Shown here: piece after piece, positions 1 to 64,000 of the stretch
Layout: every line of letters begins with the position of its first letter
Numbering within the stretch: position 1 is the first letter of the stretch
Assembly (NCBI GenBank): GCA_963825055.1
Contig: CAWGSK010000017.1
Location: forward strand, 23,236-87,235
Origin: an uncultured Gemmatimonadales bacterium
GTDB taxonomy: Bacteria > Gemmatimonadota > Gemmatimonadetes > Gemmatimonadales > GWC2-71-9
Direction: 5' to 3'
Length of the DNA: 64,000 nucleotides
Notes under the pieces: model-generated
Told to the model about the DNA's origin: nothing
Databases searched by the model: none
Seen by the model: the letters and a program-made list of their open reading frames with translations, nothing else
Program-made: the position numbers and the translations under genes

Positions 1-94
1 AGGTGGGGCGGTGGACTTGTCGCGTCCGATCATGATTGCACCGGGGAAGGGTGCGATCGTCGTGATCAGCGAGTAGACGCCCGACGCCGCCCGG

Positions 95-541
95 TCAGGT
101 GTCCATGACCGGCAACCCGCGGCTGGTGGGGCGGGGGCGTGGCGCCTCCGCGGGCGGGCGGATCGTATGCCAGATGTTCCAGATGAACATCCAGGCGGCC
201 GCCGTTTCCAGGACGCCGCCGGCCGCCAGGAGGGGCGACCCCAGCCGCAGGTGCGGCCGGAGGAAGAACCCGGCCGTCATTGCGGCAAGGCCCAGGTTGG
301 CGGCCCACCAGTTGAGAGCGGCGAGCCGGGGGCTGTGGAGGGGGTTGGCTGCGAAGCGGGGCATGACGTGATATGCCACGCCGAATATCATCATCATGAC
401 GAAGCCCACCAGATTCAGGTGCACGTGGGCGGGGCGGTAGATCACCCAGGCCGGCCGCATCGCCATCGCGAGGCCGAGGGCCGTTCCGAGCCCGAGCCAC
501 GCGAGGCTGGCTCGGATGAAGCGGCGGACAAAGGGGTCCAT
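95..541 (-). CDS. Small polytopic membrane protein, heme-copper oxidase subunit I-like/NnrS-like, in nirK cluster
   Basis: About 4 hydrophobic segments; motif PAHVHLNLVGF...GVAYHVMPRF; ATG overlaps the upstream stop (TGATG). Confidence 0.7.
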   Translation of the reverse strand: MDPFVRRFIRASLAWLGLGTALGLAMAMRPAWVIYRPAHVHLNLVGFVMMMIFGVAYHVMPRFAANPLHSPRLAALNWWAANLGLAAMTAGFFLRPHLRLGSPLLAAGGVLETAAAWMFIWNIWHTIRPPAEAPRPRPTSRGLPVMDT

Positions 542-795
542 CACGCGGCTCCAGTGACCGTCCGGAGTTGCTCCAGCAGAACCTCGATCGTCAGGCCGTG
601 CGCCTGGGCCGCTTTCCCGATGGGAAGGCCGCCGCCGCAGCAGGTGTCGATCCCGGCCCGGGCGAGAATGGGGAGGACCTCCGGGTAGCGCTGGACGACC
701 GAGTTCACGGTCTCGTCAGGCTGGATATTGACTGGCTGTGTCATGAGGGTGTCCGGCAGAGGATGGGCGGCGCCCGGTGCGGACGCCGCGGTCAT
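541..795 (-). CDS. DUF542/ScdA_N-like small protein (N-terminal domain of Ric/YtfE)
   Basis: GIDTCCGGGLPI motif; alternative start at 744. Confidence 0.8.
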   Translation of the reverse strand: MTAASAPGAAHPLPDTLMTQPVNIQPDETVNSVVQRYPEVLPILARAGIDTCCGGGLPIGKAAQAHGLTIEVLLEQLRTVTGAA

Positions 796-798
796 GGG

Positions 799-1806
799 TC
801 AGTGGCTGGCGACGGCCGCGGGATTCCCCACCTTGATGAGTCCCACCGCGCCCTTACTCGCATCAGCGAAGGCGTGCGTTACGAAGGCGTAAGTTCCTTC
901 GCCGCTCTCGCCCTTCGCAAATGTGGTTTCGAACACCGCACCACCGCCGGCGGGGATTTCCCACGTCTGCAGTCCGTGCAGGGCCCGGTCCACCTGGCCG
1001 TCCGGATAGACGGCGTCGAGGATGGTGCCGACGATATGAAACGCGCTGGAGCGGTTCGGCCCGGCATTGACCACAAAGAAGCGGACCCGGTCGCCCTCGT
1101 TCACCGTCAGGGGCGCGGTCCGGTACTGGTCGGCCCGGCCGTTGAACACCACATAGGAGGCGTGGTTCTCGAGCATGGCATTCCAGTCGCCCTGTCGGAC
1201 GGCGCTGTCGGCGGCAGGCGCAGGATAGAACTCGCTCTGCACGAGCACGAACTCCCGGTCCGCCTTCGTGGGCCAGCCGCCCTGGGGGTCCACGATGACG
1301 GGCAGATACATCCCCTGGGCAATATGCATGAGTACGGGTGGCGTTCCGCAGTGCACCAGGAAGGCGCCCGGGGTCGTGGCGGTAAACTCGAAGGTCAGGG
1401 ACTGGCCCGGGGCGATGGTCGCCATTGCATGATCCATCGGGATCCGCGCGGCGTGGAAGTCGATCGAATGCGGCATGTCCTTCGCCTCGTTCACCAGGAC
1501 GATCCGGACCCGGTCGCCCTGGCGCACCCGGATGGCCGGCCCCGGCACCGTCCCGCCGAAGGTCCACCCGGCGTAGCGAACCCCCGGGGCGATCTCGACC
1601 GTATCGTGGGTGATGGGGATCCGGAATTCCTTCAGGTGCGCGCCGCCCGCGGGGGCAAGCCGGGCATCGAAGGCGGGGCTGGTGGCGGTCCGGGTCTGGC
1701 CGAAGTCCACCCGCGCCACTTCCGCATCGTGGCTGGTTGCGGACGTGAAGATCGCCGCGAGGCTGATGACGGTGGCGGCCGAAAGGACGATAGTTGTGCT
1801 GCGCAT
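799..1806 (-). CDS. nirK: Copper-containing nitrite reductase
   Basis: Signal peptide; HSIDFH, HCGTPPVLMHIAQGM, AFHIVG and FVTHAF give the type-1/type-2 Cu ligands and the catalytic Asp/His. Confidence 0.85.
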   Translation of the reverse strand: MRSTTIVLSAATVISLAAIFTSATSHDAEVARVDFGQTRTATSPAFDARLAPAGGAHLKEFRIPITHDTVEIAPGVRYAGWTFGGTVPGPAIRVRQGDRVRIVLVNEAKDMPHSIDFHAARIPMDHAMATIAPGQSLTFEFTATTPGAFLVHCGTPPVLMHIAQGMYLPVIVDPQGGWPTKADREFVLVQSEFYPAPAADSAVRQGDWNAMLENHASYVVFNGRADQYRTAPLTVNEGDRVRFFVVNAGPNRSSAFHIVGTILDAVYPDGQVDRALHGLQTWEIPAGGGAVFETTFAKGESGEGTYAFVTHAFADASKGAVGLIKVGNPAAVASH

Positions 1807-1983
1807 GGTGCCTGCCTGCTGGAGCGTGACGATGCCGGGCCCCTGTGGCGCCGGTACGCAGGCAGGATATCATGAAGAGTCGGAACGTTGCACAAAGGTG
1901 AGATGAAGAAAGCTTCAGGCTCCCATGCCGCCCCCCGCCGTCGGGGGAACCGGCTTCACGAAACATTTTGAAGGGAGGCACTC

Positions 1984-2985
1984 GTGCCCAACCGTCTCCT
2001 CCTGCTCCTCGGCCTCCTGTTGCCGATCGGCCTGGACTACGCGGGTACGGCTCCGATGGTCCCCGCCGCCCCGACCGTCCAGGAGTGGACCGTGCCCTGG
2101 CCGGACACCCGGCCGAGGGATCCCCATGTGGATACGGAGGGGCACGTCTGGTTCGTCGGCCAGACCGGCGACTATATCGGAGTGCTCGATCCTGCCTCCG
2201 GAACGTTCCGCCGCTTCGAGCTGGACCCGGGGACCGGCCCGCACAACCTGATCGTGGGTCCGGACGGGATGGTCTGGTACAGCGGAAACCGGGCGGCCCA
2301 CATCGGCCGGCTGGACCCCGCCAGCGGCAACATCCGCAAGTACCCGATGCCGGACGCCGCCGCGAGGGATCCGCACACTCTCCTCTTCGACAGCCACGGC
2401 ATCATGTGGTTCACCGTGCAGGGCGGCAATTACGCCGGGCGGTTCCGGCCAGCCACGGGCAAGGTGGATCTCGTCAAGGTGCCGACGGCTGGGGCCCGGC
2501 CGTACGGGATCGTCATCGACCGTGACGACCGGCCCTGGATTGCGGAGTTCGGATCGTACAAGCTGGCGACCATTGACCGCAACAACATGGCGCTGCGCGA
2601 GGTGCCGCTGCCCCGCGAGGGGGCACGGCCCCGTCGCCTGGCCCTCACCGGTGGCCGGTTCGTCTGGTACGGGGACTACGTCGGTGGGATGCTGGGGCGC
2701 TACGACCCGGCCTCGGGTGAGTTCCGGGAATGGCCGCTGCCGGCCGGACGGCGGTCCCTGCCGTACGGCATGGCGACGGGGCGCGACGGGAGCGTGTGGA
2801 TCGCGGAAACCGGGCCGCAACCAAACCGGCTGGTCCGGTTCGATCCCGAGACGCAGCGGTTTACGGACACGCTGGAGGTGCCGAGTGGCGGAGGTACGAT
2901 CCGGCACATGATGACCGCCCCCAACGGGGACATCTGGTTCGGGTCCGATGCCAATACGATCGGGAGAATCCGGCCCGGAGGCTGA
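1984..2985 (+). CDS. Vgb (virginiamycin B lyase)-family beta-propeller, secreted
   Basis: Repeated P(H/Y)xxxxxxDGxVWF...IGRLDP blades; signal peptide; SD GGAGG before GTG. Confidence 0.85.
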   Translation: MPNRLLLLLGLLLPIGLDYAGTAPMVPAAPTVQEWTVPWPDTRPRDPHVDTEGHVWFVGQTGDYIGVLDPASGTFRRFELDPGTGPHNLIVGPDGMVWYSGNRAAHIGRLDPASGNIRKYPMPDAAARDPHTLLFDSHGIMWFTVQGGNYAGRFRPATGKVDLVKVPTAGARPYGIVIDRDDRPWIAEFGSYKLATIDRNNMALREVPLPREGARPRRLALTGGRFVWYGDYVGGMLGRYDPASGEFREWPLPAGRRSLPYGMATGRDGSVWIAETGPQPNRLVRFDPETQRFTDTLEVPSGGGTIRHMMTAPNGDIWFGSDANTIGRIRPGG

Positions 2986-3007
2986 TCCGGATTCGAATCC
3001 GGAAAGT

Positions 3008-3044
3008 AGAATGCCCGCCGGTGCTGAGCACCGGCGGGCATTCT
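3008..3044. terminator. Hairpin between convergent genes
   Basis: AGAATGCCCGCCGGTGCT-G-AGCACCGGCGGGCATTCT perfect inverted repeat. Confidence 0.7.
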
Positions 3045-3062
3045 CGTGCAGGGAAACAGGGT

Positions 3063-3872
3063 TTACTGGTCGCAGTGCGCCGGACCCTGGTTGCCGTTGT
3101 TGAAGCTGTCCAGCAGGTCATGCCACGCCAGGAGCTGGGCGTTCGAGTAGCTGGAGCCGGTGAAGTAACTGGTGCCACCGGTAATGGCGGCCTGGACGGC
3201 GCTGCTGGCTGTGGCTCCGTTGGCGACGTTCATCACGGCGGTCATCCACTGGTGCGCCAGCTTGACGTACACGTCCCCGCCCTTCGGGGCCGTGTTGTAC
3301 ATCTGGAGCCAGGTCTTGCCGCTCGTGAAGAACGGATTGCCCGGGGCATACCCCGACGGCCAGCGGCTCAGCGTGTTCTTATAGCCGCCCTGGGTGTAGG
3401 TGCAGCCCGCCTGGGCGGGGACGTTGTAGAACTCGGCGCGTGATCCCTCCTCCAGCGACACCGGGCCCGTGACCGTGTTCGTGCTCCAGAGCGTCTGGGT
3501 GGTCACCGTCGGCGGCGTGTCCAGTCGCGGGCCGATGTAGGTGGTGAACACGATCCGGTCCAGCGTGTAGGCGGACGACGTATGTTCCGTGACCGTCACC
3601 TCGTCCCGCGGGAACGCAGCGTGGGTGTGCACGACCTGGCAGTCTCCGTCGCCGAGCGTGACCTCGGTGGCGGTTCCGCCATTGATACTCACGTCGAACA
3701 CGGCCCTGCTCCCGTATTTGCACAACTCGAACACCTGCCGGCCCAGATTGCCGGCCACGAAGCTCGGGGCGAGCGGGGAGCCGCCACTCCCGCCGTCCGT
3801 ACAGCCGAGGACCGTGAGGAGCGCAACTGCGGGAGTGAGACGTGCAAGCGACTGGAACCATACCTTGCGCAT
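3063..3872 (-). CDS. Hypothetical lipoprotein, paralog 1 (C-terminal GCTYTQGGYKN...GPAHC domain)
   Basis: SD GGAGG, start MRKVWFQ, lipobox-like VLGC; C-terminal ~100 aa nearly identical to neighbouring paralog. Confidence 0.8.
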   Translation of the reverse strand: MRKVWFQSLARLTPAVALLTVLGCTDGGSGGSPLAPSFVAGNLGRQVFELCKYGSRAVFDVSINGGTATEVTLGDGDCQVVHTHAAFPRDEVTVTEHTSSAYTLDRIVFTTYIGPRLDTPPTVTTQTLWSTNTVTGPVSLEEGSRAEFYNVPAQAGCTYTQGGYKNTLSRWPSGYAPGNPFFTSGKTWLQMYNTAPKGGDVYVKLAHQWMTAVMNVANGATASSAVQAAITGGTSYFTGSSYSNAQLLAWHDLLDSFNNGNQGPAHCDQ

Positions 3873-3976
3873 GGAACCTCCTGGGGGCTGCAGGCCTTCT
3901 GCTGATGGAGAGGGCGGGGATCCCCGCCGGGATGTTCTCGGCCGGGCTGCTGGCCGATAGGGGTACTGCAAGAATC

Positions 3977-4033
3977 TGCATTATCCGGGCCGGTGCCGCA
4001 TGCGGATGTAAGTCAATAATTCTCAGTATCTTG
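3977..4033 (-). promoter_or_regulatory. Weak sigma54-like -24/-12 element plus IHF-like site
   Basis: CGGCCCGGATAATGCA (GG-N10-GC) at 3992-3977; AT-rich GTAAGTCAATAATTCTCAGTATCTTG at 4008-4033. Confidence 0.4.
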
Positions 4034-4104
4034 TGTCCGATACCCACCGCTTCCTGTCTAAGGCTGGCGTGCCACATGTGGCGAGGACTCTCCAGCAAGG
4101 GCAG

Positions 4105-4142
4105 AAAAAAGCCCGCCGGCGCGATGCGCCGGCGGGCTTTTT
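4105..4142 (-). terminator. Rho-independent terminator after paralog 2
   Basis: AAAAAAGCCCGCCGGCGC-GAT-GCGCCGGCGGGCTTTTT: GC stem with U tract on both strands. Confidence 0.85.
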
Positions 4143-4161
4143 CAGGTCCTGAACCGGAGGT

Positions 4162-4990
4162 TCAATCGTCGCAGTGCGCCGGACCCTGGTTGCCGTTGTT
4201 GAAACTGTCGAGCAGGTCGTGCCAGGCGAGCAACTGGCTCTTCGACGGGCTGGTCGAGCCACTGAAATACGATTCCGCACCTGCGATGGCGGCCTGCACC
4301 GATGCATGTTGCGGTGGCGCCGTTCACGATGTTCATCTTGGCGGCCATGTACTGGTGCGCCAGCTTGACGTACACATCCCCGCCCTTCGGGGGCGTGTTG
4401 AACATCTCGAGCCACGTCTTGCCGCTTCCGTAGAAGGCCGCGTTCGGGTCGTAGCCGGCCGGCCAGCGGCTCAGGGTGTTCTTGTAGCCGCCCTGGGTGT
4501 AGGTGCAGCCCCCGGTCGTTGGCACCCGCACGTTGTAGAACGCGATCGAAGCTCCGGTTTCAAGACCGACCTGCCCCGTCGCGCTCGGTCCAGCCGGGTT
4601 GGTGACGGTAACCGTCGGATTCAGGTCGGTGTTGCGGACATACTGGTACTGGGTCAGCACGATGTGGTCCAGGGCGTAACCCGCGTCGGCGGAGACCTCG
4701 GTCACCGCGACGTCGATGGGGGTTGCTGCGGTCCCGGCCGCACTGTTGGTGTAGATGGTCTGGCACTCGCCATCGGTCAGGGCGAACCCCGTCTGGGCCG
4801 TTCCGTTGACGGTCCAGCTGAATGAGGCGCCGGAGCCGTACTTGCAGACCTCGACGTGTGTCCGGGCGTTTGAACCGCTGAGAACGAACTCCGGTCCGGC
4901 AGGCGAAGTGACGTCGCCGGCCTGGCAACCGAGAGCGGCGAGAGCGCCGAGCGCGGCAAGGGGGATGGTGCGCATAATGGTACGAGACAT
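4162..4990 (-). CDS. Hypothetical lipoprotein, paralog 2, with frameshift near 4305
   Basis: SD GGAG, MSRTIMR, lipobox ALGC; shifting frame near 4305 restores ASVQAAIAGAESYF...LLAWHDLLDSFNNGNQGPAHCDD*, matching paralog 1. Confidence 0.8.
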
Positions 4991-5042
4991 GGCGATCTCC
5001 TGAAGTGTGACCGAGTTGCCCGTGACGGGCGGACGACCCACA

Positions 5043-5120
5043 TTCAGGCAGCCGGGCGGTCTCGGGATGAGATCCCTGGCTTTGCGAACCGGTCTCGCGA
5101 CCGGGTTGCCCTTGTCAGAA
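5043..5120 (-). ncRNA. Cyclic di-GMP-I (GEMM-I) riboswitch
   Basis: Minus strand ACAAGGGCAACCCGGTC-GCGA-GACCGGTTCGCAAAGCCAGGGATCTC-ATCCC-GAGACCGCCCGGCTGCCTGAA: GGGCAA start, GNRA-capped P2, GCAAAG junction, second stem; in the leader about 50 nt before the start codon. Confidence 0.85.
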
Positions 5121-5140
5121 GTGGAGACTGAGCGCTATGA

Positions 5141-5197
5141 AGCACATCCCGCGCCACCAGCCTCACGTTCAGAAAGCATTGTATGCCAACGACTTAC
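5141..5197 (-). promoter_or_regulatory. Sigma54-like -24/-12 promoter with upstream IHF-like site
   Basis: TGGCGCGGGATGTGCT at 5156-5141; predicted +1 near 5130, just before the riboswitch; CAACGACTTA (CAAnnnnTTR) within 5172-5197. Confidence 0.6.
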
Positions 5198-5417
5198 TAG
5201 TCGTACAGGCTTGCTCGACACCGCAGCACTGTTCACCGGCGCCCCACCGCAATGTTGCGCGATTCCAACAGCGAGTCCTTCGGGTGGAGCTGAATGTCGC
5301 GACGGGCCTTCGCCTGCATCTCACGGTTCCCGTGACAGAACTCACGGCATGAGGCCGCCCTCCTGGCGTAGGTAGGAGAGGACCATCTGCTCTGGTCCCA
5401 TCCCGTCCGGAGGCACC

Positions 5418-5855
5418 ATGCAGCTCCAGGAAATCATGACGGCCGGCATCCATGCCGTCGATCGCAGGTCTCAGGTGCACGACGCCGCTTCAAGCATGCG
5501 TGAGCATCACGTGGGAATGGTCGCGGTCTGCGACGATGGCGTCGTGGTCGGCGTCATCACGGACCGCGACATCGCGCTTCGCGTCACGGCGGAGTCCCGT
5601 GGGTCTTCCACACCGGTCGGCGACGTGATGACGGGCGACGTCACCTGCGTGTATGCCGACACTCCGATCGAGGATGCTGCCCGCCTGATGGAGGAACGCC
5701 AGATCCGTCGGCTGCTCGTGATGGACCGCGAACAGCGCATTCGGGGGATGGTCAGCCTCGGCGACGTCGCGGGCCGCGCCCACCATCCTGACCTCGCGGG
5801 TCGGGTCATTGAGCATCTGTACGAGCGTCCGGAGCCGATGGTCCAGCACTCGTGA
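5418..5855 (+). CDS. CBS domain-containing protein
   Basis: Tandem CBS pair: GVITDRDI, QIRRLLV, GMVSLGD; SD GGAGG. Confidence 0.92.
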   Translation: MQLQEIMTAGIHAVDRRSQVHDAASSMREHHVGMVAVCDDGVVVGVITDRDIALRVTAESRGSSTPVGDVMTGDVTCVYADTPIEDAARLMEERQIRRLLVMDREQRIRGMVSLGDVAGRAHHPDLAGRVIEHLYERPEPMVQHS

Positions 5856-8749
5856 GCCCGGGATCGTTCCGCACGGCACGCCCCCACGGACAGCCGGAAC
5901 GGTCGCAGCCCCCCGGCGAACGAGCGGGCGGCGTGCCGATCGACAAGGGAACCCGAGCCCTCTACGCCACGGACGGTTCCAACTACCGCCAGGCGCCGCT
6001 GGGCGTGGTCCTTCCGCGTACGGTCGAGGACGTCATCGCGACGGTTCATGCGGCCCGCGAACACGGGGCGCCTGTCTGCCGCGGAGCGCGGCACCAGCCG
6101 GCGGGACAATACTGCAATACCGCCGTCGTCATGGACATGTCACGGTATCTCCACCATGTGCGGGAGATCGATCCCGCCCGTCACCTGGCGCGGGTCGAAC
6201 CCGGCACGATCCTGGACGACCTGCGCCGGCAGGCCCGGGCCCACGGTCTCACCTTCGGACCCGACCCGGCCACGCATACGCACTGTACGCTGGGCGGGAT
6301 GATCGGCAACAACTCCTGTGGTATCCATTCCGTGATGGCCGGCCGGACCGTGGACAACGTGGAGCGGCTGGACGTGCTCACGTGGCGGGGACTCCGCCTG
6401 GATGTCGGGCCGACAGGAGAGGAGGAGCTGAAGGCCATCATCGAGCAGGGTGGGGAGCGGGGGGAGATCTACCGCCGCCTGCGCGACCTGCGCGACCGGT
6501 ACGCCGGCCTCATCCGTGAGCGCTACCCGTCGATCCCGCGCCGGGTCTCGGGCTACAATCTGGACCAGCTGCTGCCGGAGAACGGGTTCCAGGTTGCCAG
6601 GGCACTCGTCGGCACGGAGGCGACCTGCGTCACGGTTCTCGAGGCCACGGTACGCCTGGTCCGGAACCCCGGCGCGCGCTCGCTGGTGGTCCTGGGCTAC
6701 CCCGACGTGTATCAGGCCGGCGATGCGGTGCCGTTCATCATGGAACACCAGCCGATCGGCCTGGAGGGGATTGATGACCGCCTGGTTGGCTACATGCGCT
6801 CCAAGGGCCTGCACCCCGATAATGTCGACCTCCTCCCCGACGGGCGGGGCTGGCTGCTGGTCGAGTTCGGTGGCGACGACAAGGAGGAGAGCGACGGTTT
6901 CGCCCGCCGCCTCATGCAGGCCCTCGAGGGGCGGGGAGATGCTCCCAGCATGAAGCTCTTCGACGATGAGCAGGCCGAGGCGAAGCTCTGGGAGGTCCGG
7001 GAATCGGGACTTGGCGCCACCGCCGTCGTGCCGGGCGAGGCACGGACCTGGCCGGGCTGGGAAGACGCGGCCGTGCCGCCCGAATCCGTTGGCGACTATC
7101 TGCGCGACTTCCGCGCCCTGCTGGACCGCTATGGCTATGAGTGCGCGCTCTACGGCCACTTCGGACAGGGCTGCATACACGTGCGGATCGATTTTGACCT
7201 CCGCACCCGGCCGGGCATCGACACCTACCTCGCGTTCATCGATGAGGCCGCCGATCTGGTCGTGTCGTATGGCGGGTCCCTCTCGGGAGAACACGGGGAC
7301 GGGCAGTCACGCGGCGCACTCCTGCCGAAAATGTTCGGCGAGGAACTCGTCGGAGCGTTCCGCGAATTCAAGGCGATCTGGGATCCCGATGGAATGATGA
7401 ACCCCGGCAAGGTGGTGGATCCCGCCGCCCCTGACGAACATCTCCGGCTGGGTACGGACTATGATCCCCACCCCGGTGACACCGCATTTGCCTGGCCGCA
7501 CGACAACGGAAGCTTCGCGCATGCGACCCTGCGATGCGTCGGGGTCGGGAAATGCCGCCGCCTGGAGAGTGACGGCACCATGTGCCCGAGCTACATGGTG
7601 ACCCGGGAGGAGCAGCACTCCACCCGCGGCCGGGCGCGCCTGCTCTTCGAGATGCTGCAGGGCGACGTGATCACGGACAAGTGGAAGGACCGGTCCGTGC
7701 ATGAAGCGCTCGACCTCTGCCTGGCGTGCAAGGGCTGCCTGCACGACTGTCCGGTGAACGTGGACATGGCGACCTACAAGGCCGAGTTCTACAGCCACTA
7801 TTACCGGCACCATCTGCGGCCACGGGACGCCTGGGCGTTCGGACTCATCCCCTACTGGGCCCGCCTGGCGGCGCCCATCGCCGGCTTCGCCAACGCCATC
7901 ACGCGTACCCCCGGCCTCTCGGCGGTCGCGCACTGGCTGGCCAACGTGGCGCCGGAGCGGAATATTCCCGCCTTCGCGAAGGAGCCCTTCACGAAATGGT
8001 TTCACCGCAGGGCGCGAAGAGAGGAGGGCGGCGACCCCGTCTTCCTCTATGCGGACACCTTCAACAACTATTTCCATCCCGACACGGCCCGGGCGGCCGT
8101 GCAGGTGCTCGAGACCGCCGGCTGCGAGGTGCATGTGCCCAGCCGGTGGCTCTGCTGCGGGCGTCCGCTCTACGAGTACGGCATGGTGGACCGCGCCCGA
8201 GGGCTGCTGCGCCGGACCCTGGACGGGCTGCGCGACCCGATCCGGGCGGGCATGCCTGTCGTCGTGCTGGAGCCAAGTTGCCTGACGACATTTCATGACG
8301 AGCTGCCCAATCTGTTCCCCAACGACGAAGACGCCCGCCGCCTCAGCCACCAGGCGGTCAGCCTCGGCGATTTCCTGGCCCAACGGGACTGGACGCCGCC
8401 GGCGCTGGACCGTGAGGCGCTGTTCCACGGCCACTGCCACCAGAAGGCGGTGCTGGGATACGAGGGAGAGCGGACGGTGCTGGACCGGATGGGAGTCGCG
8501 TGCACCGAGCCGGAGACCGGATGCTGCGGCATGGCGGGCGCGTTCGGGTTCACCCGGGGGAAGTACGGGGTGTCCGTCGCCGTCGGAGAGCGGCACCTGC
8601 TTCCGGCCATCCGGGAGGCACCCGGGAACCGGCTGGTTCTCGCCGACGGTTTCAGCTGCCGTGCGCAAATCAGCCAGTGTACGGGGCGGAAGGCGCTCCA
8701 TTTCGCCGAAGTGATCGGGATGGGGCTGGAGGCGGCGAGTAGCAAGTAG
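5852..8749 (+). CDS. FAD-linked oxidase with C-terminal Fe-S/CCG domains (YdiJ/D-lactate dehydrogenase-like)
   Basis: LYATDGSNY, TLGGMIGNNSCG, SGEHGDG, CVGVGKC, CLACKGCLHDCP, HGHCHQ, CCGMAGAFG; locally garbled around 6070-6110. Confidence 0.9.
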   Translation: MSPGSFRTARPHGQPERSQPPGERAGGVPIDKGTRALYATDGSNYRQAPLGVVLPRTVEDVIATVHAAREHGAPVCRGARHQPAGQYCNTAVVMDMSRYLHHVREIDPARHLARVEPGTILDDLRRQARAHGLTFGPDPATHTHCTLGGMIGNNSCGIHSVMAGRTVDNVERLDVLTWRGLRLDVGPTGEEELKAIIEQGGERGEIYRRLRDLRDRYAGLIRERYPSIPRRVSGYNLDQLLPENGFQVARALVGTEATCVTVLEATVRLVRNPGARSLVVLGYPDVYQAGDAVPFIMEHQPIGLEGIDDRLVGYMRSKGLHPDNVDLLPDGRGWLLVEFGGDDKEESDGFARRLMQALEGRGDAPSMKLFDDEQAEAKLWEVRESGLGATAVVPGEARTWPGWEDAAVPPESVGDYLRDFRALLDRYGYECALYGHFGQGCIHVRIDFDLRTRPGIDTYLAFIDEAADLVVSYGGSLSGEHGDGQSRGALLPKMFGEELVGAFREFKAIWDPDGMMNPGKVVDPAAPDEHLRLGTDYDPHPGDTAFAWPHDNGSFAHATLRCVGVGKCRRLESDGTMCPSYMVTREEQHSTRGRARLLFEMLQGDVITDKWKDRSVHEALDLCLACKGCLHDCPVNVDMATYKAEFYSHYYRHHLRPRDAWAFGLIPYWARLAAPIAGFANAITRTPGLSAVAHWLANVAPERNIPAFAKEPFTKWFHRRARREEGGDPVFLYADTFNNYFHPDTARAAVQVLETAGCEVHVPSRWLCCGRPLYEYGMVDRARGLLRRTLDGLRDPIRAGMPVVVLEPSCLTTFHDELPNLFPNDEDARRLSHQAVSLGDFLAQRDWTPPALDREALFHGHCHQKAVLGYEGERTVLDRMGVACTEPETGCCGMAGAFGFTRGKYGVSVAVGERHLLPAIREAPGNRLVLADGFSCRAQISQCTGRKALHFAEVIGMGLEAASSK

Positions 8750-8795
8750 CAAGTGGTAAGTGGTAGGTGGTAAGTGGTGAGTGATGAATAGTGAG
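8737..8795. repeat. Degenerate heptamer tandem tract (AAGTAGC/AAGTGGT)
   Basis: Read directly; contains the stop codon of the upstream gene. Confidence 0.75.
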
Positions 8796-8807
8796 AGGAG
8801 TGGCGAG

Positions 8808-9194
8808 GTGCAGACACGCGTACTGCAGGACAAGCCCGGGGAACGAGTGTTCCTCCTGGCGTTCGACAAGGGCGACAACCCGCCCGAGCTCCTGACCTCA
8901 TTCGTCGGGGAACGGAACATCCGGGCCGGACGCCTGACGGCGATAGGGGCGTTCAGCGAGGCGACCCTCGGCTATTTCGACCGTGAGAAGAAGGATTACG
9001 TGAAGATTCCCATCCGGGAGCAGGTGGAGGTCCTCGCGCTGACGGGCAACGTGGCGTGGCACGACGGACAGCCGAAGGTGCATGCCCACGTGGTCGTGGG
9101 GAAGCGTGACGGCACCGCCCACGGGGGGCATCTGCTGGAGGCCAGGGTCTGGCCCACACTGGAAGTCTCGCTGGTAGAGGCGCAGGGAGAATGA
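8808..9194 (+). CDS. PPC/DUF296 domain protein
   Basis: AIGAF, EVLALTGNVA, HAHVVVG, GGHLLEARVWPTLEV; SD GAGGAG before GTG. Confidence 0.88.
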   Translation: MQTRVLQDKPGERVFLLAFDKGDNPPELLTSFVGERNIRAGRLTAIGAFSEATLGYFDREKKDYVKIPIREQVEVLALTGNVAWHDGQPKVHAHVVVGKRDGTAHGGHLLEARVWPTLEVSLVEAQGE

Positions 9195-9370
9195 GGCGGA
9201 CCAGGGAAGAGGGGACAGGGTGCCGTTGCGGCAGGGGTAGGAAGGGGGAATGGGGAGTAGGCCGTAGGGAGTAGGGAGTAGGCAGGAGCCTGAGAGGAAA
9301 TTACTTTCCCGATGATTCCCGTTCGCCTTATCCCTCTTCCCTTTTGCCTCTTCCCTGTTCCCTTTCCTGT
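9195..9370. repeat. Bipartite purine-rich (GTAGGGA)n / pyrimidine-rich (TTCCCYT)n tract
   Basis: Read directly. Confidence 0.7.
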
Positions 9371-9371
9371 C

Positions 9372-10076
9372 ATGCACATTTTCCCCGGCATCTCCGGCTA
9401 TGCCTATAAGGAGTGGAAGGGCTCGTTCTACCCCGCTGACCTAAAGGCAGACGGGATGCTCGGCTTCTACGCCACCCGCTTTCCCACCGTCGAGATCAAC
9501 AACACATTCTACCGGATGCCCAGGGAGTCCGTGGTCCTCAACTGGGCCGGACAGGTTCCCGACGGGTTCCGCTTTGTCCTGAAGGCCTCCCGGCGGATCA
9601 CGCACTTCGGGCGGCTCAAGAACGTCGAGAGCGAACTGGAGTATTTCCTGCGCGTCGCCTCCGCCCTCGGCCCGAAACGTGGCCCGACTCTCTTCCAGCT
9701 CCCTCCCAACCTGCCGGCGGACCTGCCGCGGCTCGAGGCTTTCCTGCGGCTCCTTCCGCCGCGCTGGGCGGCTGCCTTCGAGTTCCGGCACTCTTCCTGG
9801 GAAACGGCCGAGGTGGAGCAAGTGCTGGCTGACGCGGGGGCAGCCCTGGTGCATTCGGACGGCGAAGGGTTCTCGGATGCGCTCTCCTCCACGACGGACT
9901 GGGGCTATCTGCGGCTCCGCCAGCCCACGTACACGGACGAAGAACTCCGGGGCCTCGCGGCCGCGGTCCGCCGGCAGCCCTGGCGCGAAGCGTTCGTGTT
10001 CGTGAAGCATGAAGGGGAGGGGCCGGGGCTGGCGGTCCGGGTGCAGGAGGCGATGAGGGCCGCGGACAGTGACTAG
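9372..10076 (+). CDS. DUF72 domain protein
   Basis: GISGYAYKEWKGSFYP, VEINNTFYRMP, LFQLPP, FEFRHSSW, YLRLR. Confidence 0.93.
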   Translation: MHIFPGISGYAYKEWKGSFYPADLKADGMLGFYATRFPTVEINNTFYRMPRESVVLNWAGQVPDGFRFVLKASRRITHFGRLKNVESELEYFLRVASALGPKRGPTLFQLPPNLPADLPRLEAFLRLLPPRWAAAFEFRHSSWETAEVEQVLADAGAALVHSDGEGFSDALSSTTDWGYLRLRQPTYTDEELRGLAAAVRRQPWREAFVFVKHEGEGPGLAVRVQEAMRAADSD

Positions 10077-10145
10077 TGACTCGTGACTAGTGACCAGTGC
10101 CTGGAGTGACTCATCGCTGCCGACTGCCGACTGCCGACTGCCTAT
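10069..10145. repeat. Bipartite element (GTGACTA)n-core-(CTGCCGA)n
   Basis: Read directly; contains both convergent stop codons. Confidence 0.85.
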
Positions 10146-10840
10146 TCCCTGCTCCTGGCTCCCTCACTTCCAGACCACATCGCAATCACATCCGCCAGCT
10201 CGTCAAGTACCTCCGCGTCGGTACGGCCGGAGCGCTTGAGGACGTGGAACGAGTGGTCCGCTCCCTCCACCATGTGCAATGTTGCGCCAGCGAGCGGGGC
10301 CGTGACCAACCGGATCAGGCCCGGATCGGCGAGCGCATCGCGGGTTCCCTGCAGGAACAACATCGGGACCTCCACCCGTGCGAGGTGGCCGGCGCGATCT
10401 GTCGACGGCCGGCCTGAGGCGTGGAGCGGGAACCCCAGGAAGGCCAGGCCCCGGACGCCGGGCAGCAGGCCTTCGGCAGCCGCCTGTGACGTCATCCGGC
10501 CGCCAAATGACTTGCCGCCTGCCACGAGAGGCGTTGCGGGCAGCGCTTCGGCGGCCGCCTGGCAGGCCGCTCTTACTGCGGCATGCGCCACCGCAGGGCG
10601 GTCGGGCCTGCGGGAACCAGCCTGCATGTAGGGAAACTGGTACCGCAGTGTTCCGATCCGCCGGGAGGCGAGACGCTCACTCATCGCACCCAGGAACCCG
10701 TGATGCATGCCGGCCCCCGCCCCGTGCGCGCAGATGTACAGTGCGACCGGCTGGGCGGGGACCTGCCAGATGCATCCCACGCTCCCAACCCCATCGATGT
10801 CAATCCGACCTTCCCGCAGTCCGGGCATCCAGTCCTCCAC
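10142..10840 (-). CDS. Alpha/beta hydrolase (KANL3/Tex30-like)
   Basis: AHGAGAGM, GGKSFGGRM, LGFPLH, QGTRDAL, GADHSF. Confidence 0.9.
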   Translation of the reverse strand: MEDWMPGLREGRIDIDGVGSVGCIWQVPAQPVALYICAHGAGAGMHHGFLGAMSERLASRRIGTLRYQFPYMQAGSRRPDRPAVAHAAVRAACQAAAEALPATPLVAGGKSFGGRMTSQAAAEGLLPGVRGLAFLGFPLHASGRPSTDRAGHLARVEVPMLFLQGTRDALADPGLIRLVTAPLAGATLHMVEGADHSFHVLKRSGRTDAEVLDELADVIAMWSGSEGARSRE

Positions 10841-10929
10841 TGTGATCTATCGCATGGCGCGCGCGGTCCGTCGCTCCTAACTTGGGAAGGATCACGCGCG
10901 AAAGCCGCACCAGCCTCAGGGAGCGCCAA

Positions 10930-11583
10930 ATGGCTTCGACACCCCGCAAGCGCAGCACCCGTAAGCGTACGAAGAAAAAGGGAGCGGCACGCAAGGGGAA
11001 GAAGGCGACGCGCCGGTCAACGAAAAAGAGCGCTGTCCGGGGGACGAAGAAAAAGGGCACGTCCCCCCGGAGGAAAAGAAAGACCAGTCCGCGTTCCCGG
11101 AAGAAGGCTTCCACCACCCGTCGGAAGCGGACCACCCGTAAATCCGTGAATGAGACGAACACACCGGCCAGCCGGACCAGCCGTGCCCGCGAGGCTGTTG
11201 CCCGCGGGGCCAGGGAGGTCGGCTCGCTTGTCCAACAGGCAAACATTGGAGGGAAGATGGCAGCACGCGCAACGAAGGTGCAAAAGGCCGTGTCCCGGGC
11301 GGCCAAGGACGCCCGTAAGGCCGCGACGAAGGCCGGGAAGCAGGCCAGGAAGACCGCGACCAAGGCCTCACGGCAGGCCTCCAGCGCGGCGAAGAAGGCC
11401 GGCAAGGCCGTCGCGCGCACGCGCAAGACCGTCGAGAAGCGAGTGAAGCGGGAGATGGCCAAGCGGAAGGTGAAGAAGGCTCTCAAGCGGACCGGCCAGG
11501 TCATGAAGACTGCCGGCAAGGCTGCGGCTGCGGCCGGGGTGGCGGCCGCTGCCGCCGAGATCGTGCGAGGCCGGAAGAGCTGA
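10930..11583 (+). CDS. Histone H1-like/Hc2-like basic low-complexity protein
   Basis: Very K/R/A/T/S-rich with few acidic residues; SD GGAG before MASTPRK. Confidence 0.7.
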   Translation: MASTPRKRSTRKRTKKKGAARKGKKATRRSTKKSAVRGTKKKGTSPRRKRKTSPRSRKKASTTRRKRTTRKSVNETNTPASRTSRAREAVARGAREVGSLVQQANIGGKMAARATKVQKAVSRAAKDARKAATKAGKQARKTATKASRQASSAAKKAGKAVARTRKTVEKRVKREMAKRKVKKALKRTGQVMKTAGKAAAAAGVAAAAAEIVRGRKS

Positions 11584-11647
11584 GCCGGCCGTACCGGACG
11601 ATGGAGGGCGGGGCGCACCAAGAATGGTGCGCCCGCCCGCGTCCGGC

Positions 11648-12223
11648 CTACTGGCGCGAACTGTCTACGATCGCTACCCGTTCCTCCTGCTGGTCCGGGT
11701 GAACCATCCACGTTTCCACCACATAGTGCCGGTCGTCCAGCACCCGGAGCCGGACGAGGTGCGCGGGTTCCCCCTCGGTCACGCCCCGCGGGTCCACGCT
11801 CCGCAACGTCAGGGTACCGGTGCTGTCGTCCCACGTCCCCTCGGCGCCCACCGCGAGATTCCCCTCCTCATCCACGCTGTACGTGACATATACGCCCCGG
11901 CCTTCATCCCAGCCAAGGTAGACCAGGCTCTCACCGGGCTCGTCGAGGTCCAGCCCACGAAACGCCATCTGGAGAAATCGGCCGTCGAGAATGAGGCGAT
12001 TCTCGGCTGAGGCTTCTCCTTCGGGAGGGACCCCGGCGGGGGCCAGCTCGAGGGTGTAGTGCTGCACCCATTTGCCGGCCAGCCGCTTGAGCAGCGTGTG
12101 ATGCGGCCCCGGAGGCGCGGACGCGAGGGCCTTCGGGACCGTGATAGCGTCCTGGGCGGCGATCGGGCCCGCCGCGATGGTGCCCGCCAGGATGGCGAGT
12201 GGAATCCAGTGCGGTATGTTCAT
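11648..12223 (-). CDS. DUF1579-family secreted protein
   Basis: Signal peptide; PGPHHTLLKRLAGKW, ILDGRFL, YLGWD. Confidence 0.75.
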   Translation of the reverse strand: MNIPHWIPLAILAGTIAAGPIAAQDAITVPKALASAPPGPHHTLLKRLAGKWVQHYTLELAPAGVPPEGEASAENRLILDGRFLQMAFRGLDLDEPGESLVYLGWDEGRGVYVTYSVDEEGNLAVGAEGTWDDSTGTLTLRSVDPRGVTEGEPAHLVRLRVLDDRHYVVETWMVHPDQQEERVAIVDSSRQ

Positions 12224-12300
12224 TTCATCCCCTGATGGTGGCACCGCAATCCTCACCGGCGGCTCCCGTTGCTCGGTGACGGAAGTCACGGGGGTTAGAT

Positions 12301-12387
12301 GGTATCGGGTATCGGGTATCGGGTATCGCGAAGGAGCTTTCCATCCAAGCACTAATCACTAATCACTAATCACTAGTCACTAGTCAC
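12301..12387. repeat. Bipartite element (GGTATCG)4-core-(CACTAAT/CACTAGT)n
   Basis: Reverse complement of the architecture at 34706 and 26856. Confidence 0.88.
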
Positions 12388-12416
12388 AGCTCACCAGTCC
12401 CTATGGAGCCACCCGC

Positions 12417-13655
12417 ATGTCACTTCGTCCGTGGGCCCCTGTCCGCCACTTCTTCCTCCCCCTGCTCGTGACCGCGGTGACACTTCCCTCCGCAGCACAG
12501 GTTGCGCCGTCCCCGGCCCTGGCCCATGCGAATGCCCTCCTCCAACAGGCCCCTGTCTTTGACGGGCACAACGACCTGGCCTGGGAGATCCGCATGCAGG
12601 AGGATCATCCGCTCGACGTTGCCGCATATGATCTCCGGACCCGGACGAAGGGACATACGGACCTGGCCCGTCTCAAGGCCGGTCACGTGGGGGCGCAGTT
12701 CTGGTCGGTGTATATCCCGGGCGAGGCAGCTGACAGCGGGTACGCCCGGATGCAGCTCGAGCAGATCGACATCGCCCTCCGCTTTATCGCCCGGTATCCG
12801 GAGCTGACGCTTGCGCTGACGGCGGACGACGTCGAGCGGGCCATGAAGGGCGGTCACATCGCCTCGCTGATCGGCATGGAGGGCGGCCATGCGATCGAGA
12901 ATTCGCTCGGCGCCCTGCGGGCATACTACGACCTTGGCGCCCGCTACATGACCCTGACCCATAACGTGACTTTGGACTGGGCCGACGCGGCCATGGACAC
13001 GGCGGCGCACGGCGGGCTGACCGACTTCGGACGTGACGTCGTCCGGGAGATGAACCGCCTCGGGATGCTGGTAGACCTGTCCCACACGTCCCCGGGCACC
13101 ATGAGCGATGTGCTCGACGTGAGCCAGGCACCGGTGATCTTCTCGCACAGCTCGGCCCGGGCGCTGGTGGATGTTCCCCGGAACGTCCCGGACTCGATCC
13201 TGGCCCGGATGCCGAAGAATGGCGGGATCGTCATGGTCACCTTCGTGCCGGACTTCGTGTCCCGGGCGTTCCATGACTCGATCGAGGTGTGGAGGCCCCA
13301 GCTCGAGGCGCGGCTTCAGGGTGTGACGGATTCGGCGGAGCGGGGCGGGATCCGCCGGGAGTTCATGCGCACCCATGAGCTGCCCCGGGCCACCATTGCC
13401 GACGTGGCGGACCACGTGGAGCACGTGCGGGATGTCGCCGGCATCGACCACGTAGGCCTGGGCGGCGACTTCGACGGAACCGGGAGCCTCCCCGAGGGGC
13501 TCGAGGACGTATCCACGTACCCGAACCTCTTCGCCGAGCTCATCCGGAGGGGGTGGAAGGACGCGGACCTGAAGAAACTCGCCAACGGCAACATGCTCCG
13601 GGTCATGCATGAGGCGGAGGCGGTGGCGGGGCGGATGAAGGGAAGCCAAGAGTGA
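12417..13655 (+). CDS. Membrane dipeptidase (peptidase M19)
   Basis: DGHNDL, GAQFWSVY, GMEGGH, YMTLTH, VDLSH, FSHS, GLGGDFDG. Confidence 0.95.
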   Translation: MSLRPWAPVRHFFLPLLVTAVTLPSAAQVAPSPALAHANALLQQAPVFDGHNDLAWEIRMQEDHPLDVAAYDLRTRTKGHTDLARLKAGHVGAQFWSVYIPGEAADSGYARMQLEQIDIALRFIARYPELTLALTADDVERAMKGGHIASLIGMEGGHAIENSLGALRAYYDLGARYMTLTHNVTLDWADAAMDTAAHGGLTDFGRDVVREMNRLGMLVDLSHTSPGTMSDVLDVSQAPVIFSHSSARALVDVPRNVPDSILARMPKNGGIVMVTFVPDFVSRAFHDSIEVWRPQLEARLQGVTDSAERGGIRREFMRTHELPRATIADVADHVEHVRDVAGIDHVGLGGDFDGTGSLPEGLEDVSTYPNLFAELIRRGWKDADLKKLANGNMLRVMHEAEAVAGRMKGSQE

Positions 13656-13757
13656 CAAGTGAGTAGTGATTAGTGGTTAGTGCTTCAGGGCAAGCGATAG
13701 TCGCGGAAGCGACCCTGGCTCAACGGCCAAGCACTATTCACTACTCACTAATCACTT
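13651..13757. repeat. Inverted heptamer arms (GTGAGTA/GTGATTA ... CACTACT/CACTAAT) around an AGTGCTT...AAGCACT core
   Basis: Read directly; supplies both convergent stops. Confidence 0.85.
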
Positions 13758-14743
13758 TTCCCAGTCGCCAACCCCAGCCTTACCGCCACAAACTCCGCCG
13801 CCGCATCCTCCGCCCACAGATGATGATGCCCTGGGGTCCCCTCCACGAATCCGACGTGGCCGCCTTCCTCCGGCATGAGCAGCGTGAGGCAGGGGTTCGC
13901 CGCGATTGCCTCCCGCGGGACGAGATCGCCCGGCGCCATCGGGTCATCTGCCGCGTGGATGAGCAGCGTCGGGACCCTGACCGCCGGCAGGTACGGACCG
14001 GCCGAGGAACGCGCGTAGTAGTCCGCGGCATCCCGGAATCCATGCAGAGGCGCCGTGAGGGCATCGTCGAAATCCCGGACGGTGCGGGCGGCCAGCACGC
14101 GCTCCATGTCCACGAGTTCCTCCAGCATGGCCCGCTTCGCCAGCACCTTCTGGCGAAGAGAGCGGAGGAAGAACCTGGCATAAATGCGTCCCGCCCCGCC
14201 ATCGATCCGTGCGGCACTCTCGGCGAGGTCGTAGGGAACGCTGATGGCCGCCGCCGCGGCCAGACCGGAGTCGGTCGACCCATGCTCACCCAGGTACTTG
14301 AGCAGCACGTTCCCACCCAGTGAAAATCCCACCCCCGCGAGCGGGCCGCCGTGGCTCTGCCGCAGGTGCTCGATGACGAGCCCGAGATCCTCCGTCTCGC
14401 CACTGTGGTAAAAGCGCGCGGTCCGGTTGGGGGCCCCGCCACAACTCCGGAAGTTGAGCCCAACCGACCGCATGCCGTGGGCCGACAGGGCCCTGGCGAG
14501 TTCTGCCGTGTAATCCGAGTGCGCGCTCCCCTCGAGGCCGTGCAGCGTCAGCACCAGCGGCGCGGTCGCGTCCGGCGGGCGCTCCCCGACCGTGGTGTAT
14601 TCCAGGACCAGCTCGTCGCCATCCGGCGTTTCCAGCCGTTCCGACCGGAAGGACACGTCCCCCGCGTGCCGCAGCAACCGACCGCCGATGGTCTGGGCGT
14701 GAGCTCCCGGCAGCCACCACGCCGGCGTGAAGCGGGTGGTCAT
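13748..14743 (-). CDS. YheT-family alpha/beta hydrolase
   Basis: GAHAQT, HGLEGS, FYHSGET, GFSLGGNVLLKYLGE, DDP, GGHVGF. Confidence 0.92.
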   Translation of the reverse strand: MTTRFTPAWWLPGAHAQTIGGRLLRHAGDVSFRSERLETPDGDELVLEYTTVGERPPDATAPLVLTLHGLEGSAHSDYTAELARALSAHGMRSVGLNFRSCGGAPNRTARFYHSGETEDLGLVIEHLRQSHGGPLAGVGFSLGGNVLLKYLGEHGSTDSGLAAAAAISVPYDLAESAARIDGGAGRIYARFFLRSLRQKVLAKRAMLEELVDMERVLAARTVRDFDDALTAPLHGFRDAADYYARSSAGPYLPAVRVPTLLIHAADDPMAPGDLVPREAIAANPCLTLLMPEEGGHVGFVEGTPGHHHLWAEDAAAEFVAVRLGLATGKSD

Positions 14744-15453
14744 GGAGCGTGGCCCGCCCCGAACAGGGAGCCGCGGAAGAAAATGATCCCCCCTCCCACC
14801 AGCGCGATCGTCGCGAAGGCAAACCACTGGATGGCGTAGCCCAGGTGCGGCCCGTCGTCGAGCGCCGCGGGCTCCTGCCGTCGCGGACGGTGTGGGAGGG
14901 CGCTGTCTGGCGTCTGGAGGATCACGACGTCGAGGAGAGGGTAGGGGACGGCCGAGCGCACCGACGCGAGGTCCAGGCGGCCCCACGAGAGCACGCCGTT
15001 GTTCACGTTACGTCCTGCTCCCCCAGGGTCCTCGGCGATCGGCTGCGCGATCCCCCGGACCTCGACCACGCCTGGTTCATCCAGGCCGGAGAGGTTCGGC
15101 GTGGCTGCATCCGCCGCGGCGACAAACCCGCGGTTGACCAGGACAGCCGTATCCCGCCCGGCGAGGCGCAGGGGCGTCACCAGCAGCACGCCAGGCGCCT
15201 CGCGGTACACCCGCCCGCGCAGGACAAACTCGTGGTCCCGGTCATACACCCCACGGGCGATGACCCGCCGGTGGGGGAGGGAGTCCCGGCTCGTGTCGAG
15301 CGATACCGGCGGGAGCCCCATGGCCGCGGCGATCGCCTGGTTGGCCGCCCGCCGCTGGCTCAGCCTGGCCAGCTGCCACACGCCGAGCCGGATACAGATG
15401 CCGGCGACGATGAAGGCGAGCAGCAGGAACAGCCAGGGCGATCGAGTGGACAT
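14740..15453 (-). CDS. SURF1 family protein
   Basis: LGVWQLARL, LVNRGFV, HLGYAIQWFAFA. Confidence 0.92.
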   Translation of the reverse strand: MSTRSPWLFLLLAFIVAGICIRLGVWQLARLSQRRAANQAIAAAMGLPPVSLDTSRDSLPHRRVIARGVYDRDHEFVLRGRVYREAPGVLLVTPLRLAGRDTAVLVNRGFVAAADAATPNLSGLDEPGVVEVRGIAQPIAEDPGGAGRNVNNGVLSWGRLDLASVRSAVPYPLLDVVILQTPDSALPHRPRRQEPAALDDGPHLGYAIQWFAFATIALVGGGIIFFRGSLFGAGHAP

Positions 15454-15614
15454 CCGTTGTCTTTCCTCGGGGACATTCGGGACTGACCGGACGGCCCGGT
15501 CGACGGCGAACCGTAAGAATAGCTGGTAGTTAGCCTGCATGCCCGCCGCGGTCCGGTCGTTGCTTCCCGTCTTGATAATCAGTATTCAGCGCCAACCCGC
15601 ACCCGAGGTTCCGG

Positions 15615-16199
15615 ATGAACTCCCCGCTTCCGTTCCGCATCGGCCTGGCCGCGATATTCCTGCTGGCCGCCGCCCCCCTGGCCGCCCAGCGCCCCCACAG
15701 CCGTCTCCGCGAAGTGCACCCGACGAATCGGGACGGTTTCTGGATCGGGGCCGCGGTTGGGGCCGGCCAGAATGCCACCCAGTACCGGCCCGGTCCATCG
15801 TCATACGGTCCCGACATCAGCGGTGGCTCGCTCAACCTCAAGGTCGGCGGTTCGCCGTCCAGCCACGTCCTGCTCGGCGCCGATCTCTACGCCTGGATCC
15901 ATGACCTCGGCGACGGGACGGACGAGTCGCTGAGCAGCGCCATGTTCATCGCCCAGGTTTATCCCTTCGACAATGCCGGTCTCTTCTTCAAGGGCGGCGC
16001 GGGACTCACCGCCTACAACGTGAGTGACCGCTTCCTGGACTTCAATGAAGGGGGGTACGGCGGCGTGGTGGGCGCCGGTTATGAGATCCAGGTCGGCCGC
16101 AACGTCTATCTGGTGCCGTCGCTCGATGCCTACTGGCACGCCTACGACGGCCGGCGGGAACGCATCGTGAACTTCGGGTTCGGGGTCACGTTCCACTAG
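15615..16199 (+). CDS. Outer-membrane beta-barrel protein (OmpA-like small barrel)
   Basis: Signal peptide, alternating amphipathic strands, C-terminal FGFGVTFH. Confidence 0.8.
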   Translation: MNSPLPFRIGLAAIFLLAAAPLAAQRPHSRLREVHPTNRDGFWIGAAVGAGQNATQYRPGPSSYGPDISGGSLNLKVGGSPSSHVLLGADLYAWIHDLGDGTDESLSSAMFIAQVYPFDNAGLFFKGGAGLTAYNVSDRFLDFNEGGYGGVVGAGYEIQVGRNVYLVPSLDAYWHAYDGRRERIVNFGFGVTFH

Positions 16200-16432
16200 G
16201 GCGGCTTTCGTGACCCGCGGGTCCGGGATACATTCCTAACCCCCCTGAGGTACGGTACCAGGAAGGCTGCGGCAGAGCGGCGGCGGTCCGAACATCCCCC
16301 CAAGGCACTATTGAAGAGTGCAGGGAGGCGGACCCCTACCCCCCGACTGCAGCGCTCCCGTGGCCGCCCCCCCGGGGTCTGTGTTTCCCCCGGAAGGAGC
16401 GTCCCCGGCCGGCCGGCCGGACGCACCGGGTC

Positions 16433-19400
16433 ATGCGGGCAGGTGCTGTGAGTCGAATGCGTTTCCTGCGGTTCGGATTGCTGGTCCTGGCGGCCGTCAC
16501 GACGGTCACCTGCGGCGGCGACAAGCTCACCCTTCCCAACGAGGGCAATCCCTCCTCGGCGCAGGTGGAGCAGGGGAACAACCAGACCGGCACCGTTGCC
16601 CAGCCGCTGCGCGACAGCCTCATCATCCGCCTCACCGATTCCAAGAGCCGGCCCGTGTCCGGCCAGCGTGTCGCGTTCGTCCTCACCGGCGGCGCGTCCG
16701 GCGCGGCCGTCGCGCCGGATACGGCCATCTCCGATGATGCCGGCCGGGTCCGCGCCCGCTGGATCCTCGGCACCGTCGCGGGCCCGCAGACGCTCGAGGC
16801 GCGCGTCATCGGGTTCTCCAGTCTTACGAAGACCTTCACCGCCCAGGCCGCGCCCGCCGCCGCCGACACGCTCCGCCTCATTCAGGGTGATGGCCAGAGC
16901 GGGACGGTGGGGGCGACCCTCACCGATTCGCTCGTGGTCCGGGTCACGGATCGGTTCGGCAACGGGGTCTCCGGGGTCAACGTATCCTGGACGGTCACCG
17001 GCGGTGGCTCCATCTCGCCGTCCAGCACGGCCACCGATGCCACGGGGCGTGCCGCCGTGGCGCGCACCCTCGGGTCGAGCGCGGGGGCCCAGACCACCCT
17101 GGCCACCGTGGCCGGCCTCAAGGGCTCGCCCGTCACGTTCACCCAGACCGCGGGCTCCGGCAGCGCCTCCAGCCTTACCATCGTTTCCGGGGACAATCAG
17201 TCAGGGCCGGCCAGCTTCCCGCTCGGCATGCCGGTGGTGGTCAAGCTGGCGGACGCCACCGGCAACGGCGTGCCCGGCGTGAACGTCACCTGGGTAATCG
17301 CGACCGGTGGCGGCAGCGTGTCCCCCACGACTGGCACGACGGACCAGAACGGCCTGGCGAGCTCCAACTGGACCCTGGGCCCGGTTGCCGGGGCCAACAC
17401 CCTGAATGCCGTCAGCTCCGGTTTCACCGTGAACTTCTCCGCCACCGCGACCGCCGCCGCCCCGACGCAGATGGCGGCCAATTCGGTCACGAACCAGACC
17501 GGGACCGCCGGACTGGCGGTGGCGACGAGTCCGTCGGTCCGGGTCCGCGACGCAAACGGCAATGGGGTGGCGGGAGTCGGTGTCACCTTCGCCGTCGCGG
17601 GTGGCGGGGGTTCGGTCAGTGACACGACCGTCGGGACCGGCGCCTCCGGGATCGCCACCCTGCCGACCTGGACGCTGGGACAGGTCGCCGGGACGAATCA
17701 GCTCACCGCATCGGTCAGCGGGCTTACGGGAAGCCCGGTGACCTTCAACGCGACCGGCAACGCGGGCCCCGCGGCGCAGATGGTCATGCAGACGCAGCCG
17801 CCAGTGTTGATGACCAGTGGGGCCACCATCACCCCCACCCCCGCGGTACAGCTGCAGGACCAGTTCGGGAATACCGTGACCACCCAGAACGTCAGCGTCA
17901 CGGTGAGCCTGAACGGAGCCGGCACGCTCGCGGGCACCAAGACCCGGACGAGCAACAGCAACGGGCAGGCATCCTTCCCGAGCCTGAGCCTCTCGGGGCC
18001 GCCGGGATCCTACAGCCTGTCCTTCACCGCCTCCGGGATCACCGGGGTGACCTCGACGCCGATCTCCCTCGGCGCAGGCAACGCGACGACGCTGGTCTTC
18101 ACCACCCAGCCGAGCAATACGACAGCCGGGGTCGCAATGACGCCGGCGGTCGTGGTCCAGGCGCGAGACGCGTCCAACAACGTCGATCCGGCCTTTACGG
18201 GCAGCGTGAGCCTCAACCTCGGGGCCAATCCCGGCGGCGATCCCCTCGGCACGGTGAGCGCCACGGCGGTCAGCGGGGTCGCGACGTTCAGCGGAATCAC
18301 CCTCCAGAAGGCCGCAGCCGGATACACCCTGGTCGCTTCGAGCAGTGGCCTGTCGTCCGCTACCAGCAACACCTTCACCGTTTCTCCCGCGGCGGCGGCG
18401 TCGCTGGCCTTCAGCCAGCAACCCACGAACGTCGTCGCGGGGGCCACGATCACGCCCTTCGTCCGGGTGACGGCGCTGGATGCCTTCGGGAATGCCGTGA
18501 TGTCGCCTTCGATCCCGATTGCGATCGCGATCGGGACGAACCCGGCTTCCGGCGTGCTCAGCGGCACCAGCCCCCGTTCAACCTCCGGCGGGATTGCCAC
18601 CTTCAACAACCTGAGTATCGACAAGGCCGGCACCGGTTACACCCTCGTTGCGTCGGGGGGCGGTTTCAACGTGACCAGCAACCCCTTCGATGTGACCGTG
18701 GGGAACGGGAGCAAGGTGGCCTTTGTCGCCCCGCAGCCCACGTCGGCGACGGCCGGGGCGGCCATTACCCCGGGATTCACCGTGGAGGTGCAGGACGCCG
18801 CCGGGAACAGGATCCCCGGGGCGAACAACCAGATCACGGTCTTCATCGGTACCAACCCCTCGCAGGGGTCGCTGAGCGGGACGACCCAGCGCAATGCCGT
18901 CAACGGGACGGTGACGTTCACCGGCCTCAGCATCGATTCGGCCGGCACCGGTTACACCCTGACGGCCTCCGCCAGCGGGCTGGTCAGCACGTCCAGTAGC
19001 AGCTTCGATATCGTACCGGGCTCACCAAGCGCCAGCCTGTCGACCGTGACCGCGTCGCCGGGCACGATCAGCGCCAGCAACGGCTCGTCGTCCAGCACGA
19101 TCACGGTGACGGTCAAGGACCAGAAGGGGAACCTGGTTCCCGGCACCTCCGTGACCCTCGGGGTCACGGGTGGATCAGGCAACACCCTCAGCGCATCCGG
19201 CCCGACTAACAGCTCCGGGGTCTACACCGGAACGTTCTCGGCCACCGTCAGTGGCGCGACCCGGACCATCAGCGCCACTGCGGGCGCCGTATTGCTGAAC
19301 CAGACTGCTTCCGTATTCGTCAACCCCGGTCTACCGAGCCAGCTCACGGTTTCCCAGCAGCCCGGCTCGGTGCAGGCCGGCCAGACGATCCTGCCCGCTC

Positions 19401-22400
19401 CCGCATTCACAATTCGCGATGCCCTGGGCAACCAGGTCACGAGCGCGACCAATACGGTGACGGTGGGCATCGGGACCAACGCGGGGTCCGGGACGCTGCT
19501 GGGCAACGTCACTGCGACCGCCTCCGGCGGTGTCGCGACGTTTACGAACCTCTCGATCGACAAGGTGGGGACGGGGTACACGCTGGTGGGTACGGCCTCC
19601 GGTCTGTCATCCGCGACGACGGGCACGTTCGACATCACCCCGGGGTCGCCGAGTGCGTCACAGTCGACGGTGTCGGCCCCGAGCCCCATCGTGGCGAGCG
19701 GCGGCAGCTCGACGAGCACGATCACCGTGGTGGTAGTCGACGGATCCGGAAACGCGGTGCCCGGCGCGACGGTGGTCCTGTCCGCCAGCGGAACCGGGAA
19801 TACGCTGAGCGCCTCGGGGCCGACGGACGCACAGGGCACCTATACGGGCACCCTCTCGTCGACCGTCGCCGGGGTCAAGACGGTGTCCGCCACCGCCAAC
19901 GGCGTGGGCATCACCCAGACGGCCGCCGTCACGGTGAACCCGGCCCCCGCGACGCAACTGACCGTCTCCCAGCAGCCGCCGGGGACACTCCCGGCCGGAC
20001 AGGCGATCACGCCGGCACCGGCATTCACCATTCGTGATGGTTTCGGCAACCAGGTGACCAGCGCAACCAACATGGTCGCGATCGGGATCGGAACCAACCC
20101 CGGTGGCGGCACGCTTTCAGGTACGACCACCGTGAGCGCCAGCGGTGGCGTGGCCACATTCCCCGGGCTTTCCATCGACCAGGCCGGGACCGGCTATACG
20201 CTTCAGGCGGTCGCGGCCGGCTTGACGAGCGCTACCACGGCCACCTTTGACATCACGGCGGGCAGTGCCGTTGCGTCGCAGAGCACAGCCACGGTGCTTC
20301 CCGCCAGCGCTGCAGCCGGGACGGCGGTCAACATCACGGTGCAGGCACGGGATGCGCTGGGCAATCCCGTCACGAGCGGCGGTGCCACCGTTGCGGTTTC
20401 CGTGGCAGGGGCGAACCCCGGGTCCCTCACAGTCACTGACCCGAACGACGGGACCTACACTGCGAGCTACACCCCGACCGTGGCTGGTGGAGACAACCTG
20501 ACCATCACCCTGAACGGCGGCGGGATCAGCGGGAGCCCGTATGCCCACACCGTCACGGCGGCGGCGCTGAGCCCGTCGAACTCCACCGCGTCGTTTAACC
20601 CCCCGAGCCCGACCGCGGGCCAGCAGGTGGACATTACCGTCCAGTCGCGTGACCAGTACGGCAACCTGGTGACTACGCCTGGCGCGACGGTGGTGATCAA
20701 CGTGACCGGCGCCAACACGGCGACGCCGCCCGTGACCGACGTGGGCAATGGGACCTACACCGCGAGCTATACGCCGACCAGCAGCGGCACGGACAACATC
20801 GCCATCACGATGAACGGGACGCCGATCAGCGGGAGCCCCTTCGGCCAGCCCGTGGCCACGGGGCCGGCGAGCGGCGCGCAGTCCGTGGGGTCCGCCCCGG
20901 GCTTGGGCGCGGCGGGCAGCTCCGTCGCGATTCAGGTTCAGGCGCGTGACGCGTTCGGGAACCCGGTCACGGTGGGCGGGGCGACGGTCGCCGTCTCCGT
21001 CACGGGCGCCAATACGTCGTCCCCCGGCGTGACCGACAACAACGACGGGACATACGCCGCATCCTATGTGCCCGCCAGTACGGGGACTGACAACGCCGCC
21101 GTCACGCTGAACGGTGCCGCGGTGCAGGGAAGCCCATTCATGATCGCCATTGCTGCCGGCGGCCCGAGCCCGCCCAATACCGTTGCAACGGTGCCGCCCG
21201 GCACGGCGGGGGCACCGACCGCGATCACCGTGCAGGCGAGAGACGCCCAGAACAACGATCTCACCACGGGCGGCGCCACCATCCTTGTCACGGTCTCGGG
21301 GGCCAACTCCGCCTCCCCCTCCGTCACCGACCATAACGACGGCACATACACCGCTTCCTACACCCCGACCAGCGCCGGCAGCGACAACATCGCGATCACC
21401 CTGAGCGGGACCGCTATCGGGAGCAGTCCGTTCACAAGTTCCGTCTCGCCCGGGGCGCCCTCGGCCGCGCAGTCCCTTGCCACCGTTCCGCCGTCCGGGA
21501 CCGCCGGCTCCGCCACCGCGATAAGCGTTCAGGCGCGTGACCAGTACGGAAACCCCGTCACGACGGGCGGCGCGGTGGTGGCCGTGTCGGTCACCGGTGC
21601 CAATACCGCAACTCCGCCCGTGACGGACCAGGGCAATGGGACCTATACGGCGAGCTACACGCCAGCGGCAACCGGAACCGACAACATCGCGATCACACTG
21701 GGCGGAAGTCCGGTCGGCGCGAGCCCCTACAGCTCGACCGTCGGCGCCGGCGCGCCGAGTGCCGCCCAGAGCACGGCCACCGTCCCCGGTGGCGTCGCCG
21801 GCGTGGCCACGACCGTCACCGTGCAGGCAAAGGACGCCGCGGGGAATGATCTGACGACCGGCGGAGCCGCCGTGGTGGTCACGGTGAGCGGCGCGAACGC
21901 AGCCGGCCCGACTGGAGCGACAGACCAGGGCGATGGGACGTATACGTTCCAGTACACGCCGACAGCTTCCGGGACCGACAACGTGGGGATCACGTTGAAT
22001 GGCGGAACGGTCGGCGCGAGCCCCTATACCTCCACCGTCTCGCCCGGACCGCCCAGCGCGGGGAACTCGGTCGCGGTCGTCCCTGGCGCGGGTACCGCAG
22101 GTGCCGCCACGGTCATCAGCGTCCAGGCGCGTGACCAGTACGGCAACGACCTCTCGGCCGGCGGCGCCGCCGTGGTGGTCACGGTTACGGGCGCCAACAG
22201 CGCCACGCCCGCCGTGACCGACAACGGCGACGGCACCTACGCCACGAGCTATACCCCCACCGCCAGCGGGGCCGACGCTGTGGCGATCACCCTGAATGGG
22301 AGCGCCGTGGGGACGAGTCCCTACGCGACCTTGGTGGCGCCGGGTGCTGCCAGCGCCGCGCAAACCACTGCAGTGGTGCCCAGTGGTAATACAGGCCTGC

Positions 22401-22639
22401 CGACAAGCATCATGGTCCAGGCGCAGGACCAGTTCGGCAACCTGTTGACAGCCGGAGGCGATCTCGTCACCGTGGATGTGAGCGGGACCAATCCGGCGGG
22501 ATCGCTGACCGTCACCGACAACGGGGACGGGACATATAGTGCGTCCTATACCCCCGGCACCGCAGGGAGCGACACGGTGGACATCGCCATCAACGGTACT
22601 GCCATCGCCGGGAGTCCGTATGCGAGCACCGTGAACTGA
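16433..22639 (+). CDS. Giant Ig-repeat surface lipoprotein (Big_1/invasin-like plus 8 filamin-like repeats)
   Basis: 2068 aa T/S/G/A-rich; lipobox-like VTCGG; repeats ITVQARDxxGN...(D/N)GTYxxxYTP...GSP(Y/F). Confidence 0.9.
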   Translation: MRAGAVSRMRFLRFGLLVLAAVTTVTCGGDKLTLPNEGNPSSAQVEQGNNQTGTVAQPLRDSLIIRLTDSKSRPVSGQRVAFVLTGGASGAAVAPDTAISDDAGRVRARWILGTVAGPQTLEARVIGFSSLTKTFTAQAAPAAADTLRLIQGDGQSGTVGATLTDSLVVRVTDRFGNGVSGVNVSWTVTGGGSISPSSTATDATGRAAVARTLGSSAGAQTTLATVAGLKGSPVTFTQTAGSGSASSLTIVSGDNQSGPASFPLGMPVVVKLADATGNGVPGVNVTWVIATGGGSVSPTTGTTDQNGLASSNWTLGPVAGANTLNAVSSGFTVNFSATATAAAPTQMAANSVTNQTGTAGLAVATSPSVRVRDANGNGVAGVGVTFAVAGGGGSVSDTTVGTGASGIATLPTWTLGQVAGTNQLTASVSGLTGSPVTFNATGNAGPAAQMVMQTQPPVLMTSGATITPTPAVQLQDQFGNTVTTQNVSVTVSLNGAGTLAGTKTRTSNSNGQASFPSLSLSGPPGSYSLSFTASGITGVTSTPISLGAGNATTLVFTTQPSNTTAGVAMTPAVVVQARDASNNVDPAFTGSVSLNLGANPGGDPLGTVSATAVSGVATFSGITLQKAAAGYTLVASSSGLSSATSNTFTVSPAAAASLAFSQQPTNVVAGATITPFVRVTALDAFGNAVMSPSIPIAIAIGTNPASGVLSGTSPRSTSGGIATFNNLSIDKAGTGYTLVASGGGFNVTSNPFDVTVGNGSKVAFVAPQPTSATAGAAITPGFTVEVQDAAGNRIPGANNQITVFIGTNPSQGSLSGTTQRNAVNGTVTFTGLSIDSAGTGYTLTASASGLVSTSSSSFDIVPGSPSASLSTVTASPGTISASNGSSSSTITVTVKDQKGNLVPGTSVTLGVTGGSGNTLSASGPTNSSGVYTGTFSATVSGATRTISATAGAVLLNQTASVFVNPGLPSQLTVSQQPGSVQAGQTILPAPAFTIRDALGNQVTSATNTVTVGIGTNAGSGTLLGNVTATASGGVATFTNLSIDKVGTGYTLVGTASGLSSATTGTFDITPGSPSASQSTVSAPSPIVASGGSSTSTITVVVVDGSGNAVPGATVVLSASGTGNTLSASGPTDAQGTYTGTLSSTVAGVKTVSATANGVGITQTAAVTVNPAPATQLTVSQQPPGTLPAGQAITPAPAFTIRDGFGNQVTSATNMVAIGIGTNPGGGTLSGTTTVSASGGVATFPGLSIDQAGTGYTLQAVAAGLTSATTATFDITAGSAVASQSTATVLPASAAAGTAVNITVQARDALGNPVTSGGATVAVSVAGANPGSLTVTDPNDGTYTASYTPTVAGGDNLTITLNGGGISGSPYAHTVTAAALSPSNSTASFNPPSPTAGQQVDITVQSRDQYGNLVTTPGATVVINVTGANTATPPVTDVGNGTYTASYTPTSSGTDNIAITMNGTPISGSPFGQPVATGPASGAQSVGSAPGLGAAGSSVAIQVQARDAFGNPVTVGGATVAVSVTGANTSSPGVTDNNDGTYAASYVPASTGTDNAAVTLNGAAVQGSPFMIAIAAGGPSPPNTVATVPPGTAGAPTAITVQARDAQNNDLTTGGATILVTVSGANSASPSVTDHNDGTYTASYTPTSAGSDNIAITLSGTAIGSSPFTSSVSPGAPSAAQSLATVPPSGTAGSATAISVQARDQYGNPVTTGGAVVAVSVTGANTATPPVTDQGNGTYTASYTPAATGTDNIAITLGGSPVGASPYSSTVGAGAPSAAQSTATVPGGVAGVATTVTVQAKDAAGNDLTTGGAAVVVTVSGANAAGPTGATDQGDGTYTFQYTPTASGTDNVGITLNGGTVGASPYTSTVSPGPPSAGNSVAVVPGAGTAGAATVISVQARDQYGNDLSAGGAAVVVTVTGANSATPAVTDNGDGTYATSYTPTASGADAVAITLNGSAVGTSPYATLVAPGAASAAQTTAVVPSGNTGLPTSIMVQAQDQFGNLLTAGGDLVTVDVSGTNPAGSLTVTDNGDGTYSASYTPGTAGSDTVDIAINGTAIAGSPYASTVN

Positions 22640-22739
22640 GTGTGACGCAGGTTCCCGACGCCACGGGGCGTCTGAGAGCATACTGGAAAAGTCGGTTACC
22701 CCTGACCGATCGACTCGCCACCGAAGGGCCAAGCTGCAG

Positions 22740-24974
22740 ATGTCCCCACCCTCACTTCGGCATATGTTCGCAACCTGGCTGCCGTGCGCGGCGCTGGTGG
22801 CTCTGGCCGCCTGCGCGCAGGACAGCCTGGTGTTGCCGGATGAGGGGGAGCCGTCACAGGTCCTCGTGCTGAGCGGCAACGGCCAGTCGGGACAGGTCGG
22901 CGCGCCGCTGACCGATTCGCTCGTCGTGCGACTCACGGACAGCCATGCCCGTCCGGTGCAGGACTTCCCCGTGGTCTTCGCCATCACCAGCGGTGGACAG
23001 GTCATCCCGGACACGGCCCGGACCGACGCCGACGGCCGTGCCAGTTCCCGATGGATCCTCGGGCCCGCCGCCGGAGCCCAGACAGTCGAAGCCACGGTGC
23101 CGCTGTCCGGCAAGTCACCCCGGAAAGCGCTCTTTTCAGCCCAGGCGATGCCGGGGCCCGCGGACACCGTGGCCGCCACGGCTGGTGATGCCCAGACGGG
23201 ACAGGCCGGTTCCACCCTGGCGGACTCTCTCGTCGTCGTCGTCCAGGACGCGTACGGCAACGGAATCGCCGACGTCCCGCTCACCTGGCAGGTTTCCGGC
23301 GGCGGGACCGTATCGCCCGCCGGCCCCGCCACGGATGCGGGGGGGCGCCAGGCCGCGACGTGGACGCTGGGGACCACCGCCGCTACACAGACCGTGACGG
23401 TCACGGGTGCTGGCGTCCCCGGCGCGATGTCCTTTACCGCCACCGCCACCACCGGGCCCCCTCCAGCCCTCGCCATCGTGACCCAGCCGTCTGCCACGGC
23501 GTCCAACGGCGTGCCCTTCAGCCAGCAGCCGGTGATCCAGCTCGAGGACGCGGGCGGCACTCCGATTGGCCAGGCCGGCGTGCTGGTGACCGCCGGAATC
23601 GCGACGGGCGGTGGTGTGCTGGGCGGGACCACGAGTATTACGACCAATTCATCGGGGCGGGCGGTGTTCACTGATCTCGCTATCTCGGGAACCCCCGGCA
23701 GCCGCACCATCGTATTCGGTGCCAGCGGCCATGTCTCGGTGACCAGCGCGGCCATCAATGTCACAGGCGGTCCGCCCGACCCCGGCCAGTCCACCCTTTC
23801 GGCCAGTCCGACGACCATCACCGCCAGCAGCGGCGCCGTGACTTCCACGCTGACCGTGACCGCACGTGATGCGCAGGGCAACCCGGTTCCCGGGGCCACG
23901 GTGCTGTTCACCGCGAGCGGTGGTGGCGTTCAACTCACGCAGCCGACCGGCCCGACCAACGTGAATGGCGTGGCGACGGGCCGGGCGAGTTCCGGCGCCG
24001 CCGGGGCCAAGACAATCCACGCGACCGTTGACGGAATCGGCCTCAACCAGGCCGTGACGCTGACGGTGGTTCCGTCCGGGGCCGCTGCCGCCCACAGCAC
24101 GGCCACCGTGCCTTCCGGCACCACTGGGTCGACCACTTCCATCGCCATCCAGCTCAGGGATCAGTTCGACAATCCCCTGGGTTCCGGCGGGGACAACGTC
24201 GCCGTATCCGTTACCGGAGCGAATACGGCGAGCGCCACGGTGGCCGACAACCACGACGGCACCTACACGGCGACGTACACGCCGGCTGCTCCGGGAATTG
24301 ACCATGTCGCCATCACGCTGAACGGCACGGGCATTTCCGGCAGCCCCTATACGAGCACGGTTTCGGGTGGGCCGAGCGCCAGCCGGTCGTCTGTAAGCGC
24401 CAGCCCTGGCAGCATCACGGCCAGCAACGGATCGAGCGTCTCCACGGTGGCCGTGACCGTGCGTGATGCGGCGGGGACGCCGCTGCAGGGCGTGGCCGTG
24501 ACGATCTCGGTGTCAGGAAAGAACAACACGATCAACCAGCCGGCCGGTCCGACCAATGCGCAGGGCGTCGCGACGGCCACGTTCAGCTCGACGAAGGCCG
24601 AGACCAAAACCGTGACGGCCACGGCCGGAGGCCAGAACCTCTCCCAGGGCGCGACCGTGACCGTGACGCCCGCCCAGGCTTCCGCCCAGACCACCACCGT
24701 CGCCACGCCCGGGGGCAAGCCGTTCAACTTCATCCCGATCACCATCACCGCGAAGGATGCGTTCGGGAATGCCCACACGACGGGCGGGCTGGCCTCGCAG
24801 ATCACGGTGAGCGTGACCGGGGCCAACAACGTGGGACGGCTCAATGTGGCGGATAACGGGGACGGGACGTATTCCGCGTCGTACCTTGCTCTCTTCAAGG
24901 GGAACGACGACGTGGTCGTCACCCTCTACGGGGTCGCGGTGGCGGGGAGCCCCTTCCAGAGCCACATCAAGTAA
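22740..24974 (+). CDS. Ig-repeat surface lipoprotein, shorter paralog
   Basis: Lipobox LAAC; N-terminus parallels the upstream protein (LxLPxEGxPS...DSLxxRLTDS); same repeat types. Confidence 0.9.
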   Translation: MSPPSLRHMFATWLPCAALVALAACAQDSLVLPDEGEPSQVLVLSGNGQSGQVGAPLTDSLVVRLTDSHARPVQDFPVVFAITSGGQVIPDTARTDADGRASSRWILGPAAGAQTVEATVPLSGKSPRKALFSAQAMPGPADTVAATAGDAQTGQAGSTLADSLVVVVQDAYGNGIADVPLTWQVSGGGTVSPAGPATDAGGRQAATWTLGTTAATQTVTVTGAGVPGAMSFTATATTGPPPALAIVTQPSATASNGVPFSQQPVIQLEDAGGTPIGQAGVLVTAGIATGGGVLGGTTSITTNSSGRAVFTDLAISGTPGSRTIVFGASGHVSVTSAAINVTGGPPDPGQSTLSASPTTITASSGAVTSTLTVTARDAQGNPVPGATVLFTASGGGVQLTQPTGPTNVNGVATGRASSGAAGAKTIHATVDGIGLNQAVTLTVVPSGAAAAHSTATVPSGTTGSTTSIAIQLRDQFDNPLGSGGDNVAVSVTGANTASATVADNHDGTYTATYTPAAPGIDHVAITLNGTGISGSPYTSTVSGGPSASRSSVSASPGSITASNGSSVSTVAVTVRDAAGTPLQGVAVTISVSGKNNTINQPAGPTNAQGVATATFSSTKAETKTVTATAGGQNLSQGATVTVTPAQASAQTTTVATPGGKPFNFIPITITAKDAFGNAHTTGGLASQITVSVTGANNVGRLNVADNGDGTYSASYLALFKGNDDVVVTLYGVAVAGSPFQSHIK

Positions 24975-24994
24975 CCGCAGGAAGCCGGAATGAA

Positions 24995-25033
24995 GGGCCG
25001 GGAGGCGGCTTGCCATGGCTGCCCCCGGCCCTT
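24995..25033 (+). terminator. GC-rich hairpin after adhesin pair
   Basis: GGGCCGGGAGGCGGC...GCTGCCCCCGGCCC followed by TTAATTT. Confidence 0.55.
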
Positions 25034-25048
25034 AATTTCCTGCCCCCT

Positions 25049-25130
25049 GCCCTGGTGGTGAAACTGGTAGACACGCTATCTTGAGGGGGTAGTGCCGAAA
25101 GGCGTCGCGGTTCGAATCCGCGCCAGGGCA
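25049..25130 (+). tRNA. tRNA-Leu(GAG)
   Basis: GCCCTGG acceptor stem, CTATC-TTGAGGG-GGTAG anticodon arm, long variable arm, GGTTCGAATCC. Confidence 0.95.
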
Positions 25131-25136
25131 TGGCCG

Positions 25137-25208
25137 GCCACTGTAGCTCAGGGGTAGAGCTCTCGATTCGTAATCGAGCGGTCGTCGGTTCGAATCCGAC
25201 CAGTGGCT
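25137..25208 (+). tRNA. tRNA-Thr(CGT)
   Basis: GCCACTG acceptor stem, CTCGA-TTCGTAA-TCGAG anticodon arm, GGTTCGAATCC. Confidence 0.95.
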
Positions 25209-25264
25209 CTCGGCACTCGGAGCATCGCATTGCAGGCGCGCCTACCCGGGCGCGTTTTGCGTTT

Positions 25265-25960
25265 CTACCAGCCGAGCCGGAACCCCGCAAACAGGTCGTA
25301 GAGCGTGCGACGGGTCGCCGGCTGCCCAAAATCCCCGAACACCCGACCCTCCGCATAGCTGTTCCGCATCAGACCAACCTCGAAGGCGGTGTTGGGGGCA
25401 CCCGTGTACTCGACCCCGAGGGTTCCCACCAGGATGAACTGGTCGTCCTCCTGGTATCGCTCAATGACCGGGTCGTCGCCCGCCGGTCCGCCGGAGAAGA
25501 CGTACTTCGCGGAGACGTAGGGGCTCCAGCGGCCGTAGTCACGGCTGTAGATCAGCGTGGCCGAGGCGGGGATGAAGAGGTAGACCGTCTGGCCGGCGAC
25601 CGCCACGGCGTCCCGCCGGCCCTGCCAGAGGGCCACCTTGAGGTAGGTGAAGGGGAGCAGGGTGCGCCCGTAATCCCCCGGGCGGGGGTCGTTGCCGTGA
25701 AGTCCGTCCTCATGGTATACCGCGACCGGGATGCCGACCTCCACGCCGCGGAACCCGAACGACGGCCCCGTGAAGAGAAGGACATCCGCGCCCTGGGCCT
25801 CGTCATTGCGCGCCTGGTCCGCGAGGACGGCAGCCCCGCCCATCCAGTGGAAGCCTTCATGGATCCGGGCCGACTGGAGCGTCGAGAAGCACGCCCCGAG
25901 GCCCGGCAGGGCGACCAGGAGGAGGAACACGGCGGGACGGGTCATGGCACGCTCCGGCAA
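25265..25960 (-). CDS. Hypothetical exported protein, probable beta-barrel
   Basis: LGAC after hydrophobic leader; beta-strand pattern; ends FAGFRLGW. Confidence 0.65.
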   Translation of the reverse strand: MPERAMTRPAVFLLLVALPGLGACFSTLQSARIHEGFHWMGGAAVLADQARNDEAQGADVLLFTGPSFGFRGVEVGIPVAVYHEDGLHGNDPRPGDYGRTLLPFTYLKVALWQGRRDAVAVAGQTVYLFIPASATLIYSRDYGRWSPYVSAKYVFSGGPAGDDPVIERYQEDDQFILVGTLGVEYTGAPNTAFEVGLMRNSYAEGRVFGDFGQPATRRTLYDLFAGFRLGW

Positions 25961-26003
25961 GGGACGTCCTACACTACCACGCCACCGTCCCCCCAGCGTG
26001 ACC

Positions 26004-26627
26004 TCAGTTCTTCTTGTCCTTCATCTCCTTGTCCTTGTCCATCTTCATCATGTCCTTCATGCCATCCATGTGCCCCCGTGACGCGACGGGCATCATGATG
26101 TGGGCGTAGGGCGTCCCCTTCCACATGACATAGGGACCGCCGGATTCCGGGTCGGTGGAGAGGTTATCCGCCCGGGACATGTCGGGCAGCAGGATCATGA
26201 TGTGGGGGCCGCTGTCGATCCATTCGTGCCCCTCGGCGGGCGCGGTGGCGAACGGATCGGAGTTACTCGCGTCCGAACCGCCTGAGAGCATGTAGGCGAG
26301 TCCCACGGACTGCACGCTGGGCTGGGCATGGTTCTGCCAGGCCTGGGCCCAGGCCTGCCACGTCGCATCCAGACACATGGGGTCGGTGCCGGGACTCGAG
26401 GGAACGTCGGGGAAGCAGACCCAGCCGTTGCTTCCCTCCTTGAGCGTGGTGCCGTCCCAGTCCTTGACGGCCGCATTCTCGGCGATGCTGGTGGGGGCTG
26501 CGGCCAGGGCCGCCTTGACCATGGCGGGCGTGTCAGGTTTCATCCCCGCTCCCTGGGCGGCCAGCGTGCCGGCTGCCGCGAATACGAGCAGGGTGGAGGC
26601 AAGGGTGGTGCGAGGGATCATGAGCAT
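26004..26627 (-). CDS. Conserved secreted hypothetical protein with Met/Lys/Asp tail
   Basis: Signal peptide; NGWVCFPD, PMCLD, GPHIMIL, GTPYAHIMMPV; SD GGAGG. Confidence 0.75.
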   Translation of the reverse strand: MLMIPRTTLASTLLVFAAAGTLAAQGAGMKPDTPAMVKAALAAAPTSIAENAAVKDWDGTTLKEGSNGWVCFPDVPSSPGTDPMCLDATWQAWAQAWQNHAQPSVQSVGLAYMLSGGSDASNSDPFATAPAEGHEWIDSGPHIMILLPDMSRADNLSTDPESGGPYVMWKGTPYAHIMMPVASRGHMDGMKDMMKMDKDKEMKDKKN

Positions 26628-26855
26628 CCTCCCGGTGTGGTGCTACCGGGCCCGCGGTCGGCGGTCGCGGATGGTGCCGGAGGAGCAGGCGGCCAGGCCG
26701 TCCCGAAGGCACGGTAGCCGTTGCGACGTAGGGCGGACCGCGCGGGCACGCGGCGTCGCATCGCAGGAGCCGGAGCTCACCCGGGGGCGGTCCGGCTTCG
26801 GTTGCAGCATAGAAGGGGGGGAGGGAAGAGGGAAGGGGGAGGGAGTGGCGGTGCT

Positions 26856-26965
26856 GGTGACTGGTGACTAGTGACTGGTGACTAGTGACTGGTGACTGGT
26901 GACTAGTGTCTGGATGGGAAGTACCTTCCCGACTCCCGACTCCCGACTCCCGACTCCCGACTCCC
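26856..26965. repeat. Bipartite element (GTGACTR)n-core-(CTCCCGA)n
   Basis: Read directly. Confidence 0.88.
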
Positions 26966-26974
26966 GTCTTTCCG

Positions 26975-28948
26975 CTACCGGCTCCCCACCGCCTGCTCCC
27001 CCCAACTCCCATTCCCCCGATCCACATCAGGCAGTTCCCGATCCGGGTCGAGCGTTACCCCGATCACCCGGCGGTTCCCGGGGAACTGCAGCGTGTAGTG
27101 GTCGTCGGTGAACCAGATCTCGACCGGCAGTTCCCGGCGCTCGGCCGGGCCGGCGGCGAAGCGCAGTTCCACCGTGACGGGCATGACCAGCCCCTCCCGG
27201 TTCGAAATGAAGACCCGGGTCCCGCTGTCGGCTGCCACCACGGAGTCCACCGCCTGGTCCAGCACATCGCTGGACAGGAACCAGCCCCGCCAGAACCAGT
27301 CCAGGTTCTCCCCGCTCGATTCCTCCATGGCCCGGAAGAAGTCAGCTGGCTGCGGGTGGTGGAAGGCCCAGGCGCGGATGTAGGACTGGAACGCACGGTC
27401 GAACCGCTCGGGGCCGAGGATGGTCTCGCGCAGGAGTTTCAGCCCCTCGCCCGGCTTGGAGTACGCCAGGAAACCGAGCGCCTGCCTCCGGATCCGGTCG
27501 GGGTACGTCATGATCGGCTGGTCGGCAATGGGCGAGCGCATCTGCTTCGCGATGCTGTCAGGATCGGTGCGCGTGGCCCGGCCGGCGCTGTCGCCGAAGT
27601 AGGCGAGGTTGCTGTAATAGTTGATGAACGTATTGAACCCCTCGTCCATCCAGGCATAGCGCCGCTCATCGCTGCCCACGATCATCGGGAACCAGCTGTG
27701 GCCGAACTCGTGGTCCGTGACGCCGAAAAGCCCCTGTCCGCGGGCGTTCACCCCGCAGAACACGATCATCGGGTACTCCATGCCGCCGACGACGCCCGCG
27801 ACGTTGATGGCCACGGGCCAGGGGTACGGGTACCACATCTTCGAGTAGTGGGAGATGGTGTGGCGGGCGTACTGGGTCGCGCGTTCCCACCCGGGTCGTG
27901 AGGCGTTCCCCAGGCCTTCCTCCGGGTAGGCCGACATGATGAGCGTGTTGCCGGCCCGGGCGGCGTCCCAGATGAAGGCGGCGCTCGCGGCCCAGGAGAA
28001 GTCGCGGACGTTCGTGGCCCGGAACCGCCAGGTGAGGGGGCCGGATCCCGCCGGGACCACGCCCCGGCCCCGCACCTCGTCGCGGCCGATGATCGTGACC
28101 GTCGAATCGCTCTTCCGCGCCCGCTCGAGCCGGGACCGCACCTCGGGCGTCAGGACGGTGGCGGGGTTCTGGAGCTCGCCGGTCGCGACCACGTTCACGC
28201 CTCGCGGGGCAGTAATCGAAACGTCGAAGTCACCGTATTCGAGATAGAACTCGCCCTGTCCCAGATACGGCATCGGGTTCCAGCCGTGCACGTCGTCATA
28301 GACATACATGCGGGGATACCACTGTGCGATCTCGTAGACCCACCCCCTGGCGCCATGGTAGCGGCCCATCCGGTCGGCCCCGTATTCCGGCACGACGAAC
28401 GACCACTGGATGGTGAGTTCGATGCTCGCGCCGCCGGGAGCGAGCGGGCGGATCAGGTCCACCCGCATACGGGTCCCCTGGACCGACCAGCCGGCCGAAT
28501 CCGCGACGCCCCCGCGCTTGACCTGCACGCCCTTGATGTGAAATCCTCCACCCTCGAACGCGCCACGCCACCGGTTGGAGGGATTGACGAGCGAGCCCCG
28601 ACTCTCGGGTGCGAACAGGTTCTGGTCCAGTTGCAGCCACAGGACCGGCAGGCTGTCCGGCGAGTTGTTGGTATAGGTGATGGCTTCGACGCCGGTCAGC
28701 TGGTGCTGTGTCGTGTCGAGCGTTACCTCGATCCGGTAGTCGGCCCGCTGCTGCCACCACCCGGGCCCTGGGCGCCCCGCGGCCAGCCGCACCTCGTTCG
28801 CCTCTGGCAGCTGGAGCGGGGCGAAGGCGTCCTGGTTGGTGGGTGGGAGGGTGGAGGCGTCCTGCGCGACGGCGGGGAGGGCGGTGACGGCGAGCAGGAG
28901 CAGGGCGGCAGGAAGGCGGACAGCGGGGTGGTCCAGCATGGGCATCAT
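26975..28948 (-). CDS. M1-family aminopeptidase
   Basis: GGMEYP, HEFGHSWF, WMDEGFNTF; signal peptide. Confidence 0.93.
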   Translation of the reverse strand: MMPMLDHPAVRLPAALLLLAVTALPAVAQDASTLPPTNQDAFAPLQLPEANEVRLAAGRPGPGWWQQRADYRIEVTLDTTQHQLTGVEAITYTNNSPDSLPVLWLQLDQNLFAPESRGSLVNPSNRWRGAFEGGGFHIKGVQVKRGGVADSAGWSVQGTRMRVDLIRPLAPGGASIELTIQWSFVVPEYGADRMGRYHGARGWVYEIAQWYPRMYVYDDVHGWNPMPYLGQGEFYLEYGDFDVSITAPRGVNVVATGELQNPATVLTPEVRSRLERARKSDSTVTIIGRDEVRGRGVVPAGSGPLTWRFRATNVRDFSWAASAAFIWDAARAGNTLIMSAYPEEGLGNASRPGWERATQYARHTISHYSKMWYPYPWPVAINVAGVVGGMEYPMIVFCGVNARGQGLFGVTDHEFGHSWFPMIVGSDERRYAWMDEGFNTFINYYSNLAYFGDSAGRATRTDPDSIAKQMRSPIADQPIMTYPDRIRRQALGFLAYSKPGEGLKLLRETILGPERFDRAFQSYIRAWAFHHPQPADFFRAMEESSGENLDWFWRGWFLSSDVLDQAVDSVVAADSGTRVFISNREGLVMPVTVELRFAAGPAERRELPVEIWFTDDHYTLQFPGNRRVIGVTLDPDRELPDVDRGNGSWGEQAVGSR

Positions 28949-28977
28949 CCTGTGAGGGAGGCTCGATGCTGGAATGT

Positions 28978-29009
28978 AAAAGGCCTCCCCGGTCGATGAG
29001 GAGGCCTTT
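28978..29009 (-). terminator. Hairpin terminator after ftsH-like gene
   Basis: AAAGGCCTCC...GGAGGCCTTT. Confidence 0.6.
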
Positions 29010-29033
29010 CGTGTCGCGAGTCGCGCCGGCGCC

Positions 29034-30860
29034 TCAGGACAGGACGAGTTCCGGGACGGGCACGCCATGGGCCCGCAGGATATCGAGTGCCTCCGGGCCG
29101 TCCACGGTCTCCTGGTCGAGCAGGGCGGTGGCCAGCGCGTCGAGGGCGGGCCGATGTTCCCGGAGCAGCGTCACCACCCGGGCATACAGCGAATCGACGA
29201 TGCCGCGCACGTCGCGATCCATCGCCGCGTGGGTCTCGGCGCTCACCGGGGCCTGCTCGGTGTCCCAGGTGACCAGGCCGGTGGCTGGCCCCATGCCCAG
29301 GTGATAGACCATCTCCCGGGCGATGCGCGTCGTGTGGGAGAGATCGCTCCGGGCACCGCTGGTGATCGCGTCGGCACCGAATACCGTCTCTTCCGCCGCG
29401 CGCCCGCCCAGTCCCTTCAGTATCTGCCCTTCGAGGTAACGCCGTGATTGCAGGTGCCGGTCATCGTCCGGGGAGAAGTAGGCAACACCCATCGCCTGCC
29501 CACGCGGCTGGATGGTGACCTTGTGAAGGCCGTCCTCGGGGCACCCGATAACGCCGGCGATGGCGTGGCCCGCTTCGTGGTAGGCCACGATCCGCCACTC
29601 GGCAGTGGAGGCCGCGAATCCCGAGCGCTCCTTGCCCAGCAGCATCCGGTCGCGCGCCACCTCGAAATGCCGCCAGTCGACCGTGGTGCCGTTCTCACGC
29701 CCGGCGGCGATGGCCGCCTCGTTCACCAGGTTGGCCAGCTCGGCGCCACTGGTCCGCGGCATGAGCCGCGCCAGGCGCTTCAGGTCCACCTCGCCCAGGG
29801 GCAGGTGCCGCTGGGCCACGTGCAGGCGCAGGATCGCCTCGCGCTCCAGGGCCGTCGGCAGGGTGACGGTGATGGACCGGTCGAACCGGCCGGGACGGAG
29901 CAGGGCCGGATCCAGGTCGTCGGTGCGGTTGGTCGCTGCAATCACGACCACGCCGTCACTCGCGTCGAACCCGTCCATCTCCACCAGCAGCTGGTTGAGC
30001 GTCCGGTCATCCTCGTTGTGGGACTGGTTGCGCCCGCGCTTCCCGCCGAGGGCGTCGATTTCATCGATGAAGATCACGCCCCCGCCTCGGCGGGCCTTCC
30101 GGAAGAGCGACTTGATGCGCATGACGCCGAGTCCGACCATGAACCCGGTGATCTCGGAGCCGGAGACGGCATAGAAGGGCACGCCGGCTTCGCCGGCGAC
30201 CGCGCGGGCCATGAGGGTCTTCCCGGTGCCCGGCGCGCCGTACATCAGGATGCCCTTCGGGGTGCGGGCGCCGATCCGGGCGTACTGCTCCGGCGCGCCA
30301 AGGAACCCGGTGATCTCCCGGAGTTCCTGCACCACGCCCTCGTTCCCGGCCACGTCGGCGAATGTGGTCGAACTCTTTCCCCGGCGACCGATCCCGCGGT
30401 CACCGCCCGGCCCGCGGACATGGCGCACGACCACGTATCCGAGGGCCGAGATGAACAGCAGGTTGAGCAGCAGGTTCACCAGCTCCATGCCCGAGGGGCC
30501 GCGGGCCGGGCTCCGGAAGCTCACCCCGACCCCGGCATCGTCCGCACGTCGCACGATCGCATCCGTCTCCATTGTCGGGTAGACAATCCGCACCAGTCCG
30601 GTGGAGCGCCATGCCTCGATTTCGTGGCCGGGGATGATGACCAGCGAGTCCACCCGACCCTCGGACAGGTCGTTCACCAGGGCGCTGAAGGGGATACTCG
30701 GCGTCACCTTCGGGGCAGGCATGACCTGGTGGACCGTGAAGGCGAGCGCGGCAATCGCCAGGGCGACCGTGCCGACGAGCATGGCCTGCCAGACCCGGCG
30801 GCGGGGACGCCCCGGTGAGCTGGGATGGGTAACTGGATGAGTTTCCTGCGGTGCGGACAT
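29034..30860 (-). CDS. ftsH: FtsH-like ATP-dependent Zn metalloprotease (probably a secondary paralog)
   Basis: Two TM segments, Walker A GAPGTGKT, Walker [29 protein letters not shown]. Confidence 0.9.
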
Positions 30861-30987
30861 GTGCTGATCCGGTGTGCGTGCGCAAACAGGCGGCCGTGGC
30901 CGTGGTCGGGAAACGGAACTGCATGGCGGGGAGGACTGCCTGGGCCGCTGATGCGGGGGAGATCCTGCTGACGCCGTACTCGTTTCT

Positions 30988-31003
30988 TGCAATGGCTATG
31001 CCA
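30988..31003 (-). promoter_or_regulatory. Sigma54 -24/-12 promoter of ftsH-like gene
   Basis: TGGCATAGCCATTGCA, near-perfect TGGCAC-N5-TTGCW. Confidence 0.75.
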
Positions 31004-31085
31004 CCATGCAAAGTACAGCATCGAGCCGGGCTACGGGAACTCCCGTACCGCGCCGACGGGGGAAAGCATCGCCGGAAAATTTTTC

Positions 31086-31111
31086 CAAGTCATTGTGGTA
31101 TTGGCACTTAC
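31086..31111. promoter_or_regulatory. IHF-like AT-rich site
   Basis: CAAGTCATTGTGGTATTGGCACTTAC; minus strand contains CAATGACTTG (CAAnnnnTTR). Confidence 0.5.
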
Positions 31112-31245
31112 GGGCGAGAGCCCCGAGGGCGAGGACGGGAGTGGTTCGCTTGAGACCGCGACGGACAAGGTCCATCCGGTTTCCGATCCATGCGCTCGAA
31201 AACGGACGGATCTCGCCTCCTGCAAAATCGGTTGGCTTTGTGCGT

Positions 31246-33210
31246 TTATGCCGCCGTGCTGTCAGCCTCCGCGAGAAACATGTCGTGGAAGTAGCCCGCC
31301 GGAATCGTCCCCTGCCGCATCAGCTTCTCATGAAACTCCTTGGCGGAGTACGCGCCGCCCCGGGCTGCCTGCCACTGGCCGCGAAGTTCGAGGATGGCAT
31401 TCTTGCCCAGGTTGTAGGTGATCGCCTGGGTGGGCCACTTGCTGTAGCGGTACATCGCCCGGCTGGCGCTGTTGCAGACGGCGCGGGCCTCGGGGTCCTG
31501 GTCGGCCGCGGCGCATGCGCCGGGGTAGAAGTTGACGTGCTCGGTGAAGTAGTCCCGGGCTTCGTCGTAGGTCATGCGCCCCGTGTGCATGCCGACATCC
31601 ACCCGGACCCGGACCGCGCGCAGCAGCTGCCCCTGCAGTTCGTACATGTGCTCCGCCGGCGTGTAGAACCCATGCGGCCGTCCCGCGACCGGCTCTGCCA
31701 TGAGTTCCTCGGCATAGAGCCCCCAGCCCTCCGCCGCCATCGAGTCTTCCCACATGGACGAGGAATCCTCCACCGCCCCGGGCGTGAGCCACCGGATGTT
31801 GCTGATCTCGCGCGCGTGCTCCGTCATGAACTTGTAGTGCCAGTCGTGGCCCGGAAATCCCTCGTGTACCGCCGTATCCGCAACCGACGCGCGATTGTTG
31901 AGCTTGAGCGCCGCCGCGTCGTTGTCGGTGGGGGTCAGGTAGAACCGGCCGACGCCGCTCTTCTTGAAGGGCGGGGCAGGGTAATAGGCCGCATCGATGG
32001 TGCTCCGGAGCACTGGTGGCGTGGGGACGACGTCCAGCCGGTAGTCCGCCGGAATCGTGAACATGTCGTGCTCGCGCCCGTAGGCGACGGCGCGTTCCCC
32101 GGACTCGCGATACCAGCGGAACAGCTCGTCATCATTCCGCGGGGAATCCTGGCCCAGGAACGTCATGACGGCGCGGACGGACGTCCGCCGCTCGGTGTCC
32201 GTGCCGAACGGCAGGCGCAGGCCCGACTGTCGCGCCACCTCGGCGGCGACGTCGAACAGCTTTGTCTCGTACATCGCGACCTGCTCGGCACCGTACTCGA
32301 AAAGGTCGGCCGGGCTCCGTGTCACCTGCAGGCAGTGCTGGAGACGCCAGGCGTATTCCTCCTCCCCGGCGGCGAAGCGGTCTGTGGCCGGGTTGGTGCC
32401 GAAGGTCTGCTCCAGGAACCCGGCGAAGCCCGTGTAGGCGTCCGCGGCGGCGGTGCCGGCCGGGTCAAGCCGGCCCATCACCGAGCCTGTGAAGGGCCGG
32501 CCGCCGAGCAGGTCGGTGGCCGTGGCCTTGAGAGCCGTCCGGAAATACTCCGCATTGGCGCGACTGCCGTCGATGCCGTCGAACTGGACCATGCGCCAGT
32601 CAGGAAGGTTGCCGGCGGTCCGGCCTGCCAGGAGGTTGGTCCGGGCGGTGGCGAGATACTCCGGAATCGCCTGCAGCCGCTGGATGACCAGGTCCCACTC
32701 GTCGAGCGACCCGAGCCGGTTGCCCTCGAATGCCGTCATCTGCTGGATCTGCCAGTCGATCCCGCGGAAAGGCTCCGCCACGTACGTGTCGACCGACCGC
32801 TGGTAATAGCGGCGGTCCTGCTGGTGCAGGAGGAAGGCGATCTGTGCCTGCAGGACCTGCAGGTCCACCCGGTTGACGTCGGAAAGGGTCGCAGGATCGA
32901 TCGTCGCGGCCTGGGACTCGATGTCTCCGTAGAACTTTGCCTCCCGGGCCAGCGCCCCGCTGTCATAGTTGCGCAGGCGCCGGTTGATGTCCGCCAGGCT
33001 CGGGTCGTATCCGTCGCCGCCGAGGTATGTGGCGGTGACGGGGTTGAACTCGAGGGTGCGGAGGAAGTACCGGTCACGCAGGGCGACGAACGTGGCATCG
33101 GCGCCGGTGGCGGCGCCCTCGGCGGCCGGGCGGCAGGCCCCGAGGTAGCGGAGAATCCCGAAGGCCGAGGCGGCCTGGGCGGAGTTGGTAACGAAGCGAC
33201 GTCGATCCAT
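31246..33210 (-). CDS. DUF885 family protein, Tat-exported lipoprotein
   Basis: MDRRRFV twin-Arg leader, LGAC, HEGFPGHDWH, EGWGLYAE, VDVGMH, QAITYNLG. Confidence 0.9.
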   Translation of the reverse strand: MDRRRFVTNSAQAASAFGILRYLGACRPAAEGAATGADATFVALRDRYFLRTLEFNPVTATYLGGDGYDPSLADINRRLRNYDSGALAREAKFYGDIESQAATIDPATLSDVNRVDLQVLQAQIAFLLHQQDRRYYQRSVDTYVAEPFRGIDWQIQQMTAFEGNRLGSLDEWDLVIQRLQAIPEYLATARTNLLAGRTAGNLPDWRMVQFDGIDGSRANAEYFRTALKATATDLLGGRPFTGSVMGRLDPAGTAAADAYTGFAGFLEQTFGTNPATDRFAAGEEEYAWRLQHCLQVTRSPADLFEYGAEQVAMYETKLFDVAAEVARQSGLRLPFGTDTERRTSVRAVMTFLGQDSPRNDDELFRWYRESGERAVAYGREHDMFTIPADYRLDVVPTPPVLRSTIDAAYYPAPPFKKSGVGRFYLTPTDNDAAALKLNNRASVADTAVHEGFPGHDWHYKFMTEHAREISNIRWLTPGAVEDSSSMWEDSMAAEGWGLYAEELMAEPVAGRPHGFYTPAEHMYELQGQLLRAVRVRVDVGMHTGRMTYDEARDYFTEHVNFYPGACAAADQDPEARAVCNSASRAMYRYSKWPTQAITYNLGKNAILELRGQWQAARGGAYSAKEFHEKLMRQGTIPAGYFHDMFLAEADSTAA

Positions 33211-33277
33211 ACAGCCACCTGGAGAAGAAGCGTGGGAGTTGCGGACGGCGACCCGGCCGGGGTATGGATAATATCCC

Positions 33278-34705
33278 ATGAGCCATCCTGCGGCAGTCCT
33301 CGACCTCGACCTGGAAACCATGCGGCGCCTCGGGGCCCGCGTGGTGGATATCGTTGCCCGTCACCACGCGACGCTTCGCGAACAGCGGGTGCACGCGCCG
33401 GAATCGCGCCGGGCGGTCGCCGGGATCATCCGCGGCACGGCTCCCGAGCAACCCGGCGACCCTGAGGCGCTGCTCTCCTGGCTTACCGACGCGGTGCTGC
33501 GGCGGAGTTCCCGGGAACCGCATCCGGGCTTCCTGGCGTACGTTCCGAGCTGCCCGACGTTCCCGGCGATCGCGGGTGACTGGCTCGCGACCGGGTTCAA
33601 TCCGTTCGCGGGCGTCTGGCCGGTGGCGCCGGGCCCCAACCAGCTCGAGTTGCTCGTCATGGACTGGTTTCGCACCTGGCTTGGCATGCCCGAGGGCACC
33701 TCCGGCCTCTTCACGTCCGGAGGATCCTCGGCCACCATGACGGCGGTCGTGGCGGCGCGGCATGCCGCGCTCCAGGGGGACGACGCCGCCATCAGCCGCC
33801 TCGTCCTGTACACGTCCGACCAGGCGCATTCGTCCGTCGCGCGGGCCGCATGGATCGCGGGAATTCCGCGCGACAACGTGCGGTCGATCGGGACCGACGA
33901 TGGCTACCGCCTCCGGCCCGACCTGCTGCTGCAGGCTGTTGCCCGGGACCGCGCCGCCGGACTGCGGCCGTTCATTGTGGTGGCGAACGCCGGCACCACG
34001 AACACCGGCGCGGTGGATCCGCTCCACGAGGTGGGTGAGTTCTGCCGGGGGGAGGATCTGTGGTATCACGTGGACGCCGCGTACGGCGGTTTCGCCACGC
34101 TGGTGCCGGGGGGAGGCGACCTCATGCGCGGCCTCGCGCTGGCGGACACGGTAACCCTCGACCCGCACAAGTGGCTGTTCGTTCCGTTCGAGTGCGGCTG
34201 CCTGCTGGCCCGCGACCCGGCGCGGCTGGCCGATGCGTTCCGGATCTACCCCGAATATCTCAAGGATGTCGAGTCGGACGGCGACGAGGTGAACTTCGCC
34301 GACTGGGGGGCGCAGCTCACCCGTTACGCCCGGGTGTTCAAGGTCTGGCTCGGCGTCAGCTACTTCGGCATGTCCGCCATCCGCGCCGGCATCCAGCACG
34401 GGATCGACCTGGCCCGCCGGGTGGAACAGCGGGTGCTGGCGGCTGCGGACCTGGAGCTCCTCTCGCCGGCGCAACTCGGTATCGCCTGCTTCCGGGTGCA
34501 CCCTCCCGGCCTGGACGATCCGGCCGCCCTTGACCAGCTCAACGAGCGCGTGAACGCCGCAATCAACACCGGCGGACGGTTCTTCATCTCCTCTACCCGA
34601 CTTCGCGATGCCTTCGCCCTCAGGATCTGTGCGCTCGGATTCCGGACGACGGTGGAGGATGTGGATGAGCTGGTGGAGGCAGTGAGGGAGGCGGGATGTG
34701 GTTAG
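33278..34705 (+). CDS. PLP-dependent group II amino-acid decarboxylase
   Basis: SGGSSAT, SDQAHSS, AGTTNTGAVD, HVDAAYGG, DPHKW. Confidence 0.93.
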   Translation: MSHPAAVLDLDLETMRRLGARVVDIVARHHATLREQRVHAPESRRAVAGIIRGTAPEQPGDPEALLSWLTDAVLRRSSREPHPGFLAYVPSCPTFPAIAGDWLATGFNPFAGVWPVAPGPNQLELLVMDWFRTWLGMPEGTSGLFTSGGSSATMTAVVAARHAALQGDDAAISRLVLYTSDQAHSSVARAAWIAGIPRDNVRSIGTDDGYRLRPDLLLQAVARDRAAGLRPFIVVANAGTTNTGAVDPLHEVGEFCRGEDLWYHVDAAYGGFATLVPGGGDLMRGLALADTVTLDPHKWLFVPFECGCLLARDPARLADAFRIYPEYLKDVESDGDEVNFADWGAQLTRYARVFKVWLGVSYFGMSAIRAGIQHGIDLARRVEQRVLAAADLELLSPAQLGIACFRVHPPGLDDPAALDQLNERVNAAINTGGRFFISSTRLRDAFALRICALGFRTTVEDVDELVEAVREAGCG

Positions 34706-34855
34706 GGACTAGTGACTGGTGATTAGTGACTAGTGACTAGTGATTAGTGATTAGTGCTTCAGGGTGAGTATCTTCGCGGAACCCGACACCCGACACCCGA
34801 CACCCGACACCCGACACCCGACACCCGACACCCGACACCCGACACCCGACACCCC
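34706..34855. repeat. Bipartite element (GTGAYTA)n-core-(ACCCGAC)~10
   Basis: Read directly; right arm abuts the next start codon. Confidence 0.9.
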
Positions 34856-34857
34856 CG

Positions 34858-35307
34858 ATGCGCCGAGCCCTTCTCCTCCTTTCGACCCTCCTCCTCCCCG
34901 CCTGCGGGGAGAGCACGCCGGATCCCGGCATCTCCGGTGACAGTGCCTCGGGAATCCGGAGCAGCACGGTCGCGGCCGACGACACGTTCGATCTCAACAT
35001 GGGGGCGCGGGTGAAGGCGGGCGACGGTCTGGAACTGGCCCTGACCGGGGTGCTGGAGGACTCGCGCTGCCCCGAGGGAGCTCAGTGCATCCAGGCCGGC
35101 CGTGCGCGGCTCTCGCTCGAGGTGGGCGATTCCAGTGGACTTACGAGGGTGATCATCCTGGCCACGACGCCGGACAGCGCGACCCGGGATACCGCGTTTG
35201 GTCGCGTGGTCCGGCTGATTACCCTGGCGCCTGCCCCGGCCATAGGTGTCCCGGTGGTACAGGGCGATTACACGGCTCGACTGGTCCTGGGTCCCGGAGG
35301 GCCGTGA
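34858..35307 (+). CDS. Small lipoprotein with DSRCPxxxxCxxxG motif
   Basis: Lipobox LPAC; DSRCPEGAQCIQAG. Confidence 0.8.
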   Translation: MRRALLLLSTLLLPACGESTPDPGISGDSASGIRSSTVAADDTFDLNMGARVKAGDGLELALTGVLEDSRCPEGAQCIQAGRARLSLEVGDSSGLTRVIILATTPDSATRDTAFGRVVRLITLAPAPAIGVPVVQGDYTARLVLGPGGP

Positions 35308-36257
35308 ACAGGGCGCTGCTTCTGGTTCTGGTGGCAGGACTACTGGCCGCCTGTGGAGACCGTCCGGACCCGATGCCGGACGAGCCGCCGGTTACTGCCG
35401 CCTTGCCGGATACGGGAGCCGTGCGCGCCCTCATGCGGCACGTGGACTACCTCGTGGCGCCCGGCATCGTGATGCGGATCGAGCGGCTCCGCGGCGCCCT
35501 TCGGCCGGTGGGGAATGCCCCCGTTTCGTTCGATGACCCCCGGTCCTTCGTGCTGCACACGGACGCGGCGGCGATGAGCCTGCGGTGGGATGACTTGAGC
35601 CGGCTGCTCAATGACTTCGTCTTCAACTACCAGGGTTCGTCCCTCAGCGGCCTGGAGGTCAGGCCGGAGAACGGGAAGCTCCGGCAGAGCGGCACTCTCC
35701 ACAAGATTCTCCCCATCCCCTTCAGCATCCTGGCCGAGGTTTCCCTCAGCGATTCCGGGCTGATTCGCCTGCACCCGGTGTCCATCCGTATCGTGGGCAT
35801 ACCGGCCGGGGGGCTGCTCGAGTTCCTCGGTGTTGAACTCGACGGCCTGGTCAGGAACAACCGGGCTCACGGAGTTCGCGTCGTGGATAACGACCTTCTT
35901 CTGGATCCTGCGGGATTGCTACCGCCACCCCGGATCGAGGGACGGCTGACCGGCCTGACTATCGGCGGCGACGCCCTGTTCCAGATCTTTGGCCCGCCGG
36001 ATACCGTCCCCGTTCACGCACCGGTCGGCACCCCCGACAGCATCGGGAACTACCTGTTCTTTCGGGAGGGAGCGCTCAGTTTCGGCAAGCTCATCATGCG
36101 GCCGGCGGACATGCTGATCGTGGACCAGGACCAGTCAACCCCGTTTGTATTCTACCTGAACCGCTATCGCGACCAGCTGGTACGCGGTTATCACCGCACC
36201 CTGCCGGACGACGGGTTGGTGGTGTATATGCCGGACTATGAGGGGAAGCGGGAGTAG
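35304..36257 (+). CDS. Hypothetical lipoprotein
   Basis: GTGA overlap with upstream stop; lipobox LAAC. Confidence 0.75.
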
Positions 36258-36490
36258 GGAGTAGGGAGTAGGGAGCAGGCAGTGGGCAGTAGGAAGTAGG
36301 GAGTAGGGAGTAGGGAGTAGGCAGTAGGCAGTGGGCAGTAGGGAGTGGGGAGAGGAGGGAGACTGCTTCCGCCGATACCAACTACCCGATTCCGGACACT
36401 CGCTTCCAGGGCAATCGAGCTTGCGCGGACGATTGCCGACTGCCGATTCCCCATTGCCTGGCTCTACTGCCTACTGCCTACTCCCTACTC
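36250..36490. repeat. Bipartite element (GAGTAGG/GCAGTAG)n-core-(CCGATTG/CCTACTG)n
   Basis: Read directly; contains both convergent stops. Confidence 0.85.
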
Positions 36491-36947
36491 CCTGTTCCAG
36501 CACCACATACCTCCCCACATAACTCTCCTGCGGGATGATCTGGTCGAAGCTCGAGCGGTCGGGCAGGAGGCGGGTGCGCTGGATGATCCAGTTGTCGACG
36601 GTGGCGGCGTCGTGGAGGGCAGGCGGTATGCGGGAGGTCACCAGGCGGGTCGTGTCCGCGTTCCCGGTGACGACGGTCAGCCCGGTCTTGACCTCGCCTT
36701 CCCAGACGCAGAGCACGAAGGCCAGGACGGGGCAGCGCTGGTCGTCGAAGACGGAATCGAGGCGGAACCGAAGGCCGGCCCCGGTAATGGCGGCGGTTTC
36801 GCCGACACGGAGCTCGAACGTGTCGCCGATCGCGGCAACCACCGCTGCGTCGCCGTTGTTGCCATCCGGCCCCGTGACGGGGGACTCGTGATGGCAGGCG
36901 AGCAGAGGCATGAGGAGGGCAAGGATACGGATATGTCGCACGGTCAA
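36471..36947 (-). CDS. Small lipoprotein, paralog of 34858-35307
   Basis: Lipobox LLAC; DTFELRVG, DQRCPVLAFVLCVWEG. Confidence 0.75.
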   Translation of the reverse strand: MTVRHIRILALLMPLLACHHESPVTGPDGNNGDAAVVAAIGDTFELRVGETAAITGAGLRFRLDSVFDDQRCPVLAFVLCVWEGEVKTGLTVVTGNADTTRLVTSRIPPALHDAATVDNWIIQRTRLLPDRSSFDQIIPQESYVGRYVVLEQGVGSRQ

Positions 36948-37017
36948 CTCCCGTTCAGGTCAGAAAAGGATGTCCTGATCCACTGACCCCGGGAAGGCGG
37001 GGGTGGTCACGGGGGGC

Positions 37018-37294
37018 CGGGTATGGGGGATGGGATATGGGGGATGGGGGATGGGGGATCAGGGATCGTTGAGTCGTTGAGTGGTTGAGTCGTTAGTGGT
37101 TTCGCCGGTCGGTCTCGATCCCCCGCGACGGGACTGAAGTCCCTGCTCGGCACGTCGTCGCCCGCCGGCGATATTCGGACCGCCTGACCGCCTGACCGCC
37201 TGACCGCCTGACCGCCTGACCGCCTGACCGCCTGACCGCCTGACCGCCTGACCGCCTGACCGCCTGACCGCCTGACCGCCTGACCGCCTGACCG
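37018..37294. repeat. G-rich arms (GGGGGAT)n/(GTTGAGTC)n, palindromic core GGGACTGAAGTCCC, perfect (GACCGCCT)~14
   Basis: Read directly. Confidence 0.9.
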
Positions 37295-37295
37295 C

Positions 37296-38522
37296 TCAGC
37301 ATCCCACCCGGGCGGTACTCACCACGAAATTGTCGAACGTCCGGGACTGCGCGACCGGCGAGCCAGCGTTCCAGTAGTTCTCCAGGAACACGGCGTTGAT
37401 GCCGTACTGGTTGTAACTCCCGAGCCAGTTCAACGCGGTGCGGCTCGCCTCGAGGTTCCCGTCCAGCCAGAACTCGAACACGCCGTTGGAGGCGCCGGCA
37501 TCGTTCAGGCGGACATGCACCTCCACGCAGCGCCACTGGCCGGTTGAGGCGGTGGCGAAGAGCGGCGTGGCACCCCGGGCCGAGCCCAGCCAGCGCATAT
37601 TGGGAAAGTCGTTGTAGGTGGTGGTCAGCACGGCCCCCTGCGTGTCGGTGCCGCTGGCTGGATCCAGGACCAGGTAGTCGCGCGTATTCACGTTCCCACC
37701 GCTCCACACATGGGCGAACATGGACTGGGCCCAGCTGGACGCGCTGACGAAGCTCGTGGCGCGTGTCAGCTTGTCACCGCCACCCCCGGTCCACCCCGCC
37801 TGGTTCTTCAGGTAGAAGCGCCACCAGAGCTCCCGGTAATTGGCGGTGCCGGCATCCACCGCGCGGAAATACGGCTGCGGTGTCCTGCCGAAGGCCAGGT
37901 GCAGGGCGCCCGCCGCCTTCTGCCCCTGGGCCCAGGTCGCGACCATGCCCCAGGAGCTGTCCGCTCCGGCGGCAGCCGTGCGGAGGAAGGAGTTGTTGTC
38001 GGTGGCGTACTCGAAGTAGCTGCCGAGCCGGTCCTGGTCGAAGTCGTCACACCAGATCCAGGCGGCGTCCGGCTGGGCGCACTCATTGGCCAGCCCCTGC
38101 GGTCCCGGAGGTGGCGGTGGTGGGGGAGGGGGAGGGGGGGTGCCCGTATCGACAACCGCGACGACCGCCGTATCGATCATCCCGGTCGAGAGGCTCCGGG
38201 CGATCACCTGGTAGCTGCCGCCCTGTCCCCCCGCCGTGAAGCTCCCCATGCTCGAGATGGAACCCCCGGTGGCGCTCCAGCTGACCGGCACCGTGGCGCT
38301 GTCGCCGTTGTTCCGATGCTCCCAGGCGGTGAATCCCAGCATCTCCCCGGGCATGAGGTCCGCAGTGCCGGGGAGCACGGAGAGCTCCGTTGCCACCGGC
38401 GTTCCGGACCCATCGGGGCCGGTGGAAGAAGGAGCCATGCATGCCGGCAGGCAGAGCACGAACAGCGGGAGCATCATGGACGAACACCGCGCGAAGCGCG
38501 CGGCTCGGGGCGAGGAAACCAT
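37296..38522 (-). CDS. Lipoprotein: Ig-like domain, poly-Pro linker, LamG/polysaccharide-lyase-like beta-sandwich
   Basis: LPAC; VSWSATGGSI; P10 linker; WCDDFD, WRCVEVHVRLN, FDNFVVSTARVGC. Confidence 0.7.
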   Translation of the reverse strand: MVSSPRAARFARCSSMMLPLFVLCLPACMAPSSTGPDGSGTPVATELSVLPGTADLMPGEMLGFTAWEHRNNGDSATVPVSWSATGGSISSMGSFTAGGQGGSYQVIARSLSTGMIDTAVVAVVDTGTPPPPPPPPPPPGPQGLANECAQPDAAWIWCDDFDQDRLGSYFEYATDNNSFLRTAAAGADSSWGMVATWAQGQKAAGALHLAFGRTPQPYFRAVDAGTANYRELWWRFYLKNQAGWTGGGGDKLTRATSFVSASSWAQSMFAHVWSGGNVNTRDYLVLDPASGTDTQGAVLTTTYNDFPNMRWLGSARGATPLFATASTGQWRCVEVHVRLNDAGASNGVFEFWLDGNLEASRTALNWLGSYNQYGINAVFLENYWNAGSPVAQSRTFDNFVVSTARVGC

Positions 38523-38636
38523 GTGGGCACCATCAGAACTGAACGAGATGATGACACAGGGGGAGTGAAGTGCAAGATGGTGATGGAGGAAGAGTTACGC
38601 AATTGGCAGGTATGAGACGGTGTATGGAAACACGAC

Positions 38637-38746
38637 AGTAGTGAGTAGTGAGTAGTGAGTAGTGATTGGTGATTAGTGATTAGTGATTAGTGCTTCAGGG
38701 CCGGGATCCATGCTCTGAAGCACTACTCACTACTCACTACTCACTG
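38637..38746. repeat. Inverted heptamer arms (GTGAGTA/GTGATTA)n-AGTGCTTCAG...CTGAAGCACT-(ACTCACT)n
   Basis: Read directly; long hairpin potential; supplies the NPP stop. Confidence 0.9.
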
Positions 38747-39981
38747 CCTCTCAGCATCACCCTGACCGAGTCGAGGCTCCCGTCGTTTCTGGCCGGGGTG
38801 AGGCCCAGGACATGGGCCATCAGGTCATACAGATGAATGTTCGCCACCGGCGGGGTCTTCACACCGGTGCGGAAATCGGGTCCGGCGGCGATAAGGATGC
38901 CGTGCATGCTCGCGAGGGCCGGGTCGAAGCCGTGGTTCCCGCCGTTGAATCGCTCGGGGGACGCCGTCGCGCGCTGGCGCGTGGTGATGCTCCAGCCCTC
39001 GTCGGCCAGGCCGATGATCGGGGCCACGCGCGGGTTGTCCCGGTAGTGAAATCGTTCCGGCAACTCCGCCTTGCGCCAGACCTGCATGTGGCCCGCCCGG
39101 CTGAGTCCACGGTACACGCTGTCCTCCATGCCGGGGTGGGGCCGGATGGCGAGCACCGGCGACCAGTCGATGATATCTGCCGTGCGCAGGTCGATGTAGT
39201 CGTCCAGGATGACGAGCCGGTTCGCGCTGGTGGCCGCCATGCCGTGATCGGAGACGATGACGATGTCGGTGCGGTCGAGCACGCCCCGCGTCCTGAGGCC
39301 GTCAACCAGCTGTCCCACGGCCGCATCCACCCGTGCAATGGCCGAGTCTACCTGGGGCGATTCCGGGCCGGAATCGTGGCCGGCGCCATCCACGTCGCTC
39401 ATGTAGAGCGTGAGGAACGTGGGGTGCTGCGGGGCGGGGAGGTCCACCCAGTCGAGGACCTGCTTCACCCGGGCGCTGTTCGACACCCGGCCGTCATACT
39501 TGCGGGTGAAGGACGGGCGGACACCCTCGATGGTCGCTTCGGAACCGGGCCAGAACATGGTTCCGGCATGCTGGCCCTGCTTCTCGGCGGTGATCCAGAG
39601 CGGCTCGCCACCCCACCAGCGCCCATCGGTGACTGCCGCAGCATCGCTCATCCGGAACCATGCGTCGAAGCCGGGGTCGTAGATCGTATTGGCAACTATG
39701 CCGTGGTCACCCGGGTAGAGCCCGGTGACGATGGTGTAATGGTTGGGGAAAGTCTTGCTGGGAAACGACGGGATCAGCGCCTGTGCCTGAACCCCGCGGG
39801 CGGCCAGCTCGCGCAGGTGCACCGCCGCGGGCCGGTCCAGGTAGTCCCAGCGAAAGCCGTCGAGTGAGACCAGGATGAGGGCATACGGTGGTTCCGACGG
39901 AACTGGTGGCGCGGCCGGACGGCCCCCGCACGCGGGCAGGAGCAGGAGGACGACGAGAAGGAGCGATAGGAGGCGGCGCAT
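38737..39981 (-). CDS. Nucleotide pyrophosphatase/phosphodiesterase (alkaline phosphatase superfamily) lipoprotein
   Basis: SLDGFRWDY, SKTFPNHYTIVTGLYP, DGAGH, SDHGM, GNHGFD. Confidence 0.95.
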   Translation of the reverse strand: MRRLLSLLLVVLLLLPACGGRPAAPPVPSEPPYALILVSLDGFRWDYLDRPAAVHLRELAARGVQAQALIPSFPSKTFPNHYTIVTGLYPGDHGIVANTIYDPGFDAWFRMSDAAAVTDGRWWGGEPLWITAEKQGQHAGTMFWPGSEATIEGVRPSFTRKYDGRVSNSARVKQVLDWVDLPAPQHPTFLTLYMSDVDGAGHDSGPESPQVDSAIARVDAAVGQLVDGLRTRGVLDRTDIVIVSDHGMAATSANRLVILDDYIDLRTADIIDWSPVLAIRPHPGMEDSVYRGLSRAGHMQVWRKAELPERFHYRDNPRVAPIIGLADEGWSITTRQRATASPERFNGGNHGFDPALASMHGILIAAGPDFRTGVKTPPVANIHLYDLMAHVLGLTPARNDGSLDSVRVMLRGSE

Positions 39982-40016
39982 GGGGTTCCCGGGTCAGGGC
40001 AGAGCGGGAAAGATAG

Positions 40017-40250
40017 ACGGGGATCGGGGATCGGGAATCGGGCCCGCCTGACCGTGCTGATCACGCGGCTGAAGCCGCCTAGCGTTCGCTCGCGGCCGAG
40101 GAGCGGCGCCGCCGCTCCTGTGGGCCACATCGCTCACGTCCTGGTATTTCCTCCGGTCACTGCTCGGCTCGCCGTCGCCTGCGGGCGACGGTTATTTGTC
40201 GACCGCCCTGACCGCCCTGACCGCCCTGTCCGCCCTGTCCGCCTGCCCGC
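40017..40250. repeat. (GGGGATC)n arm, palindrome-rich core, (GACCGCCCT)n arm
   Basis: Core hairpins AGGAGCGGCG-C-CGCCGCTCCT and CCGTCGCC-TGCG-GGCGACGG. Confidence 0.7.
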
Positions 40251-40252
40251 CC

Positions 40253-41408
40253 TCACATCGGATACGCGTATCGCTCCAGCCACTGCAGGCCGTCGGCATC
40301 GGTCCGGGCGAGGTATACGCTTGTCCTGCCGAACGCCACGAGGCGCCGGTCGGCCGGCAGGATGACCCGTCGCAGGAGCACGCCGTTCCTGCCGAAGACA
40401 TCGTACGTGAGCGGCTCGCCCGCCGGACCGTAGCGCTCGACCCAGCCCTCGCCAGCGGGGCTCACCGACACGCCGCCGGCGCGGAAGGCCGGCTTGCTGT
40501 CGGGCCATTCGTAGCCGCTCAGGTCTTCGTCCCGCGGACGGCCACCGCGTCCGAGCGCGATGCTCCGGTTGCCGTTGTTGACTTCCACGGACACACTGAG
40601 CCCCGTCGAGGCGAGCTGGTCGACCCAGGCCTGCTTGTCCTTCTCACGGATCGGGACCGGCTTCCAGGCGACAGGCGTCCCACGCACCGTGCGCCCGTCT
40701 CGCAGGAGCCATTCGACGTGATAGTCGGCCGCGCGCACCAGGAAGACCGCGCCATCGTCGCCGACCGCCCAGCCATCGGATGGGCTGTACGGTACCGCAC
40801 GGAACTGCTGGCCCCGATTGTTCGGACCGCCGGTGGTGGTGACCTTTGTTGCGGGAAGGCCGACGCGGGCCACGGAATCGAACGAGGTCGCGCCGGGCGT
40901 CCACCGGACGACGGCCGCGCTGTCGCCGGTGGACGGTCCGCCGGGCCGGAAGTAGACACGGCCATTGCGGTCCGTGGCCTGCGGGAGGACGATGGTGAGC
41001 CCGCCCGGCCCGGCGCCGTCCATGGTGAGGCGGGTCGTGCGTCCCACGGCGCCGGCAGGGCCGAGGATGGACAACCGGGCATTCCCGAGGTCGACCAGCA
41101 GCGTCGAGTCACCGGGCCAGGCGAACAGCAGGTCGGGCAGCCGGTACTCGCCAGGCCCGCGGCCCTTCCGCCCGATCGGGCGTCATGCTGCCCTTGCCGA
41201 GGTCCACCACCGAGACCTGCTCGGCGATGCCGTCGCTCACCAGCACCCGGCCGCTGGGGAGTTCACGAATCCCGGAAATGGCGTCGAAGGATTTGTTCAC
41301 ACTGGCGGTCGGCGCGGTGAGCCGCACGGTCTTCGGGGCCGCCTGGGCGGCGAGGGCAGCGGGCACGGCGGCGAACAGCAGTACCACGATCGGACGATAG
41401 GACGGCAT
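40253..41408 (-). CDS. Secreted 6-bladed beta-propeller-like protein, frameshift near 41179
   Basis: Removing one base joins MPSYRPIVV...GKGSMTP to IGRKGRGPGEYRLP...; ends DADGLQWLERY. Confidence 0.75.
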
Positions 41409-41471
41409 CCGGTCTCCGGGGTGGGGGTCTGGGCTTTTGGATGCGTGAGGGGAGGGGAGGGTTGCAGGGGT

Positions 41472-41765
41472 GTCGAGGAGTCGAGGAGTCGAGGAGTCGA
41501 GGAGTCGAGGAGTCGCGGGGGCGATCCAGAGTGTTGTCATCCTGAGGGCCGTCAAGGCCCGAAGGATCTCGTCGGCCGCCCATCGAACTGCACCGGGCTT
41601 GCAAAGGCGTTCGATCCCGGGTTGGAAGATCCCTCGCTGGACGCTCGGGATGACACCGCTTCCTGACGCTACGCCGACCGCCCTGTTCTCGACCGCCCTG
41701 TTCCCGACCGCCCTGTTCCCGTCCGCCTGTCCGCCTGCCCGCCTGCCCGCCTGCCCGCCTGCCTA
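41472..41765. repeat. (GTCGAGGA)5 arm, REP-like inverted pair, C-rich (CCGCCTGC)n arm
   Basis: TGTCATCCTGAG...CGAAGGATCT (about 41537-41568) pairs with AGATCCCTCG...CTCGGGATGACA (about 41628-41655). Confidence 0.85.
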
Positions 41766-43928
41766 CTGCCCCTCCCTCACCGCCCTGATAATCTGAAACG
41801 GCGCGGGGTATTCGTGCAGCGGGCACCATGCCAGCGGTTCCGTTCCCTGTTCGAACGGTGCCAGGCTCACTTCGTCCTCGGGGCAATCCGGGCGGGCGAG
41901 GTATCCGGTCGACCGGTCGATCCGGACCCATGTAATGCCGGAGGGCTGGTCCCAGTCGGGGGCGTCGCGGTCCGCGTATTCCTGCTGCATGATTGCGGTC
42001 CAGACCGGGGCCGCGAGCCGGCCGCCCTGGGCGCCGGGGAAAATCGTCTCCCGGCGATCCATGCCGATCCAGACGCCGGTGACCAGGTCACGCGTGAAGC
42101 CGACGAACCAGACGTCCGCGTAGTCGTCGGATGTGCCGGTCTTCCCGCCGGCCGGCTGCCGGAAGCCCTGGCCGGTCACCGCGGAGTACGCGGTACCACG
42201 ACGCACGACGTCGCGCAGGGCCTGTGTCATGAGCCAGGCCTGGGCCTGATCCATGACTTCATGGCGGCGGGTGGCCGGTTCCCAGATGATGTTCCCGTCC
42301 CGGTCCTCCACCCGGAGAATGGCGCGTGGCTCCGAGCGCCAGCCATTGGCGGCGAACGCTGTATACGAGGCCACCAGCTCGATGGGCAGGACCTCCGCGG
42401 TGCCCAGCGCGATGGACGGCACCGCCGGGATGGGGGTGGTGATGCCGAAGCGGCGCGCCTCCGCCACCATGGCGCGCGGCCCGACGTCCATGCCCACCCG
42501 CGCGGTGACCACGTTGAGGGAGAGGTAGAGGCCCTCCCGGAGGCTGGCGGATTCCCGCTCGACCCTGTCGAAATTGCGGGGGCGCCACTCGGGTTCGTCC
42601 GCCCGCACGTCGGTCACGACAAACCCGGAGTCGCTCACCACCCGCGAGAGTGGCGCACCCTGCCGGAGCGCCGCCGAATAGACGAAGGGCTTGAAGGTGC
42701 TGCCCGGCTGCCGCAGCGCCTGGGTGGCGCGGTTGAACCGGTTGTCCGTGAAGTCGCGGCCGCCCACCATGGCCCGGATCGATCCGTCATTGGCGTCCAG
42801 GGTCAGCACCATGCCCTGGAGGTAGGGAGACGAACTCGAGCCTCCTGCGGTCCGGCCGGCGCGCAGGTAGTCGGCGTACGAGGGCCGACGGTAGTGGCCG
42901 TACCGTCCCCCCTCGATGCGCGTGAGTTGCCGCTCCAGCGCCGCCTCCGCTTCGTGCTGCCGGCGCAGGTCCAGGGTCGTGTAGATCCGGAGGCCATCGG
43001 TGTAGATGCGGTCGCCAAAACGCGCCTCTACGATCCGGCGGACATGTTCCACGAACCACGGCGCCTCCGTCCGCCCCCCGACTTCCGGCGCCAGCCGGAC
43101 CGGCCGGGCCTTCCAGCGGTCGGCGGCCTCCCGGTCGAGGTACCCGCTCCGGGCCATGAGGTCGATGACCAGGTTGCGGCGCTGGAGCGCGCGCGCCGGA
43201 TACCGCCGCGGGTTGTAGTAGGTCGGTGCCTTGGGCAGGGCGGCGATCAGCGCAGCCTCACCGACATCGAGGTCGGCCGCATGCTTGCCGAACAGGTCCC
43301 GCGCCGCGGCCTCCACGCCGAAGACCTCGCCGCCGAGCGGTATCTGGTTCAGGTAGAGTTCGAGGATGCGGGACTTGGTGAGGTGGTGTTCCAGGCCCCA
43401 CGCGACCTGCATCTCCCGGATCTTGCGCGCGAGCGACCGTTCCCGGCCTCCCAGCCGGTCGGGCCAGAGGTTTCGGGCCAGCTGCATGGTGATGGTGGAG
43501 AAGCCCTCGGCGTAGCGGAAGTGGACAACATTGGCCCACAGCGCGCCGAAGATGCGTGGATAGTCCACGCCGTGGTGGCGGTAGAATCGCCGGTCCTCGG
43601 TGGCGACGATGGCGGCCTGCATGGCCGGGCTGATCCCGTCCAGCGGCACGACGGTACGCTGCACGCCGAGGCGCGAGAGCACCTGTCCGTCGGCGGCGAG
43701 GATTTCGCTGCGCTCGTGCAATGAGAGCCGCGCGAGGACGCTCGACGTGGCGTCGCAACGGCCATGGGCGCAGGCCGCGATCCACGCGCCCAGGATGATC
43801 GCGAAGACCAGGGCCACGGAGCCCGTGGCGGCGGCGAGGGCACGCTGACGCCGGACCGGATCCGCCGTCCACCGCACCACCGCCCTCCGGCCCAGCCGCC
43901 AGCGCGCCCCCCATCGCATGTTCTGCAT
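41763..43928 (-). CDS. Class A penicillin-binding protein (PBP1A-type)
   Basis: TEDRRFY, GFSTITMQLARN, RKIRE, GSTFKPF (SxxK), SLN, KTG. Confidence 0.95.
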   Translation of the reverse strand: MQNMRWGARWRLGRRAVVRWTADPVRRQRALAAATGSVALVFAIILGAWIAACAHGRCDATSSVLARLSLHERSEILAADGQVLSRLGVQRTVVPLDGISPAMQAAIVATEDRRFYRHHGVDYPRIFGALWANVVHFRYAEGFSTITMQLARNLWPDRLGGRERSLARKIREMQVAWGLEHHLTKSRILELYLNQIPLGGEVFGVEAAARDLFGKHAADLDVGEAALIAALPKAPTYYNPRRYPARALQRRNLVIDLMARSGYLDREAADRWKARPVRLAPEVGGRTEAPWFVEHVRRIVEARFGDRIYTDGLRIYTTLDLRRQHEAEAALERQLTRIEGGRYGHYRRPSYADYLRAGRTAGGSSSSPYLQGMVLTLDANDGSIRAMVGGRDFTDNRFNRATQALRQPGSTFKPFVYSAALRQGAPLSRVVSDSGFVVTDVRADEPEWRPRNFDRVERESASLREGLYLSLNVVTARVGMDVGPRAMVAEARRFGITTPIPAVPSIALGTAEVLPIELVASYTAFAANGWRSEPRAILRVEDRDGNIIWEPATRRHEVMDQAQAWLMTQALRDVVRRGTAYSAVTGQGFRQPAGGKTGTSDDYADVWFVGFTRDLVTGVWIGMDRRETIFPGAQGGRLAAPVWTAIMQQEYADRDAPDWDQPSGITWVRIDRSTGYLARPDCPEDEVSLAPFEQGTEPLAWCPLHEYPAPFQIIRAVREGQ

Positions 43929-43994
43929 ACCATACTATGGGGGGCGCGCTGTTTCCGGGCGATGATGCGGCTCACCTGCCGGGAGGGGGCTGGG

Positions 43995-45782
43995 TCACGG
44001 CGGGCCGGCGTCCTCCACCAGCAGCCACCCGGCGATCCAGTCGACCACGGGGGGGTCGCCTTCCCGGACGTTGAGGTCGGTGATCCGGAGTTCGGCGGTC
44101 ACCCCGGCGCTGGATCGTCTCACCCGCAGGTCGGTCCGGCTCGTGTCCGGCCGGGGAAATCCCGACGCCCGGAGGTCGGTCACGATGGAGTCCACCGGGA
44201 GGCGAAGGACGAGCGCGCCGTCCCGGAGCAGGTGGTAGCTGGAGGTCGCGCTGTCCCAGGCGGCAACCATTCCGGGGGCCACCCGCGCGGTATCCCGCCG
44301 TGCCCGCTCCAGGGGGGTGAGCCAGGTGAAACCGGCCAGGTCCACCGGCCCCCGCGGTGCGGCCACGTTCCAGCTGAGCCGCCCCTCGCCCGGCATCTCA
44401 TAGCGCTGCACGTAGTCGAGCCCGAGTGCCGCCATGATGGCCTGCGCGTGATAGTCGCCGGTGCGCCGTACGGGGAGGGAGTCGGTGACGCGGAGGGTGT
44501 CGTTGAACAGCGGCTGGACCGCGTCGAGCCCATGGGTTCCGGTCAGGTAGCGGAGAGTGGCGGCAATCTCCCGGCGGTCCTCGAAGGACACGGGAGCTGC
44601 CGGCTTGCGTACCGTGCCGTCTTCCAGCATGGCATTCCGCTCGAGGATCGTCACAAGACGGTGGCGCTGGCTTCGCTCGGAGACGCGGTAGGCTCCCCAG
44701 GGGCCCGCAAACGTGATCAGCGCCAGCCCCAGCAGGGACGCCGGGATGAGCCTGATGTCCTGGCTGCGGCGAATCCCGTAATAGAGGGCAATGCCCGTGA
44801 GCCAGAGCGAGAGCACGGCGAGGAAGTACCGCTGCTCGGTCACGCCGTACTGGCCGATCCGCTTGCCGATGGCGAGCCAGAGCATCCCGAGGGACGGCAG
44901 CAGTGCCAGGTAGAACCCCCGGGCGAACGTGCTGATCCAGCGGTTTTCCTTGCGGGTGGCGATCGGGTACACCAGCAACAGGGCCAGGATCCCGACCACG
45001 GCCACGCAGGAGACCAGCCACCCGATCCAGCCGCTGGGCCAGACGCGGGTGACGATGATCTTGATCATGTAGGTCGTGAGGATGGCGATGTACACCACCA
45101 CGATCGGAATCAGCACGTACTGGGCGAACGGCTTGAGTCCCGGCGGGTAGGCGGATTCCCCCTCCAGCGCGTCGAGCCGCTCCGGTACCCCCGCCAGGAA
45201 AAACCACGTATTGAAGAGGATGCCCACCGTCAGGACCAGCCGGACGTAGGTATCGCCGCTGACGTCCACGCCCAGCAGCTTGTCGATGGCCCCGAGGGCA
45301 AGCGCGAGCCCGAGAACGAGGACGAACGAATAGAGCGCCGCGGTCAGGAACCGGGTGAACAGGGCCAGGTTGAATTGCCAGAATCCGTTGAGCTGCCGGT
45401 CCCCCAGCCAGGGGAGCACCGCGACCATGAGATGGAAAGCGACGGCGAGCTGCACCGAGCGGCTGGCCCGCACGGGGTCGGTCCAGTCCGGCCAGGCCAG
45501 GAAATAGGAGGCCAGCACGCCGGCACCCGCTGCCACGACCAGGATCCTGACGGCCGTCGTGCTGCGGCGCCGTTCCGAGGTGAACGCGAGCGCCGTGAAG
45601 AGCGGGATGCCCAGCAGGGCCATGAGCAGGAGGCGGAGTCCATGCTGGCCGTCGGTACCGACGAGCCGGTATCCGGCGATGGTCGCGACGAGGGCCGAAA
45701 CGAGTGTTGCGGGGAATCGCTGCAGGGTACGTGCGGCGCTGGTGAGCAGCACCTCAACGGAAGGCAGTCGCATTGGCGGCAC
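43995..45782 (-). CDS. DUF4153-family polytopic membrane protein
   Basis: About 10 TM segments; RIGQYGVTEQRY, GPWGAYRVSERSQ. Confidence 0.8.
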   Translation of the reverse strand: MPPMRLPSVEVLLTSAARTLQRFPATLVSALVATIAGYRLVGTDGQHGLRLLLMALLGIPLFTALAFTSERRRSTTAVRILVVAAGAGVLASYFLAWPDWTDPVRASRSVQLAVAFHLMVAVLPWLGDRQLNGFWQFNLALFTRFLTAALYSFVLVLGLALALGAIDKLLGVDVSGDTYVRLVLTVGILFNTWFFLAGVPERLDALEGESAYPPGLKPFAQYVLIPIVVVYIAILTTYMIKIIVTRVWPSGWIGWLVSCVAVVGILALLLVYPIATRKENRWISTFARGFYLALLPSLGMLWLAIGKRIGQYGVTEQRYFLAVLSLWLTGIALYYGIRRSQDIRLIPASLLGLALITFAGPWGAYRVSERSQRHRLVTILERNAMLEDGTVRKPAAPVSFEDRREIAATLRYLTGTHGLDAVQPLFNDTLRVTDSLPVRRTGDYHAQAIMAALGLDYVQRYEMPGEGRLSWNVAAPRGPVDLAGFTWLTPLERARRDTARVAPGMVAAWDSATSSYHLLRDGALVLRLPVDSIVTDLRASGFPRPDTSRTDLRVRRSSAGVTAELRITDLNVREGDPPVVDWIAGWLLVEDAGPP

Positions 45783-45833
45783 GCCCGTCTCTATGAAGGA
45801 TGTGGGCTAACGTGCGGCCGGGACCACGGCTGG

Positions 45834-46496
45834 TCAAGGGTCCGGTGGTATCGGCTCCCCGTCGTCCGTGGCGAGTTCCATCAGGAGGGCGAAGCGGATC
45901 AGGCCCCCATCCGACTCGATTCCCAGTGTCCGGCGGATGTTCCGCCGGTGGAAATGTACGGTATGCACGCTGACGCCGAGTTCGTCCGCGATCTCCTCGG
46001 ACGAGCGGCCCGCGGCGATCGACCGCATGATGGCCTGCTGGCGCGGCGTGAGACGATGCCAGGCCCGGGACGTGGGGCTGGTCGGGCCCGCCCCCGAATG
46101 CGGGTGAATGCGGGGCGAGAGGTAGGTTTCCCCCCGGATGACCCGTTCGATGGCCTCGGCGAGTTCGTCCACCCCGCAGTCCTTCGGCATGAAGCCAAGC
46201 GCGCCGAGCGAGAACGCCGCCTTCGCGAGCACGTAGTCCGTGTGCATGGTGACCACCAGGATCGCGGTTCCTGGGGCCTCGCGACGCACCTCGGGGATCA
46301 GGTCGAGGCCGTTCCGCCCCGGGAGGGAGAGGTCGAGCACCAGCACGTCGGGACGGTGCTCGCGGACGGCCGCCGGGACGGCCGTGCCATCCCGGACCGG
46401 CCCCGTCACCTCGTACATGGTCGCGAGCAGGGCCCGGAGCCCCTGTCCGACCATCTCATGGTCTTCCGCGAGCAGGAGGTGCTTTCGTGATGTCAT
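45834..46496 (-). CDS. NarL/LuxR-family response regulator
   Basis: LAEDH, VLDLSLP, FMPK, LTPRQ...IADELGVSVHTVHFHRRNI. Confidence 0.95.
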   Translation of the reverse strand: MTSRKHLLLAEDHEMVGQGLRALLATMYEVTGPVRDGTAVPAAVREHRPDVLVLDLSLPGRNGLDLIPEVRREAPGTAILVVTMHTDYVLAKAAFSLGALGFMPKDCGVDELAEAIERVIRGETYLSPRIHPHSGAGPTSPTSRAWHRLTPRQQAIMRSIAAGRSSEEIADELGVSVHTVHFHRRNIRRTLGIESDGGLIRFALLMELATDDGEPIPPDP

Positions 46497-47266
46497 GCGC
46501 GCTCCCTGAGCGGGAATGAGGCGACGATGCTGGTGCCCTCACCGGGAATGGATTCAACGCCCGTCGTGCCGCCGAGCTGGCGGACCCGCTCCTGCATCGT
46601 GAGCAGGCCCAGACCGGTCGCGTCCATGCCCTCGGTCGAACGGGCCCCCACCTCGAAGCCCCGCCCCCGGTCGCTGACGGTCAGGTCGACACGGTCCTTC
46701 AGTTGGACGACCCTCACGGCCGCCTCCTGCACTCCGGAGTGGAGGGCCACGTTCCGGATGGCTTCCTGGGTAACGCGATACAGGGCCAGGGCCACCGGGC
46801 CGGGAACATCGCCCTCCAGGGCGACGTCGAGGGTGACGTGAAGGCCATGCAGTTCAAGCGCCTCGCCGGCGAGCTGCTCCAGGCTGACCCGCAGTCCACC
46901 GTGGTCCAGCGTGGCGGGATGGAGCCGGTGGGCGAGCTGGCGGAGCGCCACGCTCAGGTCCACGATCTCCTCCTCGAGCCCCCGCATTCGCCGTCGCTGG
47001 GCTTCCGGCAGATCGGGCGCCGCACTCAGGCAAAGCGAAACCTCATGGCGCAGCACCGCAAGCCGCTGAACCGCGTCATCGTGCACCTCGCGCGCCACCC
47101 ATGCGCGTTCCTCCTCCTGGACGTCCAGGAGGCGCTGCCCATAGGTGCGATGCAGCCCCCTGAACCGGCGCTGGGCAATGACCAGCGCGGTGCCGAGGGC
47201 CGCAAGCATGACCGTCAGGCCGATGGCAAAGACGACGAAGAACGTTTCGAGCGGCGTGGTGTCCAC
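46493..47266 (-). CDS. HisKA_3 histidine kinase with one TM and no sensor domain
   Basis: EERAWVAREVHD, QEAIRNVALHS, DRGRGF, GLGLLTMQERV. Confidence 0.93.
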   Translation of the reverse strand: MDTTPLETFFVVFAIGLTVMLAALGTALVIAQRRFRGLHRTYGQRLLDVQEEERAWVAREVHDDAVQRLAVLRHEVSLCLSAAPDLPEAQRRRMRGLEEEIVDLSVALRQLAHRLHPATLDHGGLRVSLEQLAGEALELHGLHVTLDVALEGDVPGPVALALYRVTQEAIRNVALHSGVQEAAVRVVQLKDRVDLTVSDRGRGFEVGARSTEGMDATGLGLLTMQERVRQLGGTTGVESIPGEGTSIVASFPLRERA

Positions 47267-47892
47267 GGGCGGGACATCCCCCAGGCGATCGTGAGATAGG
47301 AAAACATGAACAGGATCGACCGGAGACTGAAGATCAGCACGAGCGCCGCGCGATCGTCGCCGGCGAGGAGTGCGGCCGGTTCATAGGCAGCCAGTGCGAT
47401 CGCGTAGCCCGCGAGGCCGATACACGTCCAGAACCAGTCGGTGGTCTGGTGCGCCCGGGTGGCCGGCCCGAACGACCGCCGCAGGAGGGTCCAGAGCGCC
47501 ACAGTCAGCAGGACCACCGCGTCGAGCGGTGAGGCGAACCGGCTGAAGTTAGTGAGGTCTTCCAGGCGGAGGGCAACAAACAACCGGACCGCGAGATAGA
47601 ACGGGATCGTGACGCGGATGGTGATCCGTTCCGGAGCCGTGAGTTGCCACTGCGAGAGGCCCACGAGCACGCAGGCCCCGGTCAGCGGGGAGGCGAAGTA
47701 GTCGATCCAGAGGTTGTTGGTCCGATGGATTGCCAGCCAGACCCCGAGGAGGTCGGCCAGGAAGTTGATCAGGAACCCGGCCCCGATCCAGAGTCGCGCG
47801 CGGGTCCGCTGGCGCTGGAGCGCCACGGCCAGCGGCACGAGGCCGCCGGCCGTGATGCTCACCAGGAACAGGACGATGATCGGAGTGATCAC
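47215..47892 (-). CDS. Polytopic membrane protein (about 7 TM)
   Basis: Hydrophobic throughout; NNLWI, FWTCIGL; SD-like sequence weak; overlaps kinase start. Confidence 0.8.
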   Translation of the reverse strand: MITPIIVLFLVSITAGGLVPLAVALQRQRTRARLWIGAGFLINFLADLLGVWLAIHRTNNLWIDYFASPLTGACVLVGLSQWQLTAPERITIRVTIPFYLAVRLFVALRLEDLTNFSRFASPLDAVVLLTVALWTLLRRSFGPATRAHQTTDWFWTCIGLAGYAIALAAYEPAALLAGDDRAALVLIFSLRSILFMFSYLTIAWGMSRPWTPRRSKRSSSSLPSA

Positions 47893-47904
47893 GGCCCAGG
47901 AGGC

Positions 47905-48129
47905 TCAGGCCGCCGTGGCGACATGGTCATGGACACCGTCCTGAGTCAGGGCACTCGAAGGCGAACAGAACGGCGGACAGGGCCACCCCTCCTGAAGCAG
48001 TGCGCCGGCGGTCTGGTCCTCACCGTGAGCATTCACCCCCACCAGCACGAGATGCAGGGCGCCGGCGCTGTCGTGCCCGGGATAGATCCGAACCGCGGCG
48101 CAGCCGGCCTGGTCCAGCATGGCCGCCAC
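47905..48129 (-). CDS. Small PCPPxC-motif protein, possibly N-terminally truncated
   Basis: QAGCAAVRIYPG...LVLVGVN...GED...PCPPFCSPSSAL; frame stays open upstream (GGLFHRAPV) into a repeat tract. Confidence 0.7.
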   Translation of the reverse strand: MAAMLDQAGCAAVRIYPGHDSAGALHLVLVGVNAHGEDQTAGALLQEGWPCPPFCSPSSALTQDGVHDHVATAA

Positions 48130-48172
48130 CGGCGCCCGGTGGAACAGTCCCCCTCCTCCGCCACCCCCTTCC

Positions 48173-48250
48173 GGGCGGACAGGGCGGACAGGCGGACAGG
48201 GCGGACAGGCGGACAGGCGGACAGGCGGACAGGCGGACAGGCGGACAGGC
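48173..48250. repeat. (GGCGGACA)n tract
   Basis: Read directly. Confidence 0.9.
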
Positions 48251-48365
48251 CGACGTTCGAACTGTTGCGCGAGTGCCCTATCAAGACTGGCAGCTTGTAA
48301 GCCTCTGTCTCACCCATAAATACTAAAGCCGTTCGGTATTCGAGCTACCCCGACCGGTCCCAGTC

Positions 48366-48656
48366 ATGAGCCTGCGCTTTCACATACAGTTCATTCGTCG
48401 TCACGCCTCGGAGGGCGGGCAACCGGAAATTACCCACATCGGCGGACGGCACCCGGACGGCGGAAGGTGGACGCTGACCCGGGAGGAGGCCATCCGCGCC
48501 ATCGAGGGCGGCGCGTGGCAGTTCTATGTCAGTCGGGGCTCCAAGTCTGCCGACGTCATCGTGGTGGAACGGGATGGCCGGAAGGTACTCGAGACCAATG
48601 CCGGTGGAACTGCCGCGCACGACCTGAGCCTCGCCCGGTTCGACACCGGAGACTGA
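48366..48656 (+). CDS. DUF3892-like protein
   Basis: ITHIGG...WTLTREEAIRAIE...FYV...GRKVLET...DLSL. Confidence 0.75.
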   Translation: MSLRFHIQFIRRHASEGGQPEITHIGGRHPDGGRWTLTREEAIRAIEGGAWQFYVSRGSKSADVIVVERDGRKVLETNAGGTAAHDLSLARFDTGD

Positions 48657-48817
48657 CCCGGAGGGGCCGCCCCCGGGAAGCGGGAACGTTCCGCTACATT
48701 TCCTGCACACATCCTGCGTCCAGAGTCCGGGCGGACCGCATTCCAATGCGCCGCCCGGCGCACTGGCGCTACGCGCCCGGGAGGACATGACAGCGGGACG
48801 AAAGGAGGCGACTGCCG

Positions 48818-50140
48818 ATGGATTCCGTGCCGCAAACACGGAACGCAGTGCCGTTGCTCTTCGGGTTGGCGTTCATCCTGTGTGCCACTCAGGCTGCCGC
48901 CCAGGCCGCTGACCCGGACGATGTCGAGGCGCTGGATGGATCCTTCCTTCTCCGGACCGGCGAGGTCGTTACCGGCGGGTACATGGTCGAAGGGGGCGCC
49001 TTCTGGGTCTACATGGACACCGGGGGGCTGGAACGCGGCGGGCTGTTCGACCGTGCCGGTGATACCCTGGTCTCGCGTATACCGCCCGGCGGGGCCGTGC
49101 GGATCGTGTTCCATCGGGGACCGAACGGCCAGTACGACCAGCTCACCTGGACCGAAAACGGCCACGACATCAGCGGCCAGCGCGTCTACCCGCACGACTC
49201 CCGCCCGGTCCACTACACATCCAGTGATGGCACGGAGCTGCACGGGCGTCTGCTGACGCCACGCTGCCCCGGACCGCATCCTGCGGTGGTCATGGTGCAC
49301 GGCTCCGGGCCGGCCAACCGCTATGGCGGCACATTTCACATGTTCCTGCTGAAGCGTGGCATGGCGGTGCTCGCCTACGACAAGCGCGGCTACACGTCGG
49401 ACCCGGCAGCATGGCACGAGCCCGACCTTGCCGAGATGTCGGCCGATGCGGCCGCGGGCGTCGAGTTCCTGGCCCGTCTGCCGGAGATCGATGCCCAACG
49501 GGTCGGCCTGTGGGGCAGCAGCCAGGGCGGCTGGACGGTGCCGCCGGCGGCGCTCGCCGCGCCGCATGCGGCCTACATGATCCTCCGTGCCGGCGCGGCC
49601 CTCACCGAGGCCGAGACGAACCTGCACGAGATCCGTCAGGAGCTGCCGGCGGAGGGGCTCCACGGGCTCGACCTCGACAACGCGATCGCCCTGCGCCGTG
49701 AGATCTACCGACTGGCGATGGGGGGCGCTCCGATCTCGGCCGCGGACTCACTCGTCGCTCCCTACCTGAACGAGCCGTGGTATCGTGCGGCGTTCGGCGA
49801 CGGACCAATCAGCGCGATCTGGTCGGAGCGCTGGTGGGGCTGGATGCAGCGGAACATGGCCGTGGAGTCGGCCTCGGCCGTGGCACGGTTCGATGGCCCG
49901 ATCCTCTGGTTTCTTGGCGAGCGGGACGAGGCGGTGCCGTTCGTCGCCACACGTGCCGCCGTGGAGCGCGCCTTCGCACGTGCCCCTGGTGACGACCATG
50001 AGCTCGTGACGGTGCCGGGGGCCCCACACTCGTTTCTCGTCCAGCAGGAAGACGGGTCGCTGCGATACGCCGAGGGCGTCTTCGACCGGATGGAGGAATG
50101 GCTGGCGGCACGCGGCTTCACCGACGAATCGTGCTGGTAG
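48818..50140 (+). CDS. Secreted alpha/beta hydrolase (S9/S15-like)
   Basis: VHGSGP, YDKRG, GSSQGGW, GERDEAVP, GAPHSF; SD AGGAGG. Confidence 0.88.
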   Translation: MDSVPQTRNAVPLLFGLAFILCATQAAAQAADPDDVEALDGSFLLRTGEVVTGGYMVEGGAFWVYMDTGGLERGGLFDRAGDTLVSRIPPGGAVRIVFHRGPNGQYDQLTWTENGHDISGQRVYPHDSRPVHYTSSDGTELHGRLLTPRCPGPHPAVVMVHGSGPANRYGGTFHMFLLKRGMAVLAYDKRGYTSDPAAWHEPDLAEMSADAAAGVEFLARLPEIDAQRVGLWGSSQGGWTVPPAALAAPHAAYMILRAGAALTEAETNLHEIRQELPAEGLHGLDLDNAIALRREIYRLAMGGAPISAADSLVAPYLNEPWYRAAFGDGPISAIWSERWWGWMQRNMAVESASAVARFDGPILWFLGERDEAVPFVATRAAVERAFARAPGDDHELVTVPGAPHSFLVQQEDGSLRYAEGVFDRMEEWLAARGFTDESCW

Positions 50141-50155
50141 GCCGGGCGCCCTCCG

Positions 50156-50815
50156 ATGCATCTCCTGCTCGTCCACGGCCTCGGCCGGACCCCGCTCTCC
50201 ATGCGCAGCCTGGGGCGCAGGCTCGCGCGGACCGGCCACGCGCCGGAGTACTTCGGGTACTACCCCTGGCGTGAGTCGTGGAACCAGATTGTCGCGCGGC
50301 TGACGGTCCGCGTGGTGGAGATCGAGGCCCGGGGCGAGCCGTGGGCGGCCGTCGGCCATTCGCTGGGAGGACTGCTGCTCCGCGAGGTATCGGTCCGCAG
50401 TCCCTGTACGAACCTGACCCACCTCGTCATGCTGGGCACTCCCAACCGTCCGCCCCGCCTCGCTCGCCGGACTTTGCCGATTCTCCCGCTCCGCTGGTTC
50501 CTTGGCGAATGCCTTTTCCGTCTGGCGGACGCGGAATTCGTGCAACAGGTTCCAACGCCTCGGGTGCCATACACGGTCATCGCGGGAACCCGCGGCGTGT
50601 ATGGTCCCGCCAGTCCGTTCGGTCGCGAACTCAATGACGGCGTGATAGCGCTTGGCGAAGCGAGGCTGGGGTACAACGACGCGCTCTACACTTTCCCGGT
50701 GTCCCACACGTTCATGATGAACAGGCGGGAGGTGCAGGAGGTGGTCGTTGAGTTGTTGAGTCGAGGAGTCACGGAGTCGCGGGGTCGAGAAGTCCCGGGG
50801 TCGCGGGGTCGTTGA
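50156..50815 (+). CDS. Lipase/esterase-like alpha/beta hydrolase
   Basis: LVHGLGR, GHSLGG, LGTPN, NDGVI, HTF. Confidence 0.88.
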   Translation: MHLLLVHGLGRTPLSMRSLGRRLARTGHAPEYFGYYPWRESWNQIVARLTVRVVEIEARGEPWAAVGHSLGGLLLREVSVRSPCTNLTHLVMLGTPNRPPRLARRTLPILPLRWFLGECLFRLADAEFVQQVPTPRVPYTVIAGTRGVYGPASPFGRELNDGVIALGEARLGYNDALYTFPVSHTFMMNRREVQEVVVELLSRGVTESRGREVPGSRGR

Positions 50816-50920
50816 GTGGTTGAGTCGTTGAGTCGCATTTTCGGGCTGCCCGACTGCCCGACTGCCCGACTGCCCGACTGCCCGCCCGACCGCCCGACCG
50901 CCTGTCCGCCCGTCCGCCTG
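50745..50920. repeat. Bipartite (GTTGAGTC/GTCGCGGG)n then (GACTGCCC)n
   Basis: Read directly; overlaps the 3' end of the upstream CDS. Confidence 0.8.
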
Positions 50921-51031
50921 CAAGGGAACTTTAGTTCCTTCTTTTTCACACCCGGTGGCGTAGGGTGGTGTACAGGTTCACCCGGCATGCGGAGGCCACG
51001 AGCCGCCGCCACCCTTCAGATGGAGTTACCC

Positions 51032-51619
51032 ATGTCAGTCCTGCGCGCGGCACGTGCCCTCATCCTGGCCTCGGCCGCCCTGGCGGCGGCCTCACCCCTG
51101 GCTGCCCAGGCCCACGAACACGTCCAGGGAATGACCCATTCGGACAACGCGATGGCGGATGCTCCCGTCTCACCGGGCCAGGCCGCCTACGGAGCCATCG
51201 CCGAGGTCGTGGCGCGGCTCGACGCCGATCCGTCCACCGACTGGTCTAAGGTCAACATCGAGACCTTGCGGCAGCACCTGATCGACATGGACAACGTGAC
51301 GATGCGCAGCCGGGTCGTCTCCCGGGACGTGCCGGGTGGCTTCACCGCCGAGGTGACGGGTGACGGGCCGGTGGTGGATGCGATCCGCCGCATGACCACC
51401 GCGCACGCGAAGCAGCTGGCGAAGGACGGAACGATGAAGGCGGAGGTCACGGAGATTCCAGGTGGCGTCCGGATGACGGTCCTGAACGCCGATCCGGGGG
51501 ATGCCCGGTCCGTTGCCCGGCTCCGCGGGCTCGGCTTTGCCGGCGTGATGACGCTGGGGAACCATCATGGCCCGCACCACGAGATGCTGGCGCGGGGAGT
51601 GAATGTGCACGGGAAGTAA
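51032..51619 (+). CDS. Secreted His/Met-rich hypothetical protein
   Basis: Signal peptide; AHEHVQGMTH; LRQHLIDM; HHGPHHEMLARG. Confidence 0.8.
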   Translation: MSVLRAARALILASAALAAASPLAAQAHEHVQGMTHSDNAMADAPVSPGQAAYGAIAEVVARLDADPSTDWSKVNIETLRQHLIDMDNVTMRSRVVSRDVPGGFTAEVTGDGPVVDAIRRMTTAHAKQLAKDGTMKAEVTEIPGGVRMTVLNADPGDARSVARLRGLGFAGVMTLGNHHGPHHEMLARGVNVHGK

Positions 51620-51686
51620 CGGGTCGGGAAGGGACACCGGAAGGACCATCTTGCGCGCGGGCCGGGGGATGCCATACTGATCCCTC

Positions 51687-52646
51687 ATGCCCCGCCTTCC
51701 CATCGACCATCGCCAGTTCTTCAAGGATCTCGTCTTGATTCTCGGACTGCCCGCCGCTGTGCTGGGCGGCCTCCTGGTGTGGTGGGCGCCGTGGGACGTG
51801 GCTGCCCCCCAACCCTGGAACGCGCCCCTGTCAACAAACGTGTTCGAGACGTTGCGGGGGAGTTGGGGCTGGACCGGAGACTCGCCCTCGACCTGCGCCC
51901 TGGATCCGCACCAGATCAGCTTCTCGGCGGACTACACGACCATGAGCATCGCCTCGCGCGAACCGTGGACCGACAGCGGTGGTGTCGAGCACGCGGCCGC
52001 CATCTACGACATCCTGGAAGTGGAGTCCAATCGCATCCGCGGGGTCATCCAGGGCGAATTCCGCCGGACGGCGGCGGGTGAGCCGGTGGTCTGGGACCTT
52101 GTCCTGATGGACTCCAATACCTACCGGTGGCATCGGACCGACTGGCGCGTGGGATCGTACACCGACCCGGTAGAGCGGTGTCGAGGGCCGCTCGAGGTAC
52201 TGGACGACGCGGCCAGCGTCCGGGTGGAGCCAGGCGCGTTCTCCACGGCCTCCATGCCCGTACACCGGACGCCGACGAGGGCGGCCTGCCCGCCCGGGGC
52301 CAGGGCGGAAGCGATCCTCGACGAAGCCATCGTCTATCCGACGATCGGCACGGACACTGTCTATCCGAAGGATTCCCTGCGGGTTCAGCCTTACTGGAGC
52401 GGGTCGGTTTCCTACATTCCGGCCGAACGGCCTGAGGGCACCCCGCGGCCGGGGACCGCCGTCGTCCGGTTTGTGGTCAATCCGGAGGGCCTGGTCCCGT
52501 CATGTCTCGTCACGGTCGTCGAGGCGAGCAACGAGTATGACGCCGAGGACGCGCGGACCCTGCTGTCACTCGCGCGATACGTGCCGGCTCAGCGCGACGG
52601 CAGGGCCGTCTGGGTACGGATCCAGGACACGGTGCGTTCCCGGTAG
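51687..52646 (+). CDS. Membrane-anchored protein with C-terminal TonB_C-like domain
   Basis: N-terminal TM; VVRFVVNPEG...ARYVPAQRDGRAV. Confidence 0.65.
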   Translation: MPRLPIDHRQFFKDLVLILGLPAAVLGGLLVWWAPWDVAAPQPWNAPLSTNVFETLRGSWGWTGDSPSTCALDPHQISFSADYTTMSIASREPWTDSGGVEHAAAIYDILEVESNRIRGVIQGEFRRTAAGEPVVWDLVLMDSNTYRWHRTDWRVGSYTDPVERCRGPLEVLDDAASVRVEPGAFSTASMPVHRTPTRAACPPGARAEAILDEAIVYPTIGTDTVYPKDSLRVQPYWSGSVSYIPAERPEGTPRPGTAVVRFVVNPEGLVPSCLVTVVEASNEYDAEDARTLLSLARYVPAQRDGRAVWVRIQDTVRSR

Positions 52647-52654
52647 CCGTGCCC

Positions 52655-52800
52655 GCCCTGACCGTCCTGTCCGTCCTGTCCGCCTGTCCGCCACTGACCG
52701 CCCCGACCGCCCTGTTCACGACCGCCCTGTCCCCGACCGCCCTGTCCCCGACCCCCTGACCGCCTTGACCGCCCGTCCGCCCGTCCGCCCGTCCGCCTGC
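52655..52800. repeat. C-rich 8-9 bp degenerate tandem tract (GACCGCCCT/GTCCGCCC)
   Basis: Read directly. Confidence 0.85.
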
Positions 52801-52842
52801 CCACCTGTTTTATACTCCGGTGTCTTCTCTCCGGGGACTGCC

Positions 52843-53508
52843 GTGTTCGTCGGTCATTATGGTGTGAGTTTCGCCGCCCGCCGCGTGTGGCCGCGGGTGC
52901 CGCTCTGGGTCTGGTTCATCGCGGTTCAGTTGCTGGACATCCTGTGGGCGCCGTTCATCCTTCTCGGCGTTGAGCGCGTACGGATTGTTCCGGGTATCAC
53001 CGCCTCCAACCCGCTCGATCTCTACTACATGCCCTGGACCCACAGCCTCGTGGCCGCGCTCGGGTGGTCGGTGGCGGCGATGCTGGCGTGGCGCGCGGTC
53101 CGGAACCGGGAAGGCTGGACGCCGGCCACGTTCGGGATCGGGCTCGCGGTCTTTTCACACTGGGTGCTCGACTTCGTGGTCCATCGTCCGGACCTTCCCC
53201 TGTACGGCAACACCGCCAAGGTCGGGCTGGGACTGTGGAATCACCCTGCGCTCGCCTTTTCCCTGGAGGCAGGGCTCCTCGTGGCAGGCGCGTTGTGGTA
53301 CCTCGGCGCGCGGACAGTCCGGCCCGTTCCGGTCCTCATCTTTGCGGTGGTCATGCTGGCGGTACAGGGGGTGGTGTTCTTCGGCGCCCCGCCGGCGACC
53401 CCCGCCATGGCCGCGATGATGGCGTTCGGGTCATACGCGCTGTTCGCGTTCCTGGCGTACTTGCTGGAGCACCGATACAGACAGCCAGCGGTGGCAGCGT
53501 CCGCCTGA
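52843..53508 (+). CDS. Membrane-bound metal-dependent hydrolase-like protein
   Basis: MFVGH, QLLD, PWTHSL, SHWVLDFVVH, GLGLWN. Confidence 0.8.
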   Translation: MFVGHYGVSFAARRVWPRVPLWVWFIAVQLLDILWAPFILLGVERVRIVPGITASNPLDLYYMPWTHSLVAALGWSVAAMLAWRAVRNREGWTPATFGIGLAVFSHWVLDFVVHRPDLPLYGNTAKVGLGLWNHPALAFSLEAGLLVAGALWYLGARTVRPVPVLIFAVVMLAVQGVVFFGAPPATPAMAAMMAFGSYALFAFLAYLLEHRYRQPAVAASA

Positions 53509-53985
53509 CCGCCCTGTCCGCCCTGTCCGTCCTGTCCGCCCATCCGCCTGTCCGCCCTGACCGCCTGACCGTCTGACCGCCTGACTGTCCTGACCGCCCT
53601 GTCCGCCTGACCGCCCTGTCCGCCTGACCGCCCTGACCGCCTGACCGCCCTGACCGCCCTGACCGCCCTGTCCGCCTGACCGCCCTGACCGCCTCTGTAC
53701 CGCTCGCTGTCGCGACTCCGTGACCGCCTGACCGCCTGACCGCCTGTCACGCCTGACCGCCTGACCGCCCTGTCCGCCTGACCGCCTGACCGCCCTGTCC
53801 GCCCCTTTCGCGACTGAGAGTCGCGACTCGGCCGATCTGTCACTCAAGTGACGTTGGCAGGCCAGTCTCCAGATGGCTCTATTGGTGACCGCCCTGACCG
53901 CCCTGACCGCCCTGTCCGCCCTGTCCGTCCTGTCCGTCCTGTCCGTCCTGTCATCGTCCGCCTGTCCGCCCGACCGCCTGTCCGC
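53505..53985. repeat. Long (GACCGCCT/GACCGCCCT/GTCCGCCT)n tract with TCGCGACT-GAG-AGTCGCGA palindrome
   Basis: Read directly; about 480 bp between convergent genes. Confidence 0.9.
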
Positions 53986-55248
53986 CTTTCATCACCCAGC
54001 TCACCCGCTCCGTCGCCGTGATGTCCGCGAGCGGGCTTGCCGGCAGTGCGACCAGGTCTGCCCAGGCGCCTTCACTGAGCGCGCCGAGCCTCCCTTCCTG
54101 GCCCAGCAGCTTCGCGGCGACCGTCGTGCCGGCGCGGAGTGACTGGAGCGGTGTCATGCCTGCCTTCACCATGTAGTTGAATTCCTCGGCCTGATTCGGG
54201 CCTCCCACCCAGGCGAAGCCGCCGGCATCGGTCCCGAGCGCGATCGCGACGCCCTTCCGTGCCGCCTGGCCGACGGCGCCATTCACCGTGCTGACCATCC
54301 TGATCCAGTTTCCGCCGCGGCCGGGGGCCACGTAGTTGATCACCGTCAGGGTCGGGCACCAGTACGCGCCCTGCTTGATCATGCGGTCCATCAGGTCCGG
54401 CGTCATCCCGACCCCGTGCTCGATCGTGTTCACCCCATGGCGGAGCGCCGCGTCGATTCCCTCCCAGCCCATCGCATGGGCCGCGACGTTCACGCCGAGG
54501 CGGTGGGCCTCGTCCACCAGGGCTGCCATCTCCTCGTCCGTGAAGTTGACCCACGAGTGGAGTTCGCCCTTGTCGTTGTAGTAGTAGCGGCGGTCGGCGT
54601 AGAATTTGATCCAGTCGGCGCCGTGGGCCACCTGGTCGCGCACCGCCTGGCGGATGTTGTCCGGCCCGTCCACCAGCTGCACCCCGGTGGGCCAGTCGCG
54701 CTGCCAGTCGTAGTTCTGCACCGGATACATCCCCGTCGGGGCCATGGCGCGGGTGGAGACGAACATCCGCGGGCCCGGGATGATCCCGCGGGCGATGGCG
54801 CGCTTCACGTCCACGTCCGCGAAGTAGGCGCCCTCGGTCTCCACGTCCCGCATGGTGGTGAACCCATGCTCCAGCGCGACCTTCGCCGCCACCGTCGCGC
54901 GGATCGTCCGGTAGGGGATGCTCTCCTTCAGGATCTGCTCGTCGTACTCCTCGGACGTGATGTCGCCCTGGAGCAGCACGTGGGTGTGCGCGTCGATGAA
55001 GCCCGGCATGAGCCACTGATTGCCGAGGTCGATGACCTCGGCGCCGGCGGCCTGGCGGCGGATCGCGTCGGGCGCGCCGACCGCGGCGATCTTCCCGTCC
55101 GGATCAGGACCGCGGTCGGGCCGAGTGGTCTGTCCTGGGCAGGGTCGATGGCGTGGGCGGCGATGACGACGGTGGTGCGGGTGGTGTCCTGGGCGTGGAC
55201 GGTCGGGGCAGCGAGGCTGGCTGCGGCGAGGCAGAGCAGGGTACGCAT
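53951..55248 (-). CDS. Amidohydrolase-family (Xaa-Pro dipeptidase-like) protein, frameshift near 55100
   Basis: Adding one G gives VLIRDGKIAAVG and joins the signal peptide to PGFIDAHTH, IKFY, AAHA, IEHG, GTDAG. Confidence 0.88.
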
Positions 55249-55369
55249 GGCTGATCCGGGAAGGGGACGTGCTAATGTGTCCCGGTCCGGGGCAGGTGGG
55301 AAGCCCGTGGATGAGTGCCGCCGATGTCTGGCGAACCAGGTTACAGCAGCACTCCTCGCTGCCGACCGT

Positions 55370-55597
55370 TCAGGCCGGACCGACGCACGGGCGCTGCGCC
55401 GAACAGCAGTACACACCCGGGGTGCTGCAGAGGTCGCCGTAACAGCCGTCCCCTTCTTCGGTGCAGACCAGCAGCATGTAGCAGCGCGAGCCCGACTGCT
55501 CGGCCCTCACCCGGGTGGTCAGCGACGCCGTTGCCGCAACGAGCACCAGCGCCAGCCCCAGCAATGGTCGGGTAAGCCTTCGGTGAATCAACCGCAT
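55370..55597 (-). CDS. Secreted cysteine-rich micropeptide (7 Cys)
   Basis: Strong SD AGGAGG; signal peptide ending VRA; mature C-x5-C-x6-C-x4-C-x6-CC-x5-C. Confidence 0.7.
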   Translation of the reverse strand: MRLIHRRLTRPLLGLALVLVAATASLTTRVRAEQSGSRCYMLLVCTEEGDGCYGDLCSTPGVYCCSAQRPCVGPA

Positions 55598-55619
55598 TGT
55601 TCCTCCTGGAGGGTGAGAT

Positions 55620-56087
55620 TCATGGAGTCAGCAGGCCTGCCCGTGCCTGCCGGGCCAGGCGATACTCCACATACCTGCCGCTGGAATCAGCGAAAGCGAC
55701 CCAGAGATCGTGTGGAGGCCATGGGGCGTTCCATGCAGACCGTGGAATTGCCATGACCGGGACGTCCGCCAGCCCTTCGCGGCGGAGGTGATAACAGACA
55801 GCCGCCGTGTCCGGAGTCAGGGTTGCGATGGCGATCTGGTGCCCGTTGCCTCCGCCCCGGACTTCGCGGATTGCCCGGCCGATGTTGACACAACTGAAAC
55901 ACGATTCCGCAGAAAGGATGATCGTCACGACGGGGCTCGGGTTCCGGACTCCGCAGGCGAGGGCGTATTCCGGGAGTCTGCCGGCCAGCAGGCCCAGGTT
56001 TTCCTCGGTGGGAGTGGGCCCCCGCCGACTGCATCCCAGCCACAGCAGGACGACGACGGTCAGCGGAAGATTTGTGCGAAGCGGCAT
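55620..56087 (-). CDS. Lipoprotein with thioredoxin-like CxxC
   Basis: SD GAGG, lipobox WLGC, VVTIILSAESCFSCV. Confidence 0.7.
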   Translation of the reverse strand: MPLRTNLPLTVVVLLWLGCSRRGPTPTEENLGLLAGRLPEYALACGVRNPSPVVTIILSAESCFSCVNIGRAIREVRGGGNGHQIAIATLTPDTAAVCYHLRREGLADVPVMAIPRSAWNAPWPPHDLWVAFADSSGRYVEYRLARQARAGLLTP

Positions 56088-56089
56088 GG

Positions 56090-57139
56090 CTACCTCGCGG
56101 CATACACGACAAGATGCACCGGCAGGCTGTCGCCGTTCGTGGATCCCAGGAGCAGGCCTCCTCCCGCGCCGATGATCGGCGGCGCGCCCGTCAGCGCGTT
56201 CCAGCCGCCATTGGGGGTCTGCATCATCAGCACGCCGGGGGCTCCGTCGTAGTACACGCCGCGCGAGAAGCCGACAAGCAGCGCGTCCCCCGTGTGAAGG
56301 ACCGTGTGCGGCAGCAGCCAGGTGCGCCACCATCCCGCGGCTTCCTCGCGGGTCTGCGGAGGCGTGGCGGGAACGGCAGGAACCACGTAATCAGGCGCCG
56401 GAACCGCGACCGCCGAGACGGCACCCGTGGCGAGAGTGATGACCCAGGCTGAATCGAGCATCGGTCGTGTGACCCAGGCCTGGCCCTCGTGTGCGATGAC
56501 ATTGACTCGGCTCAGGGTGGCCCAGAGAGGCGACTCGACCGCCCCGGCGGGGCGGTCCGGCAGGGGCACCGGGATGGACCGGACCACCGCGCCTTCCTGA
56601 TCGAGGTGGAGCACTCCCCGCTGGAGCCCTTCCCCCAATAACGTCCCGGAGATCACATAGCCGCCGCCTTCGAGGAGGTCATAGTCGAAGGGGGTGGCCA
56701 TCCGGTCGGCCAGTCCGATCACGCGCAGCACCGAGTCACGCTGGAAGACCTGGATGCGCCGGAGGGAGGGATCCAGCACGTGGAGTCTGCCCTCGTGATC
56801 GAACCGTGGTTCGGAGGGTCTGGCGAACTCGCCCGGCCCGTTTCCGCTCCGGCCGACTACGTAGCGGACGTCTCCCGAGGGGAGGCCGAACACCACGACG
56901 TGTGCCTCTGACGGGTCGGCGACGGCCACGAGGGAGTCCCCGAGAAACCCCGCGCCTCCCAGCCGGATAACGGAACCCGTACCCTCCTGCGGTGCGTCGA
57001 ATTCCGCCGTGGTGGCGAAGGTTGTGGCAAAATCCATTGCCGGCGGGGCTGATGCGGTTCCGTCACCATCGCCACGGCACCCTGTGAGTGAGGCGCCGAG
57101 GAGGAATACGATCATGCTTCGCAGGTGCAATGGCGTCAC
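56090..57139 (-). CDS. 6-bladed beta-propeller (NHL/TolB-like) lipoprotein
   Basis: Lipobox LTGC; VGRSGNGPGEFARP; LHVLDPSLRRIQVF. Confidence 0.8.
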   Translation of the reverse strand: MTPLHLRSMIVFLLGASLTGCRGDGDGTASAPPAMDFATTFATTAEFDAPQEGTGSVIRLGGAGFLGDSLVAVADPSEAHVVVFGLPSGDVRYVVGRSGNGPGEFARPSEPRFDHEGRLHVLDPSLRRIQVFQRDSVLRVIGLADRMATPFDYDLLEGGGYVISGTLLGEGLQRGVLHLDQEGAVVRSIPVPLPDRPAGAVESPLWATLSRVNVIAHEGQAWVTRPMLDSAWVITLATGAVSAVAVPAPDYVVPAVPATPPQTREEAAGWWRTWLLPHTVLHTGDALLVGFSRGVYYDGAPGVLMMQTPNGGWNALTGAPPIIGAGGGLLLGSTNGDSLPVHLVVYAAR

Positions 57140-57365
57140 GAAGCCACTCCGTGGAGGATGAAGGATCCAGAATCGGAACGTACCCGGCGGCTGTCAATCG
57201 CGTGTCGGGAAGGGCACGCCGAGACCAAATCGAATTGTGGCTGGGGATCATCAACTCAGCATCAACCTGTCGGCAGACTTTGCGGCGCGGTTCCTCTATG
57301 GAGCGGCGACTGATTTGACCGGAATGGGGCGAGCCCCGACGACCAACCTCCGCAGACCCGAATGC

Positions 57366-57397
57366 GAAAAGAGCGAGCCCTCTGGCTCGCTCTTTTC
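57366..57397 (-). terminator. Rho-independent terminator after tRNA-Pro
   Basis: GAAAAGAGCGAGCC-CTCT-GGCTCGCTCTTTTC. Confidence 0.85.
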
Positions 57398-57400
57398 AAG

Positions 57401-57474
57401 TCGGGACGGCGGGATTTGAACCCGCGACCCCCTGAACCCCATTCAGGTGCGCTACCGGGCTGCGCTACGTCCCG
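57401..57474 (-). tRNA. tRNA-Pro(GGG)
   Basis: CGGGACG acceptor stem, CCTGA-ATGGGGT-TCAGG anticodon arm, GGTTCAAATCC. Confidence 0.95.
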
Positions 57475-57756
57475 TCAACTGCTATCAAAAGTCGAAGGTC
57501 GAAGGTCGAAATCTCCTTCGCCGGTTGCCCTCCGTGACCTCCTGCGTTCTTCCATGTCGCGGCAGCGACAGCCAGTCGAGGGCCGGGGGCGGCCGGGCGG
57601 GAATACTAGCCCCCGGCCCCACGGATGGAAAGCCCTCTGGCCCCGGCACGGCGGGGATCCCGTTCCCTGAATGAGCAGGCCGGTGATCCGATCAGGTTGC
57701 CGGCCCACTCGCCCGGCGCACTTCGCCGGGCGCCCAGGCCTCCTCAGGGGACCCCG

Positions 57757-59127
57757 ATGCGCATCCGACCCGCTCCCTTCATCCTGGCTGCGACTCTGGC
57801 GGCCGCGCCTGCCATTTCCCTGACGGCTGGCGGGGTGCTTGCCGCCCAGTCGGCTCCCGTCGTGCTGGAGGGAGAAACCCTGCTCGGGGGTGCCCGTTCG
57901 ACTGACGCTGCCCCCGTACGCCAGCGGATGACCGGCTTCGGCAGTGCCTGGTCAGGGGACGCTCAGCTGTTCTGGGCGCCGCAGAAACCCGGGGCCCGGC
58001 TGGCGCTCCAGGTCAGCGTGCCGAGCCAGGGGGTGTACGACATGGCCGGCGCCTTCACCCGCGCGCCGGACTACGGCCAGTTCGAGATCTACGTGAACGG
58101 CAAGCAGGTCGGGGGCCGGCAGGACGGCTACGCCCGCAAGGTGGTGCACAGCGGCCGTCTCGACCTGGGCCGCGCGACCATGAACGCCGGGGCCAATACC
58201 GTCGAGATCGTGGTGCCCGCGCGCGCGACCGCCTCGACCGGGCTGCTGGTCGGCATTGACCGGCTGGAGTTCCGCCGGCTGCCCTCGCTCCAGCGGCCCG
58301 CGCGGGCCACGGCGGCCCGGGTAAACGTGGCCGCGGTCCGGTATCAGCCCGTCAAGCCCTACGCGGCGAACGTCAAGCCGATCGATCCCGGGATGTTTGC
58401 ACTCAAGCTGGTGGATCTGCGTCCGGCTTCGACGATGAAGGGTCTCCCGATCCGGAACCAGGGGGCACGCGGGACGTGCTCGGTGTTCGCCCTCACGTTC
58501 CTGCTCGAGTGGAACTACACGGCGGGCGGGAAAGCCTCGGCAGGCAACCTGTCGGAGGAGTACCTGAATGCCACCGGTGACATGGTGGCGGGCGCCCACC
58601 AGGACGGCGGGATGTTTGCCGACCTGAACAATGCCTACCAGCAGTATGGCATCGTTCTCGAAGCGACGCTTCCCTACCAGAATACGTACAATCCGAGCCT
58701 GAGCCTGCCTGCGGCGCTGCTCAAGTCGGGGAAGGCCTGGCCGCGGCAGAAAGCGGTATTCATCCGGACATGGGACAATACGAGCGGGGCCACCACAGCC
58801 GAGCTCGAGCACGCCATCACCTACCTCGACAAGGGCCTCCCGGTCGCCGCGGGCATGTGGTGGCCGAAGAAGGGGTACTTCGCCACCCAGTCCATCATGG
58901 GGGTGGACGTGATGTTCGTGCCGTCATCCAGCCAGAAGACGAGCATGCTGACCGACGGCCATTCCGTGGCGCTGGTCGGCTACGCCAGGAGTCCGATGTT
59001 CCCGGGTGGCGGCTTCTTCGTCTTCCGCAACAGCTGGGGGACGTCGTTCGGCGACCAGGGATACGGCTACGTCCCGTTCGCCTATGTCACGCGATTTGCG
59101 AACGACCTGCTGGCGTACGAGCCATGA
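57757..59127 (+). CDS. Secreted C1 (papain-like) cysteine peptidase with N-terminal CBM-like beta-sandwich
   Basis: NQGARGTCSVFA, LSEEYL, GHSVALVGY, FRNSWG; signal peptide. Confidence 0.88.
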   Translation: MRIRPAPFILAATLAAAPAISLTAGGVLAAQSAPVVLEGETLLGGARSTDAAPVRQRMTGFGSAWSGDAQLFWAPQKPGARLALQVSVPSQGVYDMAGAFTRAPDYGQFEIYVNGKQVGGRQDGYARKVVHSGRLDLGRATMNAGANTVEIVVPARATASTGLLVGIDRLEFRRLPSLQRPARATAARVNVAAVRYQPVKPYAANVKPIDPGMFALKLVDLRPASTMKGLPIRNQGARGTCSVFALTFLLEWNYTAGGKASAGNLSEEYLNATGDMVAGAHQDGGMFADLNNAYQQYGIVLEATLPYQNTYNPSLSLPAALLKSGKAWPRQKAVFIRTWDNTSGATTAELEHAITYLDKGLPVAAGMWWPKKGYFATQSIMGVDVMFVPSSSQKTSMLTDGHSVALVGYARSPMFPGGGFFVFRNSWGTSFGDQGYGYVPFAYVTRFANDLLAYEP

Positions 59128-59196
59128 ACTGAAGGTGTCCGGGAGTGACGCCGCGGAGAGCCGCCCGGATGGGCCGCCCTCGGCAGCGTTCGCTCC

Positions 59197-59306
59197 GTTC
59201 ACCATACACCACCCCGCGGCGCACTTGATCCAGAGCTTTTCGGGGTCCTTCCCCGGGCCCAGCACACGGAGACTGGAAGCTGCAGTCCCGAGTTGACGCG
59301 GTGTGA
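59197..59306 (-). pseudogene. Decayed fragment resembling the C-terminus of the 60539-61906 lipoprotein
   Basis: With one frameshift: SGLQLPVSVCWAR.KDPEKLWIKCAAGWCMVN versus SGLGRHIPGTARWRWVKEDEKLWVRCGEGCCPAN. Confidence 0.6.
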
Positions 59307-59313
59307 TAAGTGG

Positions 59314-60363
59314 TTATGCGGGCGGCAGCAGCGCTTCGGGAATCCGGACTCGTACCAGGGTACCGTTGTCAAAAGAGAGGAGAAACAGAAGCCCCCTGGA
59401 AGAATCCACGGCAAAGGAGGTGATCCCCGTTGCGCCACGCAGCGTGATTCGCTGGTGGATGTCCCCACTCGAGTCGACAACGAGAATGACCGCAGGCGAG
59501 TCGGGCCAGCGGAGGAGCGTCCACAATTCGTCCCCAATCGATACGCTCTCCGAAAAGTACCTCAGTGTGTGAAGATGGCGTGGATTGGGGTCCTTGTTAT
59601 TCAGATCGAAGAATCTCGCACGAATGCTGTCAAGCACCTCATCGTGAACGGACAGGCGCCACAACAGCGAATCAGATGCTGAGTAGCGTTCGACGACTCC
59701 GTTGCCCAGCCCAACGAGCCACGCAGAGCCATCTTCGGAGAGCACTGGCATTGTGAGATTGGCCAGGGCCGCGGGAACTCTTCCTTCCCGTATCTCAGTC
59801 TTGAGGGCCACGAAGTCCCAGGATTCTGCGACCGTTGCGGATGGTCGACCCAGGCCGCTGATCGATGAACCGTCCGATCCGTACCGACGCGCGAGAAAGG
59901 AACTCCCTCCGGTCAGTCCCACCAGCAGCCGGCCATCCTGCGTCTGGCTCACAAGACCGGACATTCCACCGGGAGGAAGAGGGCGGCTGCTGATGTATCC
60001 GCCCGTGTCATCCAGGACCTGCAGTCTTCCGTTGCGGGTGTCGATGACGTGTATTCTGCCGGCACGGGCGAGAAGACCGGTGGGATAGTTGAACTCCCCG
60101 GGTCCTGCTCCCATTTGCCCGACGCGGTGCAACAGGTTGCCCGAGGTGTCAAGTATCGCCAGGCGGGAATTATCACCGTCGGACAGATAGAGCCTCCCGC
60201 GCTCATCCAGGCTGACCTCCTCAGGCTGCGCGAGGATGGAATCATCGAGGGTGAAAATCGTATCGGAGATCGCGAGATAAGTATTGACGTCATTCCCGCC
60301 CGCCTCCCCAGGCGAGCACCCAATCGCGAGCACGAGCCAGGCCAGGCGGCGATGAAGAAGCAT
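59314..60363 (-). CDS. 6-bladed beta-propeller (NHL-like) lipoprotein
   Basis: Lipobox AIGC; VGQMGAGPGEFNYP; SD GGAGG; visibly lower GC than flanks. Confidence 0.85.
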   Translation of the reverse strand: MLLHRRLAWLVLAIGCSPGEAGGNDVNTYLAISDTIFTLDDSILAQPEEVSLDERGRLYLSDGDNSRLAILDTSGNLLHRVGQMGAGPGEFNYPTGLLARAGRIHVIDTRNGRLQVLDDTGGYISSRPLPPGGMSGLVSQTQDGRLLVGLTGGSSFLARRYGSDGSSISGLGRPSATVAESWDFVALKTEIREGRVPAALANLTMPVLSEDGSAWLVGLGNGVVERYSASDSLLWRLSVHDEVLDSIRARFFDLNNKDPNPRHLHTLRYFSESVSIGDELWTLLRWPDSPAVILVVDSSGDIHQRITLRGATGITSFAVDSSRGLLFLLSFDNGTLVRVRIPEALLPPA

Positions 60364-60482
60364 GTGTCCTCCCGGAGTCGCTCTGAGGGGGCAAGCCCCA
60401 TCCTTCCTCAGGAGCTGGCGCGTCGGCGTGGTATCCCTGGGTCCAGGCGAATGAGATCCTCAGGCGTCCTGGGGCGGCGAGG

Positions 60483-60508
60483 CCGTCCCGGCTCGCGAGC
60501 CGGGACGG
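60483..60508. terminator. GC hairpin downstream of Cys-rich lipoprotein
   Basis: CCGTCCCGGCTC-GC-GAGCCGGGACGG; no U tract. Confidence 0.5.
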
Positions 60509-60538
60509 TGGATCAGCCCTTGTTTGTACGCTGTCTTC

Positions 60539-61906
60539 CTAGTTCGCCGGGCAGCACCCCTCGCCACAACGCACCCAGAGCTTCTCGTCCTCCTTCACCC
60601 ACCGCCAGCGGGCCGTGCCCGGAATGTGGCGACCGAGGCCAGAGTGGTCATGCCGGTCGATGCAACCGTACCGCCGATCTCCCTGAATGGGGGTGATCCG
60701 CCAGAACCACATATAGCCATCCGGCTGGGTCCCCGCCGAGCAGTCCTGGCTCTCCGGAACGGAGCAGTCTCTATTTGACATGCCGCGGCAGACCTCGAAC
60801 GTGGCCATCTTCATCGCCGGGCTGCCATGCGGCGGCTGCCCCTGACTCAGTCCGTACTTCGCCTGGTAGACATGCGAGGCCGATGTGAGTGAGATCCGCG
60901 CGGCGGGCACCCACTTTTTGGTAAACCACGCCACCGACATCGTATCCAGCGCGGCAGACGGTACAATGGTTCCCATGAACGGAGCGGGCACAAGCGGCCC
61001 GTTCGGATTGCCCGCCGGTCGGATCGCGAGCGGCTGCTCATCGTACCAGCCCTTGATGGCGAACACGGCGCGATCCCGCTTGGGCGCACTGCTGCCGAGC
61101 CCGTAGCGCGGCGACGAGACGTAGTGCTTCGTCCGGGTGACCTCGCACCAGTCGTCTCCGCAGGCGAGCCCCATGTACTGCTCACCCGAGACGGGATCGC
61201 GGTCCCAGCGACCCACGGGCGGCACATGCCCCCGGCCCAGTCCCCCGTTTCCGTGATTGTGCACCCAGAGGGTGTCGCCTTGGAGCGTACTGTCCTGGCT
61301 GCCCACGCAATCCCGGGGATCGCGGACCGGCGCGACCACCGCGCTGTAGCCTGACTGGGAGAAGGCCGGAAAGAGGACCAGGCAGTTCCAGCCCTGCGCG
61401 ATGCCGAGCGCGGAGTACGGGCCGTTCCATGCATAGAGCAGGGCGAAGGTCAGCCCGGTACCGATCGGGGCCGGCGGCGGTGGCTCCTTCTGCTGCGCCG
61501 GGTCCCGCAATCCGGGCATCGTGTCATTCGGATGTTCGTCCATCCACTTCTGCCGCAGCGTCGCGGGGGACAGGCTGGGATTCAGGGTTCTCAATTCCTC
61601 GGGCAGCGAATCCAGAACCTCGGATACCCAGATGCCGGCCAGCACGCTGTAACTTGCGGTGTCCCCGGGGTCCACCAGCCGCTGGCAGTCGTGGAACTCG
61701 GCGACGGTGGTGATGGCTCCGGCAATTGGCAGCGCGGCGGTATCTCCTCCCGGCAACCCGGCCCTGTGATTCGGGCACTCGAGCGAGTCCACCGACATCG
61801 CGGCGGAAAAGTCGCGCGGTGTGTTGCCGCGGTTCTGGCAGCCCATCGCGGCGGCGATGGCAGCAACGACAAGGACCAGCGGCCCGGTCAATCGTACGGG
61901 ATGCAT
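60539..61906 (-). CDS. Cys-rich hypothetical lipoprotein
   Basis: SD AGGAGG, lipobox AMGC; EFHDCQR, GWNCL, RWDRD, CGDDWCEV, RWRW...CGEGCC. Confidence 0.8.
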   Translation of the reverse strand: MHPVRLTGPLVLVVAAIAAAMGCQNRGNTPRDFSAAMSVDSLECPNHRAGLPGGDTAALPIAGAITTVAEFHDCQRLVDPGDTASYSVLAGIWVSEVLDSLPEELRTLNPSLSPATLRQKWMDEHPNDTMPGLRDPAQQKEPPPPAPIGTGLTFALLYAWNGPYSALGIAQGWNCLVLFPAFSQSGYSAVVAPVRDPRDCVGSQDSTLQGDTLWVHNHGNGGLGRGHVPPVGRWDRDPVSGEQYMGLACGDDWCEVTRTKHYVSSPRYGLGSSAPKRDRAVFAIKGWYDEQPLAIRPAGNPNGPLVPAPFMGTIVPSAALDTMSVAWFTKKWVPAARISLTSASHVYQAKYGLSQGQPPHGSPAMKMATFEVCRGMSNRDCSVPESQDCSAGTQPDGYMWFWRITPIQGDRRYGCIDRHDHSGLGRHIPGTARWRWVKEDEKLWVRCGEGCCPAN

Positions 61907-61924
61907 GTGCCCTCCTGGTTAAGG

Positions 61925-64000
61925 TCAGCGACTGATGCGTTCTCCAGGTTCGACGACACCCTCGGTGATCCGCCGCATCCGGTCCGTCACGGGTTGCAGG
62001 GCGGGATCAGCGTCGCTCCAGAGCCTCACGACGGCGCCGGCCCAGCGGATGGCTGTGGGCAGATCGTTGTCCTTCTGCGCCAGCTCGGCACGCAGGACCA
62101 TCGCCTGCACCAGTGTGGCAGCCTTGAGGGGGTCACTCAGCGCGTCGAGTGACCCGAGGGGAATGGCGCGCAGCGCGGCATTCAGGTACTCAACGGCCGC
62201 CGAGGTGTCGCCGGCCTGGGCCAGGAGCCACGCCTCGGGGTAGAGATAGTCCATCGAGACACGTTCGGGGGGAATCCGCGAATCGGCGCGCATCCGCCGC
62301 ACCCGGCGGAGGATCTGCAGGGTGCCTGCGGTGTCCCCCCTGAGCCAGGCCTGTTCGGCCGCGAGCAGCGGATCATGCAGATCGGGCAGGCCTGAAAGGG
62401 CCTTCGCCTGATAGTGGGGAAAGGCAGCGGCGAGGGGGCGTGCCAGCCACTCCCGGAGCAGTTCCGGGCGCTCGTCCATGGGCTGGGCCAGGCTGATGAC
62501 GCTGCGGACCTCCCGCTCGAGCCGCACGATGCTGTCCTCCGGGGCGCCCAGCCCCGCGAAGACCAGCAGGGCTGGGCCCGGCTGGCGCAACGGGCGCAGG
62601 ACATCCCACGCCCCCCTCACCGCGGCTTGGCGATACAGGCGGGCCGCGGTATTCCCGCGCCCGGTCAGGGCCGCAAGCCCTGCAAGGGTGGCGGCTCCCG
62701 CGACGGCCGAGGTATCCTCCTGGCGCAACAGGGAATCGACGAGCGCAGTGCCGTGGCGAACGAGTGCGGTGTCGTCCGGCAGCCCGAACTTGAGCAGGAG
62801 CCGCGCATGGGTGATCGCCACGCGCTCATCCATGGGGCGGCCCGCCGCCAGTCGCCGGGCGGAGGCGATCGTGTCCAGCGCTCCGTGGTCACTCCTGAGT
62901 TCCAGGGCGATGGCGAGAGCCTCCCGCGCGTAGGGATCGTCCGGCGCCGCGGAAACCCACGTCCTCGCGATGTCGGCGAACTGGTCCTGGAGATGCCGCA
63001 GGGCCTCGTCCCGCCCCTCCCAGTCTTCCTCTGACCGCTGGATCATCGCCACCGGCCACGGAACGAACACGACACTGTCGCCCTTCCACGCTGGCCGGGC
63101 ATAGAAAGTGACGCTGTCCGGGGTGGTGGCGTACCCCGTAGAGAGCTGGTTGCGGTCGATGCGGAGGAGGTTGCGGATCGGTGCGTAGGAATCGCTCCGG
63201 GAACTCGAGAGGACCGCAGGGAAGAGCTGGAAGGCCTTCTCGAAACTCTCCAGCGCGGCATCGTAACTGGAACGGAAGCGATAGCCCGACGGGCTTCGGG
63301 GATCCGGGACCACCAGCTTGTCCGCGGCCCGGCACTGGGCGGCGCCGTACCAGCCGACGAACTGCTCGGGGGCGCGCTGTGCGACGGAGTCCCACCGGGC
63401 ACACGCCTCCCCGAAGTCAGCGCGAGCCTGGGCGACGATGGCCCTGGCCATCAGGCTGTCCCGCCCCCGCAGGGCTTCCTGGCGTGCAGCAGCCTGCTCG
63501 GCGGCATAGCTCCATGTCGCGGGATCCTTCCCGTTCCACGCCCGGACCAGGGCAAGCCACAGGTGCGCCTGCGCGTAGTCCGGATCGCGCCGTGCGGCCT
63601 CGGCAAAGGCGGAATCGGCCTGGTCGAGATCCCAGGTCTGCAGGGCACGCTGCCCCCGCGCCTGGGCCTGGCGGGCGGGAAGGGATCGGGTGCCGGGGAA
63701 CTCACCCGGGTCGCCGCTACGGACCAGCAGCGCGTCGGTCATGGCCTGGAACGTCGTGTCAATGGCCCCAAAGTCGGAAGGCACGCGCCTGACTGCGGAC
63801 CCGATTCGCTCGTTGGAGGCAGCGTCATAGAGGTCGAGACCGATGCGGGTCTCGCTACCCGCCGGCGTCACCTGGAGGCGGAAATACCGCCCCGCTCTCA
63901 TCTTCCTGGCGATCTCGGCGGCGTCCGCCAGGTCAAGCTGCGCCCCGCCATGGCGCTCGATCGCCTCGTTCACCTGGAACTGGTCCTGCACCGTGATACC
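61925..64000 (-). CDS. TPR-rich protein, 5'-partial (probable C-terminal part of a membrane Ser/Thr kinase or regulator)
   Basis: Frame open to window edge; TPR helices (DPDYAQAHLWLA); ends LWSDADPALQP. Confidence 0.75.
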   Translation of the reverse strand, partial: GITVQDQFQVNEAIERHGGAQLDLADAAEIARKMRAGRYFRLQVTPAGSETRIGLDLYDAASNERIGSAVRRVPSDFGAIDTTFQAMTDALLVRSGDPGEFPGTRSLPARQAQARGQRALQTWDLDQADSAFAEAARRDPDYAQAHLWLALVRAWNGKDPATWSYAAEQAAARQEALRGRDSLMARAIVAQARADFGEACARWDSVAQRAPEQFVGWYGAAQCRAADKLVVPDPRSPSGYRFRSSYDAALESFEKAFQLFPAVLSSSRSDSYAPIRNLLRIDRNQLSTGYATTPDSVTFYARPAWKGDSVVFVPWPVAMIQRSEEDWEGRDEALRHLQDQFADIARTWVSAAPDDPYAREALAIALELRSDHGALDTIASARRLAAGRPMDERVAITHARLLLKFGLPDDTALVRHGTALVDSLLRQEDTSAVAGAATLAGLAALTGRGNTAARLYRQAAVRGAWDVLRPLRQPGPALLVFAGLGAPEDSIVRLEREVRSVISLAQPMDERPELLREWLARPLAAAFPHYQAKALSGLPDLHDPLLAAEQAWLRGDTAGTLQILRRVRRMRADSRIPPERVSMDYLYPEAWLLAQAGDTSAAVEYLNAALRAIPLGSLDALSDPLKAATLVQAMVLRAELAQKDNDLPTAIRWAGAVVRLWSDADPALQPVTDRMRRITEGVVEPGERISR

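Follow-up and report, generated by a model that had tools for sequence, protein, structure and literature searches.

The 17 repeat tracts of the window, a 64,000-nt stretch of an uncultured Gemmatimonadales genome, are the gene-less form of a dispersed repeat system paired with genes of the four-helix-bundle (FHB) family (TIGR02436/PF05635). The arrays of this genome, which lie mostly directly after stop codons as mirrored pairs, for the most part use the units that flank its eight FHB genes, so FHB proteins likely recognise the repeats and help to spread them. The reading that the window tracts are members of such a system, in which an FHB likely binds its own unit and likely drives the spread of the arms, was assigned a probability of roughly 0.55. 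The repeat geometry is already published; no paper linking it to FHB genes was found in the literature.

Arrays were detected with TRF and a custom array finder. About 700 arrays with 7–9-base units were found across the genome, compared with 0–13 in codon-shuffled controls; with a strict score, 489 arrays of period 7–9 were obtained versus none after codon-block shuffling, and at score 11, 784 versus 13. This bears out the non-random origin proposed in an earlier note on the window. The same note had described bipartite tracts with a fixed order of G-rich arm, core, and C-rich arm, and the genome-wide polarity check agreed: random polarity was not seen, as among 170 intergenic regions holding arms of both types, 165 had the G-rich arm first and one had the C-rich arm first. 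Adjacent arms no more than 150 bp apart (n = 105) were G→C in 82 cases, C→G in one, GG in nine, and CC in 13, and the G-then-C order was kept in every gene orientation. Arms were present at 372 of 3036 junctions, and the usual starting point of the G-rich arm was the host stop codon. Within arrays, agreement between neighbouring units at the variable positions exceeded expectation (0.74 against 0.36, and 0.63 against 0.11), and fixed unit positions were constant across ~100 loci per family.

Of the window tracts, 12 are two-armed, all reading G-arm, core, C-arm, and five are one-armed (Table 1). The window contains neither rRNA nor an FHB gene, and no FHB-family ORF lies in its tracts. A hexamer run at 38107–38138 was not counted as a tract because it lies inside a predicted gene. 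Contigs from three public runs of one study cover window tracts (contigs rather than raw reads; one run may be the source sample), and one of them spans 13166–14515 without difference. Slippage in unit number was found as gains and losses of 7-base units at 10116 and 10076; the variants listed in these contigs, which do not represent population reads, comprised only unit indels and no clean loss of a whole element.

Table 1. Repeat tracts of the window. G and C denote G-rich and C-rich arms; L numbers denote resident FHB loci.
Positions	Strand	Arms	Composition and setting	Remarks
8738..8787	+	G	AAGTAGC/AAGTGGT 7-mers, beginning over FAD-oxidase stop codon	unit family of FHB L002
9240..9367	.	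G, C	AGGGAGT G arm, unique core, degenerate pyrimidine C arm; PCC-domain/DUF72 interval	G arm of FHB L007 family
10068..10142	+	G, C	(AGTGACT)n G arm including DUF72 stop codon; shortened 21-bp-type core from 10096; (CTGCCGA)n C arm	unit-number variants in public contigs
12301..12403	-	G, C	21-bp-core element: core between (AGTGAYT)n arm, with its AGTG|CTTGG junction at 12353, and (CGATACC)n arm; divergent genes	
13651..13756	.	G, C	two facing AGTG-family arms, AGTG|CTT inner junctions at 13679 (+) and 13735 (-), unique core; convergent stop codons	spanned by public contig without difference
26821..26966	+	G, C	(RGTGACT)n arm preceded by purine run; 21-bp core from 26905; (TCCCGAC)n arm with its end close to M1 peptidase stop	
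34703..34854	+	G, C	(AGTGAYT)n arm from decarboxylase stop codon, 21-bp-type core from 34753 (1 base shorter), (ACCCGAC)n arm	
36250..36493	.	G, C	long (GGGAGTA)n G arm and (CTACTCC)n C arm; unique core of 111 bp containing additional degenerate units	
37012..37295	.	G, C	composite G arm of GGGGATG 7-mer then GTTGAGTC 8-mer; perfect (GACCGCCT)x14.8 C arm	core with GGGACTGAAGTCCC palindrome, common to 3 other cores
38637..38745	.	G, C	fully palindromic: (AGTAGTG)n and (CACTACT)n arms around short core, with AGTG|CTTCAGGG junction at 38689 and its mirror at 38724	
40018..40253	.	G, C	158-bp core flanked by (GGGGATC)n G arm and 8/9-mer (GACCGCCCT)n C arm	core akin to GCTGAAGCC palindrome family
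41472..41763	.	G, C	(GTCGAGGA)n G arm, 205-bp core (41516–41720), 8-mer C arm	core contains a REP doublet (GTCATC...GATGAC) related to those palindromes that surround the GIY-YIG gene of the genome
48173..48254	+	G	GGCGGACA/GGGCGGACA units	family of FHB L004/L005
50747..50918	.	G, C	G arm of mixed 8-mers (GTTGAGTC-type) and (CTGCCCGA/CCGCCCGA)n C arm around short core	G arm of FHB L006 family
52646..52808	-	C	8/9/15-mer units, minus strand being the G-rich one	family of FHB L004/L005
53499..53987	-	C	longest tract, 8/9-mer mosaic, 3' of amidohydrolase stop	interrupted at 53805–53853 by copy of REP flanking Y1 (RAYT-like) gene on contig C3
57491..57510	+	G	short GTCGAAG arm, adjoining tRNA gene	beyond range covered in earlier note

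The link to FHB genes, suggested in the earlier note, held in this genome. All eight FHB genes lie between protein-coding genes and are flanked by inverted G and C arms; all pass the Pfam cut-off (TIGR02436 111–120 bits for the two scanned), and they fall in ~7 unit families. Their units cover 35.5% (exact) or 67.7% (at most one mismatch) of 696 arms, whereas 300 random sets of eight FHB loci from relatives covered on average 0.3% and 13% (maximum 1.4% and 30%), and none reached the observed coverage. Arms without a match to any resident FHB unit (225/696, in an assembly 87% complete) chiefly belong to an RNNRTCG-type group of ~100. The note's further placement of GxxExxY genes between such arms was not borne out: the two copies lack 7–9-mer arms and carry CACAGAG-like inverted repeats of their own, and none of the five intergenic regions holding that repeat has arms.

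Both arms were found at 82 of 137 FHB loci (as inverted matches in 66 of the 82 pairs), one arm at 31, and none at 24, the latter including whole subclades; offset control positions had both arms at 5/260. Repeat length follows the FHB tree, as counted from the printed protein tree: within one clade (SH-aLRT 97) 34 of 36 units were 8–10-mers, outside it 58 of 64 were 7-mers. Between different sites, unit sequence tracks protein identity weakly (rho −0.14), and nearest-neighbour FHBs had units within one edit in 11/100 cases versus a 1.9% background. A residue-to-base code did not emerge: for the best columns, 3–25 of 150 permutations equalled or exceeded the observed score, even without correcting for the large number of columns scanned. 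Relatives lacking an FHB match (n = 4, three of one genus and hence not independent) had four arrays per 400 kb, and those with 4–13 FHB genes (n = 4) had 45 (G→C 8, C→G 0). Sampled arrays matched the fetched own units in 1/11 (G080) and 3/8 (G041), and those of G094 matched the units of this genome nearly as well as their own (8 vs. 10 of 15). As a prediction test, 25 genomes were chosen solely by a (GGGAATC)5 array. An FHB over the cut-off was found in 21 of them, and the arms were GGGAATC or one mismatch off in six of the nine single-FHB genomes, five of these six being Xanthomonadales with one shared site and therefore not independent. In Xanthomonas, the single FHB gene is flanked by the GGGAATC repeat already published for that genus.

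Cassettes have been gained or lost between relatives. Fifteen junctions carry a cassette in a relative; of these, nine are empty in this genome, five hold gene-less arms, and one holds an FHB, against a background of arms at 372 of 3036 junctions. Several of the empty junctions are gaps of 1–4 bp. By eye, no target-site duplication was evident at two filled/empty pairs, which are too distant (61–74% protein identity) for a firm reading. The right neighbour of FHB cassettes was convergent in 63 of 77, and cassettes are often antisense to the neighbour they follow.

The four related junctions listed in the earlier note are present within 1–2 bases of their noted positions (AGTG starting at 10096, 26905, and 34753 on the plus strand and 12353 on the minus strand), and AGTGCTTCAGGG occurs at 13679, 34753, and 38689. 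The ~27 bp junction has 14 copies (12 distinct) in the genome and was not found in the 80 relatives searched; it is one lineage-specific subfamily and not the general core. Conserved junctions with variable units were borne out. The inner junctions that resident cassettes carry are found again on arms lacking a gene (AGTG|CTT in 48/123). Cores are diverse, most being unique or carrying other REP elements. REPs of at least three kinds and one GIY-YIG gene were found within arms, and since this gene and all 18 regions with GTCAT REPs are bracketed, the brackets are not FHB-exclusive; a small host-like gene on contig C3 is bracketed as well. The two Y1 genes of the genome are flanked by their own palindromes; arms instead flank FHB genes. 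Beyond intact cassettes, no FHB fragment was found in the 372 arm-bearing intergenic regions, which, together with the content of the cores, argues against the note's cargo-less copies as deletion remnants. Its suggestion of a repeat-synthesising enzyme encoded elsewhere found no support either: the 87%-complete assembly contained no reverse transcriptase (RVT_1 profile), no transposase in the genome shares arms with the elements, and neither an enzyme tied to the arms nor a template RNA was identified. We know of no catalytic site in FHB proteins.

The SDR elements of cyanobacteria are reportedly 21–27 nt long, dispersed, and embedded in heptamer arrays; by this description they resemble the 21-bp core family, in which the core links arms of two different families. 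The work on these elements and on STRR heptamers (Elhai et al. 2008) is cited in PMC5861425. For the GGGAATC and GGGGA(C/T)T heptamers of Xanthomonas and Nostoc, the accessible parts of Rehm et al. 2015 (PMC4692102) describe intergenic arrays of about four units, read as G-quadruplexes. Their G-rich strand is found on the coding strand at most 50 bp from the stop, or on the non-coding strand when upstream; the arrays also form convergent inverted pairs and are under-represented between divergent genes. The stop-proximal G-rich strand, C-rich units before starts, and convergent inverted pairs recur here. One unit family per genome is described there, however, versus about ten here, 8- and 9-mers among them, most units here are not of the GGGNATC-type G3 quadruplex kind, and no FHB link is made in those parts, whereas the Xanthomonadales FHB gene was found here to be flanked by GGGAATC. 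TAACTGA repeats of Beggiatoaceae, cyanobacteria, and Bacteroidetes are likewise oriented intergenic heptamer arrays, often just upstream of start codons, with S1, Csp, and Csr proteins as binding candidates (PMC4679880, available text, which has no mention of "four helix", "intervening", or "23S"). In 23S rRNA intervening sequences that carry an ORF (S23p; Coxiella, Leptospira), a variable number of tandem heptamers precedes the ORF (PMC4990558, in part). The eight cassettes here similarly hold a PF05635/TIGR02436 ORF between complementary ends including heptamers, but they lie between protein genes instead of inside an rRNA gene, and gene-less arms far outnumber them.

The model of one FHB matched pentameric XCC0516 (2GSC) at TM 0.93 and Avd of diversity-generating retroelements (PDB 4DWL, 8UB7), which has the same fold, at TM 0.83–0.85; the FHB protein is predicted to be pentameric like both. 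The Avd pentamer is described, in the text available, as binding RNA with flipped bases in crevices between subunits (10.1101/2023.10.23.563531). FHB nevertheless scored below the Avd cut-off (29.9 vs. 80 bits), and no reverse transcriptase accompanies it in the 87%-complete genome. Our best reading is an FHB-specified repeat system that works like RAYT/REPIN, with putative binding and movement but without a known catalytic enzyme. As far as PMC3337134 was available, the likeness lies in a short single-copy gene with its own inverted repeat, one repeat family per paralogue, and dispersed gene-less doublets and singlets; a single-copy gene per family and dispersed gene-less doublets are found here. 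The system is not a RAYT/REPIN family member: tandem 7–10-mer arrays replace the palindromic REP and an all-helical FHB the HUH tyrosine transposase, doublets often mix families, and true REPs are nested passengers.

Selection could instead keep the arrays as RNA-level or structural signals (post-transcriptional regulator sites, G-quadruplexes, insulating stems), with FHBs as sequence-specific readers autoregulating via their own flanks and nothing being mobile. Strict positioning (on the sense strand, arms following stops are G-rich by 247 vs. 34 and those preceding starts are C-rich by 96 vs. 9) and the folding of 128 of 152 elements with at least 10 arm–arm pairs, pairing being better with the own partner than with a random arm in 117 of 169, would fit such signals, and regulatory and G4 roles are proposed in the accessible text of PMC4679880 and PMC4692102. 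We regard this as unlikely, as arm pairing shows no strand bias (the sense strand had the higher stability in 39 tandem cases and the lower in 50, p = 0.29), the two arms of a pair differ by at least two bases per unit in 106 of 169 cases, many units lack G runs (most, e.g., AGTGANT, AACGGTG, GTTGAGTC, and GGCGGACA, have no G3 tracts, found only in some families), the families are confined to particular lineages (48 copies here versus 0 in 60 genomes), tight operon junctions may either hold or lack a cassette, and the accessible text of PMC4692102 reports no regulatory role found. Quite unlikely is an origin by element-independent host replication slippage, with selection filtering harmless orientations and FHB genes, GIY-YIG genes, and REPs landing as passengers in existing arrays. 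The unit-number polymorphism, the REPs, GIY-YIG gene, and host-like gene inside arms, the cores without FHB remnants, and the third of arms matching no resident FHB are all consistent with it, but slippage alone leaves unexplained about ten unit families with fixed letters at dozens of loci, eight FHB genes in ~7 families with matched arms, a period tracking the FHB clade, and the scarcity of arrays in sampled FHB-less relatives.

A telomerase-like or terminal-transferase-like activity that extends both 3' ends of a DNA break with G-rich units, the ends being rejoined around filler and FHB serving as an accessory subunit as Avd does for the retroelement reverse transcriptase, would account for the 165 vs. 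1 polarity by head-to-head fusion of two G-tailed ends. Often mismatched or composite arms with ordered layering (ATCGGG before GTTGAGT, 6 vs. 0), the diverse cores, and the structural homology to Avd also suit it. It is improbable given that the 87%-complete assembly yielded no RVT_1 match, that no template RNA was identified, the lack of an outer-to-inner decay gradient (9.3% vs. 9.1% mismatches), and the expectation that breaks would not favour stop codons. An assembly artefact or chance low-complexity sequence can practically be discounted, although the assembly is fragmentary, with 6% contamination and some duplicated stretches: the shuffle controls speak against it, relatives and distant phyla show the same build, and for tracts reproduced in public contigs of other runs it is refuted.

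If FHB proteins do bind and spread their own repeats, the pentamer would bind the single-stranded G-rich repeat with about one unit per subunit, which would fit arrays of 4–5 units, and would keep hold of both ends of a cassette that forms a hairpin. A whole cassette or an arm would then be inserted by host recombination or repair, with no element-encoded enzyme, just behind a stop codon, the G-rich strand pointing away from the host gene. Two arms flanking an intergenic stretch would give the G-core-C order, matched when of one family and mixed when of two; slippage would then resize each array, and REP elements may gather in the bracketed space.

Such recognition and spread would explain the long-puzzling 7-base repeats of many bacteria. 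More tentatively, FHBs may be programmable single-strand repeat readers, each paralogue setting the length and letters of its 7–10-base unit, and may run a widespread mobile system without its own catalytic protein that seeds oriented arrays behind stop codons and would be the common source of bacterial heptamer repeats (STRR, GGGAATC, TAACTGA) and ORF-bearing rRNA intervening sequences. To our knowledge, the large FHB family has solved structures and no function. Heptamer over-representation in bacteria is an open question in the available text of PMC4692102 and PMC4679880. With ~7 FHB paralogues paired with seven repeat families and hundreds of target sites, a single binding experiment, in which the specificity controls are already built in, can address both questions. 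Should the pairing be due to recognition, the FHB family would be a natural library of small pentameric single-strand binders with differing unit lengths, and perhaps also a mobile system able to move with neither a nuclease nor a polymerase of its own.

The assembly holding the window comprises 3.53 Mb (68% GC, 87% complete), and its 3071 genes were called with our own hexamer model, so that start positions are approximate. Using TRF and a purpose-made array finder, 17 tracts of 7-9-base tandem units were located in the window, of which 12 were two-armed, all 12 reading from a G-rich array (G arm) to a C-rich array (C arm), and the remaining five were one-armed. The junctions between arms quoted in an earlier note on this DNA were recovered, with positions off by 1-2 bases. 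The genome-wide tandem-repeat check proposed there was run and returned 489 arrays (283, 128 and 78 with periods of 7, 8 and 9) against none in a codon-block shuffle; a looser score gave 784 arrays against 13 in the shuffle. These genome-wide counts are slightly inflated, since identical elements on the contig pairs C6/C12, C13/C27, C12/C21, C12/C25 and C5/C29 suggest duplicated assembly stretches. Outside 36200-42500, tracts were reproduced in contigs from three public runs of a single study, one of which may be the source sample; one contig spanned 13166-14515 with zero differences, and 7-base unit indels were seen at 10076 and 10116. At Rfam gathering thresholds, no family was reported over any window tract.

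Arms were present in 376 intergenic regions of the assembly, 206 with a single polarity and 170 with both. The fixed polarity claimed in the earlier note was borne out in the latter, where the order was G then C in 165, mixed in four, and C then G in one; G then C held whatever the orientation of the flanking genes (41, 58, 17 and 49 regions for the four arrangements). The rule acts on each arm individually: the G-rich strand starts from the host gene at its back and runs into the spacer, and this gene is the closer one in 506 of 636 cases. At stop codons placement is tight, with a median distance of 3 bp (n = 357); at start codons it is loose, with a median of 66 bp (n = 279). G arms prevail after stops (247 vs 34) and C arms before starts (96 vs 9). 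Units that contain no stop codon also begin at stops (84 of 156 within 15 bp), and the placement is therefore not merely a matter of arrays creating stops. The same geometry is described, with one repeat family each, for Xanthomonas and Nostoc in the accessible part of Rehm et al. (PMC4692102), and oriented repeat geometry likewise in that of PMC4679880, so that the anatomy of the arms is of a known kind. The units of the two arms agreed within one mismatch in 63 of 169 two-armed elements (shuffle mean 17.5, maximum 32) and differed more in 106. Neighbouring units within an array share their variable letters far above chance, while the family-wide letters are fixed, as expected for slippage amplifying single units under sequence constraint; no age gradient was detected along the arrays.

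Eight genes for small four-helix-bundle proteins (FHB; PF05635) were identified in the assembly, none of them in the window, and a broader profile search added none. Each of the eight is preceded by a G arm and followed by a C arm in inverted orientation, in agreement with the link between such genes and arms given in the earlier note. About seven families of unit are represented in their flanks, with the closest paralogues having one in common, and these units cover 35.5% (exact) or 67.7% (up to one mismatch) of the 696 arms, compared to 0.3% and 13% for 300 random sets of eight relatives' loci (maxima 1.4% and 30%). Arms matching no resident FHB unit (225 of 696) belong chiefly to an RNNRTCG group. 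One divergent FHB gene (L008), with an N-terminal part lacking a profile match, has a unit family (AACGGTG) that still makes up about 50-60 arrays. When 372 arm-bearing regions were searched for FHB fragments at the protein and DNA level, only seven of the cassettes (FHB genes between arms) were found, the eighth having itself been called as a gene; the interiors of the cassettes matched only one another. Judging from these comparisons, the gene-less elements are not visible deletion products, which tells against the cargo-less copies suggested in the earlier note if these are taken as deletion remnants. GxxExxY genes, likewise placed between arms in the earlier note, were rejected as part of the system: the two copies are flanked not by 7-9-mer arms but by inverted CACAGAG/CACGGAG-like repeats of their own at ~9-base spacing, a separate repeat system that co-occurred with the arms in 0 of 5 regions.

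The DNA between arms (the core) is mostly short and unique; the conserved junctions of the earlier note belong to one family, not to cores at large. In that family, a 21-bp core links an arm of AGTG type with one of CGA type; it has 14 copies, 12 of them distinct (18 fuzzy hits minus four without arms), and was absent from the 80 relatives searched. At its inner junction the AGTG family is fixed, with CTT in 48 of 123, and this AGTG-CTT pattern, present in 48 copies here, was found in none of 60 other genomes of the phylum. Recurrent cores also comprised GTCATC...GATGAC REP doublets akin to the palindromes around a bracketed GIY-YIG gene, a second palindrome family (four cores), one copy of the REP that occurs on the flanks of a Y1 gene, and the FHB genes themselves. 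All 18 regions with GTCATC doublets carried arms, against ~31% of spacers of at least 100 bp. The Y1 and GIY-YIG genes were rejected as the arm-making enzyme, as they have palindromes of their own which are nested in the arms; they could conceivably act as helpers in arm making.

Coordinates of features in the window and at further loci of the assembly (G000)
Feature	Location	Strand	Remarks
c-di-GMP-I riboswitch (RF01051)	window 5044-5120	-	52.9 bits
Two large tandem proteins, 2068 and 744 aa	window 16433-24974	+	many Ig-like/filamin/invasin-type repeats; probable surface adhesins
Three tRNA genes	window 25049-25208 and 57401-57474		short G arm adjoins the gene at 57401
Gene-less GTCATC doublet	window 41516-41720		one of about a dozen nested in arms
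REP copy of Y1-gene type	window 53805-53853		breaks the window's longest tract
GIY-YIG gene (L044)	G000:C3:91110-91648		inside a GTCATC REP doublet, itself inside G and C arms
Y1 (RAYT-like) gene (L041)	G000:C3:21452-21799		several REP palindromes on flanks
Second Y1 gene (L042)	G000:C20:60213-60473		~90-bp tandem repeat array behind
67-aa glycine-rich membrane-protein-like ORF	G000:C3:86270-86490		between matched AGTG-family arms
GxxExxY gene (L009)	G000:C13:290993-291337
GxxExxY gene (L010)	G000:C30:97640-97984
Divergent FHB gene (L008)	G000:C7:175804-176025

Among 81 genomes from the order, 74 gave FHB matches, and the eight resident loci were analysed together with the best 129 of 283 matches outside the assembly. 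Among these 137 loci, both arms were present at 82, one at 31 and none at 24 (offset control: both arms at 5 of 260); matches were inverted at 66 of the 82, and upstream units were G-rich in 75 of 86. In the same set, repeat length tracked the protein tree (a quick version with 123 columns), 8-10-mers accounting for 34 of 36 units in one clade (SH-aLRT 97) and 7-mers for 58 of 64 elsewhere, while unit letters tracked protein identity only weakly. Subclades in G031, in G068 and in the group of L151, L156, L161 and L165, one with very short branches, showed no detectable arms throughout and are possibly domesticated forms. The gene to the right of FHB was convergent at 63 of 77 callable loci. 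Filled and empty sites were compared by mapping the relatives' cassettes onto the assembly, with relatives that included none of its own genus. A syntenic pair in the assembly was available for 18 of the best 129 relatives' loci (111 without), corresponding to 15 distinct sites, some loosely paired, of which nine were empty, five held gene-less arms (two of these single-armed, with another gene lying in the gap) and one held FHB; as a background, 12% of junctions have arms. The two clearest pairs set a gap of 3-4 bp in the assembly against an entire cassette in the relative, which begins just past the stop codon; no target duplication is evident. In two families, FHB cassettes (L001, L124, L125) occupy a single junction, between genes we take to be ychF and a proton-pumping pyrophosphatase; their units differ and their proteins come from separate regions of the tree, which suggests repeated use of a hotspot. 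In 100-kb samples, four genomes without an FHB match (three of one genus) had 0, 0, 2 and 2 arrays, and four genomes with 4-13 FHB genes had 15, 11, 8 and 11, of which 10, 1, 3 and 8 matched own units as derived from a subset of the FHB loci in each genome.

A pairing of arrays with FHB genes predicts that the published GGGAATC repeat flanks such a gene. A scan of named genomes for five tandem GGGAATC copies yielded at least 122 loci, and PF05635 was searched in 25 of those genomes (21 over the cut-off, one below, three without a match). In six of the nine single-FHB genomes the arms of the FHB gene were GGGAATC or one mismatch off, and three had other units; the six were five Xanthomonadales with one common site and one Acidobacteriota genome, in which another gene lies upstream. 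The Xanthomonadales cassette (L336, L337, L338, L341, L335, L352) lies between what are presumably accB-like and accC-like genes, and the Acidobacteriota cassette (L340) is also upstream of a biotin-carboxylase-like gene. Across the 67 new FHB loci, both arms were found at 35, one at 18 and none at 14, and inverted 7-8-mer arms also occurred at FHB genes of Cyanobacteria, Planctomycetota, Elusimicrobia and Balneolales. Among the 122 array loci listed, some of them short, none had an FHB gene within 600 bp. The FHB alignment yielded no conserved seed when loci were sought with it across phyla.

A structural model of one FHB (pLDDT 96.8) matched the pentameric XCC0516 (TM 0.93), BT_0352 and the DGR accessory protein Avd (TM 0.83-0.85). 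In the accessible part of a DGR structure report (10.1101/2023.10.23.563531), a single RNA stem-loop is contacted by all five Avd subunits, with flipped bases in intersubunit crevices; by analogy of fold, the binding of one repeat unit per FHB subunit is plausible. Four tests for a residue-to-base code on 60-108 7-mer units gave no column surviving permutation and multiple testing, and an association between Ser in the 'FLxIA' position and G, for which one fit gave 20 of 24 and 25 of 150 permutations did equally well, is only suggestive.

At a probability of about 0.55, we favour a mechanism in which FHB would bind its own unit and host recombination or repair would insert arms or cassettes; mixed and composite arms would then record repeated visits by different families, and REPs would occupy the same safe spaces. 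That FHB is instead a non-mobile reader acting at the RNA level seems unlikely. Arms do form better pairs with their actual partner than with one drawn at random (117 of 169), but this pairing does not favour the sense strand (39 vs 50, p = 0.29), which weakens an RNA-stem explanation, and RNA-level selection via G-U pairs was rejected as this strand bias is absent. Slippage is evident within the arrays, and its operation independently of any protein, with genes and REPs as passengers, is quite improbable as the whole account. Enzymatic tailing of breaks is very unlikely; the repeat-synthesising enzyme that the earlier note had proposed found no support as arm source in the form of a reverse transcriptase, RVT_1 matches being nil in the 87% complete assembly.

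The pairing of one gene with one repeat follows the logic described for RAYT/REPIN in the accessible part of PMC3337134. The corresponding parts of further sources describe the Coxiella rRNA intervening sequence as a gene between inverted ends, with heptamers (PMC4990558), and note FHB genes within cas loci (PMC3936711), and that of PMC10392669 held nothing relevant. In the openly accessible literature searched, nothing tied FHB genes to dispersed heptamer arrays, and the only related return was the heptamers of the Coxiella element; subscription papers and supplements may bear on it. The tracts are real and are a variation on known kinds, and the testable system behind them, in which gene-less tracts would belong with FHB genes and their units, is possibly new.

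Follow-up and report, generated by a model that had tools for sequence, protein, structure and literature searches.

We describe a cassette of four co-directional genes that is conserved in at least three bacterial phyla and is uncharacterised. It encodes a small protein with a CPPxC tail, a seven-helix membrane protein (7TM), a histidine kinase and a NarL-type response regulator. The linkage of these genes is far beyond chance, and the cassette belongs to the HisKA_3/NarL kind of two-component system with accessory proteins, while differing in its defining features from agr, ComQXPA and the rhodopsins. The copy analyzed here lies in a stretch of 64,000 nucleotides from an uncultured Gemmatimonadales bacterium (contig CAWGSK010000017.1), referred to below as the window.

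Table 1. Features of the cassette and its upstream flank, in window positions.
Feature	Position	Strand	Basis
Small CPPxC-tail gene, probable remnant, 74 aa from first GTG	47905..48129	-	ORF, profile and hhalign
Seven-helix membrane protein, 225 aa, unnamed family	47215..47892	-	ORF, family model
Histidine kinase, 257 aa, HisKA_3 and HATPase_c	46493..47266	-	ORF, Pfam
NarL/LuxR-type response regulator, 220 aa, Response_reg and GerE helix-turn-helix	45834..46496	-	ORF, Pfam
Tandem array of about 10 GGCGGACA units at the expected place of the small gene's 5′ part	48174..48254	.	Sequence

According to the coordinates, a 12-bp gap separates the small gene from the 7TM gene, the 7TM and kinase genes overlap by 52 bp, and the kinase and regulator genes by 4 bp, in the form of ATGA. 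The initial annotation of this DNA had listed these four genes and spacings, the GC..RIY, LVLVGV and PCPPFC motifs in the first of them, and a kinase with one transmembrane segment and no input domain, all of which is borne out. Specifically, the kinase consists of a short N-terminus, a single hydrophobic helix (residues 12-30), a coiled linker and the domains HisKA_3 (E 1e-8, with His62) and HATPase_c (E 2e-12); Pfam finds no further domain in it, and hence no sensor domain. All four kinase and regulator domains exceed the Pfam cut-off, which defines a HisKA_3/NarL-type two-component system. Upstream of the array follow about 110 bp and then a divergent DUF3892 gene, and no sigma-70-type promoter was found between 45600 and 48800. 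Phage, plasmid and viral-contig searches returned no match to the cassette, no holder of it was listed among RNA data, and a search of genome contigs gave a single match, which was unrelated.

With respect to novelty, a search of the open literature by title and abstract start returned no description of the cassette. The passages available from PMC13581589 and PMC12419801 do not describe it either, and the 7TM model lists of PMC13581589 may include members. New are the CPPxC form, the three-phylum range, the fixed overlap at the kinase start codon, the exchange of kinase classes and, in this lineage, the probable truncation of the small gene.

Linkage, range and the 7TM-kinase junction

Two profile searches across 201 genomes of the phylum Gemmatimonadota placed the small gene and the 7TM gene in the same 31 genomes and neither of them in the other 170, where it has to be considered that the 7TM profile was derived from small-gene neighbors and that related genomes are non-independent. 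Not one of the 201 genomes has the 7TM gene without the small gene or the reverse, and a receiver-only condition is therefore not established as a stable state. In the 39 loci of this phylum, among which some genomes are counted twice and the window's own locus is included, the 7TM gene directly follows the small gene in 36 of the 37 with at least 300 bp of room, and a kinase of the HisKA_3 type lies downstream in 29 of the 34 with room.

The arrangement is also found outside this phylum. A metagenome scan with three Bacteroidota-type seed sequences yielded 134 confirmed stretches, of which the best 80 were kept, and a profile built from the Gemmatimonadota 7TMs alone matched 55 of these 80. 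After profile iteration, the metagenome loci that leave at least 300 bp of room have a 7TM gene behind the small gene in 68 of 69 cases, and the complete four-gene order was present in 39 of the 42 loci of at least 2300 bp. Furthermore, the taxon names on cluster members include Chitinophagales, Cyclobacteriaceae and Flavobacterium. A third phylum, that of a Pyrinomonadaceae genome (Acidobacteriota), has the small gene in 6 of 151 genomes, with the 7TM gene next to it in 6 of 6. The initial annotation had mentioned a similar unnamed cassette from Bacteroidota and had made its reading depend on the small protein co-occurring with the 7TM/kinase pair, and both points are supported by these loci and by the 31 shared genomes.

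An all-against-all comparison of ORFs in the 70 longer loci revealed no fifth recurring gene, including any for an AgrB-like protein, a peptidase, an exporter or substrate supply; the large ORF clusters in this comparison are, judged by their coordinates, opposite-strand frames of the cassette genes. Paralogous cassettes occur in up to four copies per genome. Two genomes harbor units of the order 7TM-7TM-kinase-regulator without a small gene, plus a full cassette elsewhere in the same genome, and this separability of the small gene counts in favor of the split-sensor scheme proposed below.

At every one of the 80 junctions scored, the 7TM and the kinase are encoded by two distinct ORFs, which answers the concern, raised with the annotation, that they might be one ORF split by a sequencing error; a single locus (L068), in which the 7TM and the kinase start share one ORF up to a frame break, is regarded as uncertain. 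Relative to the 7TM, the kinase uses the -1 frame in 75 of 80 junctions, in none of which the two are fused, and in 66 of 74 the kinase begins within a codon for Trp or Cys that comes shortly behind helix 7. The window kinase conforms to this, with a GTG start in the -1 frame inside the Trp codon that follows helix 7 of the 7TM. Beyond the kinase start, the 7TM frame continues for a few to about 30 codons. The base before the overlapping Trp or Cys codon is C in just 1 of 20 and 0 of 45 loci, as against 116 of 194 and 29 of 186 elsewhere (60% and 16% at other Trp/Cys codons; 8 loci have no such codon). This avoidance of C is what selection on the start codon would produce if the position has to form ATG, GTG or TTG, and the position of the start codon is retained across a GC range from 25% to 75%. 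A programmed -1 frameshift that would fuse the two proteins was rejected, because a slippery heptamer is present in just 9 of 74 junctions, selection acts on the start codon, and the N-terminus of either chain is predicted to lie outside.

The same N-terminal helix and junction are found not only in HisKA_3 kinases, but also in longer PAS/GAF kinases and in one kinase of the HisKA class, and five more kinases of the third phylum match the HisKA_3-type profile weakly and look like another class. This argues that small gene, 7TM and one helix act as a module that is plugged into different kinases, such that two unnamed protein families make up a portable histidine-kinase input module in at least three phyla. 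The outer N-terminus of the kinase is acidic, comprises roughly 10 residues and is predicted, from charge bias, to lie outside.

The seven-helix protein and known signaling systems

A relative of the 7TM was modeled as seven helices (pLDDT 93.7, pTM 0.90), and the window protein aligns with the family over 199 columns (probability 99.25). Structurally, the model is most similar to microbial rhodopsins, GPCRs and GPCR-like folds, with matches that span about 200 of 211 residues, the top one with Z 12.9, rmsd 4.4 and 202 residues aligned, and a rhodopsin/GPCR-type fold is accordingly predicted for the family. Foldseek returned a best E of 0.027 for this model and nothing at E 0.001. Lys and Arg together number 1.5-2.2 per segment in the odd loops and the C-terminus versus 0.2-0.9 in the even loops and the N-terminus, and from this charge bias an N-out/C-in topology is predicted. 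The family is very divergent, with a median identity of about 19% and no invariant residue, so that no pocket can be named. Pfam gives no match for it, whether singly or as a 52-member family, apart from scattered matches in one or two members, and the two NCBIfam matches of the window protein are far below cut-off. In a profile search against solved structures the only match, a weak one, was alkaline ceramidase 3 (E 0.095); a ceramidase-type 7TM was set aside, as the helix-7 His is present in only 26 of 52 sequences. A search for the 7TM fused within proteins of 434-2000 aa found none among 7997 candidates, which is weak evidence.

A two-component pathway that receives its input from a seven-helix protein by way of a second, membrane-anchored transducer protein is known from sensory rhodopsin II and HtrII of Natronomonas pharaonis, as portrayed in passages of PMC5292967 and PMC12917780. 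The cassette resembles this pair in having a seven-helix protein with a separate membrane-anchored partner, and rhodopsins are among its best fold matches. In contrast to the pair, the cassette starts with a gene for a small protein of its own, the partner is a one-helix histidine kinase instead of a two-helix chemotaxis transducer, and the 7TM is without the conserved retinal lysine: helix 7 of the window protein contains no Lys, and any one helix-7 column has Lys in at most 11 of 52 sequences. The lack of this lysine likewise separates the 7TM from microbial (type 1) rhodopsins at large, with which it shares the predicted seven-helix fold at Z 10-13, a range that for a helical bundle possibly reflects a mere common arrangement and does not speak for function.

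Sensor-poor kinases that are encoded together with a membrane protein offer a second comparison. SaePQRS of Staphylococcus aureus encodes a near-sensorless kinase with a membrane protein and a small exported protein. LiaFSR of Bacillus subtilis appears in passages of PMC3543457 as a two-component system with an accessory protein. The cassette shares with both the sensor-poor kinase and the co-encoded membrane protein, and LiaS is among the NCBIfam neighbors of the window kinase, below cut-off. It differs from both in that its kinase has one helix, not two, and its accessory protein is modeled as a GPCR-type seven-helix protein; the accessory families have no Pfam match and no NCBIfam match above cut-off, and it is at the level of these family searches that homology to SaeP, SaeQ or LiaF was considered.

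The initial annotation had proposed an agr-like system. The agrBDCA locus of staphylococci is a four-gene quorum-sensing system, and ComP and ComA of Bacillus subtilis combine a HisKA_3 kinase with NarL-type output. ComQXPA, to which the latter two belong, serves as a further four-gene comparison (passages of PMC4008528). Like both loci, the cassette has four co-directional genes, among them one small gene along with those for kinase and regulator, and its HisKA_3 kinase with NarL-type output is a feature in common with ComP/ComA. Unlike ComQXPA, it contains no ComQ isoprenyl transferase. Unlike agr, it lacks an AgrB-type membrane peptidase or exporter (no Pfam match for the 7TM, and none recurring in the 70 loci), the product of its small gene is modeled as a folded domain, about 100 aa in length, and is not a short propeptide of the AgrD type, its regulator is of the GerE/NarL and not the LytTR type, and its sensor helices and kinase are separate chains. 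Furthermore, the cassette hosts belong to diderm phyla, in contrast to those of either locus. The proposed agr membership is thus not upheld.

With respect to sensing, the annotation had assigned it to the 7TM, which is consistent with the predicted fold and the bare kinase. From the gene coupling, the modularity and the precedent of sensory rhodopsin II/HtrII, we infer that the 7TM probably signals to the kinase through the kinase helix.

The small protein and its possible roles

Relatives of the small protein are about 98-135 aa long, and the part that is kept in the window is preceded in them by an arm at the N-terminus, followed by one helix and one strand. The family comprises at least 816 clusters at 50% identity (representatives at E 0.001), and its details are drawn from the best 150 of these 816 representatives. 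A full-length relative was modeled (pLDDT 92.9) with two helices and five strands, in the order helix-strand-helix-four strands, and the CPPxC tail is located within the modeled fold (strands at 83-90, pLDDT about 85-93). As judged by this model, the usual form of the small protein is a domain of about 100 aa with a compact fold. It has no Pfam match, singly or as an 87-member family, apart from scattered matches in one or two members, and none of 52 small proteins matched NCBIfam. For the model, Foldseek gave nothing at E 0.001, and the best VIA-align match was CopG (Z 3.6, rmsd 3.7, 49 residues aligned), which does not imply that the fold is novel; no thioredoxin fold is among the fold-search matches listed, and a profile search against solved structures reached E 0.43 at best.

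We propose that sensing is split in this cassette: the small protein would act on the 7TM, likely from outside, and the 7TM would in turn signal via the kinase helix; for this scheme as a whole we see the chances as even. On its outer face, the 7TM would be bound by the small CPPxC protein, a disulfide loop between C90 and C94 may be what is presented to the receptor, the 7TM would hand the signal, inside the membrane, to the one helix of a kinase that has no sensor itself, and the kinase would likely phosphorylate the NarL-type regulator. Taken by itself, the claim that the 7TM receives the small protein from outside as its own input could equally turn out right or wrong. Divergence was compared in 21 cassettes of the phylum and 25 from metagenomes, 10 near-duplicates having been dropped from 56. 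In the phylum set, small-protein divergence tracks the 7TM and the kinase helix more than the regulator, which speaks for this role: the small protein shows a partial r of 0.35 with the 7TM (kinase-core and regulator distances removed), 0.33 with the kinase helix and -0.02 with the regulator. In the metagenome set the values are 0.19 with the 7TM, 0.29 with the kinase helix, 0.24 with the kinase core and -0.10 with the regulator; here the correlation with the kinase core is as high as that with the 7TM, and gene adjacency or kinship could yield the pattern.

The cysteines of the small protein bear on a different role. In cassette copies, C49 is conserved in 49 of 52 and both C90 and C94 in 50 of 52, and a signal peptide is absent in 95 of 100 cassette-encoded small proteins, which makes them probably cytoplasmic. 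The small protein could accordingly be a cytoplasmic thiol or metal sensor that uses these three residues and, bound to the cytoplasmic side of the 7TM-kinase complex, passes on a redox or metal state; the CxxxC spacing is reminiscent of Sco copper chaperones. We consider such a sensor unlikely, since a seven-helix protein would be superfluous for a purely internal input, C49 is substituted in 11 of 87 representatives, and conservation of the N-terminal His is absent outside Gemmatimonadota. A clear signal or lipoprotein peptide, moreover, is present in 4 of 100 cassette copies, all in intact cassettes (L034, L089, L111 and L123). Between a thiol relay and a ligand or partner role, we lean toward the latter. 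The four signal- or lipoprotein-bearing copies also count for an action from outside, as does a hydrophobic N-terminus in 26 of 87 single-domain representatives.

If the small protein were an enzyme whose product, newly made or modified, is a membrane-permeant small molecule sensed by the 7TM, it could work on either side of the membrane, which would reconcile the copies that have a signal peptide with those that do not. Three polar residues, R53, Y55 and D77, hardly vary, as might be the case in such an enzyme. Among the matches listed, exactly one CPxxC is found in 89 of 89 single-domain sequences of 90-160 aa, and the 55 long, mostly two-domain forms have two in 28 cases, one in 24 and none in 3; the retention of one CPxxC in 24 of these 55 would fit a redundant active site. 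Still, no enzyme family is matched in Pfam, NCBIfam or PHROGs, the domain has just about 85 residues, and a substrate-supplying gene does not recur in the 70 loci, all of which makes an enzyme improbable.

In a last alternative, modeled on agr, the folded part would serve as a leader or would process itself, and a short C-terminal CPPxC peptide would be cut out as a diffusible signal. Within the invariant C-P-x-x-C and around it, the interleaved positions 86, 88 and 93 are variable (entropy 3.2-3.8 bits), a five-residue Cys ring has the ring size of agr peptides, and a sister allele of the window gene (see below) retains just the last 45 or so codons, motif included. On the other side, other loop positions are equally variable, the tail is modeled inside the fold, and a conserved peptidase or exporter gene is absent from the 70 loci; we regard a processed peptide as quite improbable.

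To return to the small protein as a ligand acting from outside, the lack of a signal peptide in most copies, together with the lack of a recurring exporter, leaves most copies with no evident way out, and our guess is that signal-less copies leave the cytoplasm by lysis or non-classical export. In a wider and tentative scheme, which we think possible but rather doubtful, the cassette would represent protein-ligand signaling in diderms: a small disulfide-tailed protein, possibly of an undescribed fold, would be exported or released by lysis and detected by a receptor with a GPCR fold, itself connected via one helix to interchangeable histidine kinases, paralogous cassettes would form separate channels, and strains such as the present one would have lost the signal and kept the receptor. 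If the small protein is a ligand, bacteria would here have a GPCR-shaped receptor with the gene for its protein ligand as a neighbor, and the cassette would be an instance of signaling by peptides or proteins beyond the Gram-positive models. Culturable Flavobacterium species carry the small protein, which makes the cassette experimentally accessible.

Truncation of the small gene in the window

The small protein of the window covers only positions 41-112 of the 113 profile positions. Of the other 39 profile matches, 36 start at positions 6-15, and the remaining three start at 24 and 74 or end early. Similarly, hhalign aligns the window copy with the family (probability 99.6) only from family residue 28 onward, and family similarity extends in open frame to about 48147-48156, shortly before the array. 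What is missing are the N-terminal 30 or so residues, that is, the arm and the first helix. A profile of this part, which reaches 4e-18 on relatives, gave a best E of 0.47 over the whole assembly. We take the 5′ truncation to be real with good confidence.

The alternative, that an assembly error at the repeat caused the truncation and the organism has an intact small gene, would be in keeping with the presence of the GGCGGACA unit in 51 arrays of the assembly, which is 87% complete with 6% contamination. The failure to find the missing part elsewhere in the assembly speaks against it, as does a sister-allele contig (run X1; 13 differences in 627 letters), in which the small gene at 48040 is joined straight to the same 29-nt array edge, an edge that is unique in the assembly. 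The joint of this allele, a further 130-bp loss that spares the end of the gene, has just 30 letters on its short side, and run X1 possibly comes from the source study. With these points weighed, an assembly error is unlikely. A 497-letter contig from another study (run X5) tracks the window to 48147 and leaves it with its final 67 letters. Runs X1-X4 contain no contig across 48092-48172 and are uninformative on this interval.

In the part that is kept, C49, R53, Y55, G70, D77, C90, P91 and C94 are all intact, such that the loss looks recent. The receiver would be intact in this genome, and a functional small protein is likely not made. The absence of a signal peptide, on which the initial annotation had remarked, holds for the great majority of relatives and cannot be judged from the truncated window copy. 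Nor is the 74-aa protein the natural form, in view of the length of its relatives, and the 74-aa ORF is better annotated as a truncated gene.

Surroundings and start of the window cassette

The cassette's own promoter has little room, because a divergent DUF3892 gene lies only about 110 bp beyond the tandem array that takes the place of the 5′ part of the small gene. The regulator gene is followed by two more, one for a DUF4153 membrane protein, the other for a class A penicillin-binding protein; this neighbourhood did not recur among the relatives' loci compared. Intergenic tandem arrays with units of 7-9 bp are numerous between window positions 8751 and 53986 (45 rows), and GGCGGACA, the unit of the array at the small gene, alone makes up 51 arrays and 727 units across the assembly. 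Short intergenic tandem arrays of this kind may promote local deletions. In the truncated small gene itself, an in-frame CTG at 48147, with GGAGG 7 nt upstream, is a possible, weak alternative start, which would give a product of 80 aa. Among the window ORFs lacking a Pfam match, the two on the minus strand may be a single gene split over two frames.

Features in the window and variant cassette units in related genomes
Feature	Location	Strand	Remark
DUF3892 gene	window 48366-48656	+	divergent from cassette
CTG with upstream GGAGG	window 48147-48165	-	small gene
DUF4153 membrane protein and class A penicillin-binding protein	window 41763-45782	-	downstream of regulator, same strand
ORF	window 50816-51619	+	no Pfam match
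ORF	window 41109-41555	-	no Pfam match
ORF	window 40253-41074	-	no Pfam match
7TM-7TM-kinase-regulator	L183:1837-3368		no small gene in front
7TM-7TM-kinase-regulator	L184:3585-4891		no small gene in front
Three 7TM genes, one full and one 5′-truncated small gene	L191 (G007):3193-5707		upstream of one kinase

Lysines late in helix 7

In the alignment of the 7TM family, some metagenome members carry a lysine late in helix 7, at position 198 in 11 of the 52 sequences and at 197 in seven. These positions are close to the retinal-binding site of rhodopsins; the lysine is not conserved in the alignment, and the window 7TM has none there.

Variant small proteins and cassettes

Two loci, L087 and L103, encode small proteins with two domains and lipoprotein-like signals, the first domain missing the CPPxC tail; L103 has two such proteins in tandem. 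The genomes harbouring the units that lack a small gene (G087 and G177) each carry a complete cassette at another site. A single genome, G127, has four diverged cassettes (L150, L185, L186 and L187), one with frame breaks and another curtailed beside a putative insertion-sequence ORF.
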